From IMG/VR virus record IMGVR_UViG_3300029288_000066, positions 96,001 to 160,000 of that record: a stretch of DNA of 64,000 bases. One strand, written 5' to 3'. Both the position numbers and the translations under genes were made by a program. The notes below the pieces were generated by a model, which was not told the DNA's origin, searched no databases, and worked only from the letters and a program-made list of their open reading frames with translations. Positions 1 through 64,000 of the stretch are shown piece after piece (position 1 is the stretch's first letter; each line of letters begins with the position of its first letter). Origin of the DNA: a virus. Lineage: Duplodnaviria > Caudoviricetes.

Positions 1-424
1 CACATAATTCTATCCAACTTCTTTTCATTTCATTGTTCTGGTCAAAAATCTTCATAGACTGAAAATTTGCACTTGAGAAATCCAAAGAAAGCATAAAATT
101 ACCTTCATACATTTTCAGGTGGTCTTTCGTATAGAACTTGGTCTGAGAATAATCAAATTCTTGGCACTTTTTATAAGCTTCTGACGTGGCTAAATAGTTT
201 TTGATGGTTTCATATACATAGCCCATTTTGTAATGTCCTACGTTGTTATATCCATTTTCTTTCAACCAATCTTCAAATTCAGAATAATTATTTACAGTCA
301 AAACAATATCCTTAAACTCAAAAGACTTTGAAAGTGTGTTGATATAGTATTCAAAATGTTCTTCAACAGGAATGTTGAGCTTAAAAAGCTTAGCGAATTC
401 TGCAATCTCTTTAATCTTTTTCAT
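1..424 (-). CDS. Hypothetical protein, truncated by window edge (MKKIKEIAEFAKLF...SLDFSSANF...)
   Basis: Manual translation from ATG at 424, open to position 1; overlaps stop of upstream gene. Confidence 0.8.
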   Translation of the reverse strand, partial: MKKIKEIAEFAKLFKLNIPVEEHFEYYINTLSKSFEFKDIVLTVNNYSEFEDWLKENGYNNVGHYKMGYVYETIKNYLATSEAYKKCQEFDYSQTKFYTKDHLKMYEGNFMLSLDFSSANFQSMKIFDQNNEMKRSWIELC

Positions 425-1592
425 AGAATTCTTTTCTTATTTTATTTGTTAAATTTTCAATAAATTTATGGTCGACTTTGTTTGGAAGATTTGATTTTTC
501 AAACAATTCATCCATTTTCGCAATTTTTTCTTCTGCGGTTTTAATCAAAGTGTCCAAATCAACTTTTCCGTGCCTGATATCAAGCAATTCTTTTGCATTT
601 GGTCTTCTTACAACAATTCCTTTGCCTTCGGCAATTTCGATAGACATATCAATTAGCCTCATACAATGAAGCATGTTTTTCCCATCAATTTTTTGTCCAT
701 GACTCTCAACATCAACCCATCTCTGCATATTTCTTGTTTTCAGCCAATTTTGATATTTGCTATAATCTTTGCAGTGCTGGGTATAAGCATCTTTGTTATA
801 AGAGAAAACGCAAACTGGTTTTTCTCCCTTCGGAATAGAACTTAATCTTAAATTGTTGGAAATCCCTGCGTTTTCTGAGCCGCCTTCTTTTTCGAGACCC
901 TTATATCCTAACCCAACGGTTTTGCTTTGTTCCTTAAGAACTTTTTTGTTGTGTTCTTTATCTACTTCTTCCATACACTTTGCAAAACAAAGATGTGCTT
1001 TCGAATCATAGAAAAGTGCGAACATATTCGTTGCGTTTGATACGTTTACGACGCCACAAAATTTTTGTTCATAATTATAATCCTTTAAAAACCCCTTCAA
1101 TTTTCTTGTTCCATATCCATCAATCACAAAGCAAAAGTCAATAGGGTTTTTTCTGGTTACCTTATTCTTTTCCCAGTTCATCATTTTATCCTGGCCTTTA
1201 GCTTTTTTTATTTGAGCTCTGGAATAGCCCCCAAAAGAATCAGCACATTTTTTTGTGATAAACTTATCCATTTCATTCAAAACCAAATCAAAAATTGGGT
1301 GTTTTGACACAACACAATCTTTGGGACTGTTCAAAAGCTCCAATAGTGTAGGATTTGCAGTTTCAATAAGCTGCATAAATTCGCTTAATTCAAATCCAAC
1401 AAAATCTTTATTAACGTGAACTTGTGGAATAAACCCGTACAAATAATCAGGAAGAATGTAAACAAATTTTTTGTCCACATCACTTTCTGGAGTATTCGTT
1501 CCATATGCTTGAGAACCGACAATTGTTTCAAAAACAATCCAATTGTTAGCTTTCAAAAATTCATAAAACTTTTCCGAACTTACATTTACCAT
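411..1592 (-). CDS. DNA pol-beta superfamily nucleotidyltransferase (RlaP/YcgL/T4 NrdC.11-like)
   Basis: GSQAYGTNTPESDVD motif, NPTLLELL, C-terminal KNMLHCMRL...LLDIRHG...SNLP. Confidence 0.85.
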   Translation of the reverse strand: MVNVSSEKFYEFLKANNWIVFETIVGSQAYGTNTPESDVDKKFVYILPDYLYGFIPQVHVNKDFVGFELSEFMQLIETANPTLLELLNSPKDCVVSKHPIFDLVLNEMDKFITKKCADSFGGYSRAQIKKAKGQDKMMNWEKNKVTRKNPIDFCFVIDGYGTRKLKGFLKDYNYEQKFCGVVNVSNATNMFALFYDSKAHLCFAKCMEEVDKEHNKKVLKEQSKTVGLGYKGLEKEGGSENAGISNNLRLSSIPKGEKPVCVFSYNKDAYTQHCKDYSKYQNWLKTRNMQRWVDVESHGQKIDGKNMLHCMRLIDMSIEIAEGKGIVVRRPNAKELLDIRHGKVDLDTLIKTAEEKIAKMDELFEKSNLPNKVDHKFIENLTNKIRKEFYEKD

Positions 1593-2662
1593 TATTTCCT
1601 TGGTTTAATATTTTCTGAATCTTTAATCTTTTCAAAAATCTCTTTTTCTTTATCAGATAAGTTTTGTGGAGTAAAAACACGGACATCAATATATAAATCT
1701 CCTCTATAATTTGTTCCCGCTTTATACATTCCTTTTCCCTCAACCCTTAATCTTGTTCCACTTTGAACTCCTGGTGTAATGACAACCTTTATTGTTCCCC
1801 CCTCGATTGTCTTAACTTCCAAATCTTTTCCAAATATTGCTTCACATATACTAAGGTGACACGTTGTATATAATTCAGAATCTTGACGTGTTACTGAATC
1901 ATTAAAAGCTTCTTCAACAATAACAAACAAGTTTCCGTTTGGTCCTCCATTCTTAGATACATTTCCAGCACCAATAAACTGTAATGTGTCACCGTTTTTC
2001 ACACTTCTTGGTATTTGCAAATCGACTTCTTCGTCTTTAAATGTTGTTTTTTTACCACCACAAGAACTACATGTTGCTTGAATTATTTTTCCGCTTCCAC
2101 CGCAATTTTGACAAGGTTCTTGCGACATAAAACTTCCGACCATGGTGTTTTTTACTCTTTTTATCCATCCAGAACCTTGACAGTCTGGACATGGATGAAC
2201 AGAAGAGTCGTTTGCTGCACCAGTACCTTTACAAACTTCACAAAGGACTTCCCTTTTATATTTTACCTTTTTTGTTATTCCAGAGAAAACATCTTCCAAA
2301 TCCAGAGTAATCTTCATTCTTAAATCTGTTCCTCTGTTATGTTGTTGATTTGCTTGTTGAAATGGGTTTCTTCCGCCAAAGAACTGTTCGAATATATCAT
2401 CTACATTAAAACCCCCGCCAAAACCCCCAAATCCACCTGGCATTCCCTGAAAATCTCCACCATCATATCTCTTTCTTTTTTCTTCGTCACCAATTACAGA
2501 ATAAGCCTCTGCAATTTCTTTAAACCTCTCCTCAGACTGTGCATTTCCTGGGTTTTTGTCAGGATGATGCTTTAACGCCAACTTACGATAAGCTTTTTTT
2601 ATCTCATCCAATGACGCCGCCTTGGGAACTCCCAAAATTTCATAATAGTCTTTTCTAGCCAT
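1592..2662 (-). CDS. dnaJ: DnaJ chaperone
   Basis: J-domain with HPD, G/F-rich linker, four CxxCxGxG-type zinc motifs, C-terminal domain. Confidence 0.97.
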
Positions 2663-2732
2663 ATTAGTTTATACGAAAATAATAGAAAAAAGTTTTAAAA
2701 AAACCCCAGATTATACTGAGGTTTTTCCTAAT

Positions 2733-3689
2733 TTATGCGGATGGACTTTCAATAGATTCAGGAGGAGGAAGTTGTACGGGTGGCACAAAAACCTTAACTT
2801 CTTCTGTCATCGATTTAATTCTAAGATAATTGGTTGCTAATGCGACGACATCCTTTTCACAATATTTTGCAATTCTTGGCAAATCTTTTTCAACCCAGAA
2901 AATATCCTTTACCTGGCTTCCGTCAATATCATCTTTTGATGATGCCGTGCCAAATATGTCAGAAAGAGAATCAAGGCTTACGGCGGCATCCCACACGCCA
3001 AAACTCCAAGTTTCCTTGGTATCAATGATGGGATTTTGCTCCCATGGTTTCAAGTGAGCATAATCAAACATTGCAGGAAGCTGGAATCCGTTTATAATCA
3101 TTCTTTTTGCTATAAAAGGAAAATCGAACACTCTGCCGTTGTGTGCACAAAGAGCCCAAAAATCGGCTGGATTCTTTTCATATTTTCCAGCAAGCTTGTT
3201 TAAGATTGGTCCCAATTTTTCATGATTAATCAAATCATTCAAAAGAACTTTTTCATCTTCATTGGAAAAAGTGATGATTTTAATAGAGTAGAAATCTTTC
3301 CCTTCATCCTTCCACATTACACCAATAGAGATACAGAGAATTCTTCCAAACTCTGGGAAGATTGGAGCTTTAGTGTTATACAATTCTGTCCCAACTTCCA
3401 ACTTAAATCCCTTAAAAACATCCTCTGTGGTTAACTCTTCTGCCTTTTTCTTTTTTACAGTTTTCTTTTTTCCGCTTTCTGGTTCCGCTACGGCAACTTC
3501 TTCTTTTAACGAAGATTTTGAGCTAAGAAATTCTGTGTATCTTAAATTCAAGGCAGCTTCGAATTCTTTTTTAAATCTCTTTTGGAAAAGCCCTTGTTGA
3601 TGTTCGGTCAAATCACAAAAGTTTGCCTTTTGACTTGTTGTTTCTATATCAAGAAACAAAATTCGGTTTAATGGTTTTAGGTCTAGCAT
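2733..3689 (-). CDS. PolB-related DEDD 3'-5' exonuclease
   Basis: FLDIET, AHNGRVFDFPF, YCEKDV exonuclease motifs. Confidence 0.85.
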   Translation of the reverse strand: MLDLKPLNRILFLDIETTSQKANFCDLTEHQQGLFQKRFKKEFEAALNLRYTEFLSSKSSLKEEVAVAEPESGKKKTVKKKKAEELTTEDVFKGFKLEVGTELYNTKAPIFPEFGRILCISIGVMWKDEGKDFYSIKIITFSNEDEKVLLNDLINHEKLGPILNKLAGKYEKNPADFWALCAHNGRVFDFPFIAKRMIINGFQLPAMFDYAHLKPWEQNPIIDTKETWSFGVWDAAVSLDSLSDIFGTASSKDDIDGSQVKDIFWVEKDLPRIAKYCEKDVVALATNYLRIKSMTEEVKVFVPPVQLPPPESIESPSA

Positions 3690-3701
3690 AGGTTTGGTTT
3701 A

Positions 3702-4577
3702 TTATTTTAAGTTTTCTTTTTTCTTGGTAAACACATTCTCTGTTGAATCTGATGTAATCCCATATTCAAACTTAATCCTTTCACACTTTAATATTTTATT
3801 ATAAAAGTTGTTTGGAAATGTATCCAGCAGTGTGTTGTTCTGATTTGCGAGCACCTGACACTCTTTTTCAATATTAAAATAGCCCTCACGTTGACTTGTG
3901 ATAAAATTGCTTAAATCCGCATAAAATTTCGTGAACTCATCATAAGGAATTTGCTGATTTTCTTGTATCCACTTCCACGTTACCTTTTCACCATCTTTAC
4001 GGTTTTCCATTATTATTTTAGTAACCTGAATAAATGTTTCCTTGTTGACATTTGTTATTTTTTCTTTTTGTAAATAAGTTTTCCACAACTTATCATAGAA
4101 ACCCTTTTTTTCTTCTACTTTCTGAGTGTAGGTATTGTGATACATTTTTGATTTGTTGTAAACATTTTTACAGTCAATAACAATAGATTTAAGAAATCCA
4201 AACAAATAAAAAGCAGCCACAATTGCCACTATCCACCAAATAATTTTTTTGAAGTTTATTTGCTTTTTTGGTGTGTCCTTTTCCTCTCTTTCTGTCCTTT
4301 CACTCCTTGGTTCATAGTTTTTGTAAAGAAAGGACAAAGGTCCTTTGTCTTCATCCGACATAACCAAGTCAGCAATAACACATATAGTAAATACCGCCGT
4401 AATTCCAATTGTTAATGAAGATATTATTACATGAAATGCTCCAAATGACAGGTGTGCTCCATCATCATCTCCAATAAGTGGCACATCCCACAATGCCATT
4501 GTAATGCCAATTAATAAAAATGACACTATTGCACCAAGCACAATAGCCCAAGTTCTACTCATTAAATTTTTTTTCAT
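3702..4577 (-). CDS. Membrane protein (3 TM) with LemA-like C-terminal region
   Basis: Three hydrophobic segments; LLDTFPNNF motif. Confidence 0.5.
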   Translation of the reverse strand: MKKNLMSRTWAIVLGAIVSFLLIGITMALWDVPLIGDDDGAHLSFGAFHVIISSLTIGITAVFTICVIADLVMSDEDKGPLSFLYKNYEPRSERTEREEKDTPKKQINFKKIIWWIVAIVAAFYLFGFLKSIVIDCKNVYNKSKMYHNTYTQKVEEKKGFYDKLWKTYLQKEKITNVNKETFIQVTKIIMENRKDGEKVTWKWIQENQQIPYDEFTKFYADLSNFITSQREGYFNIEKECQVLANQNNTLLDTFPNNFYNKILKCERIKFEYGITSDSTENVFTKKKENLK

Positions 4578-4637
4578 TTTATATAATTTTTAAATTATTG
4601 TTTTTATTTCCTTTAATACGAAAAAAAATGAAAAATG

Positions 4638-5201
4638 TTATAGCTTACTCAATTCTTTAAGTATTCGAGCTGTATTTATGGCATCATCGACTCCTCTGTG
4701 ACAAGTCCCTTCGAATTCAACTCCCATCTTTTTCAAAGCATTTGAAACGCTCGTAGATTGTTTCAGCCCATACTTAAAGGCGTACCATTCTCCTAAATTA
4801 AAATGTGTTTTTCCAAATGGATATTTAACTTTTTTAAGAGCGCACTCTTTTTCAAACGCAACCCTGTCATAATCTCCCCAGCTGAACCACATTCTTTTGT
4901 CTGCCTGAAACTCATCAATCAAAATCTTGCATGCTTTTTTAAACGAAACCCCATTTTTTTCAACAAACTCAGGAGTTAATGTAGTTAATTTTGTACAGAA
5001 CTCGCTTATTTCTGAAAGTGCTGGCTTAACAATTATGCTTCTTGATTGTATCATTTCTTTCGTAAAATAATCCACACAGGCAACCCCAATTTCAATAATT
5101 TCTTTGTGCTGGCCGATTGGCGGATTCCCCATCCAACAACACGCCTCAATATCCACAACCAATGCGAAACTATTCTTTTTTTCTCTCTTTATTTTCATCA
5201 A
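4638..5201 (-). CDS. ERI-1/KapD-like DEDDh 3'-5' exonuclease
   Basis: VVDIEACC, EIIEIG, SWGDYD, HRGVDDA. Confidence 0.88.
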   Translation of the reverse strand: MMKIKREKKNSFALVVDIEACCWMGNPPIGQHKEIIEIGVACVDYFTKEMIQSRSIIVKPALSEISEFCTKLTTLTPEFVEKNGVSFKKACKILIDEFQADKRMWFSWGDYDRVAFEKECALKKVKYPFGKTHFNLGEWYAFKYGLKQSTSVSNALKKMGVEFEGTCHRGVDDAINTARILKELSKL

Positions 5202-5754
5202 TTTTTATGTATTTAGGAGGAACCGCATCTGTCAAATAAACATCATTATCTGTTTTGTAGAATTTATATCCCTCATTATTCATTTGTTTTGCTTCAATTA
5301 TTAGCACTGCGGCCTCAACTCCCTTTTGGTGTCTTGACCCTGTGTTTTTTGCCTTATCCATATTTTCTTCTGAATACAAATGAACGTGATGTCTATTCAT
5401 CTTTTTCAACCCTTCTTTCATAATAGAAGGTAAAAATCTTGGCGCTGTTCCGTGATACAACTTAAACGGAGGAACTATCGGCTTCAATTGTAAATCAACA
5501 TCAATTGAGTGTCCTTGATTTGCCATTATGAGAGTTTCATCATCATTAAATTTGAATCTTTGTTTATCGGAGGTTTTTACCACTTCTTTCAAATCTTCAA
5601 AAGTAAATTCAATTTTGTCTTGAGACTTCTCTATCAACAAATCAACATCAGCCCATCCATTCTTGTCCAGTGTAATCCCAATGGCACCTGGATTGTGCCG
5701 TAAGACATATGATAAATGCTTACTAATCTTTGTTATCTTTTCTTTATAATTCAT
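5170..5754 (-). CDS. kptA: RNA 2'-phosphotransferase Tpt1/KptA
   Basis: LSYVLRH, DKQRF, ANQGHS, LYHGT, MNRHHVHL. Confidence 0.95.
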   Translation of the reverse strand: MNYKEKITKISKHLSYVLRHNPGAIGITLDKNGWADVDLLIEKSQDKIEFTFEDLKEVVKTSDKQRFKFNDDETLIMANQGHSIDVDLQLKPIVPPFKLYHGTAPRFLPSIMKEGLKKMNRHHVHLYSEENMDKAKNTGSRHQKGVEAAVLIIEAKQMNNEGYKFYKTDNDVYLTDAVPPKYIKIDENKERKKE

Positions 5755-5796
5755 AATTCATGCAAAAGTAATAAATAAAAACCATATATCAAAACA

Positions 5797-6678
5797 TTAT
5801 ATTTCAACTTTTGTTGTATTGATAAATGCGTTATACAATCCTATTGGGTTTTGATTTGGCGCAAGACCCGACACCTGGCCATCTCCTGTTTCAACAACCA
5901 TCCAACCACCATTTTCCTTTTCAGCAAAATCAACCGTGTAAAAAACACTAGCTGCACGCATAGCATAAGCCACTGCGTTTATTAGATTTTCTGGAGGCTT
6001 TGGTAAATCAATTAAAGCAGAATCAATATTACTGTTCTGTTCCGCCGCAGCAACTTTTCCTTTAAATACAAATATTCTCCACTCATTAACTTCACCAGCA
6101 TATTTTTTCAACTCAACAAACTCACGGAAAGCAACTCCTTCATTGAAAAGCTTTCCTCTGGCTTCAATAAAACGATTTACAACGTCTTCCAGTTGTTCGT
6201 GAGTGGTTTCCTTCGGAATCCTGAATAAGCCAGGAATGAATTTTTCTGATTTTACATAATCTTTAAGAACTATTCCATCAGGGAACTGGTCAAACATTTC
6301 TCCCAAAGTTTCTTTATCAAACTTATCGGAAAACAAAGTTTTTGCTGTATATGGTTCAATAAACTTATATGAATTTTTCAAATAATGACATTGAGCATAT
6401 GCGCCTGGATTTGTGTAAAGATAGTGACCTCTTTCTGAGAGCGATTTAAATAACTTTTCATACTCAGTTGGCGTTAGCATCCAACCCCTAAGAATAACTC
6501 TGTAATTCCCTTCTTTAATGTTGGAAAATTTAATTTTTCCTTCGTCAGCTAATAGGTCATGGTCATATCCCAAAGCCTCAAACCCTAATAAATTAGAAAT
6601 TTTTAATTCGTTCTCAAAATTAGAATCTACCCTATCTGATTTGCAAGGGTCGCAGGGAAATAGTATTTTTGGTTGCAT
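5797..6678 (-). CDS. ATP-grasp protein (R2K/DUF4343-like)
   Basis: RGWML, KDYVKS, NEWRIF, FYTVD...ETGDGQVSGL. Confidence 0.8.
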   Translation of the reverse strand: MQPKILFPCDPCKSDRVDSNFENELKISNLLGFEALGYDHDLLADEGKIKFSNIKEGNYRVILRGWMLTPTEYEKLFKSLSERGHYLYTNPGAYAQCHYLKNSYKFIEPYTAKTLFSDKFDKETLGEMFDQFPDGIVLKDYVKSEKFIPGLFRIPKETTHEQLEDVVNRFIEARGKLFNEGVAFREFVELKKYAGEVNEWRIFVFKGKVAAAEQNSNIDSALIDLPKPPENLINAVAYAMRAASVFYTVDFAEKENGGWMVVETGDGQVSGLAPNQNPIGLYNAFINTTKVEI

Positions 6679-6688
6679 AAATTATGGT

Positions 6689-6886
6689 TTAATAGCAATC
6701 AAATGTTGCTTTCATTTCTTCTAAAAAATGTTTTTGTTTGTCTGACAATTTACAGCCAGGGGCTGTCATAGTAAACCCATGCTCGATATATTCAACAACT
6801 TCTTTTGTCGTTACATCTAAGGCTGCTGCAAGCAATTCAATTGCTTCTTCGGCCTTTACTAAATTAATTTCTGTAATTTCTCCCAT
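6689..6886 (-). CDS. Hypothetical protein
   Basis: ORF, likely start MGEITE, tightly packed in operon. Confidence 0.6.
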   Translation of the reverse strand: MGEITEINLVKAEEAIELLAAALDVTTKEVVEYIEHGFTMTAPGCKLSDKQKHFLEEMKATFDCY

Positions 6887-6888
6887 TG

Positions 6889-7347
6889 TTATGATTCTTT
6901 TAATTTGTAATATCCATAAACACATCTTGTTCCATCACGACTGCAGTCATGAGTGTCATTTATAATCCCATCAATCACTGCAACCATATGCTTGCTTACA
7001 CTAACCACCAATCTGCCCTTTGGAAGCTCTTCTTCTTTCAAATGCACTTTACATCCTTGCCCCACAAACATCGTTGGAACCCATATAAGCCCAAGAGACT
7101 CCATATAATCATTGAACCATTTTCTTTTCGAATTTATTCCATGTGCAGCAGTACGTACACCTTCTTCGTGTTTTGCTTTTTTTCTCTTTCCTTTTCTTTG
7201 TGTCGCATTACCATTCGCCAACACATCATAAACCTCTTGATATGGCCTCCCAGTTGCAATACAAATTGCACGACAAACACAATCGTCAGCATGCCCTTTA
7301 TATCCAGCCGCTGCTCGTCCTCCGTCGTTTTCTTTAAATTCTGTCAT
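6889..7347 (-). CDS. Conserved phage hypothetical (DCVCRAI...H...DG..NDT; peptidase-like Cys/His/Asp)
   Basis: ORF track; motif pattern. Confidence 0.6.
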   Translation of the reverse strand: MTEFKENDGGRAAAGYKGHADDCVCRAICIATGRPYQEVYDVLANGNATQRKGKRKKAKHEEGVRTAAHGINSKRKWFNDYMESLGLIWVPTMFVGQGCKVHLKEEELPKGRLVVSVSKHMVAVIDGIINDTHDCSRDGTRCVYGYYKLKES

Positions 7348-7352
7348 GTTTC

Positions 7353-8246
7353 TTAAAATATTAAACTCCCGTGGTCATCCCACCTCGAATATAATTTACA
7401 ATTTTCTCTCAGAATGAGATATTTATATGTGTCCTTTACTTCTTTTGACATACAGTCTTCATCAAGAACAACTCCCATCCCATTATAGCTATATTTGACC
7501 GCTCCAAATGGAAGAATTTCTAACGACTGTCCCTGAGATTTTATAAAGCTACCAATGTTTTCAAACCTATCTTCATTCATTCTGTTTTCTTCTATCCAAG
7601 TGTCAATATCCTTATGTTCATTTGTTTTGGAAGAATACAACTTTCTGAAAGTAACCTGGTCGGCGCCAAGGTCTGCTGCACGTCTCAACATCATAGCTGG
7701 GGCATCTTTATCATAAACATTTGTCATATTAAGCGACAAACGGAGGTTGAAATTGTTTTCTTTTATTCTTTTACATACATCTTCAATTTCAAAAAACAAT
7801 TCTGGACTTATTCCACAAATTTTAGCGTTGTTTGTATTGTCAAATATATCTGACAAGGATAATGAAATGGTAGTAACTCCAATCTTTTCTTTTAAAAAAA
7901 GAAGATTTTCGTTTGTTAGCATAACTCCAGATGTTTGAATCTCAACCCAAAGATATGGACTTGGCAATTCTTTGTTTATATTAGAAAAAAACGTGAGAAA
8001 CCTTCTGTTTTGCAACGCCTCTCCAGTTCCTGTTAACATTACAGTGTTACAATTGTTATCTCGTGAAAATTTTAACCTTTTATAAAATTGATTTCTGTAT
8101 TCATCAACAACTTCATCCCTATCTTCTATATTTCCCCATGTACGCAAACATGGATAATCGTTTTCGTGAAGCCTTGACACACAAAACTTGCATTTGTTAA
8201 CACAACCCTTTGTTGGCACGCATACTGATAAACTTTGTACATTCAT
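7353..8246 (-). CDS. Radical SAM protein
   Basis: CVNKCKFC (CxxxCxxC), TGTGEA. Confidence 0.9.
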   Translation of the reverse strand: MNVQSLSVCVPTKGCVNKCKFCVSRLHENDYPCLRTWGNIEDRDEVVDEYRNQFYKRLKFSRDNNCNTVMLTGTGEALQNRRFLTFFSNINKELPSPYLWVEIQTSGVMLTNENLLFLKEKIGVTTISLSLSDIFDNTNNAKICGISPELFFEIEDVCKRIKENNFNLRLSLNMTNVYDKDAPAMMLRRAADLGADQVTFRKLYSSKTNEHKDIDTWIEENRMNEDRFENIGSFIKSQGQSLEILPFGAVKYSYNGMGVVLDEDCMSKEVKDTYKYLILRENCKLYSRWDDHGSLIF

Positions 8247-8422
8247 TGTCTTTTATTTTTAATTCTTATACTAATTTATACGTTTTTTCAACAAAAAAGT
8301 TTCAAATCAAAAAATTTAAAAAATTTTTTTATATTTAATATTGAGCAACCTTTCCTTTGAATTGTATTTGGGGGTTGTTTTTTATTTTTATTTATTTAAA
8401 ACACCTAATTTATGAATTGACG

Positions 8423-8800
8423 ATGGAAAACAAATCTTTTGGACCTCATTTGACACTTGATTTAAGCAAGTGTAACAAAGACAGATTATCAGATTATAAT
8501 TTTGTTTTTAAACTCTTAAACGAGTTGCCCGAAATAATAGGAATGACGAAAATAATACAACCGTATGTGTTCCCATATAACGGTCTGGTGCCAGAAGATA
8601 AAGGAATAACGGGTATAGTAATTATAGCCGAAAGCCACATCTCAATTCACACATTCGAAGAAAAAGATTATGTTTTTATAGACGTGTTCTCTTGCAAGGG
8701 ATTTGACGTAGAAATTGCAAAGAAATACTTCGTGGAAGCATTCGAAGCAAAAGAAGCAACCATAAATGTTGTCGAAAGAGGATTGGACTTTCCTAGATAA
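8423..8800 (+). CDS. speD: S-adenosylmethionine decarboxylase-family pyruvoyl proenzyme
   Basis: GPHLTLD, IAESHISIHTF self-cleavage motif, DVFSC; likely start MENKSFG. Confidence 0.88.
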   Translation: MENKSFGPHLTLDLSKCNKDRLSDYNFVFKLLNELPEIIGMTKIIQPYVFPYNGLVPEDKGITGIVIIAESHISIHTFEEKDYVFIDVFSCKGFDVEIAKKYFVEAFEAKEATINVVERGLDFPR

Positions 8801-8803
8801 TTT

Positions 8804-9772
8804 TTAATATCCAAGAATATGAGCAAAAATCAAAGGAGCAACAATAGTTGCATCGCTTTCTATCCAATGTCTTGGAGTGTTTATTGATAGCTTTTGCCAT
8901 GTGATTTTTTCAGAAACTTGACAATTAGAAAATCCGCCAAAACTAGTGTGCCCATCTGTAATTTGGCAATAATAACTCCATTCTTGAACATTAATTTTTA
9001 AATCTTGTATTAATAATGGCACTAAAGTTTGACACGAATCGCCACTTATGCCTCCCCCAATCTGAAAAAATCCAATTCCTTGTCCATCACAATTTTTTTG
9101 ATACCAGTCGATAGTTGAAATCATATATTCCATTCCAGTTTTAAGAATTTCAATATTAATGTCTTTTCTAATGCATGCAGCCGCAAACATATTGCCAATT
9201 GTTGAATCTTCCCATCCAGCAACAACAATAGGCAAGTTTTTTTCAGCAGCAGCCACCACCCAAGAATTCTTTGGGTCAATCTGATAATATTGTGCAAGTT
9301 TTCCGCTAAGTATAAGCTCATAAAAGTATTCATGTGGGAACCTTCTTATCCCATTTTTTTTATCGTCTTTCCAAAGTTCCAACATGTGCGATTCAATTCT
9401 TCTAAAAGCTTCTTCTTCTGGAATACAAGTGTCTGATACACGGTTCATTTGTCTTTCAAGCAATGCCTTATCATCTTCTGGTGACAAATCTCTCCAATTT
9501 GGCACTCTCTCGTAAAAAATATGAGCCACCAAGTTAAAAACGTCTTCTTCGAGATTGGCACCAGTGCTGGAAATTGCATGCACCTTGTCCTGTCTAATCA
9601 TTTCTGCCAGCGTTTTTCCTATCTCAGCTGTACTCATTGCTCCAGCAAGAGAAATCATCATTTTTCCACCTTTTTTAAGATGCTCTTCATACCCTTTAGC
9701 TGCATCCACCAAAGCTGCAGCGTTAAAATGCAGAAAATTATCCTGCAAGAATTTTTTTACTTCTCCGTTCAT
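8804..9772 (-). CDS. Deoxyhypusine synthase-like protein (probable homospermidine synthase)
   Basis: LAGAMST, TGANLEED, IGGG, EKITWQK, ESDATIVAPL. Confidence 0.9.
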   Translation of the reverse strand: MNGEVKKFLQDNFLHFNAAALVDAAKGYEEHLKKGGKMMISLAGAMSTAEIGKTLAEMIRQDKVHAISSTGANLEEDVFNLVAHIFYERVPNWRDLSPEDDKALLERQMNRVSDTCIPEEEAFRRIESHMLELWKDDKKNGIRRFPHEYFYELILSGKLAQYYQIDPKNSWVVAAAEKNLPIVVAGWEDSTIGNMFAAACIRKDINIEILKTGMEYMISTIDWYQKNCDGQGIGFFQIGGGISGDSCQTLVPLLIQDLKINVQEWSYYCQITDGHTSFGGFSNCQVSEKITWQKLSINTPRHWIESDATIVAPLIFAHILGY

Positions 9773-9951
9773 GATTGTATTTTATTTTTTAATAAGGAAA
9801 TTTGTAATTTAAGCATTGCAATTTCAACTTGGAGAAGTGCTTCTTTCGTTTCAAAGGTCTCATCATTTTCACCAGACCTTATCATTACAGCTTCATCGTG
9901 TATCTCCTGACAAAAAGCTGGTCTTAATAATCTTTCTTTAATTTCGCTCAT
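9769..9951 (-). CDS. Hypothetical protein
   Basis: Likely start MSEIKE, downstream of TATATTTG promoter. Confidence 0.55.
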   Translation of the reverse strand: MSEIKERLLRPAFCQEIHDEAVMIRSGENDETFETKEALLQVEIAMLKLQISLLKNKIQS

Positions 9952-10001
9952 AAGTATAAGTTTTAGAATGCAAATATAATAATTATTTTTTAGAAACAAA
10001 A

Positions 10002-13000
10002 TTACATTTTCATCCCAGTAATATAAATAAATTTATCTCTACGTTCAATTTTTCCAACGATTTTGAATCCAGCTTCGGTAATTAAATTAGCAAGCTCTTC
10101 TTCTGAACCTTCTTCTTCATATTTCTTTGCAGTTTCTGCAATATGAATTACACCACCAAAAGCTAATACACGGTAGGCCTCTGTAATATATTCCTTGTAG
10201 TTGGTTCCCCACAGTGCCAAACTGAATACGGCAACATCTACACTTTCGCTCTCCAAATGTGCACTTACATCTTTAATGTCGCAAGCAATAACAGAATCGT
10301 CACAAGCTATGTGGTCAAAAGCAAATACCTGATTGTTTGGTATGCAATGACGCATTTTGTTTTCTCCGCAACCAAAGTCAGCAACAATAGACCTTCGGTT
10401 CTTAATTTTTGTGGCAATATATTCATAAGGAATTTCATTCCACTCCTTCATGCTCTCATTACGTAATGCATGATAATGGAACCAAGAGTCTGGATTGTCA
10501 GCAAATTCGTTGTGCATTGTGGTAGAATGTAATGTTTTTCCACGTCTGTTGAATTCTGACAATTCTGAATTAATTCTATGTCTGCGTTCTTCACCTTCAA
10601 TTATTTCAGGATAAAGATTAATTTGTGTAGCACTTCTTTCTTCCCCAATAATTTGTCCTTGATTAATTCTGTCTTTCCAAAGTTGGAGTGATTTCTGCGA
10701 CTTTTTAAACATTGTGCCTGCTGTTGGCATAATTCTAGAAGGAATAATTCCATCGACAGCGGCATCGGCCAACGTCTTTTTATTTTTAATTAAATTAAGT
10801 CTTTGAATGTCCCATGACCAAATTTCTCCTTCTCCCAGCTCTACTTTAACTTGAGGAATAATAAATTCTACATTATCAAAAATTGAGCCCTGGCGAAAAA
10901 TTCTTCCCTTTAGCTGAGTGTATTCAGAATCAGTCCAAGGAAGCGTAATTAAAATCATTCTATCGCAAATTTCCTGAAGACCATCAACGCCAGTACCAAT
11001 GGGTTTGGAGCCAATAAGAACATCAATATTCCCATCAACAAAATCTGCTAAATTTTGGTCTCTAAAGTAAGGAGACTCGTCCCCTGTGTATGTCGCAGTT
11101 GTAAATCCAAGTGACTGAACAAATTCTTCAATTCGTTCTACAATTCCTGTGGTAAAATAAGTATAGATAATAACGCCTTTGCGAATATAATTGGCTATCA
11201 TCCTAAACTTTTCATCCAATAACATTTTCTCAACATCAACGTATTCACTTGGTCGAAGTGCTAACAAATCATCTAACAAATAATTCGCAGTAGCACTAAG
11301 ATTCGTCATGTTCTGACCAGTTAATTCGTTGACGCCAATGTCATATTTGGGAATAAATCTCAACCCATTAAGAATTAATTGTCTGAAAATGTTAAGGGCA
11401 TTTGCAAGACTTTTTCTTGTTTCCAAATCTTCATACTCAAGTCCAGTCATAAGATTAAGAAGCGATTTCGCTTCAAAAAGATTATTAATTACTGGTGTTG
11501 CAGACATAACCAACGTATAGAAACTTGCGTTTGTTTCTCTAATTCTCCCAAGAAGTCTGTTTAAGACAATTCTCCTCAATGTCTCATTGTTATCGTCACG
11601 TTGTTTTGAGTTATGAACTTCATCAATGACAACAAAGTCAACCTGATTATTGTTTGTCAAGGATTGACACATTTCTTCAGAATATCCTTGCTGAAATTTT
11701 TCATAATTAAGAATGAGATAATTATGTCTGCTTCTATCAAAAATATAATTATCTTTATATTCAGTAAAAACCAAACTATCTGGATATACATTCTTAATTG
11801 CTTTGCAAGTCTGCTTAATTGTAGAATTAAGAGCAACAACAAGTGTTAAGGCAGCATCAATTTCTCTGCTGGCAATAATAAATGACAAAGTTTTCCCTGC
11901 ACCTGTCCCCGACCAGTTTCCATAAGACTTGTTTTTGAGCAACCTCTGAACTGTTAATTTCTGCATTAAGTTTGGTTCATGCTCAAAAGAATATCCAGCT
12001 GGTACGGTATAATTTACAACCTTATTGTACTCTTCAAAGAATAAATTTTTGATTGTTGTGAAATACGTTCCACCAATTTCATCTCTTAATGTTTCTACAT
12101 AACCAATATCATTTAGAACTTGGTTCCATAATTTACGCAATTTGTACTGTACAAGACTCTCTATTGCCTCTTCGTCCATTGTGGCATATAAAGAGTTGTC
12201 AAGAGAGTGTAAATCGGCTATGGGGTTAATTTGAGGCAATTTTGTTTCATCAATTGCGCTTACTGATGTGATTTCTTCGTCAACATCATCCACTTCAATA
12301 AAATCTTCATCCTCATTATTAATAACTTCGTCAACATCTTCAACAGAAATAATGCTATTTGCATCTGGAGAAGTTTCATTTGATTCATCTTCAAGACGCT
12401 CTCTCAACTCTTGCAAGGTGGCAATACGCTCATCAGTATCAGCTTCAGTGTTAATTAAAGGACGAAAATCAATTGGCAAGTTTCCCTGACCTATGATAAT
12501 TGATAATTCAATTGGGTCCATTGTAAGAAGGTCTGAAGACTCAAGAGAGTTTAATAAAGAAAGCTTGTGAGATTTTCTCCATCCATGATTGCATATTGAA
12601 CAACCTTGCCCCTGCAAGTGATTTGCTGGAATCTGTTCAAACATTCCATGAATTGGGCAAATAATTTTAACTTTAGTATCTGTATTTACATACTCTGCCA
12701 AAGAATAATCATATTTGTCTCCGTGAACCTTTTTGGCCTTATTAAGAAATTCTTCTCGTGAAAGTTTATAAAATCCACTACACCTTGGACAACCTTGACT
12801 TTTTAAGTGAACACTTGGCCTTTGTTCAAATTCACCATGAACTGGACATATAATTTTAATGTTAGTGTCAGTGTTTACATATTTTACTAATGAATAATCA
12901 TAATTATCTCCGTGGATTTGTTTAGCTTTCTTAATAAATTCACCATTTGTTAATTTTATATTTCCTGCACATTTCCCGCACCCATTCCCCATTAAATGAT

Positions 13001-13745
13001 TGCTTGGGACTTGTTCAAACTCTCCGTGTTTTGGACAAATTATTTTTACTTTTGTGCCTGAATTCTTACACTCAACCAATGAATAATCATATTTATTTCC
13101 GTGTATACCTTTAGCCTTTTGAATAAATTCTTCTGTTGTTAAAATCGTATTGCCCGCACACTTTTGACATCCATTACCAGCAATATGAGAGCCTGGCGTT
13201 TGTTCAAATTCATAATTACATTGACGGCATTTAATTTTTACCTTTGTGTTGGCATTGACATATTCTACACTACTGTAATCAAATTTATCTCCGTGAATAT
13301 CCTTGGACTTTTGGACAAACTCTATTAATGTTTGTTTTTGAGCACTATTTGTTTTATCTCTCCCACAAATAGGACATCCAGACCCAAATAGGTGTGAGTA
13401 GGGTGATTGTTCAAATTCATTATTATGTTTTACACATTTAACAACAACTTTGTTTTTACAACCTACATATTTAACCTTTGAATAATCATATTTGTCACCG
13501 TGAATAGCTTTAGCTTTTTGAATAAACGTTTCTGTTGTCAAAGCTACATTGCCCGCACATCTTGGGCAATCTGATTTTTTATCAATATGAGATTTTTTTG
13601 TTTGTTCAAAAATGCCGTGAACATAACACTGAATTTTAACGGGCGTTGTTGTGTTTACATACTCCACCAAAGAATAATCATACTTATCACCGTGAATAGC
13701 TTTTGCTTTCTGGATAAAAGACTCCGTTGTCATTTTCGTTGCCAT
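10002..13745 (-). CDS. Fusion: six DUF723-like zinc repeats + SF2 helicase + Rrp8-like SAM methyltransferase
   Basis: 6x FIxKAKxIHGDKYDYS...CPxC; GTGAGKT, DEVH, SATP, QLKGRIFR; VADFGCG and DVAVFSLALWGTN. Confidence 0.85.
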   Translation of the reverse strand: MATKMTTESFIQKAKAIHGDKYDYSLVEYVNTTTPVKIQCYVHGIFEQTKKSHIDKKSDCPRCAGNVALTTETFIQKAKAIHGDKYDYSKVKYVGCKNKVVVKCVKHNNEFEQSPYSHLFGSGCPICGRDKTNSAQKQTLIEFVQKSKDIHGDKFDYSSVEYVNANTKVKIKCRQCNYEFEQTPGSHIAGNGCQKCAGNTILTTEEFIQKAKGIHGNKYDYSLVECKNSGTKVKIICPKHGEFEQVPSNHLMGNGCGKCAGNIKLTNGEFIKKAKQIHGDNYDYSLVKYVNTDTNIKIICPVHGEFEQRPSVHLKSQGCPRCSGFYKLSREEFLNKAKKVHGDKYDYSLAEYVNTDTKVKIICPIHGMFEQIPANHLQGQGCSICNHGWRKSHKLSLLNSLESSDLLTMDPIELSIIIGQGNLPIDFRPLINTEADTDERIATLQELRERLEDESNETSPDANSIISVEDVDEVINNEDEDFIEVDDVDEEITSVSAIDETKLPQINPIADLHSLDNSLYATMDEEAIESLVQYKLRKLWNQVLNDIGYVETLRDEIGGTYFTTIKNLFFEEYNKVVNYTVPAGYSFEHEPNLMQKLTVQRLLKNKSYGNWSGTGAGKTLSFIIASREIDAALTLVVALNSTIKQTCKAIKNVYPDSLVFTEYKDNYIFDRSRHNYLILNYEKFQQGYSEEMCQSLTNNNQVDFVVIDEVHNSKQRDDNNETLRRIVLNRLLGRIRETNASFYTLVMSATPVINNLFEAKSLLNLMTGLEYEDLETRKSLANALNIFRQLILNGLRFIPKYDIGVNELTGQNMTNLSATANYLLDDLLALRPSEYVDVEKMLLDEKFRMIANYIRKGVIIYTYFTTGIVERIEEFVQSLGFTTATYTGDESPYFRDQNLADFVDGNIDVLIGSKPIGTGVDGLQEICDRMILITLPWTDSEYTQLKGRIFRQGSIFDNVEFIIPQVKVELGEGEIWSWDIQRLNLIKNKKTLADAAVDGIIPSRIMPTAGTMFKKSQKSLQLWKDRINQGQIIGEERSATQINLYPEIIEGEERRHRINSELSEFNRRGKTLHSTTMHNEFADNPDSWFHYHALRNESMKEWNEIPYEYIATKIKNRRSIVADFGCGENKMRHCIPNNQVFAFDHIACDDSVIACDIKDVSAHLESESVDVAVFSLALWGTNYKEYITEAYRVLAFGGVIHIAETAKKYEEEGSEEELANLITEAGFKIVGKIERRDKFIYITGMKM

Positions 13746-14032
13746 AATGTCTTCGTTTTGTTTCTATTATATTATACGAAAAAAACGGAGAAAAGTTACT
13801 TCTTTTCTACCTTTTGTTCATCGCCCACTTTTGGCTTGTCACTTTCCTTTGTTTCTTTTTTAATACGGTTAATATCTTTTCTTACTGGTTCGCTTGGATT
13901 TTGAGTGGTTGTCTTTGTGAATTCTTCTTTTTTAGTTATTTCATTCATAATGCTTTATTTTAAATCAAAAACTGAATTGTTCTCGACTGCTCAAATATAC
14001 TTAAAAATTAAAAATTTTTCAATCTTTTTTTA

Positions 14033-14386
14033 TTAATTCCAATTAAAATGATTCAACCATTCCTCACGCAATGAATCTGGAACTTTTAACCAATTATTCT
14101 TCTCACAAATTTTACCTTCTTCTCCAAAGGTTGGAATAAAACTGATATGAACCTCTTTCTCAAAATCCTCAAAACAATATTTTATTGATAATGCTCCAAT
14201 TTTGTTAAATTCCAAATTTGAAATTTTTACTTGTAAATTTAATTTCTCGAAAAAATATTCTTGTAATTTATTCTTTAAAACCACCATTTCAAACCTGTCT
14301 TTGTCTGGGTCGTATTCTATTGGGCTTTCTTCAAAAAAGTCATTCATTATTTCTACGAGCTTTTGTTCTTTTTCCCCAGTTTCCAT
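14033..14386 (-). CDS. Hypothetical protein
   Basis: ORF track; upstream TATATTTG. Confidence 0.65.
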   Translation of the reverse strand: METGEKEQKLVEIMNDFFEESPIEYDPDKDRFEMVVLKNKLQEYFFEKLNLQVKISNLEFNKIGALSIKYCFEDFEKEVHISFIPTFGEEGKICEKNNWLKVPDSLREEWLNHFNWN

Positions 14387-14492
14387 AAATACAGTTATTT
14401 AATTTGACACAAATATATAAAAAAGTTTCCAAGAAAAGAAATTTTTGTTTTTTAACTGTAATTTTCCTATATTTACTAAAAAATCAAAGTTT

Positions 14493-14633
14493 ATGGCAAG
14501 AGAAAAGAAAAAAACAAAGGAAATAACAATATCTGTATCTGCAAAAGTTTTTAATGAATTAGAAGAAAAAAAATACAACAAAAACAAGTTAATTGTCAGT
14601 TTATTAGAAAAATATTTGTCAGAAAACAAATAA
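14493..14633 (+). CDS. Small ribbon-helix-helix-like protein (RHH-1)
   Basis: MAREKKKTKEITISVSAKVFNELEEKKYNKNKLIVSLLEKYL; paralog at 34399. Confidence 0.7.
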   Translation: MAREKKKTKEITISVSAKVFNELEEKKYNKNKLIVSLLEKYLSENK

Positions 14634-14701
14634 ATTTTTAGCTATTTAGCTAATTTTATTTTTTTTACCTATTTATAAGAAACAATTAAAACTTATAAGC
14701 C

Positions 14702-14857
14702 ATGGGAAGAAAAAAAATATCACCAGAGAATAAAGTGAAAACCTTAAAAGTCTACATTCCAGAAGAGCTCTACAAAAAACTGGAAGAAAAAGACATTAAA
14801 AACAAGTCTAAGCTTTTTAATTGGCTTTTGGAACAACATTTTGGTTTCACTGAATAA
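14702..14857 (+). CDS. Small ribbon-helix-helix-like protein (RHH-2)
   Basis: Manual translation MGRKKISPENKVKTLKVYIPEELYKKLEEKDIKNKSKLFNWLLEQHFGFTE; paralog at 34620. Confidence 0.7.
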   Translation: MGRKKISPENKVKTLKVYIPEELYKKLEEKDIKNKSKLFNWLLEQHFGFTE

Positions 14858-14867
14858 TCTTAACTGT

Positions 14868-15704
14868 ATGGAAAGCGAAGTTATAATAAGAAAATGTGGC
14901 GTATGTCGCATACCAAAGCCGTTAAGCGAATTTGGCAAAAATAAAGCTATGAAATATGGCCATAGATATGTTTGCATTGAATGCAGGCGAAATAAAGTTG
15001 TTAGAGTTAAAGAAATAATTCCAGATGGTTTTAAAAAATGTGGGTTCTGCAAAGACATTAAAGAGATTTCTGAATTTAACGTAGACAAACACACAAAAAC
15101 GGGATTTGCTTCTTATTGTAAAGAGTGCAACAAAGGAAAACTGTTTGTAAAATACAGAAAAACTCATGTTTTAAAAGTTAAAGAAATTTTGCCAGAAGGA
15201 TTAAAACGTTGTAGTAAGTGTAAGGATGTAAAATTAAAAGAAGACTTTGGTATAAATAAAAATACAAATGATGGATTGAGATATTATTGTAAATCGTGTA
15301 GAAATAAAGATTACGATAAAGAAAAAAGACGTAAGTATATTAATAAATGGTCTAATGAATATAACAAAAAAAATCCACACATAATGGCTTGGAGAAACCT
15401 GCTAAAACACTCATTAGAACGTCTTGGGAAGAAAAAAGAAGATTACACATCAAAACTGCTTGGTTATTCTGCTATTGATTTGAAAAGATATATAGAGGAT
15501 TTATTTACGGATGGAATGTCTTGGGATAACTATGGAGAATGGCACATAGACCACAAAAAGGCAGTTTCTAAGTTCAACAAGGACACACATCCTTCTATCG
15601 TTAATTCATTGAGTAATTTGCAACCACTTTGGGCTACAAGTAGGTGGATAAATGGAGTTTTTTATCTGGGAAATCTAAATAAAAACAATAGAGATATCAT
15701 TTAA
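14868..15704 (+). CDS. HNH-type homing endonuclease with three CxxC zinc repeats
   Basis: KCxxC...EF...CxxC repeats; MSWDNYGEWHIDH...NLQPLW. Confidence 0.85.
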   Translation: MESEVIIRKCGVCRIPKPLSEFGKNKAMKYGHRYVCIECRRNKVVRVKEIIPDGFKKCGFCKDIKEISEFNVDKHTKTGFASYCKECNKGKLFVKYRKTHVLKVKEILPEGLKRCSKCKDVKLKEDFGINKNTNDGLRYYCKSCRNKDYDKEKRRKYINKWSNEYNKKNPHIMAWRNLLKHSLERLGKKKEDYTSKLLGYSAIDLKRYIEDLFTDGMSWDNYGEWHIDHKKAVSKFNKDTHPSIVNSLSNLQPLWATSRWINGVFYLGNLNKNNRDII

Positions 15705-16089
15705 CCACTTCGCTTTTATATAAACCCATTTCTTCAAGCATTTTATCAACCTTTTCCCAATCTATAAAAGGCCTTGGATGCAATTCTGGGTCGAACTTAA
15801 GAGGGACGCCCAGGGCAGCATCATCAATAATTAATTGGCCATAAGCTTTTGGACTTTTCGTCCAAGTGTGTTGGTCGGGGTTCTTTTGGATTCCGTATAA
15901 TGGGATTTCATTATCATTAAACCACTTAACCGCAGCGTCTAAAAATTCATCACTTCTCATTGTAAACAAAATGAGATTATGCCCGTTTTTAATAAGTTTT
16001 TTTAAAATTGGTACAGCACCAATATCCCCTCCAATCTCAGGGAAGCTATGCAACACTACAGTCCCGTCATAATCCAAAATTATATCCAT
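15697..16089 (-). CDS. HAD-superfamily phosphatase
   Basis: DYDGTVV, LFTMR, IIDDAALG. Confidence 0.85.
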   Translation of the reverse strand: MDIILDYDGTVVLHSFPEIGGDIGAVPILKKLIKNGHNLILFTMRSDEFLDAAVKWFNDNEIPLYGIQKNPDQHTWTKSPKAYGQLIIDDAALGVPLKFDPELHPRPFIDWEKVDKMLEEMGLYKSEVVK

Positions 16090-16090
16090 A

Positions 16091-16438
16091 TTATATTTCT
16101 CTTTTTAATATCAAGATTTGTTTCTTTGATGTTTTAAGAAATATAAAGTTTTTCAAGAACAATGTCAAATTATTTTCGATGTTTGTGTCAAATAAATTTT
16201 CAAACCCAAAAATATGTATTTTAAGAGCCCAATCTTTATTTGATATGATTCCAAAGAGAAAGTCTCCAACATCAATAGTTTCCACTTTCCCAGATACAAT
16301 AGAACAATTAATATCGACATCTTCGGAAATACTTTCTCCGTTGATGGACATCTGCTTGTTTTTAAATCTAGCCTTTATATCTTGGCTAAACAGACCCTGC
16401 TGTTTTAATATTTCTGATAATTTGATTAGCATATACAC
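16091..16438 (-). CDS. Hypothetical protein
   Basis: ORF track; AAC-N16-CGTATAA promoter upstream. Confidence 0.65.
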   Translation of the reverse strand: MYMLIKLSEILKQQGLFSQDIKARFKNKQMSINGESISEDVDINCSIVSGKVETIDVGDFLFGIISNKDWALKIHIFGFENLFDTNIENNLTLFLKNFIFLKTSKKQILILKREI

Positions 16439-16487
16439 TTATACGGAAAAACACGAAAAAAGTTCATATTTATAAAAAAATATTATT

Positions 16488-16760
16488 ATGAAAGAATTTT
16501 TAGAAAACTACAAGAAAAAAGACTGCAAAACATGGATTGGAAGTATGATACAAATTCTTGTTTTTAACAACCTGGCTAGATTAGGATTTTTTTCTCTTTT
16601 AACAATAATCGGCGGAATTGGAATTGGCATTTTTCAAAGCATTGCAACAATATGGGTTGTTTTATTTTTCTCTGGACTTGTTTATCTTGCAATATTCATT
16701 TTAGTTGCAATTGCTTTTGCATGGATTATAAACCCCATTAGAAGTTTGAAAAATAAATGA
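16488..16760 (+). CDS. Membrane protein
   Basis: Two hydrophobic segments; TATTTATA upstream. Confidence 0.7.
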   Translation: MKEFLENYKKKDCKTWIGSMIQILVFNNLARLGFFSLLTIIGGIGIGIFQSIATIWVVLFFSGLVYLAIFILVAIAFAWIINPIRSLKNK

Positions 16761-17182
16761 TGACTTTTATTTTTATTGTTATTTTGTTAATCGCCGCTGC
16801 AATAAGTGACGCAGCTATGGATACCATAGAATTTCACTTTGAGAGGTCTATATTCTCTGGCTTAAAAAAATGGGACAATTGGTTTAATCCTGCAGTGAGC
16901 TGGAAAAACAAATATAAGAATCATGACCCCCTACAAGGACCAGCGTTCTTTGGAAGTACGACGTTTCTTATTTGGACAACCGATGCCTGGCATTTTTTCC
17001 AAATGCTAATGCTAACCAGCTTTCAAGTTGCTATAATACTTGGAATAAATTATATATTTTTTCAAGGATTTTACTTTTGGAAAATATTGCTGATAGACAT
17101 TGGAATGTTATCAATAGCAAAGCTTCTTTATGGAACAATATTCGAAGCGTTTTGGAGAAAGATTTTTGTTAAGAAGAAATAA
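16757..17182 (+). CDS. Membrane protein (SWKNKY...TDAWH family)
   Basis: Hydrophobic segments; ATGA overlap with previous gene. Confidence 0.75.
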   Translation: MMTFIFIVILLIAAAISDAAMDTIEFHFERSIFSGLKKWDNWFNPAVSWKNKYKNHDPLQGPAFFGSTTFLIWTTDAWHFFQMLMLTSFQVAIILGINYIFFQGFYFWKILLIDIGMLSIAKLLYGTIFEAFWRKIFVKKK

Positions 17183-17373
17183 AACTCATCAAGCAGAATG
17201 GACTTCTCTTGTTTCTGCTTTCGCATCCTTAAGATTATATTTCTTAGACACGGCCAATGTTTCTTTTCTGAAAAAAACACTAAGTAATTTTAATTTTAAT
17301 TTAGAACAAAATCCTAACTTTTTCATTTTTAATAGTATTTGTTATTAGTTTATACGAAATTTTTACGAAAAAG

Positions 17374-18057
17374 TTACCATTCCTTAGAAAAAATAGCTGC
17401 TGGATAATGTTTATGGGCATAGTCCATCCAAATTTTCATTATTTTTCCCTTTTCTTCTTGATTTATAATAGGATTTTCTTCCATAAAGTAATTAAGATAA
17501 CTGCTTGCTACGTCATCTATTGGAATCTTTTTTATTTTTGCCTCTCTGTAAAAACCAGCAATCATTGCTGGAATTTCATCCCTTGATACGAAATAACCAT
17601 ACTTATCTTCAAGTTCCACCCTTTTCCTTATGCTAAGAGGTTTTGCTCTTCCTGGAATATAGTTTTTTCCCTTCTGCTGGGTCAGATGCTCAATCTCATA
17701 CCTTACAACACGATTTAACTCAGCGTTTATGTCAACATACATGAGGCGCTCTATTTCTCTGTTTGGAGCATCTATGTCAACTTCCATTCTAACAGTTTTG
17801 GTACTAAGCAAAGTCTCTCCACCAATCCTATAAAAACCCCCTTCTTTATCTATGGTTCTTTTTACGAAAACATAAAGCTTCATGTTGATTGGCGTCTTAT
17901 ATTTAAAAAGATATCCTTCCTCTTTTTTTCTGCTGACCTTCGAATCTCTTATAAGCTTCCAGATATCGTTAACGATTTTTCCAGAAACCCAGTCAAACCT
18001 TCCCTCATTCAACAAGTCGTCAATAACTTCTCTTACTATTTCCCTTACAATATCCAT
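17374..18057 (-). CDS. Putative virion-packaged protein with degenerate zincin motif
   Basis: N-terminal IVREIVREVI tag; YEIEH...EIPA; TATTTATA promoter. Confidence 0.55.
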   Translation of the reverse strand: MDIVREIVREVIDDLLNEGRFDWVSGKIVNDIWKLIRDSKVSRKKEEGYLFKYKTPINMKLYVFVKRTIDKEGGFYRIGGETLLSTKTVRMEVDIDAPNREIERLMYVDINAELNRVVRYEIEHLTQQKGKNYIPGRAKPLSIRKRVELEDKYGYFVSRDEIPAMIAGFYREAKIKKIPIDDVASSYLNYFMEENPIINQEEKGKIMKIWMDYAHKHYPAAIFSKEW

Positions 18058-18101
18058 AAACAATAATCAACAATTTGTTTATAAATATTTAAAAAAAATA
18101 T

Positions 18102-18368
18102 CTATTTATCAGCCACTGGCTGCCATCTTAGTTTATCATTTTTTATGGCCTTATTTATCCACCTCATTAGAAACATAACCTTTTCTTGTATGTTAAACGT
18201 AGCATCACCAACCTCTGCTCTTTCGCTAACGTCAACAGGAACCGTATACATTAAGTCTTCAACTACATAATTATACATCAAATTAGAACCAATACAGCAA
18301 TCAAGTGTTGCCATATTGCCGTCTTTAACCATTTGTGTTACTGTGTGCTTTAGATTTTCCATCTTCAT
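18102..18368 (-). CDS. Hypothetical protein
   Basis: ORF track. Confidence 0.65.
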   Translation of the reverse strand: MKMENLKHTVTQMVKDGNMATLDCCIGSNLMYNYVVEDLMYTVPVDVSERAEVGDATFNIQEKVMFLMRWINKAIKNDKLRWQPVADK

Positions 18369-18479
18369 TAAATTTTGAAATCATTTCCTTCATTCTGTTT
18401 TCTCGCTTGATTAGCATATTCTTTAATTTCAACTTTGCTTCATCAGAGAGTTCTCCAATTGGGATAAGCGTTATACCAT

Positions 18480-19103
18480 TCATAATTTTTGTTCTTCTAA
18501 ACTGATTAAATATTCAAGCTCTTCATTTATTTCTTTTGAAAATTCTTTGTATAATTCTTTTCCAAGCTTTGTTCTAAACTTTAAAACCTTATAAAAACTT
18601 TCCTGATTCTCCAGCTGTTTTTTATAGTCAATTTTTGACTCCTTCTGCAAACCCAAATAATTTGCCTGCAGTCTCGTCGGTTCAAAAAGTTGTGTCATAT
18701 CAGCATCTCTTATTACCTTTTGCTGGGTACTTAATTTGTCGTCATCAATCTTATAGGGAAATTCCGTTGCATCAAGAATTTCATTAATTTTTTCTAAATC
18801 AAAATCAAGTTCACTTTCTTTCAAAAACTCCTTAACCCCTTCTTTAGCATTCTTTATGTTTACATCATCTTTCTGCTCTCCAGCCGTATGATTGTAATCG
18901 TGAAAAATTGCTGCAATTAATAGCTCCTTCATTTCTTTGTCACTTAGTTTTTCAACCTTACCAATGTAGTAAGAAAAAACCGTTACGATTATGTTGTGAT
19001 TTAAATTGTGATACGGAGAATAGAGAGATTTACTGTTCTCAATAATGAAGCTTAGCGCCTTGCCTAAACATTCAAATTTTTTAAAGACTTTTACGAAATT
19101 CAT
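18480..19103 (-). CDS. HD-domain phosphohydrolase, class I cyclic nucleotide PDE-like
   Basis: PYHNLNH, AAIFHD, IRDAD. Confidence 0.8.
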   Translation of the reverse strand: MNFVKVFKKFECLGKALSFIIENSKSLYSPYHNLNHNIIVTVFSYYIGKVEKLSDKEMKELLIAAIFHDYNHTAGEQKDDVNIKNAKEGVKEFLKESELDFDLEKINEILDATEFPYKIDDDKLSTQQKVIRDADMTQLFEPTRLQANYLGLQKESKIDYKKQLENQESFYKVLKFRTKLGKELYKEFSKEINEELEYLISLEEQKL

Positions 19104-19165
19104 ATACTTATATTTTAATTTTTAATAAATATAATGTTAAAAATTAAAAATATAAATACAATTTG

Positions 19166-19238
19166 TAGAAATGATTGGATTTGAACCAACGACCTTTTCC
19201 ATGTCACGGAAACGCTCTGCCAACTGAGCTACACTTCT
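19166..19238 (-). tRNA. tRNA-Val(GAC)
   Basis: Cloverleaf; anticodon arm TTTCC-GTGACAT-GGAAA. Confidence 0.9.
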
Positions 19239-19240
19239 AT

Positions 19241-19425
19241 AGTAAGAGTCCGAAGTCTTTTTGCCCTTCCTCTTATCCATTCCGCCACAGAATGGCTTAA
19301 GCCTCCAGGGGATGACCGCTGACTGAAGGACTCTCTAGACCCCGTATATCAGCTTTTACATTTTAATTTAAGTGACGGTTTAAACTTATAAATGTCACTT
19401 ATAAATATGTAAAAGTTTTGGGTTG
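19241..19425 (-). ncRNA. Unidentified structured region (two long hairpins) inside tRNA operon
   Basis: GAGTCC/GGACTC-closed hairpin with CCATTCTG/CGGAATGG tip; adjacent CTTTTACAT..TAAGTGAC/GTCACTTA..ATGTAAAAG inverted repeat. Confidence 0.45.
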
Positions 19426-19500
19426 TGGAAACACTTGGATTCAAACCAAGGACCCTCTGGTTGTAGGCCAGATGCTCTAAATCAGCTGAGCTATGCTTCC
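19426..19500 (-). tRNA. tRNA-Val(TAC), C33 variant
   Basis: TCTGG-CCTACAA-CCAGA. Confidence 0.88.
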
Positions 19501-19508
19501 GAAATTAG

Positions 19509-19581
19509 TGGGAGTGGAGGGAATCGAACCCCCTAAAAATTGGATGTAACCCAACTGCCCCAGCCGTTAGACGCCACTCCC
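19509..19581 (-). tRNA. tRNA-Val(TAC)
   Basis: GTTGG-GTTACAT-CCAAT; GGTTCGATTCC T-arm. Confidence 0.82.
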
Positions 19582-19590
19582 GTAAAAAAA

Positions 19591-19943
19591 ATAAGATGAG
19601 CATAGCCAGAGTTCTGTTTTATTTTAGCATTTGTCTGGCAAAATGACTCGTCAAACTGCCGTTAGCCTCTACCAGGTCATTATAGAATTGAAGGTTCCCA
19701 TTCTAGACCCATTTGAGTTGCACACCGCCATTTGGCTATTTATTTAAAATAAACGTTGCACCAGTAATAACGATTGTAATTCGTGGCTTTCGGGTTACTG
19801 ATTTATTTGGCGCACTCTAACCCATTTTTCTATTTTGATGCCAATCCTAACAACTTTAACATTACAATCTTCTGATTCCTTCTTAATGATGTGCTCTGAG
19901 CTTCCTCATGTATTAATTACATGCGCTAAATCCTCTTTCTTAT
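19591..19943 (-). ncRNA. rnpB: RNase P RNA
   Basis: P4 strands GAGGAAGCTCAGAGC and ACAGAACTCTGGCTA; P3 CATGTA/TACATG; P2 TTTAGC/GCTAAA; about 350 nt. Confidence 0.85.
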
Positions 19944-20814
19944 TTTTATTAATTTTCCATCGTTTTTTTTGACAGTTATCCGAACAAAATCTTTTATGAT
20001 TATATTCTGTGTTAAATTTTTTCCCACAAAACCCACAAGTTCTATTTAAATAACTTTCTTTTACTATTGTTTCCCATTTGTGATTATAACATACAACTGG
20101 ACTTATTCCGATAAAATTTAAAAACTCAAAAACCTTTTTATTTGGTATTATAATTCTATTGGTACTCTCTTTTAAATAGGCATCAAACTCATAAAAATTC
20201 AATTTTTCAATTAAAACTTTATTATCTTCTTTGGAAAATGAATCAGTGCAAAAAACAGCCCCAACCTGATTATCTAAAGTCCCATCCCCTAAATACCAAT
20301 GCAGAACAACGGTTCTGTTAAGTTCTATATCTTTGGGAACTATTTTTTTTCCATTTGGATACCACTTTTCTCTTAATTTAGTAAAACACTTATTTGCTCT
20401 TGATGTTATAGTAAAATAATCATTCCCGTTGCTATATCCACTATGCCCTTTTCCGCTGTACTGTGACAACTCAAATCCAAGTTGTTCTGCTAAAAAATCA
20501 ATGTATTCTTTAAAAACACAAGAATGAGTAAAAGATGAATTTTGGTTATTGATTATTCTTTTGCAATGTCCATCAGAAAGTAAAGACCCATTTATAACAT
20601 CTAAGTCATTTTTTGTCAAAACTATTTCTTCTAAATTCTTTTTTGACTCATCTGAACACCTTAAAGAACAAAATCTGTTTGCCTTATGTTTCCTTTTTAG
20701 AAATTCAGCTCCACAAATTTCACATCTTCCTTTAATATAATATTCATAACCAGTACCGCTTTTACGTTTTTTTTTGTAAGAACCATCTTTTGTTATTTCG
20801 AAATCTCCTATCAT
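19906..20814 (-). CDS. LAGLIDADG homing endonuclease with zinc-finger termini
   Basis: INGSLLSDG and HWYLGDG motifs; CxxC...FCSxxC at both ends. Confidence 0.88.
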   Translation of the reverse strand: MIGDFEITKDGSYKKKRKSGTGYEYYIKGRCEICGAEFLKRKHKANRFCSLRCSDESKKNLEEIVLTKNDLDVINGSLLSDGHCKRIINNQNSSFTHSCVFKEYIDFLAEQLGFELSQYSGKGHSGYSNGNDYFTITSRANKCFTKLREKWYPNGKKIVPKDIELNRTVVLHWYLGDGTLDNQVGAVFCTDSFSKEDNKVLIEKLNFYEFDAYLKESTNRIIIPNKKVFEFLNFIGISPVVCYNHKWETIVKESYLNRTCGFCGKKFNTEYNHKRFCSDNCQKKRWKINKNKKEDLAHVINT

Positions 20815-20889
20815 ATATTTATTCTTTTATATAAATATATACAAAAAAGGAGAAAAAACAAAATTATTAAAAATAATGTTTCAAACAAC

Positions 20890-21132
20890 TTATTTTCTCA
20901 TCAGAATCCCACCCCTCCAGGTCAAACCTTTTCCCCAGTAATACTTTCCATCCTTTGACATTGCCCAAACATTCATGGCCTCATCCATGTATACTGGAAG
21001 ATTTTCAAATTGCTCCATGGCAATTTTTGTTTTTGTTCTTCTTCTAAAAATTCTGTTGGCAAATCTTTTATCTTTTTTTTCAGACCCCCCACCAATGCCA
21101 AAAATGGGAGTTTTTCTTCTTGAGTTGCTCAT
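20890..21132 (-). CDS. Small basic hypothetical protein (MSNSRRKTPI...)
   Basis: Likely start at 21132; K/R-rich. Confidence 0.7.
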   Translation of the reverse strand: MSNSRRKTPIFGIGGGSEKKDKRFANRIFRRRTKTKIAMEQFENLPVYMDEAMNVWAMSKDGKYYWGKGLTWRGGILMRK

Positions 21133-21229
21133 GTTTTCTAAATTTAAAAATTTAAAAGACCGCAGAGCTCCTTCCATTAAAATAACTTTTCATGATAATT
21201 TCTTTTTTATAAATATTTTTAAAAAACTG

Positions 21230-21301
21230 TTGTTCTGCAGGGACTCGAACCCCGACTATCTTCATCCAGAGTGAAGCGTGTTGCCATTACACTACAGAAC
21301 A
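21230..21301 (-). tRNA. tRNA-Gln(CTG)
   Basis: CTTCA-CTCTGGA-TGAAG. Confidence 0.92.
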
Positions 21302-21306
21302 ATTTG

Positions 21307-21386
21307 TACCCTCCGCAGGACTCGAACCTGCAATTTCAGCTCCAATTACGATTACAAAGTTCGTAGCTTTGCTCGGCTAGGAAGGC
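21307..21386 (-). ncRNA. Atypical D-armless tRNA-like RNA with ACG (Arg) anticodon arm and 23-nt variable region
   Basis: Acceptor GCCTTCC/GGAGGGT, CAAAG-CTACGAA-CTTTG, GCAGG-TTCGAGT-CCTGC. Confidence 0.65.
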
Positions 21387-21391
21387 ATTTG

Positions 21392-21465
21392 TGACCCTTG
21401 AGGGATTCAAACCCCCAACCCCGAAATCCGTAGTTTCGTGCTCTATTCAGTTGAGCTAAAAGGCC
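21392..21465 (-). tRNA. tRNA-Arg(ACG)
   Basis: CGAAA-CTACGGA-TTTCG. Confidence 0.9.
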
Positions 21466-21470
21466 GTTTG

Positions 21471-21543
21471 TGGAACTGGGTGTCTTCGACACACCGACCC
21501 ATTGCTGTTCAGACAATTGCTCTTCCAACTGAGCTACAGTTTC
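21471..21543 (-). tRNA. tRNA-Phe(GAA), C37 variant
   Basis: ATTGT-CTGAACA-GCAAT; T-loop GTCGAAG. Confidence 0.78.
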
Positions 21544-21551
21544 TTGTTTTG

Positions 21552-21625
21552 TGGAACCTCCCAGATTTGAACTGGGGCAAACCTGGATTTTCGGTCCAGT
21601 GCTCTACCAACTGAGCTAAGGTTCC
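21552..21625 (-). tRNA. tRNA-Phe(GAA), C33 variant
   Basis: CTGGA-CCGAAAA-TCCAG. Confidence 0.85.
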
Positions 21626-21724
21626 ATTAATTCTCAAATCTGAGCGGCTGGGTAGGTAGCATTTTGCATACACCACTCAAACTTGAGAATAATTTTTAAT
21701 CACAACATGTCAAAGACCTTGATG

Positions 21725-21800
21725 TTGCCTCACTAGGATTCGAACCTAGACATGCTTTTTCCGTCAAAGGGAAACGTGCGGCCAATTACACTATAAGGCA
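21725..21800 (-). tRNA. tRNA-Gln(TTG)
   Basis: TTTCC-CTTTGAC-GGAAA. Confidence 0.87.
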
Positions 21801-21805
21801 ATTTG

Positions 21806-21878
21806 TGGAGATAGCAGAACTTGAATCTGCGACTTTCACGTCTTCAGCGTGACACTCTACCATCTGAGTTACATCTCC
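21806..21878 (-). tRNA. tRNA-Phe(GAA)
   Basis: TCACG-CTGAAGA-CGTGA. Confidence 0.9.
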
Positions 21879-21899
21879 ATTATTTAAAGAACTTTCTTG

Positions 21900-21973
21900 C
21901 TATTCTGCCTGGGCTCGAACCAGGACTCTTTTGAACCAAAATCAAACGTGTTTGCCAATTACACCACAGAACA
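21900..21973 (-). tRNA. tRNA-Gln(TTG)
   Basis: TTTGA-TTTTGGT-TCAAA. Confidence 0.9.
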
Positions 21974-21989
21974 ATATTTTAAAGAACAT

Positions 21990-22024
21990 AAAAAAACCCC
22001 AGGGTTTTTGACCTTGGGGTTTTC
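21990..22024 (-). terminator. Attenuator terminator, Gln/Phe/Arg/Val operon
   Basis: ACCCCAAGG-TCAAAAAC-CCTGGGGT + T-tract; 5' arm complementary to GACCTTGG in leader ORF. Confidence 0.85.
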
Positions 22025-22043
22025 ATTAAATTATATATTTAGT

Positions 22044-22139
22044 TTAACGACATAACACAGCCAAGGTCTTTAGTGCTTGTTGCACAAAAAACACCACCTG
22101 AAAAAAGCGCTGACTTGATATGTTTGTTAAATTTTTCAT
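22044..22139 (-). CDS. Attenuator leader peptide MKNLTNISSQRFFQVVFFVQQALKTLAVLCR
   Basis: 12 consecutive Q/R/F/V codons; between promoter and terminator. Confidence 0.85.
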   Translation of the reverse strand: MKNLTNISSQRFFQVVFFVQQALKTLAVLCR

Positions 22140-22150
22140 TACTTTCTTTT

Positions 22151-22216
22151 TTATTTAAATAGTTCAATTTTTTACTTTCTACGCAAAGATACAAAAAAAG
22201 TTACATTAAATGCAAG
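22151..22216 (-). promoter_or_regulatory. tRNA-operon tandem promoter repeat, copy 1 (TTGCA..TATCTTTG host-type plus TATTTAA late-type)
   Basis: Near-identical to 43921-43985 and 59538-59603. Confidence 0.8.
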
Positions 22217-22243
22217 AAAAAATCAAATTATTTTTATTTTATT

Positions 22244-22546
22244 TTATTTTGAGTCGTGTTTTTTAGCAATAGCTGGCGTCTTCATTTTCATTATTTGTCC
22301 AGCATTTGTTCTTCCATCATAGTCAACATCTACTACAATACTGCCACATTCAGTACACCATCTTGCCACTTGAGAACTTCCGCCATAAGTGGATTCTGCT
22401 TCTAATATCACAATTAATTTGTGATTTCCTTTTAAACATTCTTCCATAATTTCACTTTTATATTTTATTACACTTTTCCTGATGCTTGGTATCAGTCCAA
22501 CATTTATCAAACTCTTCACAATTCCTGCAGTGGTCAATGTATTCAT
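22244..22546 (-). CDS. Hypothetical protein (start may be 22447)
   Basis: ORF track. Confidence 0.55.
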   Translation of the reverse strand: MNTLTTAGIVKSLINVGLIPSIRKSVIKYKSEIMEECLKGNHKLIVILEAESTYGGSSQVARWCTECGSIVVDVDYDGRTNAGQIMKMKTPAIAKKHDSK

Positions 22547-22602
22547 CTCCTATAACACCAAATAAATGCAATATATCTTGCATTGCATATCTTCGGTCAC
22601 CC

Positions 22603-22896
22603 TCACTCATCCCGTAAAGCCATTAATATTCCTTTAAGCACCTCCTTTTTGCTCAACTCATACATAAATTCAATCCTATAATATGGTTCTGTGCTCATTG
22701 TTGGAGTTGAATAGTGGACAAGCTTAAATAGAACAATATCTCTATTTTCAATGCTATCACATTTAACTGAACACACATCGCAGCCATCAACATTATAGCC
22801 GCTTTCTTTCATGTATTCTTTTATTTGTTGGCGTAAGTCTGTTTTTTCATTTATTACCACCAAACCAAAATCTTTTTTAATGTCACTGTTTTCCAT
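22603..22896 (-). CDS. Hypothetical protein
   Basis: ORF track. Confidence 0.6.
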   Translation of the reverse strand: MENSDIKKDFGLVVINEKTDLRQQIKEYMKESGYNVDGCDVCSVKCDSIENRDIVLFKLVHYSTPTMSTEPYYRIEFMYELSKKEVLKGILMALRDE

Positions 22897-22903
22897 ATTA
22901 TAG

Positions 22904-23185
22904 TTATGCACAATTAAAACGTATATGAAAGTAATGCTGTGCTATGAATCCATCTTTTACTTTCATAAAAAAAGTTATCTCGTAATTTGGATTTAAATTT
23001 TTTGAACAATAGTGATTATATAATAAATCGTGCATTCTTTTCAAATCGTAATCTATTATAACATCTCCTTCTATATCCATTTCGTGTCCGCAAGAACAAG
23101 TCGTGTTAAATCCATTATCCCTTAATAATTTTACGATTTCTCTTACGGGCTCTTCAATATTTTCTTCGTACCAATTCATATTCAA
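22904..23185 (-). CDS. Hypothetical protein (TTCSCGH motif), within attC-like cassette
   Basis: ORF track. Confidence 0.65.
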   Translation of the reverse strand: MNMNWYEENIEEPVREIVKLLRDNGFNTTCSCGHEMDIEGDVIIDYDLKRMHDLLYNHYCSKNLNPNYEITFFMKVKDGFIAQHYFHIRFNCA

Positions 23186-23200
23186 AAAATTTAATTATTA

Positions 23201-23260
23201 ACTGTGCATAACAAAGTGTAAAAAACATTAAAACGATTTTTTACACTCAACCGTTATGTT
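23201..23260 (+). mobile_element. attC-like imperfect palindrome
   Basis: GCATAAC...AGTGTAAAAAA-loop-TTTTTTACACT...GTTATG; complementary core GTTATGCACA at 22903. Confidence 0.55.
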
Positions 23261-23436
23261 TAATTATTTTTGTTTTAATTCTTCAATCAAAAGTTTTTTT
23301 ACTTGCTTTCTAATTTTTTTAGGTATCACTATTTCTGGGACGCCTTCTTCAACTGTTATTGCAGATTCAATTTGAAAGGCTTCGCATTTAATTATTTTGG
23401 TTTTCAGTTTTAAATTTATCTCTTTCATAATTTATA

Positions 23437-23625
23437 TTATTTTACCTTACGCACTTTCTTTTTAATAAAAATTTCCCTGTGTGTGTCCCATCTACAATAT
23501 TTCCGTTCAACACACATCGGTCCTTGTCCAAATATACATAAGCTACAAGGGTTTTTATCAAGCTGTTCCTTTAACGATTTGTCGTCATCGAAATTTTTAC
23601 TTTCTACAATAAGATTAAGTTCCAT
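23437..23625 (-). CDS. Hypothetical Cys-rich protein
   Basis: ORF track. Confidence 0.55.
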   Translation of the reverse strand: MELNLIVESKNFDDDKSLKEQLDKNPCSLCIFGQGPMCVERKYCRWDTHREIFIKKKVRKVK

Positions 23626-23634
23626 TTTATTTAA

Positions 23635-23928
23635 TTATTTGATTTGTTTACCGTTAAGTATCATTCCCAATGCAGAATCATCACTGCTGTCTTCCCAATG
23701 CTTTTTCAAAATTTGTTTTATTTCATCTATAAGACCCTTTTCAATTTTACCATCTAATTTGAGTATTACATTTTCATAAGCATCAGCCTGTGCTTTTTTG
23801 CAGATATAAACTGCATCGCTTCTGTCTAAGAATTGATGGTTTTCAAATTCTTCTTTGAACAGGTTTCTCCAATATCCTCCAGAACTAACTTGCCTACAAA
23901 AGATATCTTTCCATGATTCTTTTTCCAT
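23635..23928 (-). CDS. Hypothetical protein
   Basis: ORF track. Confidence 0.6.
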   Translation of the reverse strand: MEKESWKDIFCRQVSSGGYWRNLFKEEFENHQFLDRSDAVYICKKAQADAYENVILKLDGKIEKGLIDEIKQILKKHWEDSSDDSALGMILNGKQIK

Positions 23929-23934
23929 ATTTTA

Positions 23935-24411
23935 TTATTCAGTATTTTTAAAAATTCCCTTTTTCTTTAAAAAATATTCTTTCAGCATTTCTCGTCTCAA
24001 CTCGATATGTTTCACTATCCATTCATGCCCAGCATCAACACGTTTTCCCCCATATTCATAATAATGACACAGAGGAAGCGTTGTTCTGCTCAATTGGGTT
24101 GCTTTGTCAAAATATTTTTTTAATTTTACATCTATGGCATTTTTTATCTTGGCTTTAATAACATCGTCAACAACTTTTTCTTCTTTCTTTACAAGTTCTT
24201 TGCCAAGCTTTTTTGCCGCATGACCGCTCAGAGTTTTAAATCTTTCTTCACCTGAAAACAACCAATACCAATATCCTTCGATGGAATCAAAGTCTCCATC
24301 TACTAATGTAATCGGAGTATAGGAAAAATTACTAAGCCATCTTCCAAGTTTCGTTTTTGCCCTGGAATATATGTTAATGTGGGTTGTTCCGTCTTCACCT
24401 TCAATAATCAT
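23935..24411 (-). CDS. NADAR-like phage protein
   Basis: LSNF...FDSIEGYW...AKKLG pattern; likely start MIIEGE. Confidence 0.55.
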   Translation of the reverse strand: MIIEGEDGTTHINIYSRAKTKLGRWLSNFSYTPITLVDGDFDSIEGYWYWLFSGEERFKTLSGHAAKKLGKELVKKEEKVVDDVIKAKIKNAIDVKLKKYFDKATQLSRTTLPLCHYYEYGGKRVDAGHEWIVKHIELRREMLKEYFLKKKGIFKNTE

Positions 24412-24515
24412 ATCAATTTTTATATAAATAATGCTGGATTGCCAACTCACCGTATGGGGCGTGGAGAGTAGGACTCTCGGCCAATGTTGACAGTTTATGC
24501 CCACTCCAGCACATT

Positions 24516-24971
24516 TTATCTACTAACTTTAATGTCTGCTTCTGGGTACCTATAACAAGCACCCAGGTAATCTTCAACGAAATTAACAAGACCGTTGTAA
24601 GTGCCCCACCCGTTTTCTGGGTTAAGTTTTTTGTATTTTTCTGGTTCTATTTTAAGCTTGTGTAATCCTTCACGCAATGGGTCAATCAACTCTTTTGCTT
24701 TTGTAATTTCAAGCTCTTCTGGTCTCCATAAATGTTTGTATATGCCAGCCTCCTCAGCCATATCAGTCAAATTATGAGTGATATTCGCAGAAAAAACCTC
24801 ATCACTTTCAACCTCTTGCGGCACCAATTTGACAGGTTCTCTTCCAGGATTTCTTTTGTTCCATTCCTCTATGGAAATTTCCTTTGTTTGTCCGCCTTCA
24901 CGAACAAATATACCAGATGATTCTTTTACCACCGCAGCACCTTTAAGATTTAAAGAAATATCTAAGCTCAT
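24516..24971 (-). CDS. Conserved phage hypothetical (MSLDI...NITHNL...NPENGWG)
   Basis: ORF track. Confidence 0.7.
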   Translation of the reverse strand: MSLDISLNLKGAAVVKESSGIFVREGGQTKEISIEEWNKRNPGREPVKLVPQEVESDEVFSANITHNLTDMAEEAGIYKHLWRPEELEITKAKELIDPLREGLHKLKIEPEKYKKLNPENGWGTYNGLVNFVEDYLGACYRYPEADIKVSR

Positions 24972-25206
24972 TTTAACCTCCCTTTATTCCAAAGTTATTT
25001 TTCCATTTAAAATATCTTCTCTGATTTTTTCTTTATCTTCAAAGACTTCTTTAATGAAGTGAACACTCTTTGGGTCGGTTAATTCTTCCAGCTGCTGTAG
25101 CAGCATAGCTCTGCCATCTGGAACATTCATTTGTATTACTTTTCCTTTTTCTTTTTCCATGCTTGTAAAATTGGTTTGTCTCTTATACGAAAAAATATTT
25201 TAAAGG

Positions 25207-25566
25207 TTACTTGGATATTGTAATTGTAGAATAAAAATCTATATTAACTGGTGTGCTTGCATATCTAACAAATTTGCCATCTAATTGTGAATCAATCTCT
25301 AAAAGCACATAATCTATTGGCATTTCAGCAAAATAAAGTTTGACGAGATTTTTCCCCATCTTCCCTGGAGAAAATTTGTAATATTTAATTTCTTTATTAA
25401 CTTCATTCAGCATATTCCAAAGATTCTCAGAAAAGATTTCTATCACTGGAGTATATATCGACAAATAATCCTTTTTTTTAGAAATCAAGCCATAATAATA
25501 AAGAAGCCTGTAAACGCCGCCTAATATTTCAAACGATGGAATCTTGTCTTTATATAATATTTCCAT
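25207..25566 (-). CDS. Hypothetical protein
   Basis: Likely start MEILYK. Confidence 0.55.
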   Translation of the reverse strand: MEILYKDKIPSFEILGGVYRLLYYYGLISKKKDYLSIYTPVIEIFSENLWNMLNEVNKEIKYYKFSPGKMGKNLVKLYFAEMPIDYVLLEIDSQLDGKFVRYASTPVNIDFYSTITISK

Positions 25567-25918
25567 TTCCTTCCTTTCTGTGCAAAAAACAATCTTGGGT
25601 ATGATACTGAAATGTGTTTGGAATAAATAAAACATCCTTTTTTTGCTTCTCACAATACCCAAAATTAATCATTGCTTCTTTTTTATTAAACTGGAACTTC
25701 ATAGATTCTGCTTCTGTCATCAGTCTATCCCACATTTCCAAATCATAAAATCTATCTTTATACCACTTTGCTTTTTTAATTATCTTTCCTCTTATTAAAT
25801 GAAAATAGTCTAATTGCATTTTGTGGCTAAAAGCCGATGATTCTTCAAATTTCTGAAGATTTCTTTTCATAAAAAAACAATCGTTACAATTACAGTCTAA
25901 TTTTTGTAACTCTATCAT
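25550..25918 (-). CDS. Hypothetical Cys-containing protein
   Basis: CNCNDC motif. Confidence 0.65.
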   Translation of the reverse strand: MIELQKLDCNCNDCFFMKRNLQKFEESSAFSHKMQLDYFHLIRGKIIKKAKWYKDRFYDLEMWDRLMTEAESMKFQFNKKEAMINFGYCEKQKKDVLFIPNTFQYHTQDCFLHRKEGNGNII

Positions 25919-25936
25919 GCCTGCAGAATTACATTT

Positions 25937-26332
25937 TTAAGTATATTTTATCACAAAATCCACACAAGCGTTATAAACAGCCCTGTGAGATACTTGTAGA
26001 ATTGCATCTTGATAAATTTCTTTATCCGTTTCTTCTTTTTTTAGGTCACAGACCCCTTTATGCTGCACTACATTGACATATCCGTCTGGTTTTGATGTGT
26101 CGTGCCACTCTTGAATGAAAACCTCTGTCTCGTCATCTTTTATCGAAAGTAAAACTCTCATTTTATACCCGTCTCTTGGGTTATGGTTTATTTTGTGCAT
26201 AATCCACCTTAAAAATTCGAATCCAATTACTGGGTCATGTGGAGAAAATTGACTGTAATCTGCTTCATCATATCCAAGATACTTAAAAAGAATCTTGTTG
26301 TATTTTTTTGGATTTGCTAGATAATTTTCCAT
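25937..26332 (-). CDS. Hypothetical protein
   Basis: ORF track. Confidence 0.65.
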   Translation of the reverse strand: MENYLANPKKYNKILFKYLGYDEADYSQFSPHDPVIGFEFLRWIMHKINHNPRDGYKMRVLLSIKDDETEVFIQEWHDTSKPDGYVNVVQHKGVCDLKKEETDKEIYQDAILQVSHRAVYNACVDFVIKYT

Positions 26333-26334
26333 AT

Positions 26335-27063
26335 CTAAAACAACTTTGGATTGTTAATATATGATAAGACACGTTCTGACAACTTTGCAGCAGTGTTTTC
26401 TCCAAAATCATCAATTGTTTCTTCGGTTTCTTCGTTGATTAAATCTCTCCAAACCAATTTGCTTTTTACCGTTGTATATGGTTTTGAAAACGTAAACCAA
26501 CACTTATGCAAAAAACTATAAGCCCTTTTGGGAACTCTTTTGTAAATTACACGCTCAGTTGGGGGTTTCTGTGGAAGAGTCTTCTTAATTTTTTTTTCTT
26601 TTTTTATAGGAGTGCCAAGAATTTTTATTTTTTTATTTTTTAATAGCCATATTAGAACCATTGCCAATGCATTGGAGAGTTTTTTGTTCGATTCTGACAC
26701 CAATATTTCAAGGTCTCTTGACAACTTATTATCTTTATAATATGCAATTGGGGAATCTGTCAAATATTTAATGCATAGACAATAAGAAGACCAACCATTG
26801 TGGTTATGTTTTATTTCTTTTGGAAGAATTTTTAACAACTCTTCTGTGGTAAATGTAGAAGTTATTTGTTTTTGGGTTTCTTTATTTCTTCTATCAAAAT
26901 GAAATCCAAAAACATTAGTATCTTTTACTTTAAAAGGTATAAGAAAACTTGCTTTTGTAAACTGGCTATGGTCATATATTGCATAACTAGTTGTTTGGTC
27001 TACTCCTAATTTTTTAAGAGTTTTTGCGTATTTTAAATCGCAAGTAATATCTTTTAATTCCAC
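26335..27063 (-). CDS. Hypothetical protein
   Basis: ORF track. Confidence 0.65.
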   Translation of the reverse strand: MELKDITCDLKYAKTLKKLGVDQTTSYAIYDHSQFTKASFLIPFKVKDTNVFGFHFDRRNKETQKQITSTFTTEELLKILPKEIKHNHNGWSSYCLCIKYLTDSPIAYYKDNKLSRDLEILVSESNKKLSNALAMVLIWLLKNKKIKILGTPIKKEKKIKKTLPQKPPTERVIYKRVPKRAYSFLHKCWFTFSKPYTTVKSKLVWRDLINEETEETIDDFGENTAAKLSERVLSYINNPKLF

Positions 27064-27067
27064 AATA

Positions 27068-27568
27068 TTAAACTCCCATTAATTTATCAAGCTCCTCCCA
27101 CATAGAATCAACGTGCCCAGGAACATATAACTGCTCTTTAAAATGAGCATACTCTTTTTTGTACATCTTACTCATTCCGTGACCGCTTTTAACAGAGTGT
27201 CTTGTATTTGCAAGTCTGTCGGCCACTTTGATTTTTACCGCTTGAGCATTCTGCTTTAAATCATCATAGAACTTTTGGCTTTTTCTCTCTTTTCTATTCC
27301 TCCCCCTTTCGTCTGTACACAAAAAAACAACTTCGGCAATTTCAATCCCAAATGCTTCTTTCAAGTCATTATAAGACAAATCGGTGCCCTCCAAAATATC
27401 ATGAAGTCGACATTGAATCCTACTTGAGACATCAGCGCAACCATGGTCAATTAAGACCTGTTCTGTTTCATCCAAATGAACATAATACTCCTGGTTTCCA
27501 TATCTCTGCAGAGAATGCCACTTTGCAGCAAACTGTACAGCCTCTAAATATTTTTCACTAAGCTCCAT
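27068..27568 (-). CDS. Small alarmone hydrolase-like HD protein (Mesh1/SpoT HD)
   Basis: H..QRYG..YYVHL, LHDILEGT, KVADRLAN. Confidence 0.8.
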   Translation of the reverse strand: MELSEKYLEAVQFAAKWHSLQRYGNQEYYVHLDETEQVLIDHGCADVSSRIQCRLHDILEGTDLSYNDLKEAFGIEIAEVVFLCTDERGRNRKERKSQKFYDDLKQNAQAVKIKVADRLANTRHSVKSGHGMSKMYKKEYAHFKEQLYVPGHVDSMWEELDKLMGV

Positions 27569-27569
27569 A

Positions 27570-28718
27570 TTATCTATAAGTACGACGAACAACTTTTGTG
27601 TTCCAAATGTTTAAATATTTTTTATTTTTTTTATTCTGTTTTATTGCAAATCTAATTACCTTGGGATGAGAGAAACCAATAGCAAGATTGCATAAATCAA
27701 CACGCCCATTGTCTTTGAAAATATAATCCACTTTTTCGTGCAAATAACTTGCAATTTGTCCTGCCTTTTTGTTAGACAACAGCCCATTTAGAAGTCCATC
27801 AAAAAGAACCACTGTGTTTCTTTGCGCCGTATCCACAACTTCCTTTAAAAAATCTGCATTGAAGCATTCAACATCAAAGAATTCTATAACAGAGTAAAAT
27901 TTGTTTCTTACAATGTCATAATGTTTTAAAAACGCCAGCGCTATTTCCTGATTCATATAATACTTTTCTGCTGTAATTTTTTCTATATAAGGAGGATACT
28001 TTTTTGCGATTTCCAAAATTTGTTCTTCCGTCAATTTACTTGGCTCTATACAACTTAAAAAAAGTGGAGAAACGGAATATGCAAATCCTTGTATTTTTTC
28101 ATTATTAAACACTCTTAATGGAGAAGAGAAATTTTTCAAATGTTGGTCATAAAATTGTGAAACCTTTTCGTCACGCTTTACAATATTAAGAGTAAACAGC
28201 ATCAAGGATTCATCTACAAGTTCTTTTTTGATGTAGTGTATTAACGTCACTTCTTTTTCAATGGCTTTGGCGGCCTGCTCTTTGGTGTAGTTCTTTACCT
28301 TTAATATAGAACTCGGCTTTAAATCAATTGCCATTTGAACATCTTCTTCCGTTGGTTCATTGATATACTCAATGTTGTCGGGGTCTTTGGCAATTACAAT
28401 TGATTTTGAATTTTCATCTTGCACACTGGCAAACTGTATGGCTGCTGGATTTTGATAAATGGCTGTTAAAACCATTTCTTTTGTTTGCTCTGGCATAATA
28501 GAAAGCTGCATTCCATCGACCAGAAGTCTTTGCAACTTGTTTATATACCTTTCAACATTAAGCGTGTTAACGCCATCGGCATTGAGCCCAAGTGCAGCAG
28601 ATTTTACAACAATTTCTTGTGTGAAATCTCCTAAAATCTTAGGATTGTAAATGAGTAGTCCTTTTGAGCTTTTGTTAAGCCTTTTATCAACTTGTTCACT
28701 TGTACAACAATTTTCCAT
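27570..28718 (-). CDS. Helical-repeat protein (DUF4116-like)
   Basis: Repeats of AI.xNP..I.(F/Y). Confidence 0.55.
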   Translation of the reverse strand: MENCCTSEQVDKRLNKSSKGLLIYNPKILGDFTQEIVVKSAALGLNADGVNTLNVERYINKLQRLLVDGMQLSIMPEQTKEMVLTAIYQNPAAIQFASVQDENSKSIVIAKDPDNIEYINEPTEEDVQMAIDLKPSSILKVKNYTKEQAAKAIEKEVTLIHYIKKELVDESLMLFTLNIVKRDEKVSQFYDQHLKNFSSPLRVFNNEKIQGFAYSVSPLFLSCIEPSKLTEEQILEIAKKYPPYIEKITAEKYYMNQEIALAFLKHYDIVRNKFYSVIEFFDVECFNADFLKEVVDTAQRNTVVLFDGLLNGLLSNKKAGQIASYLHEKVDYIFKDNGRVDLCNLAIGFSHPKVIRFAIKQNKKNKKYLNIWNTKVVRRTYR

Positions 28719-28735
28719 GTTTTCAAAATTTATAA

Positions 28736-30166
28736 TTAACGATTTCTTTTCATTTTTAATTCTCTTTGAGCCTCTCTTTCCTGAGTTTTCTTCTTTTCCA
28801 ATCTTCTTTCTTTAAAGGTAGGTCCAGAGTTTTTGTCCTTTATGTTTAATAAAGGCTTTAGTCTATCAATAATGGTAGCAGTCGGCTCAATAGCCGCTTC
28901 AATCATCTTTGAGCTTTTATACGAATTCGGAGCCTCATCTATAGTGCCACGCACAACCGAAGTAGAATATATTCCTTCCATTTGTTTTCTAAAAGTATCC
29001 ATGTCAAGAGTCTCTTTTGCTTTTGTTCTTGACATGCATCTTCCAGCCCCATGAGGTGAAGAAAAATTCCACTCAACATTTGATTTGCCTTCGCAAACCA
29101 ATATTCCATCTCTCATATTGAATGGGATAATCATTCTCTCTCCAACATAAGAACGGATAGCACCTTTACGAATAATAAAATCCCTAAAGTCAATAAAATT
29201 ATGGATACTTTCTATTTTATCAACTGGGATAATTCCTCCTAATATATTACAAACAATATTAAGCATCATTTCTCTGTTGAACTGTGCGTATTTTTGGGCG
29301 ACAAGCATATCAATAAGATATTCAAAAGCAGCGTTTCCTTCCAAAAATTCCATTCCTTTAACATCAAAATCGAAATCAAGGCCTAATTCTTTTTTTGCCT
29401 CAGAAATTAAAGAAGAAATCTTTGATTTATCTTCAGTGTTTTTTGTGATTTCTTCAATTTTGGCTCTTAAAATGTCGTTTCTGTTGTGGTCAAGTCCCTT
29501 CTTTGCCTTGTCCTGGTGATATTCACAAATCATTTTTCCAAAATTTCTTGACCCAGAGTGAATAGTTACCCAAACATCCCCACAACTATCTGATTTTGAG
29601 ACTTCTATAAAGTGATTGCCCCCACCGAGAGTTCCAATTGACAACTCAGCACGATTTGGCTTCATTCCAATCTTCTTACATAAAGCTCCAAAATCTTTAT
29701 AATCGTATTTACTGTAAGAATAGTTAGTTCCAAATTTTACATTATAAGCCCTAATAAAGGCCAGCATTTCATTATTAAGCACTTCCCAATGAAAGTATTT
29801 ATCAAATGAAAATTTATCATTAAAATTGAATTTAAATTCTTTTTCGTGAGTATTAATTCCCATAGGAACGTCTCTTCTTAATCTATCATCGAATTCTTTT
29901 AAAGTAATGGTTAATTTGCTACCAATGTTTGCTGATAGCATACCGCAGCCTATATCCACAGAGACGACATTAGGAATTATTTTAATTCCCATAGGCATTG
30001 TAAATCCAACACAACTTCCCTTCCCTGCGTGTCCGTCTGGCATTACAACAACTCTATTATCGAATGCAACATGACTAATCATCCTATAAACTTGATTAAT
30101 CATTTCCTGTTCAAACTCATCAATTGTTAAATATGCCGTTGTAAATTTCCCCTTAAGCTCTATCAT
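28736..30166 (-). CDS. rtcB: RtcB RNA ligase
   Basis: MPDGHAG, VDIGCG, GTLGGGNHFIE, HSGSR, HN, HGAGR. Confidence 0.95.
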   Translation of the reverse strand: MIELKGKFTTAYLTIDEFEQEMINQVYRMISHVAFDNRVVVMPDGHAGKGSCVGFTMPMGIKIIPNVVSVDIGCGMLSANIGSKLTITLKEFDDRLRRDVPMGINTHEKEFKFNFNDKFSFDKYFHWEVLNNEMLAFIRAYNVKFGTNYSYSKYDYKDFGALCKKIGMKPNRAELSIGTLGGGNHFIEVSKSDSCGDVWVTIHSGSRNFGKMICEYHQDKAKKGLDHNRNDILRAKIEEITKNTEDKSKISSLISEAKKELGLDFDFDVKGMEFLEGNAAFEYLIDMLVAQKYAQFNREMMLNIVCNILGGIIPVDKIESIHNFIDFRDFIIRKGAIRSYVGERMIIPFNMRDGILVCEGKSNVEWNFSSPHGAGRCMSRTKAKETLDMDTFRKQMEGIYSTSVVRGTIDEAPNSYKSSKMIEAAIEPTATIIDRLKPLLNIKDKNSGPTFKERRLEKKKTQEREAQRELKMKRNR

Positions 30167-30261
30167 AATACAATATTTTTAACGTATACGAATTTTTTTA
30201 TTAAAAGTTGCCAATTTAATAATTTTTTATTATATTTATAATAAAGTAAAATTAAAGTAAT

Positions 30262-30414
30262 ATGAAAGTAAAAAAAAATTTTAAGTTGTGTAATTTTCAG
30301 TTGCCAGTTGAGATATGTGATTATCTACAAAATGTTTCATCCAAAGAATATATGTCTATGACCCAATATGTAATTCAATTAATAAGAAAAGACAAAAACA
30401 AAAAAACTAAATAA
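30262..30414 (+). CDS. Small RHH-like protein
   Basis: Manual translation MKVKKNFKLCNFQLPVEICDYLQNVSSKEYMSMTQYVIQLIRKDKNKKTK. Confidence 0.6.
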   Translation: MKVKKNFKLCNFQLPVEICDYLQNVSSKEYMSMTQYVIQLIRKDKNKKTK

Positions 30415-30422
30415 TTTAAAAA

Positions 30423-31505
30423 ATGTTATTAACTACACACTGTATGGTGACTATATATTCAAGTAGAATAAAAAACTACTATAATTCTATAGGATATGAA
30501 TGCAAAATTCATGATAAAATTAAAGTTAAAATAGAGCACATATTTAAAACTGTTAGAGGGAAGGTTGATGTCAAGTGCGACTACTGCGATAAAATACAAA
30601 AAATAAAATATTCGAAATTTTTACGTAGTACGAAGCATAATACATGCAAATATGCTTGCTGTAACTCTTGCGGCGGCCTAAAATCAAAAGAATTTTTAAA
30701 TCAGAATTTTAATGTTATTAATGTAAGTCAACTTGAGTCTGTTAAGAATAAGAAAATAATAAAAAGTCAGCAGGCATATGGAGTTAACAACGTAAGCCAA
30801 TCAAAAATAATACAAAATAAAGTTAAAAGAACAAAGAAAAAAAGATATGACGATGAAAATTATGTTAACATCAAAAAGATAAAAGAAACTAAATTAAAAA
30901 GATATGGAGACCAAAATTATGGAGCATTTGGCAGTATTTACTATAATAAAAAAATAAAAGAAAAATATGGAGACATAAATCCGAGCAACACACCAGAGGC
31001 AAGACAAAAGTCAAAAAACACATCAATTAAAAATTATGGAGTTGAGTATCCTTCTCAAAGTAAAATCATAAAAGACAAAACTGCAAAAACAAACATAGAA
31101 AGATATGGAGTTGTAGCTCCATTACAAAACTCAGAAATATTTAGCAAAAATCAAAAAAACGCTTTTAAATTAAAATTACACAAAGAGACTGGCCTTTATT
31201 ATAGAGGAACATATGAAAAACATTTTTTGGATTATTGTTTTATCCAAAACATTGATGTTGCCCCTGGGTTACCTATGTCATATTTTTATAAAGACAAAAT
31301 GAAAGTTTATCATTCTGATTTTTATTTAAAGCAATATAATTTAATAATAGAGATTAAAAGCAAATATTATTACGAAAAATATTTAGAAAGAAATTTGGCC
31401 AAACAAAAAGCTTGTATAAAACAAGGCTATGATTTTATTTTTATAATAGATAAAAACTATGAGTGTTTTGAAAATATTTTAAATAAAGTTTCTAATTTAC
31501 CTTAA
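30423..31505 (+). CDS. Putative homing endonuclease, PD-(D/E)xK with (K/R)YGV repeats
   Basis: Repeated KYG/YGV..SQ units; YRGTYE, YHSDFY...IIEIKS. Confidence 0.75.
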   Translation: MLLTTHCMVTIYSSRIKNYYNSIGYECKIHDKIKVKIEHIFKTVRGKVDVKCDYCDKIQKIKYSKFLRSTKHNTCKYACCNSCGGLKSKEFLNQNFNVINVSQLESVKNKKIIKSQQAYGVNNVSQSKIIQNKVKRTKKKRYDDENYVNIKKIKETKLKRYGDQNYGAFGSIYYNKKIKEKYGDINPSNTPEARQKSKNTSIKNYGVEYPSQSKIIKDKTAKTNIERYGVVAPLQNSEIFSKNQKNAFKLKLHKETGLYYRGTYEKHFLDYCFIQNIDVAPGLPMSYFYKDKMKVYHSDFYLKQYNLIIEIKSKYYYEKYLERNLAKQKACIKQGYDFIFIIDKNYECFENILNKVSNLP

Positions 31506-31728
31506 TAAATCTGTGTAAGCTAAAACAGTTCTTTAAAATTGGAGAATCGCAAAATCTGCACCAGCTTATGTTGTCATCGAATCCATATAATTCTAGCAAG
31601 TCATCTCCACAGGCTGGGCACTTTAATACAGACCTTACTTTATATGTTTCTTTTATTTTTAAATATTTTGATTTTTCACCAATATATTTAACAATATCAC
31701 CGCTTTTAACAATCTCTTTTTCTGTCAT
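31492..31728 (-). CDS. Hypothetical zinc-ribbon protein
   Basis: CPAC, CRFC. Confidence 0.6.
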   Translation of the reverse strand: MTEKEIVKSGDIVKYIGEKSKYLKIKETYKVRSVLKCPACGDDLLELYGFDDNISWCRFCDSPILKNCFSLHRFIKVN

Positions 31729-32324
31729 CGCTTACACTTTAAATGATACATCCCAGCATAGTATCTATAGCGTGGTGAGCCCACTTTTCTAAAAGGTCTT
31801 CTGTTGTTAAAGAACTTTATTTTATCTATCCCACAGTTTTTAAAAAGTTCATTTACCAAAAGACACTCTTCGATTGGAACCCTAAAATTAGTTCCTGCTT
31901 TATAATAAGAATTTTTATTTGAAATGTCTTTAAACCCCTCTATATCGTGATTTAAATTTAACTCAACTATCTCGAACCCCATACGAATATGTGCTGCAAG
32001 GCTCACTAAATTCATTGGGGATATTTCAAGCGTAAAGTCTCCATATGTTAACATTCTTTCTGTCAAAGTTCTTGCAATGCCCAATCTTCTATATTGCTTG
32101 TCAACATATGTATAACTCAAATAGGGATAAGCGAGAATTCCTTTGTCAAACGTTTTTACAGAAAATGCTATTGGCACCCTATCCAAAAAAGCGGTCACAC
32201 AAGCAAATCTTTTTTCTTTAAACCCATCTTTATATTCATCTTGAAAAACGCCAATATTTCCCCAAATCTTTTTTGCTCTTTCGAATTTAGTTTCTCTAAA
32301 ATAGATTTTCTTTTCTTCTGCCAT
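31725..32324 (-). CDS. GNAT acetyltransferase
   Basis: YVDKQYRRLGIA motif A; N..S...H.RMGF. Confidence 0.75.
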   Translation of the reverse strand: MAEEKKIYFRETKFERAKKIWGNIGVFQDEYKDGFKEKRFACVTAFLDRVPIAFSVKTFDKGILAYPYLSYTYVDKQYRRLGIARTLTERMLTYGDFTLEISPMNLVSLAAHIRMGFEIVELNLNHDIEGFKDISNKNSYYKAGTNFRVPIEECLLVNELFKNCGIDKIKFFNNRRPFRKVGSPRYRYYAGMYHLKCKR

Positions 32325-32337
32325 AAAGCAATGGATG

Positions 32338-33168
32338 TTAATAATTATATTTAGGTTTAAAAGAATACCAATTTGTATTTTCCAACACTGGTGCGTAATC
32401 TGGCGCCTCTGCGTACCCAACCCGTTTCAACCAGTTAGAATATCTTTCCCATTTTCTCATAGGAACTCTTTTTAGCACCAGGTCTTGCCACAGCTTATAA
32501 TCATATAAAGAATACACCCAATGTTTATATTTTGCAAACCCAAACATTGTATCAGTGGACGTGGTTTCACGCTGTCCTGGGAACATCATCCCAAACAAAT
32601 TTCCCCCCTTGACACACAAATCAGAAGTAAACCCAGTTTCCGTAATGATTTGCTTTCTTACATCATACCAATGTTTAATATCCATTTCAGAAGCAAAATA
32701 ATCTAAATTATCCTTTGTCAAAAATGACCTTTCTGCAGGAATAAAGATTGTGTCTGTATTAATTATTAATCCTTTAGAATTCTTTTTAACAGTTTCAACA
32801 TATACCACTTTTGGTTTTTGAATATACAGATTGTAAATCTTATACAGTCCGATTCCCATGCATAGAATAATGCATAAAAAAACAAGCTTTATACAAAACC
32901 TTCTTAACTTATACCTGAAGAAGTTTATCGTTTTTTCTCTAACTATCAAACTAATCAGAGGCCATACGGACTCCATATAAAACCCCAACCGTTCTATGGA
33001 CTCATCAAGCCATGCATCGGTTGGCACCTTATCGTCATGCATTGTTTTTTTAAGCAACCCCCCAAGAACCTTTTCTACCTTTATCCATCCAAACATTTTA
33101 AAAAATGCGCCAAATAATGCTACAATAAATCTCGGATGTTTTTTTCGGAAATGTCTTAAGTTATTCAT
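32338..33168 (-). CDS. Membrane-anchored glucosaminidase/muramidase (GH73-like)
   Basis: TM segment; ITETG, NLFGM, GYAEAPDY. Confidence 0.7.
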   Translation of the reverse strand: MNNLRHFRKKHPRFIVALFGAFFKMFGWIKVEKVLGGLLKKTMHDDKVPTDAWLDESIERLGFYMESVWPLISLIVREKTINFFRYKLRRFCIKLVFLCIILCMGIGLYKIYNLYIQKPKVVYVETVKKNSKGLIINTDTIFIPAERSFLTKDNLDYFASEMDIKHWYDVRKQIITETGFTSDLCVKGGNLFGMMFPGQRETTSTDTMFGFAKYKHWVYSLYDYKLWQDLVLKRVPMRKWERYSNWLKRVGYAEAPDYAPVLENTNWYSFKPKYNY

Positions 33169-33171
33169 AAA

Positions 33172-33489
33172 TTAACCTTTTTTGTTTAACTTTTTTATAT
33201 TTTCTTTAATGCCTTCTAAAATATCATTATCTTCATAATAAAAGAAATCTTTTATTCCATAAGATGGTCCTTCTTTTTTTGAAACTGGGGTGCCCATTTT
33301 TGTACAATTGTATAAAACTTGTCCGAATCTTTGTTTCGGACAAAGCATCCATAACCTCTTTAATTGAACAAGGAATTCATTTATTTCTTTCTCTCTTTTT
33401 GGTAAAGAGAATTTTAGGGTGTTTTTCCCATAGTGCTCAGCCATTTTATCAAGGAAGTTTTCAAAAACATCATCTCTTTCTTTTCCCAT
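33172..33489 (-). CDS. Hypothetical protein (QRFGQ family)
   Basis: ORF track. Confidence 0.65.
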   Translation of the reverse strand: MGKERDDVFENFLDKMAEHYGKNTLKFSLPKREKEINEFLVQLKRLWMLCPKQRFGQVLYNCTKMGTPVSKKEGPSYGIKDFFYYEDNDILEGIKENIKKLNKKG

Positions 33490-33655
33490 AAATTATTGAT
33501 TTACAATGCACATATATGTGTAGTGCATTTCTTTTAATCATTTATACGATTTAATGCAAAAAAAGTTATATTATCGGACATGGGGAAAACACTTATTTTT
33601 AATTTTTGTTATAATTTGCCAAAAAAAATGATATTTATAATAAAAGCATATTTGT

Positions 33656-34348
33656 ATGGGAAATGAAGTTTTAGTAGCGGTGATAGGAGCAACAGCAGTA
33701 ATCTCTACTGCAATAGTTACTGGTGTGTTTAAAGTTATGGAATCCAGAAAAAAGAAAGCGGAGGAAGCAAATAAAAGAGAGCCTATAACACAGATGAAGT
33801 TGTTTGAAAAGGATTTGTTCAGTAAATCCGAATACTGGGTGAACTATACAATAAAGAGATTGGGATTTGAACAGGGTGACAGAAATTGGATTTACGAAAC
33901 AATCATGAGGGTGAAAATAGAAACAATTGCAAAAATGTTTAAAGAATTTCTTCAAAACAACGACTTAATGGCCTTATCAGACACAAGATTTGAAAACTTG
34001 ATATTTGCATTGATATCTGATATAATAGATGAGTATAATGAAGGAATAAGAGTAGAATTTAAAGAGTTCTTTGGAAAAAATAAAGGAGAAAAAATATTCA
34101 ATCTTGTAATGGATAAGCAACCCTCAAAAGAAAGCCCATCGGCAGGATTCAACATTTGGAACGCTCTTACAATAACATATTTGGAAAAGTCAATAAAAGA
34201 CCATTGCGACTCTTTCTATCCTAATAATGTAGAAAAAATGAGCATGATATTAGATGAATTCAAATGTGCCATTGGAGCCGCACATACACACTTATACAAA
34301 ACATTCGGAAACTTCAATGGTGAATTGGATTTCCTATTGCTTACCTAA
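33656..34348 (+). CDS. N-terminally membrane-anchored late protein
   Basis: Single N-terminal TM; TATTTATA upstream. Confidence 0.65.
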   Translation: MGNEVLVAVIGATAVISTAIVTGVFKVMESRKKKAEEANKREPITQMKLFEKDLFSKSEYWVNYTIKRLGFEQGDRNWIYETIMRVKIETIAKMFKEFLQNNDLMALSDTRFENLIFALISDIIDEYNEGIRVEFKEFFGKNKGEKIFNLVMDKQPSKESPSAGFNIWNALTITYLEKSIKDHCDSFYPNNVEKMSMILDEFKCAIGAAHTHLYKTFGNFNGELDFLLLT

Positions 34349-34398
34349 AATATTTTTGCTTTTATTAAAAAAATATTGTATATTTTAATAAAAAACAA

Positions 34399-34554
34399 AT
34401 GAAAAGAAATAAGCCATCGCTGACAATAACAATTTCTCCAAAAATTGCAGAAAAGTTAGAAAAAAACAAATACAACAAATCTAAGCTAATTGATTCATTA
34501 TTAAAGGAATACTTTCAAAACAATGATGAAGTAGAAAATAAATATAAAAAATAA
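34399..34554 (+). CDS. Small RHH-like protein (RHH-1 paralog)
   Basis: MKRNKPSLTITISPKIAEKLEKNKYNKSKLIDSLLKEYF... Confidence 0.7.
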   Translation: MKRNKPSLTITISPKIAEKLEKNKYNKSKLIDSLLKEYFQNNDEVENKYKK

Positions 34555-34619
34555 TCTGCATACAAGCATGATTTTTATTTTTTCTGCATATTTATAAGAA
34601 ATACTAAACTCTTATAATT

Positions 34620-34784
34620 ATGGCACGCAAAAAAATTGACACAAGAGACAAAAAACAACGAATATCAATCGTTGTTTCTCCAGAAAACTTTAATAAAATA
34701 AAACACCTGAGCATTAACGGCTCTAAATTTATAAGCTGGTTATTGGAGGTGCACTTTAATAATTTAGAAAGTGGAGGAAAATAA
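34620..34784 (+). CDS. Small RHH-like protein (RHH-2 paralog)
   Basis: MARKKIDTRDKKQRISIVVSPENFNKIKHLSINGSKFISWLLEVHF... Confidence 0.7.
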   Translation: MARKKIDTRDKKQRISIVVSPENFNKIKHLSINGSKFISWLLEVHFNNLESGGK

Positions 34785-34786
34785 TT

Positions 34787-35485
34787 ATGAAAACATCAGA
34801 AAAGAAAAGGATTTATAACAAAAATCGTTATGAAAAAAACAAAGAAATAATTTTAAAGAAGCAAAAAGAAAGATATGAAAAAGAAAAGATTAGAATTCTA
34901 GATTCTCAAAAAAAATATTATAACAAAAATAAAGAAAAGATTAAAAATTACCAAAAGACTTATAACGCTATAAATAAAGAAAAAGTAAAACAGAGAAAAA
35001 GAAAATGGACAGAAAAAAACAAAGATAGGCTATCTGAAAATTCGAAGTTATATCGAGAAAACAACAAAGAAAAAATAAAAAAATATAAAAAAGACCATAA
35101 TCTAAAAAGAAACGAATTGAGAAAATTAAGAAAAAAAAACGATTATATCTTTAAACTAAGCGAAAACACAAGGTGCTTGGTAAATTATGCATTTAGAAGT
35201 AAAATGAAATATAAATGTAAAACAACATCTCAAATTTTAGGATGCACTTTTAAATTTTTCAAAGAATATATAGAATCAAAATTTGAATCTTGGATGAGTT
35301 GGGATAATCACGGTTTCTATAATGGGAAGTTTAATTGTGGATGGGATTTAGACCATATAATACCAATTTCTACGGCAAAAAACGAAGATGATGTTATTAA
35401 ATTGAATCATTATACCAATTTCCAACCCTTAGACAGCCACATTAATAGAGATATTAAAAAAGACAAATTAATCTTCCATCTCTAA
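34787..35485 (+). CDS. HNH-type homing endonuclease
   Basis: K-rich repeats; MSWDNHG...WDLDHIIP...HYTNFQPL. Confidence 0.85.
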   Translation: MKTSEKKRIYNKNRYEKNKEIILKKQKERYEKEKIRILDSQKKYYNKNKEKIKNYQKTYNAINKEKVKQRKRKWTEKNKDRLSENSKLYRENNKEKIKKYKKDHNLKRNELRKLRKKNDYIFKLSENTRCLVNYAFRSKMKYKCKTTSQILGCTFKFFKEYIESKFESWMSWDNHGFYNGKFNCGWDLDHIIPISTAKNEDDVIKLNHYTNFQPLDSHINRDIKKDKLIFHL

Positions 35486-35761
35486 TTCCAAAAACATTTT
35501 GTCAATTTTCTTTTGTTCAGCTCTGTGATACTTATCACAGGCACACATTGGACAGCTGCAAACGGTTGATATTGTTTTTAAAAGATTCGATACCTTCCAA
35601 TGTTCTTTTACGTCTTTCCAATTTGGTTTGCGAATTCTTACTTCTAAACCATCATCATCCTTATAACGCAACCCATCTATACTATTTGCCCATATTTTAA
35701 GACGTGCAATGTGTTTGACATTCTTCTGATGTCTTCTAAGCGCCCTTTTAAAGTTTTTCAT
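35468..35761 (-). CDS. Small basic protein with CSCPMC motif
   Basis: AGGAGG before MKNFKR; upstream hairpin. Confidence 0.65.
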   Translation of the reverse strand: MKNFKRALRRHQKNVKHIARLKIWANSIDGLRYKDDDGLEVRIRKPNWKDVKEHWKVSNLLKTISTVCSCPMCACDKYHRAEQKKIDKMFLELEMED

Positions 35762-35848
35762 ATTACCTCCTTTTGTTATCGCCAACCCCGCTAGAGCCGA
35801 GGGATTGACTTAAAGTTTGAAGGTAATTCTATCGCTTTTTTTCATGTT

Positions 35849-36034
35849 TTACAATTTCGTAATTTCCAACCTGGATATTCCATTGGTGGGAATAAAAATT
35901 TCTTTTACGTTGGGGTCACCTTTGAATTGTGCATACTCTTCAGCGTATTTATCAATAGCTTCTTTAACACGTTCTCTTGGGTAATTTACCATGTTTACGT
36001 AATGAACAACAATAAGTTTCTTTTTTTTGAACAT
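35849..36034 (-). CDS. Hypothetical protein (paralog of 36914)
   Basis: LIVVHYVNMVNYP vs LILVYYMDVGNLP. Confidence 0.6.
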   Translation of the reverse strand: MFKKKKLIVVHYVNMVNYPRERVKEAIDKYAEEYAQFKGDPNVKEIFIPTNGISRLEITKL

Positions 36035-36035
36035 A

Positions 36036-36911
36036 TTATTTATAATTTAAAACCTTTATTAATACATAGTTTGATTTTTTCTCTTTTTCTTTAACTCCCC
36101 TTTCAAACTCTTCTTCTGTTAGAGCACAATATCCATTTCTTCCGTCATAATATACCACAATTCCGTCTCCTGGAAGATTGTCATCTATAACAACATCATA
36201 TTTTGTTCCTAACGAAAATGTTAAATCATCAAAAAACATTAAATCTTTAACGATGGGAAAAAGAATTGAATTTAATCTTATTTTATTAGCGCTGATAATG
36301 AGATTTTCTTTCACAATGCTTGCAGAAGCTTGATTAATCATTGTCATCAATGTATGGTTCCAATCTCTCTGAGAATAATAATTACTTGCCTCATTATTCA
36401 CCTTAGACTCGTAGTTATAATCCCACTCAAGCTTTTTAAAACACTCCACTTCTTTGCTAAAACTATCAAATTCATCAGAGAAATAAACTATTTTAACATC
36501 ACATTCTTTAAACATTTCGAAAGCAATTCTCCATGATTCTCCCCAACGCTTGTGTGAAAACTCTGGTTCATAAGTCACAAGTGTTTTAATTCCAGAATTT
36601 ATAATCGCTCTGGCACAGTCTATACAAGGAAACATTGTTACATACATTATTCCACCTTTTAAACAAACTCCTGTTCTTACTGCATTGTATATGGCATTTC
36701 TTTCAGCATGCTCTGTGTAAAGATATTTTTGCGGTCTCTCGTATCTACTATCAATTTTGTCATTGGCGCCTCTCGGAAAACCATTATATCCAAAACTTAA
36801 TACTGTATTATCATCATCAACTATTACAGAAGCGTTTTTAGTGCTTGTGTCTTTACTCCAGGTCGAAATGTGCCTGGCTAAATCCATAAATCTTTTGTTC
36901 CAGTTTGTCAT
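36036..36911 (-). CDS. dCMP deaminase with C-terminal extension
   Basis: SKD, GYNGFP, HAERNAI, PCIDC. Confidence 0.9.
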   Translation of the reverse strand: MTNWNKRFMDLARHISTWSKDTSTKNASVIVDDDNTVLSFGYNGFPRGANDKIDSRYERPQKYLYTEHAERNAIYNAVRTGVCLKGGIMYVTMFPCIDCARAIINSGIKTLVTYEPEFSHKRWGESWRIAFEMFKECDVKIVYFSDEFDSFSKEVECFKKLEWDYNYESKVNNEASNYYSQRDWNHTLMTMINQASASIVKENLIISANKIRLNSILFPIVKDLMFFDDLTFSLGTKYDVVIDDNLPGDGIVVYYDGRNGYCALTEEEFERGVKEKEKKSNYVLIKVLNYK

Positions 36912-36913
36912 AA

Positions 36914-37225
36914 TTAATTATTTTTATTTAAAAGTTCATCAAACTTATTTTTTAACTCTTCAAACCTAACTAAAACTTCTGCATAAAGTTTTCCATCAAC
37001 TTTAATAGGATTGATACATTCCACTTTCGTTTCTTGATTTCTTACTGGAATAAGATATTTAATAATTCCATCCTCATTCTTTTTGAATAAACCTTTCGCT
37101 ATTTTTTTCATATAAAGATTTACATCAGCATCTGGTAAATTTCCAACATCCATATAATAAACTAAAATTAATGGTTGTACATTTTTAAAAGCTTTTTTCT
37201 GCTTTCTTGGAGTTCTGTTTTTCAT
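36914..37225 (-). CDS. Hypothetical protein
   Basis: Likely start MKNRTP; host-type promoter upstream. Confidence 0.65.
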   Translation of the reverse strand: MKNRTPRKQKKAFKNVQPLILVYYMDVGNLPDADVNLYMKKIAKGLFKKNEDGIIKYLIPVRNQETKVECINPIKVDGKLYAEVLVRFEELKNKFDELLNKNN

Positions 37226-37273
37226 AATATCTAATTTAAGTAAACAAATATAGTAAATAAATTCATAAAAACA

Positions 37274-37303
37274 AAAAACCCCCAACTTTAAATTGGGGGT
37301 TCT
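37274..37303 (-). terminator. Intrinsic terminator
   Basis: ACCCCCAAT-TTAA-AGTTGGGGGT + T-tract. Confidence 0.75.
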
Positions 37304-37333
37304 TTTATTTTGAGTCTCGATTCGTCGTGTCGC

Positions 37334-38182
37334 TTAGAGTGTTTCTCCACACATGGGGCATACCTTCCATACTGGCTCTACTTTTGTTTGGCACTTGGGA
37401 CATTTACATTTTCCATTAATTGGTGTTGCGCATATTGGGCATACTTTCCAATTGCTCTTTACCTTTGCACCACATTTATGACACTTTAATTTAAGCTCAT
37501 TAAATTCTGCTGGCTTTTGCGATATTGGTAATAATTTGTATATAACCGTATGCAGTGGAAATGTTTCAAACTTCATATCCACAAAGCTAAATTGCTGCCC
37601 AGAGACAGAGCCTTTTTCAACTCTTCCAGTTTCAACTTTTTTGCTTAACTTCCTCTTTGAAACAAATCCCCTTGAAAGTTCTTCTGGGGCATTGTCTATC
37701 GCCGAGTAATCCATCTCCACATCTCCACAAAACTGTTTATAATTTGATGTGTTTGTCGTAAGAGTACCACATCCGTCACGATAAGTTACGGTGCCAGTTG
37801 AACACTGTAAAGAATCAAGAGCAGGTCTTGTGTTTTGCTTTTCTTTAAAAAACTGTATAATGATTTCACCATTATCTTCAATAGCTTTTTTTACTGCTTC
37901 TGAATTTCCATCCACGGTGTAGGTTTCAAATAAGAATCTTTTATCTTCATTAATAAATCTGTCGAGATAACCTCTCATTCCTGGTCTAAGAATTAATCCA
38001 CGATTGGAAATTGGATTTCCATTGATGGAAATCATTGCCATAATGTTGTCTTTGAGTGGGTTGAAAAATTCGAACTCGAATTCTTGTTTGTTTTCTAAGT
38101 AAACAGTGTTAGAACCGTAAACTTTTTTTCTGTCTTTGCCTATAGTTATATAAACTTCAGGTCTTACGAAATTTTTTTTCAT
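37334..38182 (-). CDS. Conserved phage protein with C-terminal double zinc ribbon
   Basis: LILRPG...LDRF...FETY; 2x CxxC..WKVCPxC. Confidence 0.75.
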   Translation of the reverse strand: MKKNFVRPEVYITIGKDRKKVYGSNTVYLENKQEFEFEFFNPLKDNIMAMISINGNPISNRGLILRPGMRGYLDRFINEDKRFLFETYTVDGNSEAVKKAIEDNGEIIIQFFKEKQNTRPALDSLQCSTGTVTYRDGCGTLTTNTSNYKQFCGDVEMDYSAIDNAPEELSRGFVSKRKLSKKVETGRVEKGSVSGQQFSFVDMKFETFPLHTVIYKLLPISQKPAEFNELKLKCHKCGAKVKSNWKVCPICATPINGKCKCPKCQTKVEPVWKVCPMCGETL

Positions 38183-38341
38183 AGTTTTTAATCTCCTTTT
38201 TTAATTTTTTCATATTGTTAACTTATTGTTGCCATTTAAACAACTCAACGGTCAATTACTCAACCGAAGTCAACAAAACGAGACTCGAAAATAAATATAG
38301 AAAAAAAATATTTTTATATCAAGGGAAAAATGATTTATTTT

Positions 38342-39457
38342 TTATATCAAAAACTTCGAATAATTTTTTAGCTCTTCCCAGAACTCATCTCCACCTTCAC
38401 TATCATAATAATAAGTCGTTAAAGCATGGTGATAAATTTTGTTAGAATTGGAGCTGCTTATGTTATGAAAAATCTCTTCCGCTATCTGTTCTCCATACCA
38501 ATCATACTTTGGGTTACAATACTCAGTTACAACATTCTTGTTTGGAAACAAATTTATCGCTTGAGATACAATTTTATGTCTTGCTTCCAAACTCATATTC
38601 TTTGCTCTACCGACCCAATATTTAAAGAACTCATCTGGATTATAAATTATTTTTATAGAATTGTTTCCTTCTTCGTTCTTATACATTAAGAGGTTTTCGT
38701 TAAATCTTCTGACAAAATCCTTTTTTACAGCATCAAAAAGATTTAAAACAGAATCAAGTTGAAAATACTGTACACTTAAAAAGTCTCTAAAAACGGATAA
38801 TTTATTTAATTCTTTTAATACCTCGTCATGTGATTTAGCGCCAAGTTTTAGTTTAATGTTTTCCATTTGATTATATGCTTCATGAACCCTGGCATTTACT
38901 TCTTGCGGCAAACTCAAATAAAAAATATTCATGAAATTTTTTAATTCTCTTATATCTCCCAAATAACGTAACTTTTCCATTTCATTTCTAGCCTTATATA
39001 AAGCCTTTGAATAGCCGTTGGTATCAGTATCAACTATATATTGGAATGCATGAAATAGTTCATGAGAAAAGACCTTTTCAATGCTGCCCGTTAAATCAGT
39101 TTTATAATCCCAGTTTATTATATAAATTTCAAAATCTGCAGAATATCTAAACTCACTTTTAATAAAATCTTGCTTCAAATTCATAAACCTACCTGAGACA
39201 CAATTCTTTTGTTTATTGTCTTCTTTGCTTGGGATTATCCGTATATCAATGTTCCATATCTTAGATATTTTTCTATCTTCTGGAGGCAACTCCTTCTGTA
39301 TACGTAGGTTGTCATAACTATATAATTCTCTCTTCTCTTCTTGGAATTTGTTTAACAATATCTCCATTATCATCTTTGCGTACCTATTCGACACATCATC
39401 CAACGGAAAATAGTGACCAAGAACTTCTCTGATTAATTTTCTTATTTTGTTTTCCAT
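38342..39457 (-). CDS. Zincin-like metallopeptidase, putative virion-packaged
   Basis: IRKLIRE tag; HELFH...EVNAR. Confidence 0.65.
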   Translation of the reverse strand: MENKIRKLIREVLGHYFPLDDVSNRYAKMIMEILLNKFQEEKRELYSYDNLRIQKELPPEDRKISKIWNIDIRIIPSKEDNKQKNCVSGRFMNLKQDFIKSEFRYSADFEIYIINWDYKTDLTGSIEKVFSHELFHAFQYIVDTDTNGYSKALYKARNEMEKLRYLGDIRELKNFMNIFYLSLPQEVNARVHEAYNQMENIKLKLGAKSHDEVLKELNKLSVFRDFLSVQYFQLDSVLNLFDAVKKDFVRRFNENLLMYKNEEGNNSIKIIYNPDEFFKYWVGRAKNMSLEARHKIVSQAINLFPNKNVVTEYCNPKYDWYGEQIAEEIFHNISSSNSNKIYHHALTTYYYDSEGGDEFWEELKNYSKFLI

Positions 39458-39489
39458 GTTCCTTGTTCCTTTTAATAATAAATATTGGC

Positions 39490-39714
39490 TTAAAAATAAA
39501 AAAAGCCTCTACGATTGTAAAGGCTTTTTTCAATTTTATTCTCATACTCCTTCTGCAGTTCTTCCAATATCGGCGCAATCACTTTACAAGGACCACAATA
39601 ATCGGCATAAAAGTCCAATATTATAGGCTTTTCGCCTTCAAACTTCCAATCATCATTGTTGCTGAAATTCTTAACTTTTTCTTCGAAAGCTTCTTTTGTT
39701 AAATGTTCTATCAT
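39490..39714 (-). pseudogene. Truncated thioredoxin
   Basis: IILDFYADYCGPCK..APILEEL then runs into terminator hairpin; C-terminal half missing. Confidence 0.65.
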
Positions 39715-39772
39715 GGGTTTAAATTTTGTACAAATATAATGAAAACACAGAATAAAGCAAAGAAGATTAGCT

Positions 39773-40840
39773 TTATTTAACCTGATTGGTCTTCCACGCC
39801 TTGTATTCATCAGAATCGTAGTCATGTGCCATATAATGTTTATCTCCAAAGTCTTTTGGGTGCACCGCAGGAATTTCTTCAATAGAAACCTTTGACATAG
39901 CGTTTTTAAACAACCCTATTGAATGGTGTCCAAAGTTGCCTTCGCTTTCTATTTGTGCATGGTCAGGAATTTTTATTCCATCATATCCTGCTTCCTCTAC
40001 TTTTCTAAAAAGTTCTACTTTGTGATAATCTGGGTCAAGAAGACTAGCTTCTCTTGTGCCACCTGCAGTATAATCAAATATTTTCAAATTTTCTTTGGGT
40101 GTAATTATAAAAAGTCTTCCTTGGTGCCTATAATCAGCTGGTAAAACTTTTTCTTCTCCACCATTATATTCAACCTTTAACTTCCAAGAATTACTCCCCC
40201 TATATGAGTCTACTTCTCTAGGCTCGTATCCAAGTTCGGCAAGCTTTTCGTTTACGTATTTGTTTTTTTTCTTTTCAATATCATTTGCAAAATATTCTTT
40301 TTTTGCCTGTTCTATTTTATCTTTTAATTCAATTTCTTGACGTATTTCTTCATTTTTTTCTTCGGGTGATAAACTTGGCCATTTTACAGAAAGCTCTTTT
40401 TTAAATTTTTCGAACACATCCATCAATTTGTTATATTTATTCCATGATTCATAATAAGCATCTGAAATTCCATTGAACACGGGTGCTTCTTTATAAGATT
40501 CAACATGTGAATTTCCAACAACATCTGAATACTCTATTCCAAATTGTTTTTGTATTGATATTGTTTCTCTTCTTGTTGAAGGTTTTGAAAGATACTCTGT
40601 GTTTGTATAAATGGACATGCCAGCAACAGGAATATAGCTTTGAGAAATCGCAGATTGTTCAGTTGTCCAAAAAACCCCATCATATCCGCCTGGTCTTGAT
40701 TTATTATAATCAAATTCCTCTCCAGTTCCATGAAACAATTTGTGCCCAGCAGGAATTGTTAAGTCATCAGTAGAGTCCGATTCTTTTAATAGACCAGCAA
40801 GCTTCTGAATTCTATGCCTATATGATTCTGATAAGTTCAT
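39773..40840 (-). CDS. ADP-ribosyltransferase-like protein with coiled-coil insert
   Basis: LSESY tag; LFHGT, GVFWT, GYDGI. Confidence 0.55.
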   Translation of the reverse strand: MNLSESYRHRIQKLAGLLKESDSTDDLTIPAGHKLFHGTGEEFDYNKSRPGGYDGVFWTTEQSAISQSYIPVAGMSIYTNTEYLSKPSTRRETISIQKQFGIEYSDVVGNSHVESYKEAPVFNGISDAYYESWNKYNKLMDVFEKFKKELSVKWPSLSPEEKNEEIRQEIELKDKIEQAKKEYFANDIEKKKNKYVNEKLAELGYEPREVDSYRGSNSWKLKVEYNGGEEKVLPADYRHQGRLFIITPKENLKIFDYTAGGTREASLLDPDYHKVELFRKVEEAGYDGIKIPDHAQIESEGNFGHHSIGLFKNAMSKVSIEEIPAVHPKDFGDKHYMAHDYDSDEYKAWKTNQVK

Positions 40841-41412
40841 TATTTATCATCTTCCTTTAATAATTTCAACTCATTCTCCACCGATTTCTTTTCCGATTCT
40901 AACATTATTTTTTTATGAAAAGTTATAACTTCTTTCTCTACAAACTCTAACAAATTACCTGACTCGTTTAATCCCATACGTTCTTCAAAATGTTCTTTTA
41001 ATTTCCAATAATTTTCTTTAAAGAAATCTAGAAAAGCTTCCTTTCCTTCATAAATGGTTTTTCCATCATCTCCAAAGACTTTTGCGTTTTCTAATTTCAT
41101 ATTCCACTCAGGAGATTCTACCTGTGGAGGAATTGCCTGGTCTACGGTTGCTCCCATTACAGCTGGTGTGTAAGAACCAGAACTGGTTATGTCAAAATCT
41201 ATATATAATTCAGCACCATATGGAAAGTTTTTATCATTTGACCCAATTATAACGTGAATTTTCCCAATTGAAAAATCTATGTCTGGAGTTTCTATGTACT
41301 CAAACCCGTTTTCTTTTATGTTGGAAACTAATTGCTGCGCAATATTAATATCTCCCACAGATTCTGTCAAAATCTTAAAAACTTCTTTGCGAATAATTTG
41401 CCTTACATCCAT
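40840..41412 (-). CDS. Hypothetical late protein with IIRKEV tag
   Basis: ORF track; TATTTATA promoter. Confidence 0.65.
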   Translation of the reverse strand: MDVRQIIRKEVFKILTESVGDINIAQQLVSNIKENGFEYIETPDIDFSIGKIHVIIGSNDKNFPYGAELYIDFDITSSGSYTPAVMGATVDQAIPPQVESPEWNMKLENAKVFGDDGKTIYEGKEAFLDFFKENYWKLKEHFEERMGLNESGNLLEFVEKEVITFHKKIMLESEKKSVENELKLLKEDDK

Positions 41413-41467
41413 AACTGTTATTTTCTATATAAATAGGAAAAAAAACCCGATTCCTATTCGATTCTGT

Positions 41468-41555
41468 TACAAAGAAAAACCCCCACGTCTTTCGACGAAG
41501 GGGAACTTTTAGTTTTTCTAATCGGGCTCTATCGTATGATGAAGCGCAATCTAAT
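41468..41555 (-). ncRNA. Putative sRNA (about 85 nt)
   Basis: AAC-N16-CGTATA promoter at 41560-41584, own terminator, no ORF. Confidence 0.5.
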
Positions 41556-41596
41556 AATGTATACGTAATAGTTTTAGGAAAGTTACAATTATTAGC

Positions 41597-41768
41597 AAAA
41601 AGAAACCCCCGCATCTCGTAAATACGGGGGAAACTTTCGTTTGTCGCAGGGGTTTAGCCCACTAGCTTCAAGCTTTCATCTAGGACGCACGGATTAAAAA
41701 AACACTGACCTTATCTGAAGGGTAAACGAGTTTTACCAGGAGTTTCCTAATCACAAAACAGAATCTTC
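41597..41768 (-). ncRNA. Putative sRNA (about 170 nt)
   Basis: AAC-N16-CGTATAA promoter at 41773-41798, terminator CCCCCGTAT/ATGCGGGGG, GC-richer, no ORF. Confidence 0.55.
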
Positions 41769-41941
41769 AAACTTATACGCAAACTTTTAAAAAAAGTTTC
41801 AATTTTATTTATTTATTAACGCAATTAGTTTTTTCGTTGCGTCATATGTACGAAAATAAAACCACCAATATTTATGATGGCCTTCAAAGATTTTCATTTT
41901 GTGATAATATATATCAATTTTCATAATTCAAAATTTATTTG

Positions 41942-42025
41942 TAGCTAAGAAAGGACTCGAACCTTCAAATTCTTACGAATCACGGTTTCTGAAACCGCTG
42001 CGTCAACCATTTGCGCCACTTAGCC
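41942..42025 (-). tRNA. tRNA-Leu(CAG)
   Basis: GCGGT-TTCAGAA-ACCGT, long variable arm. Confidence 0.9.
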
Positions 42026-42224
42026 ATTTATTATTCTATTCACAAAGTCAAAAAGTTCCATTCCTCTTATGAATTTATCTTTTGCTTCTTTATATGTCGG
42101 CGCATTAGTCACTGCTCCCCCACTCCATTGTACGATATTCCAACACCATCTTCATCTTGAACAATTAATACATCCCATTTTTCTATTTTCTCAACTCTAA
42201 TTTTCATAATTCAAAAATTATTTG

Positions 42225-42309
42225 TGACATCGGAGGAAGTCGAATCCTCATGAGTATTAACTCGATAGCCCCTCAAGCTATTGCGTATAACCAATTTCGC
42301 CACGATGCC
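42225..42309 (-). tRNA. tRNA-Leu(GAG)
   Basis: ATAGC-TTGAGGG-GCTAT, long variable arm. Confidence 0.9.
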
Positions 42310-42315
42310 ATTTTG

Positions 42316-42397
42316 TACCCCAAGAAAGACTCGAACTTTCACACCTTTCAGTACCAGGTTTTGAATCTGGGTCGGCTACCATTTTCGACATTGGGGC
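42316..42397 (-). tRNA. tRNA-Leu(CAA)
   Basis: CCAGA-TTCAAAA-CCTGG, long variable arm. Confidence 0.88.
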
Positions 42398-43267
42398 TTA
42401 TTTAAAAATTTTTTTTAATCTTATTAATTCTTTTATAACTTCTTCAGATTCTTTAGTTTTATGTTTGTTTTCAAATAATTCTATTTTTTTTAATAATTTT
42501 TTCAAACTTATTTGCGACTTTACACCCTTAGATTGATTTTTTATGTGTGGCACTAATCTACAATTCGCTGGATGTCTTATTATTATAGGATTTATTCCAA
42601 TTAAAAACCCATCTTTGACTGAAAAAACATGGTCTCTACTAACTCCTTTTAAATTATTCTTCTTATTTGTTGGACTATACCATCCGATTTCTTTAATAAG
42701 TTTTATATTAAATTCTTCTGGAAACATATTTAATGAAAATTTAAATTCACATTCTGCTCTGTAAAATTTATAATATTTTACCTTACATGATTCGCAAATT
42801 GTCTTAAACCCAAAAACTTCACCTCCTTTGCAAATTTTACAATATCTCATTTTTTTCTCCACGGGTTTCTTTTTATTTATTGCTTTTTTTATTTTTCTAC
42901 AATCCTCGCAAATTGCATTATTTAGAGAAGCTCTTTTGTTTATCAGAAGTTCTTTTTCACACTTCTTACAATAGGCCTTTTTTGTTTCTGAATAATTTAT
43001 TTTTCTCAGCTTATTGTTAAATGATGCTGAACAGGATTTAGAACAAAATATTTTATTTTCACTTTTCAAACTTTCAAAAATACTACCACAATTTTTACAA
43101 TTATTATGAACTTTACTTTCTTTTATTAAAGAAATTTTTAATCTGTGGAATTTTAACTGTACCGATTTTTTAGTTCTACCAATAGTTTTAGCTATTTCAT
43201 TACATGAAATATTGGATTTTGCCAACTCAACAATTTTATCTATTTCTTTTGTATCCCATTTTTTCAT
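42398..43267 (-). CDS. HNH homing endonuclease with HTH and zinc fingers
   Basis: SRDHVFS...HPANC...N.SK; CxxC motifs. Confidence 0.8.
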   Translation of the reverse strand: MKKWDTKEIDKIVELAKSNISCNEIAKTIGRTKKSVQLKFHRLKISLIKESKVHNNCKNCGSIFESLKSENKIFCSKSCSASFNNKLRKINYSETKKAYCKKCEKELLINKRASLNNAICEDCRKIKKAINKKKPVEKKMRYCKICKGGEVFGFKTICESCKVKYYKFYRAECEFKFSLNMFPEEFNIKLIKEIGWYSPTNKKNNLKGVSRDHVFSVKDGFLIGINPIIIRHPANCRLVPHIKNQSKGVKSQISLKKLLKKIELFENKHKTKESEEVIKELIRLKKIFK

Positions 43268-43342
43268 ACTATTTTTATTTATAAATAGTATAAAAAAAGA
43301 GTATTACAACCTTTTCGAACCTAAATTTCAAAGAACTTTTTG

Positions 43343-43416
43343 TACTCTACCTCGGACTCGAACCGAGAAAATCATGAGCCTAAATCATGTGGATATACCA
43401 ATTCTCCTAGTAGAGT
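43343..43416 (-). tRNA. tRNA-Leu(TAG), short variable loop
   Basis: CATGA-TTTAGGC-TCATG. Confidence 0.85.
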
Positions 43417-43421
43417 GTTTG

Positions 43422-43492
43422 AGGTCAGCAACGGAATCGAACCGTTCTATATGGGTTTGCAATCCACAACTTAACCAATCAGACAGCTGACC
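43422..43492 (-). tRNA. tRNA-Cys(GCA)
   Basis: Loop TTGCAAA, U73 discriminator. Confidence 0.85.
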
Positions 43493-43501
43493 TTATTTTT
43501 G

Positions 43502-43590
43502 TACCCCAGGAGAGACTTGAACTCTCACGCTACTATTATTTCGCCTCGGATTTTAAGTCCGATATGTACTACCAATTTCATCACTGGGGC
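43502..43590 (-). tRNA. tRNA-Leu(TAA)
   Basis: TCGGA-CTTAAAA-TCCGA. Confidence 0.9.
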
Positions 43591-43596
43591 ATAAAT

Positions 43597-43737
43597 AATC
43601 AAGGGAAAATTTGAAAAAGTGTAACCCTTTCGGGATGGCGGGATTTGAACCCGCAATGACCTTTCGGTCACCAGATTTTTAGTCTAGTGTCTGTACCAGT
43701 TCGACAACGAAGTAACTTTTTCGATTGCCACTTGATT
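43597..43737 (-). ncRNA. Scaffold (Y-RNA-like) ncRNA 1 carrying Leu-type tRNA body
   Basis: GTGGCAATCGAAAAAGTTACTTCG...CACTTTTTCAAATTTTCCC enclosing D, anticodon (loop CTAAAAA), variable and T arms. Confidence 0.7.
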
Positions 43738-43765
43738 TTATTTTCAATATTTTAAAGAACGATGT

Positions 43766-43806
43766 AAAAAGAAAAAGGGAGCTAGTTTTTCAACTGCTCC
43801 CTTTTT
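43766..43806 (-). terminator. Attenuator terminator, Leu/Cys operon
   Basis: GGGAGCAGTT-GAAA-AACTAGCTCCC + TTTTTCTTTTT; 5' arm complementary to AATTGCTCCC in leader. Confidence 0.88.
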
Positions 43807-43826
43807 AAGTTTGGTTTATCTCGCAT

Positions 43827-43907
43827 TTACGCAAAATCATACCACGTCAACTTGCTTTGGGAGCAATTGGCTAGTAAGAGGCATAAACACAAAGATATAG
43901 TTTTCAT
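43827..43907 (-). CDS. Attenuator leader peptide MKTISLCLCLLLANCSQSKLTWYDFA
   Basis: TTG TGT TTA TGC CTC TTA CTA run. Confidence 0.85.
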   Translation of the reverse strand: MKTISLCLCLLLANCSQSKLTWYDFA

Positions 43908-43920
43908 AATATATTTCTTT

Positions 43921-43985
43921 CTATTAAATAGTTCAATTTTTTACTTTCTACGCAAAGATACAAAAAAAGTTACATTAAATGCAAG
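43921..43985 (-). promoter_or_regulatory. tRNA-operon tandem promoter repeat, copy 2
   Basis: Near-identical to 22151-22216. Confidence 0.8.
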
Positions 43986-43995
43986 TTTTTTTCAT

Positions 43996-44607
43996 TTATT
44001 TTTTAAATAGCTGATTTACAATCTCTTCTTTTATTATATTTTTAATGATTTTTCTAGCCTCTTCAGTATTTCCATTTTTTTCTACACTTATAATCTCTAC
44101 ATTTTCTGGATTATAAACTATACAGTGATAAACTTTATCAACATCATTGAACTCGAACCCTTTTTTATATAATAACATAGCATCATAGCCCAACTTGCTC
44201 ATTGCACGCATAAACGCCTGGGGTGCTCCGTTATATTGTTCTACCCTTAAAGAGTGCCACACCTCATCCTCTGTATCACTATATTTTATTGCTTCATTTA
44301 TAGCCATTAACTTATCTGTTTCTATATCAGAACTCCAATTATTCGCATAATCTTCATCACTTATCATATCAAGAAACTTCTTCAAATCTCTTCTGTTTGC
44401 TTTAGAAGCGGACTTCATATTTGTTATTACTTTTCTTGGAGCTAAATTCACAGTATATGTAAGTTTTCCCCACATTGCAGCATTTTCTTTAGAATTTGTA
44501 AAATATATTCCAGGACCTTCAGCGTCAGGGACTCCAATTTTCCCTGCAAACTCATCTGAGAACTTCTCTATTTTAGAATTTGAACCGTGATAAAAGACTC
44601 CATTCAT
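43996..44607 (-). CDS. ADP-ribosyltransferase-like protein (ART-PolyVal-like)
   Basis: FYHGS, GPGIYFT, GYDA. Confidence 0.6.
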   Translation of the reverse strand: MNGVFYHGSNSKIEKFSDEFAGKIGVPDAEGPGIYFTNSKENAAMWGKLTYTVNLAPRKVITNMKSASKANRRDLKKFLDMISDEDYANNWSSDIETDKLMAINEAIKYSDTEDEVWHSLRVEQYNGAPQAFMRAMSKLGYDAMLLYKKGFEFNDVDKVYHCIVYNPENVEIISVEKNGNTEEARKIIKNIIKEEIVNQLFKK

Positions 44608-44689
44608 TTAAACTAATTTTTAATATAAATATCAAAAAATTTTTTTAAAAAACAATATTTTTTTTCTATTTATAAAAAACTATAAAGCC

Positions 44690-47600
44690 ATGTTAATAAA
44701 AAACAATAAAGCACACGCAGCAACTTTTTATTATAAAGTTGGGGGAAAAATCTTTCATGTTAAAATTCCTGGATACGTAACAGTTGAAATTCCAGATTTA
44801 ACAAGTACTTCTCAAATTGTATCAAACACTTCTGACCGTAGAATAAGACACATAGAGGATAAATTTGGATATAACTTTGAGACTACTTTTGAGGAACCGA
44901 ATGACCCAGATTTTCCAACATTTTCTATCGTTTCGTCAACATCATCGTTGGGTACAATCCATCCACTTGGAACAAGTAAAATTGCACAAGGAGAAAGTGT
45001 TACTTATACAATGACACCATCAACCTTAGAGTCCTTTCAATTAACTGCTGCTACCACTTATCCAGCATATGGAATAATTAGTCCCAGTGGAAGCTCTTTA
45101 AATGCATCTGGATGCTGTTACTTAAGTGCGTTTGTAGTAGATGGAGCAAGCGCTATAAGTGCTATTACTGGTAATCTTAGTGCAGCTACAACATATCAAT
45201 TCGCTCACGTATTTGCAACACACACAATTGCTTCTACTTTTTACTTGGCACAAAACACATTGTTTACAATGACACCAACAGCAGCTCCTGAATATAGAGT
45301 GTCAGCACATACTACAAATGAACCTTGTGGAACGCTATCTCCAAGTGGGAGCACTGTATATACATCGAATTTTTACTATCTACGTAGCTTTTTAATTGAT
45401 GGTTCGGAAAAAGTCAGTGACGTTACTGGAACAACAAGTGGAGTAACAACTTATTTGTTACATCCAGACACAAACCATTATATAAATCCAATTTTTTCAT
45501 ACGTGCAAGACGTGCCAAGATTCTCAATGACGCCCACAGCCACTGGATATTTAATAACTGCACATACAACAAATCCAAATTATGGGTCTATTACCCCAAG
45601 TGGAAGCTCAATTGGAACACTAAATTATAATTACCTTTCAAGCCTTCTCATTGATTCAGTTGAACAAATCAGTGGAATTACAGGGAATCCTACCGCATCT
45701 ACTCTTTATAATTTATCTATTGATAAAAGCTATGACTTTAATCCAGTATTTAGCCAAGTTCAAACTATTAAAAACTTTACATTGGCACCAACAGCAGCTC
45801 CTGGATACACTTTGTCTGCATGGTCTACAAACCAATCTTTAGGAGCTATTTCGCCAAGTGGAAGTACAATATATACATCAAACTTCTATTATCTATCAAG
45901 CCTTTTTGTTGATGCTGTTCAGAGGATTGCTAATGTTACTGGGACAACAAGCGCTAATACAACTTATGATTTAGCTGTTACAACAAACCACGATGTTAAC
46001 CCAACCTTTAGCTATTCTAGTGATACCAAAACGTTCACAATAACGCCAACAGCGGCTCCTGGATATTTATTAAATGTTCACACAACAGGCACAGCAGATG
46101 GTTCTATTACACCAAGCGGAAGTTCCGTTGGCACAGCAAACTATTATTATTTATCAAGTTTCTTGTTAGATTCAACTGAACAAATTAGTGGAATTACAGG
46201 GACAGCTCCATATAGCTCAACTTCAACTTATGATTTAACCGTTTCTGCAGCACATAAAGTTAATCCTGTATTCACTCAATTCTTAGATACCAAAACTTTC
46301 ACATTAAGCTCAGCTGCCACATTCTTAGTATCGGCTGTAACTTTAGGAAACTCTGGAGGTACAATAACTCCAAGTGGAATGTCAATAACAGCAGATGCTT
46401 ATTTACGCAACTTCTTTGTTGATGGTGATGATAAAGTAGCTCAAATTCCTGGAACAACTTATAACTTGACAGTAACAGGAAATAATGACGTCAATCCTGT
46501 GTTTAGTAGAAACAACACTACCATTACGATGACGCCAGAACGTTATTTTGCAGTAACATCATTTACATTAGATGGTGTAAGCAAAATTGGCGACATTGTG
46601 TCAAATGTTTATACAGGAATAAGCACATCTGGTTTAGTAGAAGTTTTGTTCTCTGAATATGTTCACTGGGAAGAAATGGATAGCTCGCTCAATGGAAGAG
46701 TTTACACCATTCAATTTAGCGGAAGCGATTTATACATTGGAGGAGCATTCTATGATACTATGATGATAGTCAACATGCCAAACAATATCGGAAAATGGAA
46801 CGGAACAAGATTTGTAAACGTCGGAGATTCATCTTCCTTTGGAGCACAATTCGGAATTGTTTATTCTATAGCATTTTCTGGAACAGATGTGTATGCAGCA
46901 GTATCTGATGCTAGTAGCAATTATTATGTTTCCAAATATGATGGAGCAAGTTGGACAAAGTTGGGTGGAAATTTTAATAATCCTGTTCGTGCTATTACTT
47001 TTTCTGGAACTGCCCTGTATGCAGGTGGTGGTTTTACCGCTAACGATGCGACTGCAATGACTGGACTATCTAGATGGGATGGAGCAAGTTGGTCAGAGGT
47101 CGGAGGCGGACTTTTAAATATTTCAGAAGGCGCACAAACTGTTTATTGTTTAGCTGTTTCTGGAACTAATTTATATGTTGGGGGAGACTTTACGACTGCT
47201 AATGGTACAACCACTTCTGCTAGAGGACTTGTTAAATGGGATGGAGAAAATTGGAGCGAAATTGGAAGTGGAGTAACAGTTGGATATACTCCAAAAGTTA
47301 TATGCATGGAACTTGCTAATGACAATATATATGTTGGAGGGACATTTATATCTGTTAGTGGTGGAACAATCGGCATAAGTGGAATTACCAAATGGGACGG
47401 AGTTAAGTGGAACGCAATTGGAGAAGGTATAGCAGCAGAAGCCCAAGTTTCGTCTATAAGAGTTAAAGGAACCGATGTATATGCTGGAGGTTATTTTACA
47501 AGAGTTAGTGGGACAACAATTCCAGTTAATTACCTTGCTAAGTTTGATGGTTCTAATTGGAGTGGTGTTGGTGACGGTACTGGTGGATTTATTGAAAACG

Positions 47601-47707
47601 GTGCAATGGCAATTTATAGCAATAGCTTGTATGTTGGAGGAGAATTTACGACAGTCAGTGCAACAACAATTGCAGCAAAATACCTAGCAAAATACAGGCC
47701 TATTTAA
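44690..47707 (+). CDS. Large S/T-rich fibre/adhesin-like virion protein: Ig-like (TPSG) repeats + C-terminal beta-propeller
   Basis: About 6 repeats of G.I(S/T)PSG...YLSS..VD; LYVGG.F...KWDG..W repeats; TATTTATA promoter. Confidence 0.7.
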   Translation: MLIKNNKAHAATFYYKVGGKIFHVKIPGYVTVEIPDLTSTSQIVSNTSDRRIRHIEDKFGYNFETTFEEPNDPDFPTFSIVSSTSSLGTIHPLGTSKIAQGESVTYTMTPSTLESFQLTAATTYPAYGIISPSGSSLNASGCCYLSAFVVDGASAISAITGNLSAATTYQFAHVFATHTIASTFYLAQNTLFTMTPTAAPEYRVSAHTTNEPCGTLSPSGSTVYTSNFYYLRSFLIDGSEKVSDVTGTTSGVTTYLLHPDTNHYINPIFSYVQDVPRFSMTPTATGYLITAHTTNPNYGSITPSGSSIGTLNYNYLSSLLIDSVEQISGITGNPTASTLYNLSIDKSYDFNPVFSQVQTIKNFTLAPTAAPGYTLSAWSTNQSLGAISPSGSTIYTSNFYYLSSLFVDAVQRIANVTGTTSANTTYDLAVTTNHDVNPTFSYSSDTKTFTITPTAAPGYLLNVHTTGTADGSITPSGSSVGTANYYYLSSFLLDSTEQISGITGTAPYSSTSTYDLTVSAAHKVNPVFTQFLDTKTFTLSSAATFLVSAVTLGNSGGTITPSGMSITADAYLRNFFVDGDDKVAQIPGTTYNLTVTGNNDVNPVFSRNNTTITMTPERYFAVTSFTLDGVSKIGDIVSNVYTGISTSGLVEVLFSEYVHWEEMDSSLNGRVYTIQFSGSDLYIGGAFYDTMMIVNMPNNIGKWNGTRFVNVGDSSSFGAQFGIVYSIAFSGTDVYAAVSDASSNYYVSKYDGASWTKLGGNFNNPVRAITFSGTALYAGGGFTANDATAMTGLSRWDGASWSEVGGGLLNISEGAQTVYCLAVSGTNLYVGGDFTTANGTTTSARGLVKWDGENWSEIGSGVTVGYTPKVICMELANDNIYVGGTFISVSGGTIGISGITKWDGVKWNAIGEGIAAEAQVSSIRVKGTDVYAGGYFTRVSGTTIPVNYLAKFDGSNWSGVGDGTGGFIENGAMAIYSNSLYVGGEFTTVSATTIAAKYLAKYRPI

Positions 47708-47726
47708 TCAAGAACATCAACAAATA

Positions 47727-47752
47727 AAAAGGGACTTCACAGTCCCTTTTTT
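47727..47752. terminator. Bidirectional intrinsic terminator
   Basis: AAAAGGGACT-TCAC-AGTCCCTTTTTT between convergent genes. Confidence 0.8.
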
Positions 47753-47963
47753 ACATCTTGCACTTAAAGTAAATGAATGCCCAAACCGTCCAAACAAAAC
47801 TGACCAAAGCAATAGTTAAACAAATAGAAAATGACGGATGTGGGTTGCTTTTACACATTTCCGCTCCAAAAAAACCAACAGCAAATCCTGGAATTATAAA
47901 AGCCGCTTCTAGTACATCTTTAAAAGCATTTCTCTTAAATAAAAAATCTATAATCTTTTTCAT
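47751..47963 (-). CDS. Small membrane protein
   Basis: Two hydrophobic segments. Confidence 0.6.
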   Translation of the reverse strand: MKKIIDFLFKRNAFKDVLEAAFIIPGFAVGFFGAEMCKSNPHPSFSICLTIALVSFVWTVWAFIYFKCKM

Positions 47964-47965
47964 GT

Positions 47966-48598
47966 TTACACTTTCTCAAATTGATTCTTATAATACTCTA
48001 TACAACTTTTTACATCTTCGGTCACATCCCTTTTGTCATCACTATAAATTCTACGCACATCAATTCCTGAAAACGAAAGTTTATAGTGAACATATTCTGG
48101 CGCATTTTGCTTATTTAATATCTTTTCCATAAATTCTTTTGTCATCCCTTCTCTTCTCATAATTCTTTCTTTTCTTATTTCCAAAGGAGCTTCAACAAAA
48201 ATAGCAAACTCAAAGATTTTATGGAATCTACTCTCTGTAAGAATAGCACTTTCCATCATAACAAATGGAAAATTTTCTTTATGTATTTTATCAGACTTCC
48301 AATCCAGAAATTCTTTTAAAACTGCTGGGTAGACAATATCCTCAATAAAATTTGCATTCTTTTTGTCTGAAAACAACATGTTTCCCAGACGCCTTCTATC
48401 CAACTCTCCATTGTTATAAATATCGCTTCCAAATAAATCACAAAAACTATCAACAACTTTTGAATCTTTGTTCATTATTTTCTTGGCACAATCATCCGTG
48501 TTAAAAACTGGAATCTCATTTTTTTCAAAAATTCTGGAAATAAAAGTCTTTCCACTTCCAACTCCACCCGTTATTGCAACCATTCTGTCAAAAATCAT
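47966..48598 (-). CDS. coaE: Dephospho-CoA kinase
   Basis: AITGGVGSGKT, DRRRLG, ESAIL. Confidence 0.88.
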   Translation of the reverse strand: MIFDRMVAITGGVGSGKTFISRIFEKNEIPVFNTDDCAKKIMNKDSKVVDSFCDLFGSDIYNNGELDRRRLGNMLFSDKKNANFIEDIVYPAVLKEFLDWKSDKIHKENFPFVMMESAILTESRFHKIFEFAIFVEAPLEIRKERIMRREGMTKEFMEKILNKQNAPEYVHYKLSFSGIDVRRIYSDDKRDVTEDVKSCIEYYKNQFEKV

Positions 48599-49479
48599 AT
48601 TTTAATCTCCTGCAGATTAAAACTACTTGGATAAATCTTCATATCTTTTGCATCCAGAAATTTTGACATGATTTCAGGCTCATACAGCGATATTTTTATG
48701 TTATGGCCACCTTTCAGCAGGTAAGGATAGAAATTGGCGCCAAATGCAATCTTATTCTGTTTCTCTGGCAATTTTTGAATGAGGTATTCCCAGTCAATAT
48801 CTTTTTGTTCTGCCCTTCCCTGATTTCCATAAGGCAATAAAACAAAATAATCAATCTTGTCTTTCCAAGAACCATAAATTTCTGCAAAGTAATCAATAGA
48901 TTCTTTGTCTGAAATGATAATGTGAAAATTTAGCCTTATACCTTGTTTACAATATAATCGTGCCGCACCTTCCCAATACCTTTTTAAATGCGGATGACAG
49001 CTAATTGCAACCCCACCACAATATTTCTTCGTAGCATTTAATATACGTGTTTGTTTATCGTTTACAAAAATTGTATCAATAAACATCCCATTTGTGGTAT
49101 AGTTCGGACAAATGTCAAATTCTTCTTTGAGCATTCTTAAGAGCTTAATAAAGTCTGGATGAGAAGTTGGCTCACCACCCCCTAATGCAACCTGAAAAGG
49201 CAAGCTTTCCTTCGGCATTGAGTTAAAAAAGGTGCGAATCTTTTCTACAACATTTTCATTGTGGGCACCTGGCTTGCTATCCATATAACAATATGGACAT
49301 TTTCCCTCACAATTCTCAGTGACTTTTACATCATAAAACTCAGGATACTTAAGTTCCGTGATTGGTTTTGAGGGGTTGATGGCAAATCTCAATGTTTTGC
49401 CACCACACCAGATTGCTCTGTAGTTAGCAGAATCCTCTCTCCTGGTTTTAATTCCAGGGACTTCCATTTCTTTATTCAT
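48595..49479 (-). CDS. Radical SAM protein
   Basis: CEGKCPYC, GGGEPT, TTNG. Confidence 0.9.
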   Translation of the reverse strand: MNKEMEVPGIKTRREDSANYRAIWCGGKTLRFAINPSKPITELKYPEFYDVKVTENCEGKCPYCYMDSKPGAHNENVVEKIRTFFNSMPKESLPFQVALGGGEPTSHPDFIKLLRMLKEEFDICPNYTTNGMFIDTIFVNDKQTRILNATKKYCGGVAISCHPHLKRYWEGAARLYCKQGIRLNFHIIISDKESIDYFAEIYGSWKDKIDYFVLLPYGNQGRAEQKDIDWEYLIQKLPEKQNKIAFGANFYPYLLKGGHNIKISLYEPEIMSKFLDAKDMKIYPSSFNLQEIKI

Positions 49480-49816
49480 CTTTATATTTAAGATTAAGCA
49501 CTGTAAAAAATTTCTCCATGATACCCATCAATATGTTATCATTTTGGTCTATCCGACAAACATACACTTGACTAAAATCAATATCTTCTGGCATGATATA
49601 ATCATCCTTACAACTAGAATCTTCCCAGCTGCTTATTGTTGTTTCATTACAATTACCAGCTTCTTTTTTAATGAATTCAAACATTTCTTTAAGAATTCCT
49701 TCTGCTTTCGAAGTGTCAACAATAAATAATTCTGTTGAACTGTTTGTAATCAAATCTACAACACTGTGTAGTTTGATGATGACTATGTTTTTCTTATCCA
49801 TCTCTTGTTGCCTCAT
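49472..49816 (-). CDS. ITNSS-motif protein 4
   Basis: HSVVDLITNSSTELF. Confidence 0.75.
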   Translation of the reverse strand: MRQQEMDKKNIVIIKLHSVVDLITNSSTELFIVDTSKAEGILKEMFEFIKKEAGNCNETTISSWEDSSCKDDYIMPEDIDFSQVYVCRIDQNDNILMGIMEKFFTVLNLKYKDE

Positions 49817-50270
49817 GGTTTGTTGAATAAAGATATTTTAAAAGTCTGTTTGCTAACTCTGAATACTTTTCATCTTTCGGAAGAAGTTCTAAAGCTGTTG
49901 GATAAGGATAATATTCATAATAACCCTCGCTTTCTTCCGCATTAATCATCCATTCCGGCTTCTCTATTTCTTTTTTAAGAACCTTGAGTTTGGTTTCATT
50001 TATAAAGGCGTCGCTATCCTCTACATCTTCTGGAAATCCAAATTTATTTTCTTCGTCATCTTCATCTTTATAATGATAATTTTTCTTTAAGAAAACATCA
50101 GCATAAAACAAATCATCAAAAGTTTTATCTTCAATACCGAAGATTTTTAACATTTCATTTACAAGCTGCTTTACCGCTTCAATACTTCCCTCACTGTACG
50201 TGAAGATAACTGTGCTCGAATTTGTAATCAAATCCACTGAGCTGTGCAAAATAACTTTAATTGGTTTCAT
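49794..50270 (-). CDS. ITNSS-motif protein 3
   Basis: HSSVDLITNSSTVIF. Confidence 0.75.
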   Translation of the reverse strand: MKPIKVILHSSVDLITNSSTVIFTYSEGSIEAVKQLVNEMLKIFGIEDKTFDDLFYADVFLKKNYHYKDEDDEENKFGFPEDVEDSDAFINETKLKVLKKEIEKPEWMINAEESEGYYEYYPYPTALELLPKDEKYSELANRLLKYLYSTNHEATRDG

Positions 50271-50295
50271 AGACTTATATTGGTTTTAGTTTTTT

Positions 50296-50613
50296 TTAAT
50301 CTGTATATTGTTTGTAAATTTCAAACTTTTCTTTTATTTTTTCTTTTATTGCCCTGCAAGGTTCATGATTAATTTCATAATCATACCAAATTCCATAAAC
50401 GCCCTCAATAGTATTTCCTTTTTCATCCTCCGCCTCATATACAGAAAAACTAACGGCATCACATCCGAACTCTTCCAATATCGCTGACAACGCAGAATAT
50501 AAAACATCTTTTCCCTTTGCCTTCACAGAGCAAAAAATTTCCGAGGAACTATTTGTGATTATATCAACAAACGAATGCGGCTTTACTTCAAATAATAATT
50601 TTCCTTTTTTCAT
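50296..50613 (-). CDS. ITNSS-motif protein 2
   Basis: HSFVDIITNSSSEIF. Confidence 0.75.
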   Translation of the reverse strand: MKKGKLLFEVKPHSFVDIITNSSSEIFCSVKAKGKDVLYSALSAILEEFGCDAVSFSVYEAEDEKGNTIEGVYGIWYDYEINHEPCRAIKEKIKEKFEIYKQYTD

Positions 50614-50820
50614 TTAATATAATTTTTTAAATTTCAAAAACTTCTTCAATCCAAAAGTGATATTGGTTTTTTGTATTTTCCTTGTTGTAAAATTTTCCGC
50701 TAAAGCCGCTTCCATCTTTGTATATCACTTCAATCTTATTGTCAAGTCATTAAGCATTACATAATTTTGAGAGAAAAACTCATCTATGTGCAATACGTGA
50801 AATATTTTCATAATACAATT

Positions 50821-51486
50821 TTATCCTAAATGATAATTGCTACCGCTTAATTGACTATTGATAATATCCCAGATGTCATAAGGGATAGAGTTGTCATCGC
50901 TTCCTGTTATTATAACACAGCCATCCAGCTGTTTGACAAGAGTGCTATTATAGTGATATTCCCATGGTTTTTTCCACCAATCTGGTTTTGTTTTTTTCTT
51001 CTCAATTTCTTTATATATTCTTTCTACTTCTTTTTGACGACTTTGATAGTCGTATTCCCCATCTTTACCAAAAGAAGCCTCTTGAATCCCGCCTTGAAAA
51101 ATGCTTCCATCAGAAATCAAACACGCACGAGAATCACCATATTCAATATAATGTATACGAAGATTTCTTAAAGAATCTGAGTCTTCATCATCACTAAACC
51201 AACCTTCAATAGTATGAAATTTATTGTTCCAATCTTTTTCCTTGCTTTTCTTTTCGCTTTCTTTCCACCTTCTGAATTCCTTGAGGCTGAAAATATATGG
51301 TTCTTCAAACACGTCCATAGAATAACTTCCATCAGTCATCATATTGTAACCGCTGATAATCTTTTGCAAGACTTCCTTTACCATTTCAATAGTTTTCTCT
51401 GTATTACAAACAAATAATTCAGTTGAACTATTGGTAATTTCTGAGACAAAAGAATGAATTTTAATAGTACTAAACATTTTTCCCAT
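50821..51486 (-). CDS. ITNSS-motif protein 1
   Basis: HSFVSEITNSSTELF. Confidence 0.75.
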   Translation of the reverse strand: MGKMFSTIKIHSFVSEITNSSTELFVCNTEKTIEMVKEVLQKIISGYNMMTDGSYSMDVFEEPYIFSLKEFRRWKESEKKSKEKDWNNKFHTIEGWFSDDEDSDSLRNLRIHYIEYGDSRACLISDGSIFQGGIQEASFGKDGEYDYQSRQKEVERIYKEIEKKKTKPDWWKKPWEYHYNSTLVKQLDGCVIITGSDDNSIPYDIWDIINSQLSGSNYHLG

Positions 51487-51600
51487 ATTTATTTTTTTAA
51501 TTATACGTAATTTTATTTTAAAAGTTATAAAATTATTTGTTTAGTTTTCCTAGAATTGTTTTTATTGCTCAAAAATTAAAAACATAATTTATCTGTTTTT

Positions 51601-51843
51601 TTAAACTCCAAAAAAATTATTCGACATTCTTCCTGTGGAAACTGCTCTACTAATAGTGCTTGGTGCTCTATTTACGCTTTTTGAACCTTCTTCAAACGTA
51701 GAAAAAGAACAAATGTAATTTCCATCCTTATCATATTTATATACTTCTGTAGAACCCTTTTCTTTTACCGTCCCAATGTTTTGTTCATTATTCCCAAACC
51801 TCCATTGATTTCCGTTTGCAACTTTTGCTTTTCTGTTACACAC
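51601..51843 (-). pseudogene. NUMOD1-like homing endonuclease remnant
   Basis: VYKYDKDGNYICSFST..E...TISRA; no nuclease domain. Confidence 0.5.
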
Positions 51844-51878
51844 ATTCGATATCGTTACATAATCAGTGTGTGTCTTTT

Positions 51879-52688
51879 CTATGTATTCAATAGCTTTTTA
51901 TTTTCTTTAAACCACTTTTTAATTTGCGCCAATTTTTCTTTCTGTTTTGGCATCTCTTCCGACAATTCGTCAATAGACATTTCTTTGTTGAGAATTCCCA
52001 TAATATAGATGGTCTTCATATCTCGCCAGGAAAACATATCACTGGTATGATATTTTTTTACATCTTCAGATTTTACAAGCTCCATAAGCTCATTGAAGGT
52101 GTATCTTTTCATACCAATTCCCCTATCTCTATTCCATTTTTCTACAGCTTCTTTAATAGACTGTTCCTCATCAAATATACAAATCACTTCATTATTAGAG
52201 GTTGTTTCATAATGAAAAGTCCTTATAACATCTTCTTCTCTCATTCCCTGAGTAGCATTCGAAGATATAAACTCTTTTATCTCAACGGTTTTAATTCCTT
52301 CCGATAACAATTTGCATATTTCTGGCAAATCTCTTTTCCGAAATGTTGATAAATAGTTTAAACACTCAGCTTCATGTTTGGTTCCCCTCGAAATCCTAAT
52401 GTTGGATGCAATGATTTTTGCTCTTGGACATTTTGGCAAAGGTCCAAAACATTTTTCAATCGTATAATCAGTACCCATCATAAGGCCCCAATAAACATAC
52501 TCGTCTCCAGATTTTATTTCTTCATCACTCACAAGCAGAACTTGCTGAGGATACCACTCATCAACATCAATACTATTCGGAGAAATACAAATGTCGTATT
52601 CACCATGTCGAAAATTTCCCTTAAACTGAAGGACATCGCCAGCTTCAATTTCTTTTTTTATTGGAAACGCTATAAGACTATATTCCAT
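51879..52688 (-). CDS. Hypothetical protein (paralog of 52741)
   Basis: Shared SDEEIKSGD/DDEPKDGD and KIIASN. Confidence 0.7.
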   Translation of the reverse strand: MEYSLIAFPIKKEIEAGDVLQFKGNFRHGEYDICISPNSIDVDEWYPQQVLLVSDEEIKSGDEYVYWGLMMGTDYTIEKCFGPLPKCPRAKIIASNIRISRGTKHEAECLNYLSTFRKRDLPEICKLLSEGIKTVEIKEFISSNATQGMREEDVIRTFHYETTSNNEVICIFDEEQSIKEAVEKWNRDRGIGMKRYTFNELMELVKSEDVKKYHTSDMFSWRDMKTIYIMGILNKEMSIDELSEEMPKQKEKLAQIKKWFKENKKLLNT

Positions 52689-52740
52689 TTTTTATGTATT
52701 TTTTCTTATACGAAAATAAATTTATTTTGTTATTCGTATG

Positions 52741-53451
52741 TTATTTTTCTTTTTTAAATTGTTCAAACCAATAGTTTTTTGCAGCATCAGACTTAGCGCC
52801 TTCAATAAAATCGTCAATCGTATTGTTAAAAATTTCATCATTACTATATGGTGCTGTTTCCACATCGTCTTCTAAATGTATAATACATGAATATTCCCTT
52901 GCAGCATCTTCAATTGATAAAGGGAATAAACTAGTACCTTTAAATTTTTCAAATCTTTTTCCCCTTTCATCTATTTCTTCTTTTGTCGGAAGTTTATCTT
53001 TTCGAAGCAACTCAAGAGAGGATGGGTCAATTGTCACATCTGGCAAAAATCCTTTCTTCTCACAATCTTTGCAAGCAGAAGAATAAGCGCTATCACAAGT
53101 TTCTACATCAACACACCATTTGTTAAAAAAACAATTTTCACATTTATGATTGTATCCATCTTTTTCGTAACAATCGAACATTTCACACCCTACTTCAATC
53201 TCATCAACAGGATTCAATGTCCATTCTTCTAAAAAATCTTTTGTAAATATTGGCAAGTTACCAAGCTTAATATTAGAAGCAATAATTTTTTTTCTATTTT
53301 CAGAAATATCAATAATGCCTTTTTGTTCCCCAACATAATTGGAAAATGTATTAATATACCAATCTCCATCTTTTGGCTCGTCATCACCAATAAGGATGAA
53401 CTGTAAAACATCTTTTTTACTAAGTGGTAGAACTATAATTTTATGTTTCAT
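52741..53451 (-). CDS. Hypothetical protein
   Basis: KIIASN motif. Confidence 0.7.
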   Translation of the reverse strand: MKHKIIVLPLSKKDVLQFILIGDDEPKDGDWYINTFSNYVGEQKGIIDISENRKKIIASNIKLGNLPIFTKDFLEEWTLNPVDEIEVGCEMFDCYEKDGYNHKCENCFFNKWCVDVETCDSAYSSACKDCEKKGFLPDVTIDPSSLELLRKDKLPTKEEIDERGKRFEKFKGTSLFPLSIEDAAREYSCIIHLEDDVETAPYSNDEIFNNTIDDFIEGAKSDAAKNYWFEQFKKEK

Positions 53452-54040
53452 ATGTTACAACAGTTACTCTTTTTTCTTTTCTTTGCACGTTCCTACAAAG
53501 ATATGTGGTTTTGTCAATCATGTTTTTATTGCTGTTGTACTTCCCAATTCTTGGGTTGTTTGAGCCCCAAAGAACATACATATATTCAAAACTGTAATAT
53601 TTATCACCCTTTTTAAAAACCAACCTGCAGTCATTGTGTTCATTTCCCTCATAAACGAGTTGATTGCTTATGACTTCGTATTCTTTATATTTAAAGGGGT
53701 TATCAAAATCCAATTCTTCACCTGCAATGCTAATTAACTTTAACAAGTCGTTATGTTTCATCCGCAAATCATCTGGTGATGCACAATTTCTCTTAACCCA
53801 TTCTTCACAATTTTCTTTGGATTCTCCCCAAACGCTAAACGCAGTTCTTCCATCTTTATTATAATCTTTGGGAGACCCTGTTTCAAATACAAGCTTTAAC
53901 CCGTGCGGATACATTATGTATTTGCCGCTGGGAGTGGTCACATAATATTTGTCATCACGTTCTTGTATTCTAACTTTGGATTGCAAATATGCAGCTGGAT
54001 TTATTGTAGTCCAACCGTTTTCAGATTTCTTAATCTTCAT
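53441..54040 (-). CDS. Hypothetical protein
   Basis: ORF track; likely start MKIKK. Confidence 0.65.
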   Translation of the reverse strand: MKIKKSENGWTTINPAAYLQSKVRIQERDDKYYVTTPSGKYIMYPHGLKLVFETGSPKDYNKDGRTAFSVWGESKENCEEWVKRNCASPDDLRMKHNDLLKLISIAGEELDFDNPFKYKEYEVISNQLVYEGNEHNDCRLVFKKGDKYYSFEYMYVLWGSNNPRIGKYNSNKNMIDKTTYLCRNVQRKEKRVTVVTYET

Positions 54041-54332
54041 AATTTGTTTTTTGTGCACCTCATTATACGAGAAAAAACAAATTATGTTACAACTAACGTT
54101 TTTTTGTTGGGAAATATTTTTCGTTGATTTTCTTCTGACATTCTTGCCAGGTTTCTCCTTCGAATTCTTCTACGAATTCATATCCAGCATTGTTTTCTTT
54201 GTCAAACTTACGTGTCTTGCTGTGTAAGAGAATTTGGCCGCTTTCTTTGTTTTTATACACCTGGACTATCATAAATATAAATAGTCTGGGAATGTGGAAA
54301 ATAATAAAAAAATGTGAAAATTTTGTGTAGTG

Positions 54333-54406
54333 TGGACCCAGGAGGAATTGAACCTCCGACCTTTTGATTATGAGTCAACTGCTCTGACCAACTGAGCTAT
54401 GGGTCC
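54333..54406 (-). tRNA. tRNA with CAT anticodon, probably Ile2 (lysidine)
   Basis: Loop CTCATAA; Ile-like body and Ile operon context; Met not excluded. Confidence 0.8.
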
Positions 54407-54412
54407 TTGGTG

Positions 54413-54486
54413 TTGTGAAGGTCGGGCTCGAACCGACATATCTCCTGCTTATAAGACAGGCGCCGTCACCATTTAGCTACTCCACA
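54413..54486 (-). tRNA. tRNA-Ile(TAT)
   Basis: CCTGT-CTTATAA-GCAGG. Confidence 0.87.
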
Positions 54487-54558
54487 GTTTGTGTTTCCCC
54501 AATGGCCTCTGGCTGTGGGGAAACTAACGTATTCGTATATGAATTTGTATCCGCATCA

Positions 54559-54819
54559 TTAAAACATTATTCTATTTTCTTCAATTTGATAATCTTCAAT
54601 TCTTTTATACCATCCACCTAAAATATCGCATCCTTCTGGTATCTTACTTAACACCCTTCTTGCCATGGGAAGAGCATAATCCTCCTCAATTTTGTACTCT
54701 CGTTCACTTTCAAACAACTTAAAAAGGTTTGGATTGCTCGCCCCACTTAAGCCCTTTAGAAGTCCACTATTTTCCCATGACCTAACTATATTTTCTCTCC
54801 GCTCTTGCAAGTTTTCCAT
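54559..54819 (-). CDS. Small protein resembling N-terminus of gp23-type major capsid protein
   Basis: SWENSGLLKGL...LFE...ALPMARRVLSK; own host-type promoter. Confidence 0.5.
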   Translation of the reverse strand: MENLQERRENIVRSWENSGLLKGLSGASNPNLFKLFESEREYKIEEDYALPMARRVLSKIPEGCDILGGWYKRIEDYQIEENRIMF

Positions 54820-54869
54820 AATTTTTTAATTCAAATATATGAAATTATATTTCAAATCTCAAGTTTTTG

Positions 54870-54942
54870 TCGGAATGGAGGGAGTTGAACCCACGACCTT
54901 TTGAATATCAGTCAAATGCTCTACCAACTGAGCTACATTCCG
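54870..54942 (-). tRNA. tRNA-Ile(GAT)
   Basis: TTTGA-CTGATAT-TCAAA. Confidence 0.9.
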
Positions 54943-54949
54943 TTATTTG

Positions 54950-55023
54950 TGGACAAGGTAGGATTTGAACCTACGACCCCGAAGTTATCAGCTTCGTCTT
55001 CTAACCAACTGAAATACATGTCC
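54950..55023 (-). tRNA. tRNA-Ile(GAT)
   Basis: CGAAG-CTGATAA-CTTCG. Confidence 0.9.
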
Positions 55024-55024
55024 G

Positions 55025-55981
55025 TTATAATTGTTTTCCTTTTTCGTATTGCTCCAATTCTTTTTTCCCAAGCATTATGTGATAATATCCTTCTGATAAT
55101 ACAGCTTTTTTCTTTGCTTCTAATTTATCTCTATCACGTTTTTGAAACCATTCTCCCTTCATTTCTATAACTAAATTTCTCTCTGGTAAATAAAAGTCTG
55201 TAACATGAATACTCTTTTCTCCTTCAAATTCATATTCTATTCTTAACGTTTCGTAGAAATACATTTCTTTTCTTTCATCCAAAACATCCATCATTCTTAG
55301 TTCATAAGAACTTCTGTAATAAACCTCCTTCCCATACCAAGTCGTGTGATATCCAGTTTGATATTTAGTATTTACATTTGGAATTGCTCTACCTTCAACA
55401 AACGCCAGTCTTAAAGACTTAGATGTTGTTCTTAAATTAATACCGTTCTTTTTAAAGAAAAAATGTGTTGTATTATACATTATCCCATATTCATTTCTTA
55501 TTTGAATCAGTGCTTTTTTATTTGTAAAATACTCTTTTGAAAGGAGTATTAAAGCATTTTGATTTGACACCTGTAAGTTTTTTTGTAAAACTCCCAATTT
55601 GTTAAACAGATTTTTGTATTGTATGAAAGAACTACATAAATTACAATATTTTTTTTTGTTTTCATTAGAAATTTCCACCCCACAGCTTAAACATATTTTT
55701 TTATCTCCTTTTTTTTCACACAAAGGTCTCGCAGATTTTCTACGATTTCTTTCTTCATCAGAAATATTACAATTATATCTTCCATTGTTTTTACCAGAAG
55801 TTTTTAATATTCTTTCAGTAGACTGTTTTCTTCCTCTTAATTTTTCAGACGCTCTTTCATAGGATTCTTCAGTTCTAAATTTTGATGAGTATGTTCTAGC
55901 GCACTCTCTTGAACAGAATTCTCCTGTGGAATACTTACTGTATTTTATAGCTTCTTTTTTATTACAACTTTTACATTTCAT
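55025..55981 (-). CDS. PD-(D/E)xK (TnsA-like) homing endonuclease
   Basis: YRSSYE, YE.LRI.Y, TDFYL...VIEMKG; N-terminal zinc finger. Confidence 0.8.
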   Translation of the reverse strand: MKCKSCNKKEAIKYSKYSTGEFCSRECARTYSSKFRTEESYERASEKLRGRKQSTERILKTSGKNNGRYNCNISDEERNRRKSARPLCEKKGDKKICLSCGVEISNENKKKYCNLCSSFIQYKNLFNKLGVLQKNLQVSNQNALILLSKEYFTNKKALIQIRNEYGIMYNTTHFFFKKNGINLRTTSKSLRLAFVEGRAIPNVNTKYQTGYHTTWYGKEVYYRSSYELRMMDVLDERKEMYFYETLRIEYEFEGEKSIHVTDFYLPERNLVIEMKGEWFQKRDRDKLEAKKKAVLSEGYYHIMLGKKELEQYEKGKQL

Positions 55982-56063
55982 AACAAACAAATTTACTATA
56001 AATATACAAAAAAATTCGAATATTCGATGCCAGATTAAAAATATTTCAAAGAACTTGTTTTTG

Positions 56064-56136
56064 TGACCCAGGCGGAGTATGATTCCGCAACCCCATCATT
56101 AAAAGTGATGTGCTCTACCAATTGAGCTACTGAGTC
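56064..56136 (-). tRNA. tRNA-Lys(TTT), aberrant T-loop
   Basis: CATCA-CTTTTAA-TGATG; T-loop ATCATAC. Confidence 0.85.
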
Positions 56137-56141
56137 TTTTG

Positions 56142-56214
56142 TGAACCAGGTGGGAGTCGAACCCACATCCTTCGATTTAAGAGACCGAAGCTCCACCAAT
56201 TAAGCTACTGGTTC
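56142..56214 (-). tRNA. tRNA-Lys(CTT)
   Basis: TCGGT-CTCTTAA-ATCGA. Confidence 0.9.
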
Positions 56215-56218
56215 ATTG

Positions 56219-56291
56219 TACTGCTGGAGGGACTCGAACCCTCAACCCACGGAGCAAAAATCCGTTGCTCTACCAATTAAGCTACAACAGC
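56219..56291 (-). tRNA. tRNA-Lys(TTT), G37/C38 variant
   Basis: ACGGA-TTTTTGC-TCCGT. Confidence 0.85.
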
Positions 56292-56301
56292 GAAATGTTT
56301 G

Positions 56302-56372
56302 TGCATTCAGTTGGAGTCGAACCAACCTCTGCGGGTTAAAAGCCCGTGGCGAAGCCGCTTTGCTATGAATGC
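56302..56372 (-). tRNA. tRNA-Lys(TTT)
   Basis: CGGG-CTTTTAA-CCCG. Confidence 0.85.
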
Positions 56373-56478
56373 ATTTTTACAAGTGAACTCACAACAATTT
56401 GCAGCTCACTAGTTACTGTTTTCGTTTACATTTAAATTTTTTCATTTTATTTTATCTTTTTTAATTTTTAACTCAAAT

Positions 56479-56514
56479 AAAAACCCCCCAACTCATTTCT
56501 GCGCTGGGGGGTTT
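56479..56514 (-). terminator. Attenuator terminator, Lys/Ile operon
   Basis: CCCCCCAGC...GTTGGGGGG + TTTTT; 5' arm complementary to GCTGGGAG in leader. Confidence 0.85.
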
Positions 56515-56534
56515 AAGGTTTTTGTTATTTACAA

Positions 56535-56618
56535 TTATGCAAAAATCTCCCAGCCACTAAGTTTTTTAATCTTAATGCTAATAGATTTCTTTATAATTAC
56601 AGTTAACAACATATTCAT
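56535..56618 (-). CDS. Attenuator leader peptide MNMLLTVIIKKSISIKIKKLSGWEIFA
   Basis: ATT ATA AAG AAA TCT ATT AGC ATT AAG ATT AAA AAA. Confidence 0.85.
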   Translation of the reverse strand: MNMLLTVIIKKSISIKIKKLSGWEIFA

Positions 56619-56701
56619 TTTATTTTAAATTGTCTGATTTTAATCAAACATAAATAGTTTCTTTTTTCCTTTATACGTATGAAACAAAAAAAGTTTCATT
56701 T

Positions 56702-57085
56702 TTATTCATTTATTTTTTTAAGTGCTTCAAAATATTGTTTCAATTCGTTTCGAAGAGTCATATATTCTTCATATTCTTCCAGCAGTTTTATTTTTGACTC
56801 TGCCAATGCTTTCAATTTAAAAGCTCTTGTTACAGGAGTATTGTCTTTTGCTTTTACATTTCCTTCTGCGTCAACATACAACTCTCTCCCGTCTACACAA
56901 AAATTGGTTTGAATATTGTATGTTCCTAATCCAGATAAAGAAGCACCAAGACTAATGCTTCCACTGCATATGGTACCAACCATGTTGTTTTCTTCTTCTT
57001 GCTTTGGAACAATGTCATATTCACTCTTAGAGAATTTCACAGACAATTCTATAAATCTCAAAACTTTTTCTATTTTCTTTTCCAT
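56702..57085 (-). CDS. Hypothetical protein
   Basis: ORF track. Confidence 0.65.
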   Translation of the reverse strand: MEKKIEKVLRFIELSVKFSKSEYDIVPKQEEENNMVGTICSGSISLGASLSGLGTYNIQTNFCVDGRELYVDAEGNVKAKDNTPVTRAFKLKALAESKIKLLEEYEEYMTLRNELKQYFEALKKINE

Positions 57086-57173
57086 AATATTTTTATTTAA
57101 TTTTATGAAAATATAAACAAAAAAATAATGAATATCAAATATTTTTTTTCACACTTAATCAAAGAACGTTTTG

Positions 57174-57258
57174 CTGCCGAAGGTGGATTCGAACCACATT
57201 TTAACCTGACCTATTTGTCCTGAGATGACCTTGCAAGGAAAACATCTCTGCTTCAACA
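57174..57258 (-). ncRNA. Atypical tRNA-like RNA (acceptor + T arm, non-canonical middle)
   Basis: TGTTGAAG/CTTCGGCA, GTGG-TTCGAAT-CCAC; GAGATG/CATCTC hairpin instead of D arm. Confidence 0.55.
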
Positions 57259-57264
57259 ATCTTG

Positions 57265-57338
57265 AGCCAACTGGAGGGATTCCAACCCCCGTAATCCGCA
57301 TTACAGGTGCGGCGCATCGAGCACTCTGCCACAGTGGC
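57265..57338 (-). tRNA. tRNA-Thr(TGT), C33 variant with bulged acceptor
   Basis: CCGCA-CCTGTAA-TGCGG. Confidence 0.78.
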
Positions 57339-57345
57339 TTTTCAC

Positions 57346-57422
57346 TGGAGCCGTAGGAGGGATTCGAACCCCCGACATCCTCATTACAAGTGAGGCGCTC
57401 TGGCCAACTGAGCTACAACGGC
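57346..57422 (-). tRNA. tRNA-Thr(TGT)
   Basis: CCTCA-CTTGTAA-TGAGG; encoded CCA. Confidence 0.93.
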
Positions 57423-57431
57423 ATTCTTTTG

Positions 57432-57503
57432 AGCCAATAGAGGGAATCGAACCCCCGAATTCCTCTTTACGAAAGAGGCGCAATACCACTATGCGATATT
57501 GGC
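57432..57503 (-). tRNA. tRNA-Thr(CGT)
   Basis: CCTCT-TTCGTAA-AGAGG. Confidence 0.9.
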
Positions 57504-57512
57504 ATTCTTCAG

Positions 57513-57584
57513 AGCCGACGAAGAGAATTGAACTCTTGACCTCTTCCTTACCAAGGAAGCGCTCTACCTCTGGGCTACGTCGGC
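57513..57584 (-). tRNA. tRNA-Thr(GGT)
   Basis: CTTCC-TTGGTAA-GGAAG. Confidence 0.92.
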
Positions 57585-57590
57585 AGGTTC

Positions 57591-57768
57591 TGTTTAACTG
57601 ATGGGATTCCAACCCACACGTCCTATAACCTGCATTTAATTACCGCACCGCAGCCGCCCTGTGCGAAAAAATTCGAGCCCCGTTAACTGACTAACCATTC
57701 CTCGAATGACGGGGCAAGCGTCGAGGTGTTTACGGTTTAGCGACTAGCAATTCCGCCACAGTTAAACA
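57591..57768 (-). ncRNA. 178-nt tRNA-like RNA with about 120-nt structured insert
   Basis: TGTTTAACTG/CAGTTAAACA stem, D arm GCG..CGC, T arm GTGGG-TTGGAAT-CCCAT. Confidence 0.65.
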
Positions 57769-57769
57769 T

Positions 57770-57846
57770 TGGGTGAAAGGTCGGCTTCGAACCGACAACC
57801 CTCTGAACCACAATCAGATACTCTAACCAATTGAGCTACAATCACC
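57770..57846 (-). tRNA. tRNA-His(GTG)
   Basis: TCTGA-TTGTGGT-TCAGA. Confidence 0.92.
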
Positions 57847-57850
57847 ATAT

Positions 57851-57983
57851 AAAAAAGGGGAAAAGTTAGAACAGGGTTTTTCATGTAAAATCCTGGAGTT
57901 TAACCAGTACCCATTGAATTAAAAGTCAATTGCTCAACACTGAGCTAATTTTACGAAGTAGCTGTTCAGATTGCCACCTTTTT
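57851..57983 (-). ncRNA. Scaffold (Y-RNA-like) ncRNA 2 carrying Lys(TTT)-like tRNA body
   Basis: GTGGCAATCTGAACAGCTACTTCG...CTGTTCTAACTTTTCCCC enclosing TAGCTCAG..GAGC, ATTGA-CTTTTAAT-TCAAT. Confidence 0.7.
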
Positions 57984-58016
57984 ATGTTTTCAATATTTTA
58001 AAGAACTTATTCTTAG

Positions 58017-58090
58017 GGTGTCGAACCAGATTCGAACTGGCGTTGACTAAGGTCACAGCTTAGCCGTAGAAACCAACACTACACCGACAC
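58017..58090 (-). tRNA. tRNA-His(GTG)
   Basis: CTAAG-CTGTGAC-CTTAG. Confidence 0.83.
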
Positions 58091-58092
58091 AG

Positions 58093-58177
58093 AAGGGGAG
58101 GAGGGATTCGAACCCCCGTAAACCCGAAGGCACTAACGTTAACAGCGTTCCGCTCTGACCAACTGAGCTACACCCCC
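58093..58177 (-). tRNA. tRNA-Asn(GTT), long variable arm
   Basis: AACG-CTGTTAA-CGTT; GCC-TTCG-GGT variable hairpin. Confidence 0.85.
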
Positions 58178-58189
58178 ATGTAATTTTTT

Positions 58190-59035
58190 TTATTTTTTAT
58201 AATCTTTTAGCCATTTTCTAATTGCATTGTCAGAAACACCATATTTTTTGCCAACCGCACAATAATTTGTTTTTTTAATTTCTTGCATCAACTGTTCATA
58301 AGACGGCCTTTCAACCCTTCTTCTACTTTTTTTATAACAATCTATACATTCTTTTGCTTTTACATCCTTCTCTTTCCCACATTTGCAAACTCTTGTTTTT
58401 TCACTTTTCCTTTTAATGTTTCTAAAACAATATGTGTTTAACGTAGAATCACAATTTGGACATATGATTCTTAGATTTTTTAATCTATTATCCATATGAT
58501 TTCCATTAATATGGTCAAGAATTAAAATTAATTTATTTCCATTCCAATTTACATCCTGTCCACACAACTCACAACATTCTTTTTTTAAACCTTCATCATA
58601 CAATCTTTTTTTAAAATTAGAAGGTAAGCTTTTTCCAACTACAAAATAATATTCAATTGGGTTCTTTTTGCAACCAGTAATTACACCTTGTTCTTTTAAT
58701 CGCTTATACAGCTCTTTTTTTCCAGTAAAATGTGAAATGTCTACATTATATCGAGCAATATAGTTTTTTATTGTTGTAAAACTTGCAGATGCTGGATTAA
58801 TATTAAGATTTCTTAAAGCATCAGAATAAGAATATGCATTTTTAACAGCTTCTAGTATTTCTTTTTCTGAATATTTCCAAATTCCATACTTTGCAACTTT
58901 TAAACCAAGACGCTTTGCTTTATGAGCTACGGAATGTTTACTCTTGCCTAACTTTCGAGAACAATATATAGCACCATGCTCTTCATAATTGTTCTTAAGA
59001 AATAAAATTTCATTTTCTACCCATTTATATTTCAT
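58190..59035 (-). CDS. HNH homing endonuclease
   Basis: CELC...LDHINGNHMDNRLKNLRIICPNC; C-terminal HTH. Confidence 0.9.
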   Translation of the reverse strand: MKYKWVENEILFLKNNYEEHGAIYCSRKLGKSKHSVAHKAKRLGLKVAKYGIWKYSEKEILEAVKNAYSYSDALRNLNINPASASFTTIKNYIARYNVDISHFTGKKELYKRLKEQGVITGCKKNPIEYYFVVGKSLPSNFKKRLYDEGLKKECCELCGQDVNWNGNKLILILDHINGNHMDNRLKNLRIICPNCDSTLNTYCFRNIKRKSEKTRVCKCGKEKDVKAKECIDCYKKSRRRVERPSYEQLMQEIKKTNYCAVGKKYGVSDNAIRKWLKDYKK

Positions 59036-59101
59036 ATTGACATCTTTATTATAAATATGCCAAAAAATTATTTTTTCAATATTTCAAAGAACTTAATTTT
59101 G

Positions 59102-59188
59102 CGTTTCCTGTAAGATTCGAACTCACGATGGGGATTACTCCTCGTCAGGTTAACAGCCTGATGCCGTCGGCCACTTGGCTAAAGAAAC
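59102..59188 (-). tRNA. tRNA-Asn(GTT), long variable arm
   Basis: TCAGG-CTGTTAA-CCTGA. Confidence 0.87.
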
Positions 59189-59191
59189 ATA

Positions 59192-59349
59192 AATTCGGGG
59201 AAAAGGAGCAAAAGTGTTTTTTCTATACTCTAACCAACTGAGCTACGTGCTCCATTTTTTTTATTATTTGGGAGCACGACTGGACTCGAACCAGCGACCT
59301 TTTGTTATCAAGACAAATGCGAAGTAACTTTTACAATTGCCACCGAATT
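59192..59349 (-). ncRNA. Scaffold (YrlA-like) ncRNA 3 carrying circularly permuted tRNA
   Basis: Order: anticodon-like arm, T arm, acceptor 3' strand, linker, acceptor 5' strand, D arm, inside GTGGCAAT..TTACTTCG/CACTTTT..TTTTCCCC. Confidence 0.75.
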
Positions 59350-59375
59350 ATTTCAAAATTTTAAAGAACGATATA

Positions 59376-59410
59376 AAACAAAAAACCCAGACTCTTTTGG
59401 AATCTGGGTG
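59376..59410 (-). terminator. Attenuator terminator, Asn/His/Thr operon
   Basis: ACCCAGATTC-CAAAA-GAGTCTGGGT + TTTTTGTTTT; 5' arm complementary to GTCTGGGTG in leader. Confidence 0.87.
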
Positions 59411-59431
59411 GCTTTTTGTTTTCTTATATTT

Positions 59432-59521
59432 TTATTTTAAGATAGACATATTACACCCAGACACACATGTATTATTATGTTTGTTGGTCTTCGTGTTAAT
59501 ATGTATACTTAAAGCTAACAT
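59432..59521 (-). CDS. Attenuator leader peptide MLALSIHINTKTNKHNNTCVSGCNMSILK
   Basis: CAT ATT AAC ACG AAG ACC AAC AAA CAT AAT AAT ACA. Confidence 0.83.
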   Translation of the reverse strand: MLALSIHINTKTNKHNNTCVSGCNMSILK

Positions 59522-59537
59522 TTCAATATTTCCTTTT

Positions 59538-59603
59538 TATTTAAATAGTATGATTTTTTTACTTTCTACGCAAAGGTACAAAAAAAGTTACATTAAATGC
59601 AAG
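59538..59603 (-). promoter_or_regulatory. tRNA-operon tandem promoter repeat, copy 3
   Basis: Near-identical to copies 1 and 2 (TACCTTTG variant). Confidence 0.8.
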
Positions 59604-59659
59604 TTTTTTTTCGTTTATTTTTAAAATAATTTTTAAGTTGTTGATTGTTAATAATTTAA

Positions 59660-60004
59660 TTAATCAATTATTTTTCTCTTTGGAACATTATGTTCATCCA
59701 GCAAACTCATAACTTCATCTCTCGCAGAAAGTGGAGCATAACATCGAATATCTTCGTGCATATTTTTTTTACCTTCATTTGTCGCAGTTGATAAATCAAT
59801 TCGTTCATCATCATCTAACTCCTTTGTACAACCGTTATTCCACTGTTCATTAAATTCATCATCAGTTAAAAGTTTATTCTTAAAATCTTCAATTGATTCT
59901 CCCGTATAATGACCAATTGGGCTAATGGCTGACATTGTGCCATCATCATTCCAAATTTCTTTGGTCTCGGTATAATTTCTATATGCTTCCTGTAATCTAC
60001 TCAT
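59660..60004 (-). CDS. Hypothetical protein
   Basis: ORF track; host-type promoter. Confidence 0.65.
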   Translation of the reverse strand: MSRLQEAYRNYTETKEIWNDDGTMSAISPIGHYTGESIEDFKNKLLTDDEFNEQWNNGCTKELDDDERIDLSTATNEGKKNMHEDIRCYAPLSARDEVMSLLDEHNVPKRKIID

Positions 60005-60046
60005 ACACCAAATATATAAAAAAGTTTCAATAAAGTCAAATTGGAT

Positions 60047-60735
60047 TTAAATTTTTTCCAAAATAATTCTCTCAACGATTTTTTTCATATAATTCCAATC
60101 ATCTTCTGATGTTTTATAATTTGGTGTTATGAAAGGGGCGTGTGAATCCCATTCTTCGCCCACTTTTCCTTCTGAAGATTTTATTATCTTTTGAGCTCCA
60201 CTTTTCTGTAAGTATGATGCAAGCCTTCCTTTTTTATTAATGGAAAGCTTTAATATAACTCCTTCACGCAAAACTTCTACATCAACTCTTTTCCCGTCGA
60301 ACATATTTTTGTGGTCTGTTGTGATTAAGTCAAAAACAACAAGGAGAGCTCCATCTTCATCAACACTTATGTTTTTAATATCAATTTTTTTTGGAATTTC
60401 CTCGGCACATAATTTTTCAATTACCCATTTTAATTCAACATCTGTTTCCTTGTCTGTCTTCTCTGGTATTGGAATAATATTAAAAGGGGTTGCCAACACT
60501 CTGTTTCCTGCCGTGAACAAAAGATATTTACCTCTATCTGGGAACCACTTTAAAACTTTATGTCTCCATAGGCTGGCCTAATATTATAAACAGTTCTTCC
60601 TATAAGGTCTTCAAATTTCTCTATTCCCAGGTGTTTTAATTGCTGTTGGTATTCTTCCTTGGAAAAATCTTTAAAGCCCGTCACATCAACTCCTGAGAGC
60701 TCCTGAAGTCTTTTTTTATATGATTCTGTCAGCAT
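60047..60735 (-). pseudogene. LTESY-tagged protein split by a frameshift near 60560
   Basis: ORF 60735-60550 continues in shifted frame as HKVLKWFPDRGKYLLFTAG... to 60047. Confidence 0.55.
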
Positions 60736-60743
60736 ATCTTTAT

Positions 60744-61577
60744 TTATATAACTTCAATATATTTAGGAGGAATAATCCCATTATATTTAACTGAATGTAC
60801 AGTTTTTAAACTAAACCAATAATCTTTTGGATTAATACTAACAACATTGTATTTCTTGTCATATCTTTTTGGATTATTTTTGGCATATAAATTATATAAC
60901 TTTTTTATATTTTTCCATACCATTTCTCTATTGCCCATGCCGTCAACAACAACTGGTTCATCTAATTCATTAAAATCGACCATTAATAAATTGTTGTTTG
61001 GGATTTTAATTTTTAATACAATTGGACTACCACCTTTAAATTTATTTAACTCTTCATCTTCTGATGCTTCAATTGAATAATACTCTGCTTTTTCATATAA
61101 ATCTGTTAAATATGGGTTTTTCAATCCTTTGGTCATAATATTATCTAACACAGCATCCGTTGTACCATGATAAAAAATATTATTGTCGCCAATTATATTT
61201 GATTCCTCAAATATCTTTATTTTACTATATTTCTCCAGTTCGGGGTCATCTTTATAAAAGAATTGAAAATCTACAATTCGCCCATTCCACTTTGGTTTAA
61301 ACACGTCGCTGGTAAATTTTGAATGGTAATGCTCAGTTCTTTTTAAAGAAGAAATTTTATCTGATTTCGGAATTATGATTCCAATATCCAAATCAGAATC
61401 GTCCTTGGCCGTTCCCTTTGCTTCAGAGCCAATAATAAAAGCATTAAGGATTGGATAATCAACTCTCGATGTTAAATTGTTTCTTAGCATAGACACAATA
61501 TCCTTTTTGCTTGGATATTTGAGCATCCTGTCAATTTCCTCTCTAATCAATTTCCTTATGTATTTTTTATCTTCCAT
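60744..61577 (-). CDS. Minimal nucleotidyltransferase + ADP-ribosyltransferase-like fusion
   Basis: IRKLIRE tag; GSEAKG...SDLD; FYHGT...GL..PYLT. Confidence 0.65.
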   Translation of the reverse strand: MEDKKYIRKLIREEIDRMLKYPSKKDIVSMLRNNLTSRVDYPILNAFIIGSEAKGTAKDDSDLDIGIIIPKSDKISSLKRTEHYHSKFTSDVFKPKWNGRIVDFQFFYKDDPELEKYSKIKIFEESNIIGDNNIFYHGTTDAVLDNIMTKGLKNPYLTDLYEKAEYYSIEASEDEELNKFKGGSPIVLKIKIPNNNLLMVDFNELDEPVVVDGMGNREMVWKNIKKLYNLYAKNNPKRYDKKYNVVSINPKDYWFSLKTVHSVKYNGIIPPKYIEVI

Positions 61578-62371
61578 TATCTTAACTCATCAAATAAGTG
61601 AACTTGACTTTTCGGTACTTCTATAATAACATCATCATATCCCAGTTCTTTCATGGAAATCACTCTATGTCTTCCATCTGAAAATCCAAGTCTTCCATAA
61701 TTTATTGAAACGTATGGAGCTTGAAATTCTACATCACCCCAATCGGTTCTCTGATTTGTTTTTCGGTTTATGTACCTTTGGTCTTTTGAGTAATCCATCC
61801 AATATTGCTTTGCTCTTTCAACTCTTCCTGGATGGTCAGCAGTTTCTCTGGTGTCGAAAGCATAATCTGGTTCGTCTTTTTTGTGTCTGGCCAGTAGTTT
61901 ATTTATATTAACAACAATGAGCGTATCATCTTTAGAGTCCCTAAGTTTATATTTTGAGAGCATGCTCTCTGCAGGTGGATAGTCATTGTTCTCAATTTCA
62001 TCTAATCCTTCATATTCATCTGGTCCTTTAGAGACATAAATTTCTTTGGCTTTTTTTACTTCCCCCGAATAAAAATATTCTCCTGGATTATAAGCATCAT
62101 AAACATTTTCGGTTGGGACAAGCGCTTGAATTACATGGAATGGTTCCTCGTGATATACATGATTATTTTCAGCATGTTCTATTGCAAATTTTTTACTTAA
62201 AGTCACATAATCTTTATCTCTAAATTCAAAAACATCATTTGGGGCTGCTCTATATATTGTAACAAATGGAACGTTCATTTGATTACTCAGGCCTTTTCCG
62301 AGTATCCTTGGGGTTTCATCAACACCAGCCAACTCTTGTAATCTTCTTTTATATGATTCTGATAAGTTCAT
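61577..62371 (-). CDS. ART-like + ParB/Srx-like fusion
   Basis: LSESY tag; VTIYRA...DYVTLS..FA.EH; DGRHR. Confidence 0.55.
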   Translation of the reverse strand: MNLSESYKRRLQELAGVDETPRILGKGLSNQMNVPFVTIYRAAPNDVFEFRDKDYVTLSKKFAIEHAENNHVYHEEPFHVIQALVPTENVYDAYNPGEYFYSGEVKKAKEIYVSKGPDEYEGLDEIENNDYPPAESMLSKYKLRDSKDDTLIVVNINKLLARHKKDEPDYAFDTRETADHPGRVERAKQYWMDYSKDQRYINRKTNQRTDWGDVEFQAPYVSINYGRLGFSDGRHRVISMKELGYDDVIIEVPKSQVHLFDELR

Positions 62372-62374
62372 TTT

Positions 62375-63067
62375 TTAATAAGCGTATTTTTTTACTCTAG
62401 AGTCTTGTGAAAAGCTGTATGCATCCGAAGTTTTTGAGTCAAATCCGAAATCAACCACAACAACTCTCGGAACGCCATCTCTCAAAACCTCTCCATAGGT
62501 TGATATTCTTGAGAAATCCCCAGGGAGTGGATATTGAAAATCTTCTGTAAATTGGTTAAGGTCATACGCAAATTCATTTTCGCTTAAATCTCTCCCAGGC
62601 ATTCCCCATCCTACTTTCCCTTGTATGTTTGCCATCCAGGCTGAAACTTCTTCTGGACTAGTACCTGTCAATTCTCTAAATCTTCGTGGAGTTATTTTCT
62701 TTGCAAGTTCCATTTCAATCCACATATCATCATTATCAACATCAAACACTCTTGCTACAACATCATAATTTTGTTTATATGCCCAGGATTCTGCATCATT
62801 TTGAGCACGTCCTCTTTCGTTCAGAGCAACCTTAAGAACCTTTTCGTCATCAATTCTAAAAACTGCTCTTCCGCTTCCCACACCAATTTTACCAAGCAAG
62901 TGTTGTGTTGCATATCTTTGTTTGCCAGCAAAAGACATTATGTTTTTAAATTCTTCAGGATTAAAGTTGGTTGGATAAGCCATTTCATCCATCATAAAGT
63001 CTTGTGCTTCACAAAAAATTTCGTCAAGACATTCTCTTATAACTTTTCTTATGACTTGCTTTTCCAT
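62375..63067 (-). CDS. Protein kinase-like protein
   Basis: IRKVIRE tag; GVGSGRAVF, VLKVA, QN..E, VVVDFG. Confidence 0.7.
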   Translation of the reverse strand: MEKQVIRKVIRECLDEIFCEAQDFMMDEMAYPTNFNPEEFKNIMSFAGKQRYATQHLLGKIGVGSGRAVFRIDDEKVLKVALNERGRAQNDAESWAYKQNYDVVARVFDVDNDDMWIEMELAKKITPRRFRELTGTSPEEVSAWMANIQGKVGWGMPGRDLSENEFAYDLNQFTEDFQYPLPGDFSRISTYGEVLRDGVPRVVVVDFGFDSKTSDAYSFSQDSRVKKYAY

Positions 63068-63103
63068 TAAAAAAATCTTTTTATATAAATAGTTATAAAA
63101 TGG

Positions 63104-63136
63104 AAAAACCCCCAGCGTTTTTCGGAGGGGGTTTTT
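63104..63136 (-). terminator. Intrinsic terminator after scaffold ncRNA 4
   Basis: ACCCCC...GGGGGT + TTTT. Confidence 0.75.
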
Positions 63137-63139
63137 ATA

Positions 63140-63483
63140 AAGTAATTTTATGGGAATTCTAGGTTGAGCGTCACCCCTTAGTCCCACCCAAATCTTTTCA
63201 GACATCACCTAGTGAAGGAATGGGTTTATAGGCCAAGTATTATTAAGGCATTTACTTTTCATCCCAGTTTTTTTAAGGTGTTTACTGTTAACCCATAGTT
63301 TTAAGTTTCATGTCAACTCAGAAATTTTAAGCTTTTAAGAAGCTGCTCTAAACCTTCTAACACCCACACTTAAGTTAAGGCTTTAACCGTTAGCGCCAGG
63401 ATGGCCGCAGAGCGTGCAGACCATTTTTTTTGCTGTTTATGAACATAGAAGTATCTCAAATCTTTACCACAAAAAAATTACTT
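63140..63483 (-). ncRNA. Scaffold (Y-RNA-like) ncRNA 4 with about 280-nt unknown cargo
   Basis: AAGTAATTTT..GTGGTAAAGATTTGAGATACTTC ... CTCAACCTAGAATTCCCATAAAATTACTT; own promoters, boxA-like motif and terminator. Confidence 0.65.
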
Positions 63484-63569
63484 CAAAGAACTTTATGCTT
63501 GTATAAATATACAAAAATTTCAAATTTCTAATGCAAATATATTACAAACGAAACTCAAATGCAAGTTTT

Positions 63570-63959
63570 TTACTTAAAATATCTAAATCCCTGAAACCCT
63601 TTCATTGGAATTGGTTCAATTTTATGGAAAGGACCAGAGCGTTCAATAAACTTTCCTTTCCAGTTCTTTCCAGATGTCGTACAATCAAAATTCTTTTCTG
63701 ACATTCCCACAATTTCCATCCATCCTATTATAGCTCCATCATAAAGCAAGTAACATTTATTGCCAGGTTTCGTTTTTGGGAAACCGCTTACTTTAAAATT
63801 CATGACCTGCTTATAATCCTTTACAGCATCCAACTCTTTGTTATAATCTTTCCATTGGATTGACTTTGGGATAGTTATGATAATATCCAAACCTTTTTCT
63901 TCGTCTTCGTTTATTCCAGCCAATGCTTGAAGTCTGTTTTTATAATTCTTTGTTATCAT
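63570..63959 (-). CDS. ASCH/PUA-like domain protein with RLQALAG tag
   Basis: PGNKCYLLYDGAIIG...PMKGFQGFRY. Confidence 0.55.
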   Translation of the reverse strand: MITKNYKNRLQALAGINEDEEKGLDIIITIPKSIQWKDYNKELDAVKDYKQVMNFKVSGFPKTKPGNKCYLLYDGAIIGWMEIVGMSEKNFDCTTSGKNWKGKFIERSGPFHKIEPIPMKGFQGFRYFK

Positions 63960-64000
63960 TTATTATGTCGATTTTTCCCCCATAATATTCATATGGGCAT

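What the first reader, a model, noticed from the sequence alone, without database searches (positions are those of the whole stretch)
43597..63483. Family of four ncRNAs with one covarying terminal scaffold and swappable cargo (Y-RNA-like)
Seen at 43597, 57851, 59192 and 63140: 5' GTGG(C/T)AA-N-stem-NTACTTC and 3' stem'-N-TTCCC, where the inner stem covaries (GAAAAAG/CTTTTTC, GAACAG/CTGTTC, GTAAAAG/CTTTTGC, TTGAG/CTCAA). Cargo differs: Leu-like tRNA body, Lys-like body, permuted tRNA, and about 280 nt unknown. The tRNA bodies have no free acceptor end and distorted anticodon loops, so they cannot be charged as transcribed. Two are the first RNA after an attenuator. Established: bacterial Y RNAs (YrlA) join a bulged Ro60-binding helix to a tRNA-mimic domain and co-occur with RtcB. 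Inference: Ro60-tethered tRNA decoys for anticodon nucleases or adaptors for repair enzymes.
Basis: partly seen in the sequence, partly recalled or inferred. Interest (0 to 1): 0.85.

Follow-up and report, generated by a model that had tools for sequence, protein, structure and literature searches.

The report
Phage Y RNA family inside tRNA operons
A 229-kb phage scatters at least eleven small RNAs through its tRNA gene blocks; they share one conserved double-stem "handle" but carry different, mostly tRNA-like inserts, and they are very probably partner RNAs (Y RNAs) of the phage's own Ro60 ring protein, a large and divergent example of a known kind of particle.

Summary
The motif GTGGYAA-N-TACTTC occurs 4 times in the window (0.03 expected) and 8 times in the genome. 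With three divergent copies, the 229-kb phage has 11 members, all on the minus strand.

Each member has:
- an outer helix of 6-9 bp
- G(bulged U)GG paired with CCC
- an inner helix of 6-8 bp
- a conserved loop, WUACUUCG...(A)nCAC
- a variable insert ("cargo")

Both helices covary (0 of 20,000 permutations; 11 of 13 pairs show compensatory changes).

The phage encodes a TROVE/Ro60 protein, and three handle RNAs sit directly upstream of it. It also encodes RtcB. The same handle lies next to Ro60 homologues in at least nine further phage contigs or records and in bacterial MAG contigs. Three contigs found by DNA pattern alone all carry TROVE.

These are therefore very probably Y RNAs of a divergent YrlA-like type. 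They fall below Rfam's threshold and lack the canonical GNCGAA motif. They lie within tRNA operons, some of them behind leader-peptide attenuators.

This scan has already reported similar handle-RNA arrays beside Ro60-like genes in other phages.

The parts
43595..43739 (-). E8: handle RNA with a type-II (Leu-like) tRNA body that lacks an acceptor stem. It is the first RNA after the Leu/Cys leader and terminator, and tRNA-Leu(UAA) follows about 12 nt downstream.
   Evidence: Motif match; covariance model R1 39.8 bits, E 2.9e-6; Rfam tRNA model positions 7-64 only, 30.5 bits; the unconstrained fold gives outer helix, bulged U, inner helix and cargo hairpins. Its anticodon-like loop CUAAAAA differs by one base from the CUUAAAA of the neighbouring tRNA-Leu(UAA).
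57850..57985 (-). E7: handle RNA enclosing a complete but non-canonical cloverleaf. It has a 7-bp acceptor stem starting at the G of UACUUCG, an 8-nt loop CUUUUAAU, T loop UUAAACU, and a D loop without GG.
   Evidence: Motif match; R1 38.4 bits; Rfam tRNA 48.3 bits over the full model, but no ARAGORN call; the fold gives a cloverleaf inside the handle; orthologues in two other phages keep the odd T loop, and their acceptor stems covary.
59190..59351 (-). E6: handle RNA whose cargo runs anticodon-like hairpin, T arm, loop-closed acceptor stem, D arm (YrlA topology plus one extra hairpin). It is the first RNA after the His/Asn/Thr leader and terminator.
   Evidence: Motif match; fold; Rfam YrlA 30.8 bits on 59227-59299, below the cut-off of 69; the orthologue in a 372-kb phage has compensatory changes in the T stem, acceptor stem and inner helix, and a much longer loop closing the acceptor.
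63144..63478 (-). E5: 335-nt handle RNA with about 270 nt of non-tRNA cargo. It is a stand-alone unit with its own upstream promoter-like sequence and its own terminator.
   Evidence: Motif match; no Rfam match at E up to 10; the single-sequence fold is not better than shuffles (z = 0.70); RNAs with the same handle and 260-300 nt of cargo lie beside Ro60 in L116 and L119-L123, and one lies away from Ro60 in the 372-kb phage (L041).
63109..63128 (-). Intrinsic terminator directly after E5.
   Evidence: Terminator scan; sequence read.
59385..59409 (-). Terminator of the leader-peptide attenuator that precedes E6.
   Evidence: Terminator scan; leader ORF and hairpin read.
43765..43801 (-). Terminator of the leader-peptide attenuator that precedes E8 (coordinates approximate, from reading).
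   Evidence: Sequence read: G+C-rich hairpin followed by a run of T.
43751..43760 (-). GTTCTTTAAA, a boxA-like motif 21-29 nt upstream of those handles that are not preceded by a tRNA. Further copies are at 57997-58006, 59360-59369 and 63482-63491.
   Evidence: 11 matches in the window against 1.45 expected; positions relative to the handles. The boxA reading is an inference from resemblance to rRNA-operon boxA and was not tested.
28736..30166 (-). RtcB RNA ligase gene (476 aa). It is part of the phage's RNA-repair equipment and is not adjacent to the handle RNAs.
   Evidence: Pfam RtcB 199.9 bits.

Best explanation
These are phage-encoded Y RNAs, the non-coding partner RNAs of the phage's own Ro60 (TROVE + vWA) ring protein.

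Shown:
- Eleven paralogous RNAs share a handle made by pairing of their 5' and 3' ends. It consists of an outer helix, a conserved G(bulged U)GG/CCC step followed by YAAU, an inner helix, and a conserved internal loop WUACUUCG/(A)nCAC.
- The handle is under RNA-level selection.
- The handle is genomically coupled to Ro60 in this phage, in related phages and in bacterial contigs.
- The interior varies. Three members carry nothing. One has a T arm with further hairpins. One has a T arm and a closed acceptor stem. Three have the YrlA arrangement (T arm, closed acceptor, D arm). One is a full odd cloverleaf. One is a Leu-like body without an acceptor stem. One is a 270-nt multi-hairpin domain.

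Inferred:
- Ro60 binds the conserved bulged part of the handle, as it binds the bulged stem of known Y RNAs.
- The RNAs are co-transcribed with the tRNAs and cut out by the same tRNA end-processing. Four begin 7-12 nt after a tRNA and end a few nt before the next one. Two follow codon-sensing attenuators.
- The different cargoes give the Ro60 particle different partners or gate it differently. By analogy with Ro60-Y RNA-PNPase particles and the Salmonella rsr-yrlBA-rtcBA operon, they most plausibly link it to tRNA-handling or RNA-decay enzymes (host PNPase, RtcB, RNase P, modification enzymes).
For: 1. Real, structured family. The motif occurs 4 times against 0.03 expected. The genome holds 11 members, all on the tRNA strand. 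Cognate arms pair far better than non-cognate arms, 0 of 20,000 permutations. On 20 sequences, 86% of cells are paired against 68% shuffled, and 11 of 13 pairs show compensatory change. The paired cells include G-U pairs, which would be mismatches on the other strand. The unconstrained minimum-energy fold gives the outer helix with the bulged U in all 11 members and the inner helix as well in 10 of them.

2. Ro60 link.
- The TROVE ORF is 531 aa (Pfam 75.7 bits, weak vWA). Its nearest solved structures are 9KOP and 9L5Y, the phiLo phage Ro60 (E 8e-22).
- E0, E1 and E1b lie in tandem between a promoter-like sequence and this ORF.
- Nine homologous Ro60 loci from eight further contigs or records (40-79% identity) all carry UACUUCG handle RNAs within about 450 nt upstream of the gene.
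- Three contigs with true handles found from a DNA pattern alone all encode TROVE. In two of them a handle lies within about 300 nt of the gene. In the third, the 372-kb phage already counted above, handles also lie far from it. Two contigs with chance matches encode none.
- Only 63 of 50,697 phage records match this Ro60.
- In 892 kb of unrelated viral DNA preselected for the 5' motif, the model hit once. That hit has the same score as a hit in the related 372-kb phage.
- Bacterial MAG contigs with Ro60 homologues (Saprospiraceae, Verrucomicrobia, SAR202) carry 1-5 such handles upstream of the gene.

3. Y RNA anatomy.
- A long stem is formed by the RNA ends, with a single-base bulge on the 5' strand and a conserved 5' motif near the 5' end. 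Chen et al. place the Rsr-binding motif in the same position (PMC4201824).
- E6, E4 and E9 have the YrlA order: T arm, closed acceptor, D arm.
- The layout of the Rfam YrlA consensus (outer helix with GGCGAA, internal loop, 7-bp helix, loop, tRNA-like domain, 3' AAAACUUG) parallels this handle.

4. Precedent. Phage Ro60 binds phage-encoded Y-like RNAs lying upstream of its gene and forms complexes with host PNPase (PMC12135203). [quoted passage not shown]
Against: - There is no binding, expression or end-mapping data.
- The published Ro60-binding motif GNCGAA(N0-1)G (the 'CGAA motif') is absent in its strict form. This phage has GGCAAU or GGUAAA, and relatives have AGUGAU, AGCGAU or AGUGAG.
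- Rfam YrlA never reaches its cut-off of 69 bits. The 30.8 bits on E6 is no better than what adjacent ordinary tRNAs score (27-32 bits).
- Eight of the 11 copies lie 40-76 kb from the Ro60 gene, so their link to Ro60 rests on the shared handle.
- E7 could be an unusual pre-tRNA rather than a stable handle RNA.
- E5, at 319 nt (335 with the outer helix), is far outside the usual 80-130 nt of Y RNAs.
Confidence: 0.8

Rival explanations
1. The handle is a leader-trailer processing or 'caging' duplex for unusual tRNAs. It would hold non-canonical or permuted pre-tRNAs until nucleases (RNase P, RNase Z, a double-strand RNase) and a ligase such as RtcB turn them into working tRNAs. Ro60 would be only a neighbour.
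For: Elements lie inside tRNA operons and abut tRNAs. E7 is a full cloverleaf whose G1 is the G of UACUUCG. E6, E4 and E9 are permuted tRNA-like bodies, and the phage has RtcB and an Rnl2-type ligase.
Against: Three members (E1, E1b, E2) have no tRNA-like cargo, yet they keep the handle, and E2's orthologue shows a compensatory change. E5 carries 270 nt of non-tRNA cargo. E8 has no acceptor stem. The handle is not a bulge-helix-bulge motif, and no tRNA splicing endonuclease was found. This reading does not explain why the handle sits beside Ro60 in every related locus.
Confidence: 0.08
2. The handle is the binding site of another protein (for example RtcB, a nuclease, or an uncharacterised phage RNA-binding protein). 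It would lie next to Ro60 only because both belong to one RNA-repair or surveillance module.
For: The strict GNCGAA motif is missing. The most invariant element, UACUUCG...CAC, lies in the inner loop and not where Ro60 contacts known Y RNAs. Known Y RNAs do carry a second module that binds an effector (PMC4201824, PMC12135203).
Against: Adjacency is to Ro60 specifically, across Ro60 identities from 27% to 79% and in both bacteria and phages. RtcB is 85 kb from the Ro60 cluster in this genome. The published phage case shows direct Ro60 binding of upstream Y-like RNAs.
Confidence: 0.08
3. These are DNA-level elements: inverted repeats of a small mobile element, or recombination sites flanking cassettes, with no function as RNA.
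For: The elements have terminal inverted repeats around variable cargo and are dispersed in many copies.
Against: All copies are on the tRNA strand. The helices contain G-U pairs and covary while the repeat sequence itself is not conserved. Orthologous copies sit at syntenic places in a relative and show compensatory changes. I saw no target-site duplications and no copies inside genes.
Confidence: 0.02

Closest known systems
YrlA / YrlB, bacterial and mycobacteriophage Y RNAs bound by Rsr (Ro60) (Chen et al. 2014, PMC4201824; Rfam RF02553)
   Same: Both are encoded beside Ro60. The 5' and 3' ends form a long interrupted stem with a conserved 5' motif. Some members carry a tRNA-like domain in the order T arm, closed acceptor, D arm (E6, E4, E9). 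Short members without a tRNA domain (E1, E1b, E2) parallel YrlB. RtcB is present in the genome.
   Different: The handle sequence differs: GGCAAU instead of GNCGAA, plus a conserved UACUUCG...CAC loop. No member reaches the Rfam cut-off. One genome has 11 copies, most of them dispersed in tRNA operons far from Ro60. The cargoes include a non-permuted cloverleaf, a body without an acceptor stem, and a 270-nt domain.
Thermus phage phiLo Ro60 with Yrl1 and Yrl2 (PMC12135203; PDB 9KOP, 9L5Y)
   Same: A phage-encoded Ro60, the nearest solved relative of this protein by sequence (E 8e-22), with Y-like RNAs encoded just upstream of its gene. Neither phage encodes PNPase, so a host enzyme would have to be recruited.
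   Different: phiLo has two RNAs identified by a CGAA motif in an internal bulge. No tRNA-operon embedding and no modular cargo family is described for it. Binding is shown there and not here.
Deinococcus radiodurans Yrn1 with Rsr and PNPase (RYPER), and metazoan Y RNAs
   Same: The modular logic is the same: one stem binds Ro60, and the rest of the RNA tethers or gates. The helix formed by the RNA ends has a single-base bulge on its 5' strand.
   Different: There is no sequence similarity. Those RNAs are 80-130 nt, come as 1-4 genes per genome, and are not part of tRNA operons.
Circularly permuted tRNA genes of Cyanidioschyzon merolae
   Same: E6, E4 and E9 encode the 3' half of a tRNA before the 5' half, with a helix joining the outer ends.
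   Different: Those precursors end in a bulge-helix-bulge motif cut by the splicing endonuclease and give working tRNAs. Here the joining helix is the Ro60-linked handle, no such endonuclease was found, and cargo-free members exist.

Membership tests
Y RNA (Ro60-associated ncRNA, functional class) | Encoded next to a Ro60/TROVE gene | tested here: met
   E0, E1 and E1b lie directly upstream of the TROVE ORF. The same holds at nine homologous phage loci, in further contigs found by pattern, and in bacterial loci.
Y RNA (Ro60-associated ncRNA, functional class) | 5' and 3' ends form a long stem with a bulged, conserved helix | tested here: met
   Outer and inner helices covary. The bulged U between G and GG (or AG) is present in all 11 members here and in most relatives.
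Y RNA (Ro60-associated ncRNA, functional class) | Conserved Ro60-contact motif GNCGAA(N0-1)G / 'CGAA' near the 5' end (PMC4201824, PMC12135203) | tested here: not met
   The 11 copies have GGCAAU, GGCAAC, GGCAAA, GGCCAU or GGUAAA/C at that position. Relatives have AGUGAU, AGCGAU or AGUGAG. The motif is similar in place and composition but is not the published one.
Y RNA (Ro60-associated ncRNA, functional class) | Physical binding to Ro60 | not testable with these tools
   Needs gel-shift (EMSA), RNA immunoprecipitation or a structure.
YrlA (Rfam RF02553) | Covariance-model score at or above the gathering cut-off (69 bits) | tested here: not met
   The best hit is 30.8 bits on E6 (model positions 27-81 only). 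The minimal copies beside Ro60 get no hit at all. Relatives score 31-47 bits. Ordinary tRNA pairs score 27-32 bits.
YrlA (Rfam RF02553) | tRNA-like domain in the order T arm, loop-closed acceptor stem, D arm | tested here: met
   Met for E6, E4 and E9. E3 has a T arm and closed acceptor without a clear D arm. Not met for E7, E8, E5, E0, E1, E1b and E2.
Ordinary tRNA gene (RF00005 / ARAGORN) | Full cloverleaf with an acceptor stem that can be freed, and canonical elbow (G18 G19 with U55 C56) | tested here: not met
   Only E7 matches the whole tRNA model (48.3 bits). ARAGORN rejects it. Its T loop is UUAAACU, its D loop lacks GG, and its anticodon loop has 8 nt. E8 matches model positions 7-64 only.
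Permuted pre-tRNA matured through a circular intermediate | Bulge-helix-bulge motif at the joined ends, and a tRNA splicing endonuclease | tested here: not met
   The handle has a 1-nt bulge and asymmetric internal loops, not a 3-4-3 bulge-helix-bulge. PF01974 is absent from the record, which is 82% complete.

The most novel reading that the evidence does not exclude
The phage runs a tRNA-damage response in which codon-sensing attenuators switch on spare tRNAs and, with them, Ro60 partner RNAs. The cargo of these RNAs displays near-copies of particular anticodon loops:
- CUUUUAA+U against tRNA-Lys(UUU)
- CUAAAAA against the CUUAAAA of tRNA-Leu(UAA)
- CUUCCAA against the UUUCCAA of tRNA-Gly(UCC)

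The Ro60 particle would then act as an isoacceptor-specific decoy or inhibitor of host anticodon nucleases, or as a guide that brings cut tRNAs to RtcB. That would be a programmable, multi-RNA Ro60 system aimed at host tRNA-cleaving defences.
Probability: 0.15. Interest if true: 0.85.

Novelty: new variant of a known kind. Interest (0 to 1): 0.6.

Why it matters
Ro60 and Y RNAs are conserved from bacteria to humans, and Ro60 is a major lupus and Sjogren autoantigen. Even so, the role of the tRNA-like part of bacterial Y RNAs is still unknown.

A phage that makes eleven Y-like RNAs on one handle, with a graded series of cargoes, offers a natural set of variants for asking what the cargo does. 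The series runs from none, through a T arm only and the YrlA type, to a whole cloverleaf and a large domain. The RNAs are also co-regulated with tRNA operons.

The handle (UACUUCG...CAC with a bulged G(U)RG helix) also marks Ro60 loci in Saprospiraceae, Verrucomicrobia and SAR202 contigs. It is missed by Rfam, so current annotation misses the Y RNAs at these Ro60 loci.

Tried and rejected
- **Rfam.** At gathering and at permissive thresholds on the window, the Ro60 locus and E5, no family matches the handle. YrlA hits are sub-threshold and are equalled by ordinary tRNA pairs, so they do not discriminate.
- **Exact-pattern scan of viral contigs.** It gave 113 loci, nearly all chance matches as expected from the pattern's information content. 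Only three contigs proved real, one of them represented by three loci (L041, L059 and probably L107).
- **BLAST of the cargoes against the phage's 53 tRNAs.** Only generic T-arm and D-arm matches appeared. The cargoes are not recent copies of neighbouring tRNAs, and 'Leu-like' and 'Lys-like' rest on loop and variable-arm features alone.
- **The 270-nt cargo.** The single-sequence fold is not better than shuffles (z = 0.70). MAFFT with RNAalifold over eight large-cargo RNAs misaligned the two groups. The six relatives alone give several hairpins with a little covariation but no recognisable domain.
- **Permuted-tRNA maturation.** No splicing endonuclease was found, and the handle is not a bulge-helix-bulge.
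- **PNPase and CCA-adding enzyme.** Neither was found in this record, which is 82% complete.
- **Literature.** Two Y RNA reviews (PMC10870794, PMC6047535) are not held, so I could not check what they say about copy number.
- **Not attempted.** I did not predict the structure of the Ro60 protein.

Full report
**What the window is.** The window is bases 96,001-160,000 of a 228,886-bp IMG/VR virus record (33% G+C, estimated 82% complete). ARAGORN finds 53 tRNA genes in the genome, all on the minus strand, plus a permuted tmRNA call. The window holds 31 of these tRNAs. The elements in the finding are also on the minus strand.

**Checking the observation.** GTGGYAA-N(4-14)-TACTTC matches four times in the window, all on the minus strand. 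Shuffles give 0.03 on average. The whole genome has eight exact matches.

I built a covariance model (R1) from ten short members taken from this phage and its relatives. With that model and direct reading I found three further divergent copies. The 11 members are listed below by the genome coordinate of the first G of GUGG:
- E0 215498, E1 215311, E1b 215236
- E2 175974, E3 175270, E9 174450, E4 173320
- E5 159470 (window 63470), E6 155343 (window 59343), E7 153977 (window 57977), E8 139731 (window 43731)

UACUUC (UUCAUC in E1b and E9) starts exactly 17 nt after the first G in all 11.

**Anatomy.** Reading 5' to 3', each element has these parts:
- G, a bulged U, and GG, pairing with the 3' CCC
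- YAAU on the 5' side, opposite a 3' bulge of about 3-6 nt that ends in UU
- an inner helix of 6-8 bp
- the loop sequence WUACUUCG on the 5' side
- the cargo
- an A-run, often ending in CAC, on the 3' side, leading back into the inner helix

The unconstrained minimum-energy fold gives the outer helix with the bulged U in all 11 members, and the inner helix as well in 10 of them.

**Is the structure selected?** I paired each 5' arm with its own 3' arm and with the 3' arms of the other ten members. The arms were located only by the conserved sequence anchors.
- The outer helix averages 5.2 contiguous pairs with its own arm, against 1.3 with other arms.
- The inner helix averages 6.0 against 3.9.
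- None of 20,000 permutations reached the observed sum for either helix.

On 20 sequences from seven phage contigs or records aligned to the model:
- 86% of cells form standard pairs, against 68% after shuffling and 40-61% when partners are slid by 1-3 columns.
- Eleven of 13 pairs show changes on both sides.
- G-U pairs are present.

This alignment is fitted to the model, so it leans toward the structure. The permutation test does not have that bias.

Orthologous copies in a 372-kb phage whose Ro60 is 79% identical show compensatory changes in the handle helices. They also show them in the T stem and acceptor stem of the cargo.

**The Ro60 test.** It is a 531-aa ORF at about genome 213494-215089, on the minus strand. 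Pfam TROVE scores 75.7 bits, and there is a weak vWA match. Its nearest solved relatives by sequence are 9KOP and 9L5Y, the Ro60 of Thermus phage phiLo (E 8e-22).

E0, E1 and E1b stand in tandem directly upstream of this ORF on the same strand. They follow a promoter-like sequence of the type I take to be Bacteroidota. A terminator-like hairpin lies between E1b and the start codon.

**Relatives.** A protein-guided search of viral contigs gave eight loci with Ro60 at 40-79% identity (full-length tblastn). A 635-kb GenBank megaphage added one more. Two of these loci come from the 372-kb phage already mentioned. In each locus that includes the upstream region, handle RNAs with the same UACUUCG...CAC core lie within about 450 nt upstream of the gene. 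Typically there is one short RNA and one with about 260-300 nt of cargo.

I also approached the link from the other direction. Three contigs found only by a DNA pattern, whose matches proved to be true handles, all encode TROVE. In two of them a handle lies within about 300 nt of the gene. In the third, the 372-kb phage, handles also lie far from the gene. Two contigs with chance matches (100% and 95% complete) encode no TROVE. TROVE is rare in phages: only 63 of 50,697 phage records match this protein.

As a specificity control, I ran the model over 892 kb of unrelated viral DNA that had been preselected for the 5' motif. It hit once. By its identical score, that hit appears to belong to the related 372-kb phage.

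The nearest cellular Ro60 homologues (40-50% identity) are in MAG contigs labelled Saprospiraceae, Lewinella, Aureispira, Verrucomicrobia and SAR202. Seven of the ten loci with usable upstream sequence carry one to five handles of the form G-Y-A-G-Y-G-A-G, 8 nt, UUACUUCG upstream of the gene, often amid tRNA arrays. Some of these contigs may be phage DNA binned with bacteria. I did not test that.

**Comparison with known Y RNAs.** Chen et al. define likely bacterial and phage Y RNAs by three features: they are encoded next to Ro60, they have a motif GNCGAA(N0-1)G near the 5' end, and at least one per species has a tRNA-like domain (PMC4201824).
- Adjacency is met.
- The tRNA-like domain in YrlA order (T arm, closed acceptor, D arm) is met for E6, E4 and E9.
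- The motif is not met in its strict form. This phage has GGCAAU or close variants.

The Rfam YrlA consensus printed has the same layout as this handle: an outer helix containing GGCGAA, an internal loop, a 7-bp helix, a short loop, the tRNA-like domain, and a 3' AAAACUUG loop. Here the 3' internal loop reads AAAACUUU, AAAAAUU or AAAUUUU. I take this as probable distant homology, but that is an inference.

Rfam itself does not place these RNAs in YrlA. The best score is 30.8 bits against a cut-off of 69, it covers only the tRNA-like part, and adjacent ordinary tRNAs score the same.

The phiLo study shows that a phage Ro60 binds two Y-like RNAs encoded upstream of its gene. It also shows that these form complexes with host PNPase (PMC12135203). 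This phage has no PNPase. It does have RtcB (window 28736-30166) and an Rnl2-type ligase.

**Cargo.**
- E1, E1b and E2 have only a loop of about 24-30 nt.
- E0 has a T arm plus two hairpins.
- E3 has a hairpin, a T arm and a closed acceptor stem.
- E6, E4 and E9 have the YrlA arrangement. E6 and E9 add an anticodon-like hairpin.
- E7 is a complete cloverleaf whose first base is the G of UACUUCG. It has an 8-nt loop CUUUUAAU, a T loop UUAAACU and a D loop without GG. Its orthologues in two phages keep this odd elbow and have covarying acceptor stems, but their anticodon loops differ (CUUUAGU and AUUUCCA).
- E8 has a variable arm and a T arm but no acceptor stem.
- E5 has about 270 nt of several hairpins with no match to any Rfam family.

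The cargoes are not recent copies of the phage's own tRNAs. Some loops resemble real anticodon loops of tRNAs in the same operons. That observation is suggestive and nothing more.

**Genomic setting.** E2, E3, E9 and E4 each begin 7-12 nt after a tRNA or tRNA-like gene. E8 ends about 12 nt before tRNA-Leu(UAA). This suggests release by tRNA end-processing, which is an inference.

E8 and E6 are the first RNAs after leader-ORF attenuators. Other agents have reported these attenuators. E5 is a separate unit with its own terminator.

Handles that are not preceded by a tRNA are preceded by GTTCTTTRAA, which occurs 11 times in the window against 1.45 expected.

**Verdict.** The Y-RNA-like reading is strongly supported by independent genomic evidence. 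Membership of YrlA as Rfam defines it fails, so I file this as a new variant of a known kind: divergent Y RNAs, unusually numerous, modular, and embedded in regulated tRNA operons.

The decoy or adaptor function is untested. The literature I could search describes no multi-copy, modular Y RNA family in phage tRNA operons.

This scan has already reported comparable handle-RNA arrays beside Ro60 or Ro60-like genes in other phages, including one with a UACUUCG handle. Within the scan, this is therefore a recurrence on new DNA.

Noticed in passing
window 43765-43906 and 59385-59541 (minus strand): Short leader ORFs rich in the amino acids served by the tRNAs downstream, each followed by a terminator, precede the Leu/Cys block and the Asn/His/Thr block. 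Other agents have already reported these as codon-matched attenuators. Here they also control the first handle RNA of each block.
   Followed up: partly
window 57590-57770 (minus strand): A stretch of about 180 nt between tRNA-His and tRNA-Thr has complementary 10-nt ends and a T-arm-like hairpin around a G+C-rich insert. It looks like a tRNA-shaped shell with a large insert. Neither ARAGORN nor Rfam calls it.
   Followed up: no
window 21883-21892, 21978-21987, 38621-38630, 43327-43336, 43751-43760, 56045-56054, 57997-58006, 59083-59092, 59360-59369, 63482-63491 (minus strand): GTTCTTTRAA recurs at the borders of RNA gene blocks (11 matches in the window against 1.45 expected; ten on the minus strand are listed here, one more is on the plus strand). 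It resembles boxA of rRNA operons, so it may be an antitermination or processing signal.
   Followed up: partly
genome 196604-196678 (outside the window): ARAGORN calls a tRNA with anticodon CUA, which would be an amber suppressor. The phage may read TAG as an amino acid in some genes.
   Followed up: no
whole genome: No tRNA-Glu was detected among the 53 tRNAs of this 82%-complete record, although every other amino acid is covered.
   Followed up: no
L117 3587-3655 (genome 175986-176054, minus strand): A non-canonical tRNA-like gene directly upstream of E2. It has a Gly-type loop CCUCCAA with C at position 33 and an odd T loop. Rfam tRNA gives 38 bits and ARAGORN does not call it.
   Followed up: no
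L140, L141, L143, L144, L145 (MAG contigs labelled Saprospiraceae, Verrucomicrobia, SAR202): Ro60 homologues in these contigs sit beside dense tRNA arrays (six to 18 tRNAs within the few kb shown in three of them) together with three to five handle RNAs. Ro60, Y RNAs and tRNA arrays may form one recurrent module, or these contigs may be phage DNA binned with bacteria.
   Followed up: partly
L133 16640-16665 (genome about 215140-215165, minus strand): A terminator-like hairpin with a run of T lies between the last handle RNA (E1b) and the Ro60 start codon. Ro60 expression may therefore depend on read-through.
   Followed up: no
L041 about 3900-4105 compared with window 59190-59351: In the 372-kb relative, the loop that closes the acceptor stem of the E6 orthologue is about 55 nt longer. 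This loop tolerates insertions.
   Followed up: partly
window 43996-44607, 55025-55990, 30423-31505: ORFs interleaved with the tRNA blocks include an ART-PolyVal ADP-ribosyltransferase-like protein and two DUF7487 proteins. The second DUF7487 match is below the Pfam cut-off.
   Followed up: no

Follow-up and report, generated by a model that had tools for sequence, protein, structure and literature searches.

Leader-peptide attenuators that respond to more than one amino acid control the E. coli thr and ilvGMEDA operons, and trpL and hisL are further leaders of amino-acid operons. In the E. coli pheST attenuator, the pheM leader controls production of phenylalanyl-tRNA synthetase. T-box RNAs reach a similar end by another route, binding uncharged tRNA directly without the need for an ORF. 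Both the general theory of leader-peptide attenuation (PMC1183508) and the pheL leader (PMC3082878) have been described. Phage tRNA genes belong to a separate literature. Why phages carry these genes is a long-standing debate, in which codon compensation and evasion of tRNA-cleaving defences are the main positions, and phage tRNAs with altered anticodon loops are reported (PMC10264068). tRNA-Lys is a target of PrrC and PARIS, the tRNA-Lys of T5 is reported to neutralise PARIS (PMC11464382), and phage tRNAs are reported to take part in the evasion of retron effectors (PMC11555353). Our literature search found no publication describing attenuator control of tRNA genes of the kind considered below.

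The window analyzed here is a 64,000-nucleotide stretch of the 228,886-nt genome of a large uncultured phage, and its minus strand carries a Lys/Ile tRNA operon that is likely, in our judgment, to be under a trp-type ribosome-mediated transcription attenuator, which would release tRNA synthesis when decoding of Lys and Ile codons is slow. In common with the attenuators of amino-acid operons, the locus has a promoter and a short ORF whose regulatory codons represent more than one amino acid, together with a 1:2 hairpin and a 2:3 antiterminator that overlaps a 3:4 intrinsic terminator in its 5′ arm; the stop codon is also placed such that a finishing ribosome would block region 2. The cellular systems control biosynthetic enzymes, whereas the phage unit would control tRNAs, so that its product is the very molecule sensed by the ribosome. 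It further differs in being phage-encoded, in belonging to a group of six sister units among which the tRNA set is partitioned by amino acid, and in lacking membership in a sequence family. Rfam His_leader (RF00514; 24.6 bits against a gathering score of 49, E = 0.36) and Phe_leader (RF01859; 24.2 bits against 55, E = 0.47) both remain below threshold, with matches that cover the full models across 56476-56598. As in pheST, the leader peptide would sense the supply of charged tRNA and control a gene that belongs to the decoding machinery and not to an amino-acid pathway, but pheST is cellular, has a synthetase as cargo and senses a single amino acid, whereas the cargo here is tRNA and the unit is viral. 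In T-box riboswitches too, the state of tRNA determines, via a competing antiterminator, whether an intrinsic terminator is read through. The phage unit, in contrast, has no T-box or other riboswitch match in Rfam at E up to 1 within 54200-56800, and its conserved feature is a codon run as read in translation.

Eight minus-strand tRNA genes are identified by both ARAGORN and the Rfam tRNA model, in agreement with the set given in the original prediction. Four encode tRNA-Lys: a UUU gene (56372-56301), a second UUU gene with an atypical anticodon loop (56291-56218), a CUU gene (56214-56141), and a final UUU gene (56136-56063). These are followed by two copies of tRNA-Ile GAU (55023-54949 and 54942-54869), tRNA-Ile UAU (54486-54412), and a CAU gene (54406-54332). 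The description of the last as Ile2-like is supported, because in E. coli its top full-length match (77%, E = 3e-5) is a gene next to mug, ileX, that has a CAU anticodon and carries the annotation tRNA-Ile. No other Lys/Ile tRNA block is present in the phage genome, which also encodes an RtcB ligase. Within the operon, a minus-strand ORF (55025-55990) shows weak similarity to Phage_endo_I/DUF7487 and matches PHROG endonuclease families with E values of 5e-13 to 6e-8; judged from these matches, it is probably a homing endonuclease. A second ORF of 86 residues (54819-54559) has no family match. It was dropped as a candidate conserved part, being unrelated to the similar-sized ORF of one relative (L026).

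The leader ORF (56535-56618, minus strand; 27 codons plus stop) lies directly upstream of the tRNA block and contains every codon species ascribed to it beforehand, with Ile encoded by five ATT and one ATA, and Lys by two AAG and three AAA. Each of these species has a matching anticodon downstream. The regulatory run comprises codons 8-19 (56597-56562), of which 10 of 12 are Ile or Lys (P ~5e-5 relative to the phage's own protein composition). In a survey of 2233 short ORFs (20-45 codons, six frames, entire genome), this is the sole ORF to reach 10/12 for Ile, Lys and Met. Lys ranks first and Ile third among the residues of this 33% G+C genome, and since both are so common, the Lys/Ile leader taken alone is the least striking of the six. 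The same bias underlies the simplest alternative, that the ORF arose by chance in AT-rich intergenic DNA beside an ordinary terminator, where A+T-rich sequence favors Lys and Ile codons. That explanation is scarcely credible in view of the uniqueness of the leader in the survey, its conservation in four genomes, and the recurrence of the same design in two genomes, at six operons each. The start region of the leader is unpaired in the predicted fold. Its start context is normal for this phage, because the protein genes likewise have A-rich contexts that are poor in Shine-Dalgarno sequences.

An intrinsic terminator (regions 3:4; 56480-56514, minus strand, -23 kcal/mol), consisting of a G+C-rich stem and a U-run, begins 20 nt past the leader stop codon. 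When the leader RNA is free of ribosomes, it is predicted to form a 1:2 hairpin (56522-56609, minus strand, -23 kcal/mol), the 5′ half of which is the Ile/Lys run. The antiterminator strand (region 2; leader nt 62-71, 56548-56557, minus strand) pairs with the 5′ arm of the terminator in a duplex of -13.5 kcal/mol (shuffle p 0.04-0.05). With 8 pairs and a bulge, this is the weakest antiterminator of the four genomes. The RNA was also folded up to the terminator loop with the ribosome footprint masked. In these folds the arm is sequestered with the A site on codons 4-18 and free with the ribosome on codons 19-28 or absent, and the on/off pattern is as expected in all four genomes. In equilibrium folding the terminator always wins, so the attenuator model depends on kinetic trapping, which classical attenuators also require.

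Three independent relatives were compared with the window: L005 (part of the 372-kb genome G001), L026 and L028. They share an upstream gene whose protein is only 56-58% identical, and the sample is small (n = 4 with the window). All three keep the promoter, an Ile/Lys leader of 25-27 codons, the terminator and Lys/Ile tRNAs. Their antiterminator segments occupy the same position in the leader and differ in sequence, each matching its own terminator (p < 0.001, 0.004 and 0.010). From the four sequences RNAalifold recovers the antiterminator helix, in which both partners have changed at 4 of the 13 pairs. As protein, the C-terminal third of the leader peptide is not conserved, yet it tracks the terminator sequence. 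Thus the Ile/Lys leader attenuator proposed earlier is supported, as all of its computable defining features are present and, in three related loci, are preserved through compensating changes.

The regulatory runs of the window and G001 differ only by synonymous changes (AAG to AAA, ATT to ATA), and the start codon is ATG in the former and GTG in the latter. Reading frame, start codon (ATG/GTG), stop position and Ile/Lys composition are maintained in the four genomes despite changes in nucleotide order. These observations bear on the possibility that the leader RNA switches independently of translation, either as a T-box-like element or under a protein or small RNA that controls antitermination, with the ORF being incidental. 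The alternative hairpins do exist with or without translation, and tRNA-sensing T-box leaders offer a general precedent. Nonetheless, we regard this possibility as very unlikely. It accounts neither for the preservation of the frame and codon composition nor for the synonymous character of the run changes. The Rfam search yielded no T-box or riboswitch at E up to 1, and an RNA that binds tRNA directly would have no need for leader amino-acid sets that match their operons in six of six cases.

G001 was initially taken to lack Ile tRNAs. This was withdrawn, as Rfam detects a tRNA-like gene with a GAU anticodon loop and no D arm just after the Lys block; by eye, the gene that follows has a UAU anticodon loop. 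A search of viral and metagenome contigs with the leader-core pattern returned G001 as the sole match. At the corresponding position, the more distant homologs of the upstream 127-residue gene (L025 and L030-L035; 43-47% identity) are without tRNA genes, and they add nothing for or against the attenuator.

The attenuator reading rests on computation alone, with no expression or other experimental data, and the host and its transcription-translation coupling are unknown. The parts, their order, the statistics, the alternative pairings and the conservation are computed; leader translation, stalling, read-through and the physiological trigger are inferred. In the proposed sequence of events, transcription would begin at the AAC-N15-CGTATAA site and a ribosome would start the 27-codon leader. 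When Lys-tRNA and Ile-tRNA are plentiful, it would move past codons 8-19, enter the final third of the leader and cover nt 62-71, the terminator at 56514-56480 would form, and RNA polymerase would halt ahead of the tRNA genes. If Ile and Lys codons are decoded slowly, the ribosome would stall on the run. Possible causes include a shortage, lack of charging or cleavage of the host's tRNA-Lys or tRNA-Ile, and the load imposed by the AT-rich codon usage of the phage. Stalling would disrupt the 1:2 hairpin and release nt 62-71, which could form a duplex with the 5′ arm of the terminator. Polymerase could then read through into the four tRNA-Lys genes and the four genes for AUH-decoding tRNAs, and the new tRNAs would relieve the stall in a negative feedback loop. 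The Lys/Ile tRNAs are thus probably made only when ribosomes run short of them.

The promoter-like site (56671-56695, minus strand) has AAC at 56695 and CGTATAA at 56677-56671. Downstream is the AAACTATTTAT box (56650-56660, minus strand), which includes TATTTAT at 56656-56650; the AAC-N15-CGTATAA and TATTTAT pair is therefore present as originally described. An inverted repeat (56699-56679) overlaps the site. The AAC-N13-17-CGTA.AA motif occurs 46 times in the genome, 42 of them on the minus strand, compared with 7-19 in shuffles, and is the generic, strand-biased promoter-like motif of this phage. It was correctly noted that the Lys/Ile operon lacks the promoter repeat of its neighbors: the 83-nt repeat has three copies in the window, found only at the other three operons (A, B and C), and an exact-pattern search with it returned nothing else in viral contigs. 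To call this a different promoter type is overstated, as the motif is the generic one and the first 50 nt of the Lys/Ile promoter region align to the operon A, B and C repeats at 77-81%. Those repeats hold the same promoter core, in the form CGTAGAA, followed by a GAACTATTTA-like box, and the box in its GAACTATTTA form is common to the three repeats and the relatives. The promoter-like site is in the same position in L005, L026 and L028, and no further AAC..CGTA.AA site lies between 56695 and 54194.

One alternative is a separate transcription unit, in which the promoter, the small ORF and the terminator would serve a peptide gene or an insulator, and the tRNAs would be transcribed from a promoter past the terminator. 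A weak sigma-70-like match (9/12) exists at 56476-56449, but such matches are at chance level in this AT-rich DNA (74 found vs 56 expected), and on visual inspection the relatives lack it. A conserved motif of unknown role, GTTCTTT[A/G]AAATAT, follows the Lys block (56055-56041) and recurs past the terminators of four other operons (A, B, C and E). Should this motif be a promoter, the attenuator would not be the only control over the Ile tRNAs of this operon or, elsewhere, over entire operons. Neither this motif nor the generic promoter motif is present between the terminator and the first tRNA-Lys gene. A separate unit would also leave unexplained the codon match at six of six operons and the co-varying antiterminator, as well as a peptide whose C-terminal third follows the terminator without being conserved as protein. 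It is accordingly improbable, although not quite as remote as the two alternatives already considered.

Attenuator control, the preferred reading, draws further support from the sister operons. All six tRNA operons of the phage genome have their own leader and terminator, and a table of leader against operon amino-acid sets is cleanly diagonal (6/6). The pattern of six operons with codon-matched leaders is repeated in G001. The Leu/Cys sister leader was considered as a lipoprotein signal, which was rejected; the ORF has only 26 codons and fits the six-fold pattern.

If the reading is correct, the phage gauges decoding capacity at the level of single codons and makes tRNAs as they are needed. 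Leader-peptide attenuation would be extended from enzyme genes to RNA genes, with the sensed product closing the feedback, and the units would constitute compact, amino-acid-specific sensors of tRNA supply. With the sensor written in the codons of the downstream tRNAs, the question of why phages carry tRNAs becomes directly testable. The Lys/Ile unit is the member of the six most directly tied to known defence targets. In common with counter-defence phage tRNAs, its cargo includes several tRNA-Lys genes, and tRNA-Lys is a known anticodon nuclease target. As far as the accessible parts of those studies extend, they cover the function of the tRNAs and not demand-sensing control of their genes. 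The link between this operon and PrrC or PARIS is itself an inference.

The second Lys-rich mini-ORF and hairpin predicted past the terminator are real and conserved in the four genomes. The mini-ORF (56413-56445, minus strand) has 10 codons plus stop, five of them Lys, and a hairpin without a U-run (56382-56410, minus strand, -11.4 kcal/mol) begins 2 nt past its stop. ORFs of 10-13 codons with alternating Lys occur at the same place in L005, L026 and L028. The stop is 0-4 nt ahead of the hairpin in all four genomes, and the hairpin sequences are unrelated. The loop and 3′ arm of the hairpin can instead pair with nt 1-14 of the first tRNA-Lys, at -11.1 kcal/mol in the window, and in three of the four genomes the two foldings have nearly the same energy. 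When scored for complementarity to the tRNA 5′ end, the element gives p = 0.037 in the window (0.037, 0.019, 0.002 and 0.28 across the four genomes; combined p = 2.5e-4), although the test is post hoc and one genome fails it.

The mini-ORF and two-state hairpin could represent a second ribosome-read switch, acting on tRNA maturation and not on transcription. This is a speculative proposal that we think doubtful, and the function is untested. A ribosome at the mini-ORF stop would open the hairpin at 56410-56382, and the freed 3′ arm might anneal to the nascent tRNA-Lys over its first 10-14 nt, blocking formation of the acceptor stem. With a ribosome stalled on the Lys codons of the mini-ORF, the hairpin would form and the tRNA could fold. 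The anti-acceptor idea is not general, because another hairpin (54524-54493), before tRNA-Ile UAU, has by eye no complementarity to its tRNA. Among the six units, only the Lys/Ile unit has an extra conserved mini-ORF and hairpin.

The Lys/Ile unit meets all computable defining features of a leader-peptide attenuator. It lies in phage DNA with a G+C content of 33%, the window being bases 96001-160000 of a 228,886-nt IMG/VR virus record with an estimated completeness of 82%. The minus strand of the window holds all of its 31 tRNA genes, and the whole record has 53 in six operons plus one amber-suppressor-like tRNA. In minus-strand order, the unit begins with a promoter-like AAC-N15-CGTATAA site (56695-56671) and its accompanying TATTTAT box (56656-56650), followed by a 27-codon leader ORF (56618-56535), a strong intrinsic terminator with a U-run (56514-56480, -23 kcal/mol), a Lys-rich mini-ORF of 10 codons (56445-56413) and a hairpin (56410-56382). 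Four tRNA-Lys genes (UUU, UUU, CUU, UUU) come after the hairpin, then an endonuclease-like ORF (55025-55990), two tRNA-Ile (GAU) genes, an 86-codon ORF and finally tRNA-Ile (UAU) and a CAU tRNA. The original prediction called this last gene Ile2-like, and its best full-length E. coli match supports the label: a CAU-anticodon gene adjoining mug, annotated as tRNA-Ile, which we take to be ileX. Endonuclease-type ORFs occur within tRNA operons at 19906-20814, 55025-55990 and 58190-59035 (minus strand) and would be expected to be co-transcribed with the tRNAs; one is of the LAGLIDADG type (E 7e-25), one is Phage_endo_I-like, and the third has nothing beyond weak matches to helix-turn-helix.

The leader contains the predicted Ile and Lys codons (ATT x5, ATA x1, AAG x2, AAA x3), which fill 10 of the 12 positions from codon 8 to codon 19. 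With the phage's long ORFs as the reference composition, such a run has P ~5e-5. This reference may flatter an AT-rich intergenic ORF, and we therefore also enumerated every ORF of 20-45 codons in six frames of the whole genome. Just one of these 2233 ORFs reaches 10/12 Ile/Lys/Met, namely the Lys/Ile leader, immediately upstream of the genome's only Lys/Ile tRNA block. Every one of the six tRNA operons of the genome has its leader ORF and terminator. Tabulated against the amino-acid sets of the operons, the leaders give a clean diagonal, and five of them have no equal elsewhere in the genome, each at its own threshold. Neighbouring units show some cross-talk: in the related locus L028, the Ile/Lys leader (3009-3092) also carries four Asn codons, and the Asn/His/Thr leader of the window (59521-59432, minus strand) includes codons for Lys and Ile. 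The AAN codon box is common to Asn and Lys, and these two operons lie side by side.

Without a ribosome, the leader RNA is predicted to fold into a long leader (1:2) hairpin, the 5' half of which is the Ile/Lys run, and the terminator. Leader nucleotides 62-71 (56557-56548) can pair alternatively with the 5' arm of the terminator (-13.5 kcal/mol, shuffle p 0.04-0.05). We computed folds of the transcript at the stage where the terminator 3' arm has yet to be synthesised, masking the ribosome footprint at each codon successively. The terminator 5' arm is sequestered with the A site at codons 4-18; it is free with the ribosome at codons 19-28 and also when no ribosome is present. This is the same on/off logic of ribosome position as in the trp attenuator. 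The terminator always wins in equilibrium folding, and the attenuator model therefore requires kinetic trapping, as classical attenuators likewise do.

Relatives were located through homologues of the 127-residue gene directly upstream of the unit. The entire arrangement is kept at three independent loci: L005, part of the complete 372-kb phage genome G001 (upstream-gene protein identity 56%), and L026 and L028 (58% each), which have near-identical copies in L027 and L029, respectively. All three loci have the same promoter core, then a leader of 25-27 codons that is rich in Ile/Lys at its core and a terminator 18-23 nt past the leader stop, followed by a Lys-rich mini-ORF, a hairpin and tRNA-Lys and tRNA-Ile genes. 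The leader core keeps its composition across lineages while the residue order varies; between the window and G001, only synonymous changes are found within the Ile/Lys run. No protein-level conservation is seen in the C-terminal third of the peptide. The RNA of this third is complementary in each relative to that relative's own, differing terminator arm (p <0.001, 0.004 and 0.010), and RNAalifold recovers exactly the same antiterminator helix from the four sequences, with 13 pairs, 4 of them changed on both sides. Folding with the footprint masked gives similar results across the four genomes, and G001 repeats the six-operon layout and the diagonal codon match. A first impression that G001 lacks Ile tRNAs was rejected, as its Lys block is directly followed by two tRNA-like genes of non-canonical form, one with a GAU and one with a UAU anticodon loop. 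Missed by ARAGORN (11591-11668, minus strand, of the G001 locus L019 and the next ~80 nt downstream; G001 ~31168-31005), they seemingly have no normal D arm and a long variable region; the Rfam tRNA score of the first is 37 bits.

As originally noted, the Lys/Ile unit lacks the long repeat, which has three copies in the window, one for each of the other operons there (A, B and C). The different promoter type also proposed is not borne out. AAC-N13-17-CGTA.AA has 46 copies in the genome, 42 on the minus strand and mostly ahead of genes (shuffles, 7-19); the A, B and C repeats contain the same core as CGTAGAA, then the same GAACTATTTA-like box; and the first 50 nt of the Lys/Ile promoter region align with them at 77-81%. 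Directly past the stop of the upstream gene, the T-run of the promoter-like site is enclosed by a 7-bp inverted repeat (56699-56679, minus strand; arms 56699-56693 and 56685-56679). G001 keeps this repeat and L028 keeps it in part; it may be a weak terminator of the upstream gene or an operator.

The main rival to attenuation is transcription of the tRNAs from a separate promoter, and none was found between the terminator and the first tRNA-Lys. The AAC..CGTA.AA motif has no additional copy within the operon, which fits a single transcription unit without proving it. Another motif, GTTCTTT[A/G]AAATAT, is found just past the terminators in operons A, B, C and E and might act either as a promoter or in RNA processing. 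In the Lys/Ile unit it is absent between terminator and tRNAs and instead follows the Lys block (56055-56041). Were it a promoter, the Ile half of the operon would be only partly under attenuator control. Besides 56055-56041, its positions are 21988, 43761, 59370, 59093 and 58007 in the window (minus strand) and 177590, 169446 and 169105 in the genome; TGAAAA often comes next, and the motif is also seen immediately after the 3' end of some tRNAs, in front of endonuclease ORFs.

Inferred from sequence alone, without expression data, the unit would work as the multivalent leader-peptide attenuators of amino-acid operons do. The Rfam search shows that the unit is not a T-box, and it remains below threshold for the Rfam leader families (24 bits vs 49 and 55). 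Its novelty is in the cargo, phage tRNA genes controlled by a sensor that consists of the codons they decode, and the unit is one of six, each for its own set of amino acids. Full-text literature searches found no description of such an attenuator for tRNA genes. On the sequence evidence, the unit is a well-supported member of an apparently unpublished class.

The second Lys-rich mini-ORF and its hairpin, raised in the original prediction as a possible second checkpoint, are real and conserved in all four genomes. The mini-ORF has 10-13 codons with Lys at alternating positions, and ends 0-4 nt before a hairpin that differs in sequence in every genome. Having no U-run, the hairpin was rejected as a terminator. 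Its loop and 3' arm could instead base-pair with the 5'-terminal 10-14 nt of the first tRNA-Lys, and this alternative nearly equals the hairpin in energy in three of the four genomes: -11.1 vs -11.4 kcal/mol in the window (p 0.037), -11.9 vs -13.1 in G001 (p 0.019) and -14.9 vs -15.0 in L026 (p 0.002), with -7.2 vs -10.7 in L028 (p 0.28). The combined p is 2.5e-4; the test was devised after the fold had been seen, and we therefore count the result as a lead. The element may act as a switch, read by translation, on how the tRNA folds or is processed, or the hairpin may equally serve in processing or stabilisation.

A link of the unit to the tRNA-Lys nucleases PrrC and PARIS (PMC11464382, PMC10264068) is a plausible inference. 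The phage also encodes an RtcB RNA ligase (476 residues, 28736-30166, minus strand; Pfam RtcB E 1e-58), which could repair cleaved tRNAs. By eye, the second tRNA-Lys (UUU; 56291-56218, minus strand) has an atypical anticodon loop, G37/C38 replacing A37/A38, and the other three the usual one. This recalls phage tRNAs that escape anticodon nucleases through loop changes (PMC10264068).

Suppressor-like tRNAs lie at 196604-196678 of the present genome, outside the window, and at 74251-74324, 75335-75409 and 33634-33706 of G001. CUA anticodons are represented in both phages, and the Asn/His/Thr operon of G001 includes a suppressor-like tRNA with a UUA anticodon. The L026 Ile/Lys leader stops at TAG (3971-3973); if read through, it would be 8 codons longer, to a TAA near the terminator. 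Together these hint at stop-codon recoding in the clade. In the Leu/Cys and Asn/His/Thr operons, the stretch from the terminator to the first complete tRNA holds a repeated segment (43707-43760 and 57953-58006, minus strand) and tRNA-like fragments (post-terminator regions of B and C, 43760-43600 and 59370-59200). One such fragment in G001 (L019 15561-15626) scores 30.5 bits against Rfam tRNA.

Follow-up and report, generated by a model that had tools for sequence, protein, structure and literature searches.

The analysed window is a 64,000-nucleotide stretch from the genome of a large uncultured phage, and the locus described here occupies positions 59603-57172 of its minus strand, on which all the features given below are located. 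As read from the sequence, a promoter is followed by a 29-codon open reading frame (ORF; 59521-59432), an intrinsic terminator (59409-59374) and a block of tRNA genes, comprising two tRNA-Asn, two tRNA-His and three tRNA-Thr genes together with one non-canonical Thr-like tRNA. The predicted promoter (59603-59571) contains a TTG (59602-59600) separated by a 21-nt spacer from TACCTTTG (59578-59571), which, by its likeness to Bacteroides promoters, we take to be a Bacteroidota-type TAnnTTTG -7 box. The promoter block of approximately 48 nt is also present, with 0-1 mismatches, ahead of the Leu/Cys and Gln/Phe/Arg leaders of this phage. The leader ORF begins about 50 nt past the -7 box (ATG at 59521) and ends with TAA (59434-59432) after 29 codons; its codons 6-18 constitute the putative sensor patch, IHINTKTNKHNNT (59506-59468).

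Beyond the terminator, the motif GTTCTTTAAAATTTTGAAAT (59369-59350) precedes a Y RNA-like scaffold RNA (scaffold A; 59343-59195), in which a T-arm, a closed acceptor-like stem and a D-arm lie inside a long 5'/3' stem. The two tRNA-Asn genes (anticodon GUU; GTT in the DNA), one of 88 nt with a long extra arm (59188-59101) and one of 86 nt (58177-58092), are separated by a 281-aa ORF (59035-58190). They are followed by a tRNA-His gene (GUG; GTG in the DNA; 58090-58016), a second Y RNA-like scaffold RNA (scaffold B; 57977-57860), inside which lies a tRNA-like domain (57954-57884) whose anticodon loop reads UUU, the other tRNA-His gene, also GUG (57845-57771), and element C (57768-57590), an RNA of approximately 180 nt that is predicted to fold (-54.1 kcal/mol) into a structure including a T-arm and an acceptor-like stem of 10 bp and that has no match in Rfam. 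The tRNA-Thr cluster (57584-57266) is composed of genes with the anticodons GGU (57584-57512), CGU (57503-57431) and UGU (57422-57346) and of the Thr-like gene (57338-57266); adjacent to it is element E (57262-57172), a conserved RNA with a tRNA-like fold. A 127-aa ORF (57085-56702), which belongs to no Pfam family and around which a search for a terminator-like site found none, separates this block from the next. The latter begins with its own gate (56720-56470), i.e. a decayed copy of the shared promoter, a Lys/Ile leader ORF (56618-56535) and a terminator, behind which are located four Lys, three Ile and one Met tRNA genes.

The 281-aa ORF likely encodes a homing endonuclease with a C-terminal helix-turn-helix (HTH) domain. 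Pfam gives weak, sub-cut-off HTH matches and no match to an HNH family, and the sole DNA match obtained by blastn falls within the tRNA region of LR756504.1. In a 372-kb relative (G006), an ORF that we read as HNH-like resides elsewhere in the same operon, at a different position.

All 13 codons of the sensor patch specify His, Asn, Thr, Lys or Ile; nine of them correspond to the Asn, His and Thr tRNAs of the operon behind the leader, and four to the Lys and Ile tRNAs of the next one. An earlier note on this DNA had matched three Thr codons to three Thr anticodons and had counted two CAT and four AAC or AAT codons, all of which we confirmed. ACG (codon 10), ACC (codon 12) and ACA (codon 18) correspond to the downstream anticodons CGT, GGT and TGT, CAT is present at codons 7 and 15 ahead of the two tRNA-His (GTG) genes, and two AAC and two AAT codons lie within the patch ahead of the two tRNA-Asn (GTT) genes; a fifth Asn codon, AAT, is found outside the patch at codon 24. 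The description of the operon as containing four Thr tRNAs proved correct for three, identified by ARAGORN, but the fourth (57338-57266) is detected by Rfam only (38.8 bits). It has the anticodon UGU, but its C at position 33 and odd T-loop (read by eye) make it non-canonical. Since His, Asn and Thr together account for only 13.4% of the residues in the long ORFs of the phage, the probability of finding at least nine of them among 13 is 6 × 10⁻⁶. For 13 out of 13 residues from the His/Asn/Thr/Lys/Ile set it is 3 × 10⁻⁷, and a chance origin of the codon composition of the patch is therefore excluded. The provision of a Watson-Crick codon for each Thr isoacceptor has a probability of approximately 0.04 given codon usage.

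The same relationship was observed for other leaders. When the six leaders of this genome were compared with its six operons, 75 residues were matched versus a mean of 30, and the true pairing was the unique best of 720. In a set of 20 leaders from five large phages, detected regardless of their amino-acid composition, the leader-operon match gave z = 11.7, with none of 200,000 permutations reaching the observed value, and all of the operon isotypes were found in their own leaders (68/68). The match was confined to the frame of the ORF (182 vs 64 and 56 in the other frames), and for 64 of 78 split-box codons the leader's own operon supplies a tRNA able to read them. Arg codons in the leaders track the Arg anticodon that is present, with the exception of three AGA codons whose tRNA belongs to the next operon, and this choice holds even though CGC constitutes only 2% of the Arg codons of the phage. 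Complementarity of the ORFs to their own terminator arms summed to -273.7, compared with -171.6 +/- 11.1 for the arms of other leaders (z = -9.2; 0/100,000), and in most leaders the antiterminator segment is located just past the patch.

The pairing proposed in the earlier note, of GTCTGGGTG (59462-59454) with CACCCAGAT (59410-59402), was reproduced by computation, giving eight Watson-Crick pairs and one G-U pair with a predicted energy of -15.7 kcal/mol. These strands represent region 2, the antiterminator strand GUCUGGGUG, placed within codons 20-23 of the ORF, and region 3, CACCCAGAU, which is also the 5' arm of the terminator. Region 1 (59513-59487), the 5' strand of a 1:2 hairpin (anti-antiterminator), overlaps the early sensor codons; this hairpin is present in the minimum free energy (MFE) fold of the leader, and its wider 3' strand extends beyond region 2 to position 59436. 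The terminator has a 10-bp stem (59409-59385), a 5-nt loop and a U6GU4 tract (T6GT4 in the DNA), and includes region 4 (59394-59385). The predicted energy of the 1:2 helix is -18.8 kcal/mol, and that of the 3:4 helix -14.7 (core) or -21.7 kcal/mol (extended). The locus thus contains each element of a classical attenuator: a leader ORF, regulatory codons, a terminator between the ORF and the tRNAs, an antiterminator and a 1:2 helix.

Equilibrium folding of the full-length leader with a ribosome mask at every codon always produced the terminator, so that any switch would have to be kinetic, as in trp. Because such folding is uninformative for a kinetic switch, we instead folded an RNA truncated before region 4, with the ribosome placed codon by codon. 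The antiterminator was the MFE structure of this RNA for a ribosome at codons 1-16 and was gone at codons 17-27; stalls at codons 17-18 would cover region 2, and antitermination is therefore not expected there. In this simple masking model the 2:3 pair can form again for a ribosome at codons 28-30, since the stop codon is situated 20 nt beyond region 2, which a ribosome at the stop leaves uncovered. We argue that a ribosome waiting at the stop would block the 2:3 pairing sterically.

An orthologue of the attenuator unit, with the same gene order, is present in the 372-kb relative. From the leader to the terminator the two sequences share 87% identity without gaps, compared with 56% at the amino-acid level for the 127-aa ORF next to the tRNA block. 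The leader ORF has the same length and frame, while its flanking residues differ; the replacements within the patch (K11N, N13H and N17T) all remain in the set, and ACC shifts from codon 12 to codon 17. All nine antiterminator pairs and all ten terminator pairs are kept (with one G-U changed to A-U), as is the core of the 1:2 hairpin, with one double change and two wobble changes. Covariation within this attenuator, as judged from two orthologues, is thin: one one-sided change in the 2:3 helix and one double change in the 1:2 helix. Regions 2, 3 and 4 of the following gate have diverged between the two phages, with the pairing retained (GCUGGG:CCCAGC vs GAAUGGG:CCCAUUC). Scaffold RNA A is also conserved in this relative, and element E has changes on both strands of its long stem.

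Further relatives were sought in several ways. Exact searches of viral contigs with the shared promoter yielded either no matches or only chance matches within coding sequence, and in metagenome contigs its core was found in two relatives of other leaders, not of this one. No relative of the ORF located upstream of the promoter was found among the viral contigs, and the RtcB relatives were fragments without a useful leader. A blastn comparison of the whole operon with cultured phages matched only the tRNAs, in addition to one 636-kb metagenomic phage, and therefore no culturable relative was found. A second exact pattern, derived from region 2, recovered only the 372-kb contig; the collections searched thus hold two orthologues of this attenuator.

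The earlier reading of the locus as an attenuator is supported by the codon match, its frame specificity, the specificity of the antiterminator for its own terminator and the conservation in the orthologue. Taking this into account, we consider it likely, with good though not full confidence, that the leader is a trp-type, ribosome-mediated leader-peptide attenuator which senses decoding capacity and regulates the tRNA block. The phage would then probably make Asn, His and Thr tRNAs only when the corresponding codons are decoded slowly. Translation of the leader ORF, the switch, its physiological signal and the read-through into the Lys/Ile unit are components that we infer from the sequence. 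Transcription would start at the promoter near position 59600, and a ribosome would translate the 29-codon leader. Were the ribosome delayed at codons 6-16 (His, Asn, Thr, Lys and Ile), it would cover region 1 and leave region 2 (59462-59454) free to capture region 3 (59410-59402) as this emerges, so that the terminator stem would be prevented and the polymerase could reach the tRNA genes. With fast reading, the ribosome would occupy region 2 or the 43-nt gap between regions 2 and 3, the 3:4 helix would form and transcription would stop at the U-tract; without translation, the 1:2 hairpin would sequester region 2, leading to termination as well. Output should thus rise when decoding capacity for these codons is short, possibly owing to a scarce host pool, to tRNAs cleaved by host nucleases or to phage tRNAs that have yet to accumulate, and should fall once phage tRNAs make up the shortfall; this would constitute a negative feedback loop.

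A ribosome reads only the availability of aminoacyl-tRNA and cannot distinguish scarce tRNA from scarce amino acid, and the structure is identical in kind to trp-type leaders. The same attenuator might therefore respond to amino-acid starvation, with uncharged tRNA as the true signal, as in classical biosynthetic operons. We regard this as unlikely, since extra tRNA would presumably give no relief from a shortage of amino acids, leaving a loop without benefit, and the match extends down to the isoacceptor or codon box (Arg CGN vs AGR, Ile ATA vs ATY, a separate codon for each of three Thr tRNAs), for which an amino-acid sensor has no need. A leader that acts as RNA only, with an untranslated ORF (an insulator terminator or a T-box-like tRNA riboswitch, the codon match reflecting codon-anticodon contacts or chance), could be suggested by the presence of only a weak AAGGA box upstream of the ORF and of none in the orthologue. 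In Bacteroidota, however, it is normal for a Shine-Dalgarno box to be weak or missing, and at E <= 1 the interval 57100-59620 matched neither the T-box family (RF00230) nor, beyond noise level, any other riboswitch family. Moreover, the match is restricted to one frame bounded by the ATG and the stop codon, the length and frame of the ORF are retained in the orthologue while flanking residues change, and the statistics dispose of chance, which together make this explanation highly improbable.

It may also be asked whether a translated, ribosome-controlled gate is of consequence to the tRNAs at all, since the conserved GTTCTTTAAAATATTG motif right behind the terminator (59369-59350) could serve as an independent promoter or operator. 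In that case the gate would be largely bypassed, and the attenuator would be stage-limited or a relic. The motif is present in about 10 copies on this strand, all of them within tRNA regions; it is found behind every leader terminator and also inside operons, preceding RNA genes, is retained in relatives, including distant ones, and its ends form a TTC...GAA half-palindrome resembling a protein-binding site. However, it also occurs close behind the 3' ends of tRNAs, where a processing signal would fit equally well. The TAnnTTTG box that marks the strong promoters of this phage is absent from it, and a relic would not be expected to retain 87% identity and in-set substitutions. We consider such a bypass very unlikely.

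For the Lys and Ile codons of the patch, the earlier note had pointed both to a Lys-like scaffold RNA within the operon and to the Lys/Ile operon downstream, and the evidence favours the latter. The Lys-like tRNA of scaffold B, an element set in a Y RNA-like scaffold, was rejected as the source of the Lys codons, its orthologue in the relative having the anticodon UUA, not UUU. The codons in question are ATA, ATT, AAG and AAA, and the isoacceptors downstream are Ile TAT, Ile GAT, Lys CTT and Lys TTT. The Lys/Ile unit has its own attenuator but only the decayed copy of the shared promoter, and in 5/5 tandem leader pairs examined (this pair and four others) the upstream leader contains the isotypes of the next operon. 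Given the matching isoacceptors, the decayed promoter and the pattern in tandem pairs, the Lys and Ile codons appear best explained by nesting: they would let the gate open also for the Lys/Ile/Met block, which would be transcribed as part of the same unit, past a second gate.

Such nesting would amount to a wiring principle, in which an upstream leader holds the union of the downstream codon sets. As a tentative extension, which we rate somewhat below even chances, the phage may possess a hierarchical, demand-driven tRNA supply, with one promoter serving serial sub-operons, each behind a codon-matched gate, and with upstream gates carrying downstream codons, so that a shortage anywhere downstream would open all gates en route. 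Such an arrangement could act as a damage sensor: if particular host tRNAs were lost to anticodon nucleases or to turnover induced by the phage, only the set replacing them would be switched on, alongside the RtcB, RlaP and Ro60/Y RNA repair genes.

Leader attenuators responding to several amino acids are well known from enterobacteria, e.g. those of thr (Thr and Ile codons) and ilvGMEDA (Ile, Leu and Val), in addition to trpL, hisL and pheL. The phage leader shares with them a short ORF rich in regulatory codons, the 1:2, 2:3 and 3:4 helices, a terminator preceding the genes and several amino acids per leader. The pheL leader exemplifies the leader-peptide attenuators of enterobacterial amino-acid operons (PMC3082878). 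Unlike these systems, the phage leader would regulate tRNAs and not biosynthetic enzymes, its patch reflects the tRNA isotypes of the operon that follows and, for the most part, their anticodons as well, its ORF runs through region 2 and ends 20 nt past it, and the module is reused for each tRNA block and stacked in series. A closer parallel in terms of target is the attenuator of pheST, encoding the phenylalanyl-tRNA synthetase of E. coli, where leader-peptide attenuation likewise acts on the translation machinery and is keyed to the cognate codon; in contrast to the phage leader, it belongs to a host gene, controls a protein (the synthetase) and responds to a single amino acid. T-box riboswitches, which control translation-related genes, similarly link transcription attenuation to a specific tRNA and its state, but they bind uncharged tRNA directly via one specifier codon, independently of the ribosome.

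tRNA genes are usually regarded as constitutive or as governed by growth rate, and the tRNA arrays of phages as simple extras. These arrays have also been seen as countering tRNA-targeting host defences or compensating for codon usage. Near-complete tRNA sets accompanied by RNA repair genes are found in large phages, and the phage described here encodes RtcB, RlaP and a TROVE protein. The literature found, as far as its accessible parts extend, treats phage tRNA genes as plainly expressed and does not describe a demand-sensing gate; nor was a description of leader-peptide control of tRNA genes found in the accessible full texts or by word look-ups in papers on huge phages. We propose that textbook leader-peptide attenuation is applied here to tRNAs, the speed at which codons are read deciding the synthesis of the matching tRNAs. 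If this is true, it would be the first case of feedback in which tRNA transcription is under the direct control of decoding capacity, and it would explain why the tRNAs of large phages are sorted by amino acid into separate operons. Synthetic biology and studies of tRNA-targeting immunity would moreover gain ready isoacceptor-specific sensors of the tRNA supply.

The Lys-like scaffold mentioned above is, according to its modelled fold, a Y RNA-like RNA. In scaffolds A and B, as well as in a copy from the Leu operon, the predicted folds place a tRNA-like module (T-arm, closed acceptor-like stem and D-arm) within a long stem in which the 5' end pairs with the 3' end, and the inner helix varies between copies yet pairs (AAAAGU/ACUUUU, GAACAG/CUGUUC). 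The tRNA-like domain of scaffold B scores 48.3 bits with the Rfam tRNA model. Scaffold A has a sub-threshold match to YrlA (30.8 bits, local E = 3 × 10⁻⁵; Rfam gathering score of 69 not reached), limited to the tRNA-like core (model positions 27-81). A TROVE (Ro60/Rsr) match of 72.5 bits was found in a 531-aa ORF (G000:213494-215089), directly upstream of which lie three tandem scaffold-type RNAs, and the same genome encodes RtcB and RlaP. In view of the YrlA match and the TROVE gene, an interpretation of 59343-59195 as a circularly permuted tRNA gene was dropped in favour of a Y RNA-like module.

The Asn/His/Thr tRNA operon of this phage, whose genes lie mainly on the minus strand of a 228,886-bp contig (32% G+C, 82% complete by the CheckV estimate; 53 tRNAs and one tmRNA according to ARAGORN), is quite probably controlled by a working, decoding-sensitive attenuator. 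Re-reading of the minus strand reproduced all the details of leader and operon listed in the earlier note. A promoter (TTG at 59602-59600, 21 nt, then TACCTTTG at 59578-59571), whose type, and this alone, points to a host among the Bacteroidota, precedes a leader ORF of 29 codons (59521-59432) and a 10-bp terminator hairpin with U6GU4 (59409-59374). Behind the terminator lie, on the same strand, two Asn and two His tRNAs, Thr tRNAs with the anticodons GGU, CGU and UGU, and a fourth Thr-like one called by Rfam only; of the four Thr tRNAs counted previously, the fourth is non-canonical. Interspersed among them are a 281-aa ORF (59035-58190) and four structured RNAs, two of which are scaffolded and tRNA-like.

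The composition of the leader matches that of the operon. Leader codons 6-18 (the patch) encode I H I N T K T N K H N N T. In the long ORFs of this phage, 13.4% of residues are His, Asn or Thr, and the probability of finding at least 9 of them in 13 positions is 6e-6, while that of 13/13 residues from the set H/N/T/K/I is 3e-7. Five other tRNA blocks of the genome are preceded by the same layout, with a near-identical 48-nt promoter at three of these. When the six leaders were compared with the six operons, 75 residues matched (mean 30), and the true assignment was the single best of 720. ARAGORN tRNAs of the whole genome cover 19 amino acids, none of them Glu, which is in line with the lack of a Glu-rich patch in any of the six leaders.

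In other phages, ORFs were picked by position only (ending no more than 75 nt upstream of a terminator preceding tRNAs); sources of leaders included the 636-kb LR756504.1, reached by chance via a match to the 281-aa ORF, and three IMG/VR phages (476, 289 and 123 kb), reached via the conserved leader start MKNLTNI. For 20 distinct leaders from 5 phages, the match between leader and own operon gave z = 11.7, a value reached in 0/200,000 permutations, and the operon isotypes were present in the own leader in 68/68 cases; in one leader, the 14 patch residues comprise the ten isotypes of its eleven tRNAs and no others. The match is limited to the ORF frame (182 vs 64 and 56 in the other two). A tRNA of the same operon can read 64 of the 78 Arg, Ser, Leu and Ile leader codons, and Arg codons track the Arg anticodon present (CGN with ACG, AGR with UCU or CCU), the exceptions being three AGA codons, for which the matching tRNA lies in the next operon. 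The first seven codons (MKNLTNI) are common to leaders of different operons and distantly related phages (window 22139; L043:4170, L059:1164 and L070:3552 in stretches of this phage or its relatives). This implies a leader module of probable common origin, in which only the patch and the terminator arms would have been exchanged.

The predicted minimum free energy fold of the leader comprises a long hairpin of regions 1 and 2 within the ORF, and the terminator. Region 2 (GUCUGGGUG, 59462-59454, codons 20-23) also pairs with region 3 (59410-59402), which doubles as the 5' arm of the terminator. The helix energies are -18.8 kcal/mol for 1:2 (anti-antiterminator), -15.7 for 2:3 (antiterminator) and -14.7 (core) or -21.7 (extended) for 3:4 (terminator), and on the full-length RNA the terminator wins in every fold. 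In the trp attenuator, by textbook values, the terminator is likewise the more stable helix; as there, the decision must be kinetic. In RNA cut off before region 4, a ribosome at codons 1-16 allows the antiterminator to form, and one at codons 17-27 abolishes it. With the ribosome at the stop codon, masking alone would permit 2:3 pairing; since the ribosome would have 30 of the 43 nucleotides of the loop threaded through it, we infer that the 2:3 helix would be unable to close, and this block is the weakest step of the model. The ORFs of 22 leaders are each complementary to the terminator arm that follows them in preference to the arms of the other leaders (z = -9.2, 0/100,000), and the antiterminator segment is found shortly past the patch in most. 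This geometry fixes the regulatory sign: slow decoding of leader codons would give read-through into the tRNA operon.

Such a mechanism would be that of the classical leader-peptide attenuator, among which the multivalent leaders of thr and ilv come nearest to this one. The Asn/His/Thr leader-operon region gave no match to the T-box or any other riboswitch. Neither the full texts searched, which include few subscription journals, nor the huge-phage papers covering or citing LR756504 yielded a description of tRNA genes under leader-peptide control. The present locus offers a clear nested gate pair (each gate being a leader ORF with its terminator), an orthologue with in-set substitutions and a Y RNA-like reading of the scaffold. 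A motif with TTC...GAA ends, GTTCTTTAAAATATTGAAAA, is found behind each leader terminator and behind several tRNA 3' ends. Its approximately ten copies (minus strand; window 59369, 59092, 58006, 56054, 43760 and 21987, and others beyond the window) all lie in tRNA regions, and similar motifs are present in four related phages; the copy at 59369-59350, immediately behind the terminator of this leader, may act as a promoter, operator or processing site.

The 127-aa ORF that lies downstream of the operon, used as a protein query, led to a complete 372-kb phage, G006 (IMGVR_UViG_3300014208_000024), with orthologues of all six leaders and an identical gene order (leader, Asn, Asn, His, scaffolded tRNA-like RNA, His, three Thr, ORF, Lys/Ile leader, four Lys). 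From ATG to U-tract (150 nt) the two phages align without gaps at 87% identity, the neighbouring protein being 56% identical. The terminator and antiterminator pairs are all kept, with one G-U changed to A-U, as is the core of the 1:2 hairpin, with one double and two wobble changes. The patch replacements (K11N, N13H and N17T) all stay within the H/N/T/K/I set, while eight residues outside the patch change freely. The sole ACC codon is shifted from position 12 to 17, and thus ACG, ACC and ACA are all still sampled. Pairing is also kept in the Lys/Ile gate, where the sequences of regions 2, 3 and 4 are not the same in the two phages. This pattern of conservation, coming from two sequences, is suggestive and not statistically strong. 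The 281-aa ORF, with weak Pfam HTH matches only and no HNH family in Pfam, is likely a homing endonuclease; the ORF of this type is placed differently in the same operon of the relative (L084:5153-5819, a stretch of G006), as would be expected of a mobile homing gene. Both tRNA-Asn genes (59188-59101 and 58177-58092) have a long extra arm, in one case with a UUCG-capped stem, and measure 86-88 nt, against 73-75 nt for their orthologues; we know of no type-II-like Asn tRNA elsewhere.

The Lys and Ile codons of the patch had been ascribed either to a Lys-like scaffold RNA inside the operon or to the Lys/Ile operon directly downstream. The former was rejected: the orthologue of this element has the anticodon UUA, and the element itself is read as Y RNA-like. 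The latter is borne out codon by codon, ATA, ATT, AAG and AAA each matching one isoacceptor of the next block (Ile UAU, Ile GAU, Lys CUU and Lys UUU). That block has a Lys- and Ile-rich leader (56618-56535, minus strand) followed by its own terminator, and the region 5' of this leader is, in both phages, a decayed copy of the shared promoter without the TTG element and the TAnnTTTG box. No terminator-like site was found between the two blocks. Furthermore, in 5/5 tandem leader pairs examined the upstream leader carries the isotypes of the next operon (1.0-3.0 residues per isotype vs 0.15-0.48 for unrelated operons); for instance, Gln codons occur in the leader of an Asp/Pro block, with a Gln block next, and a leader with AGA, Ile and Met codons precedes an Arg(UCU)/Ile/Met block. 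We conclude from these sequence comparisons that the gates are probably nested, the Asn/His/Thr gate also serving the Lys/Ile/Met block, into which transcription would read through. In the decayed promoter copy ahead of the Lys/Ile leader, an AT-rich hairpin (AUGAAAC, U7, GUUUCAU) conserved in both phages occupies the place of the -33 and -7 boxes (window 56700-56660; L084:6395-6430).

The Lys-like element is built on a scaffold that recurs in the genome (GUGGCAAU, helix, ACUUCG, insert, helix, UUUUCCC), in six strict copies and in variant copies upstream of a TROVE (Ro60/Rsr) gene. Copies with tRNA-like inserts lie in tRNA operons (59343-59195, 57977-57860 and 43731-43600), the first of them matching the Y RNA-like family YrlA below threshold, and a tandem array of three more lies immediately upstream of the TROVE gene (G000:215524-215100, minus strand, or L080:2500-2950; gene at G000:213494-215089, in coordinates of the phage genome). 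We read the scaffold elements within the tRNA operons as putative Y RNA-like RNAs of the phage; together with the TROVE gene they suggest a Ro60-Y RNA system in this phage, which also encodes RtcB (28736-30166) and RlaP (411-1592). The operon also contains an approximately 180-nt structured RNA (57768-57590), whose fold has a T-arm and an acceptor-like stem of 10 bp, and a 91-nt tRNA-like RNA (57262-57172) whose long stem is changed on both strands in the relative (L084:5825-5915). Finally, this phage and its relatives possess suppressor-type tRNAs with the anticodons CUA (reading UAG) and UUA (reading UAA) (G000:196604-196678; two copies in L089; L084:4488-4560; L075:4958), which hints at possible stop-codon reassignment in part of the infection cycle.
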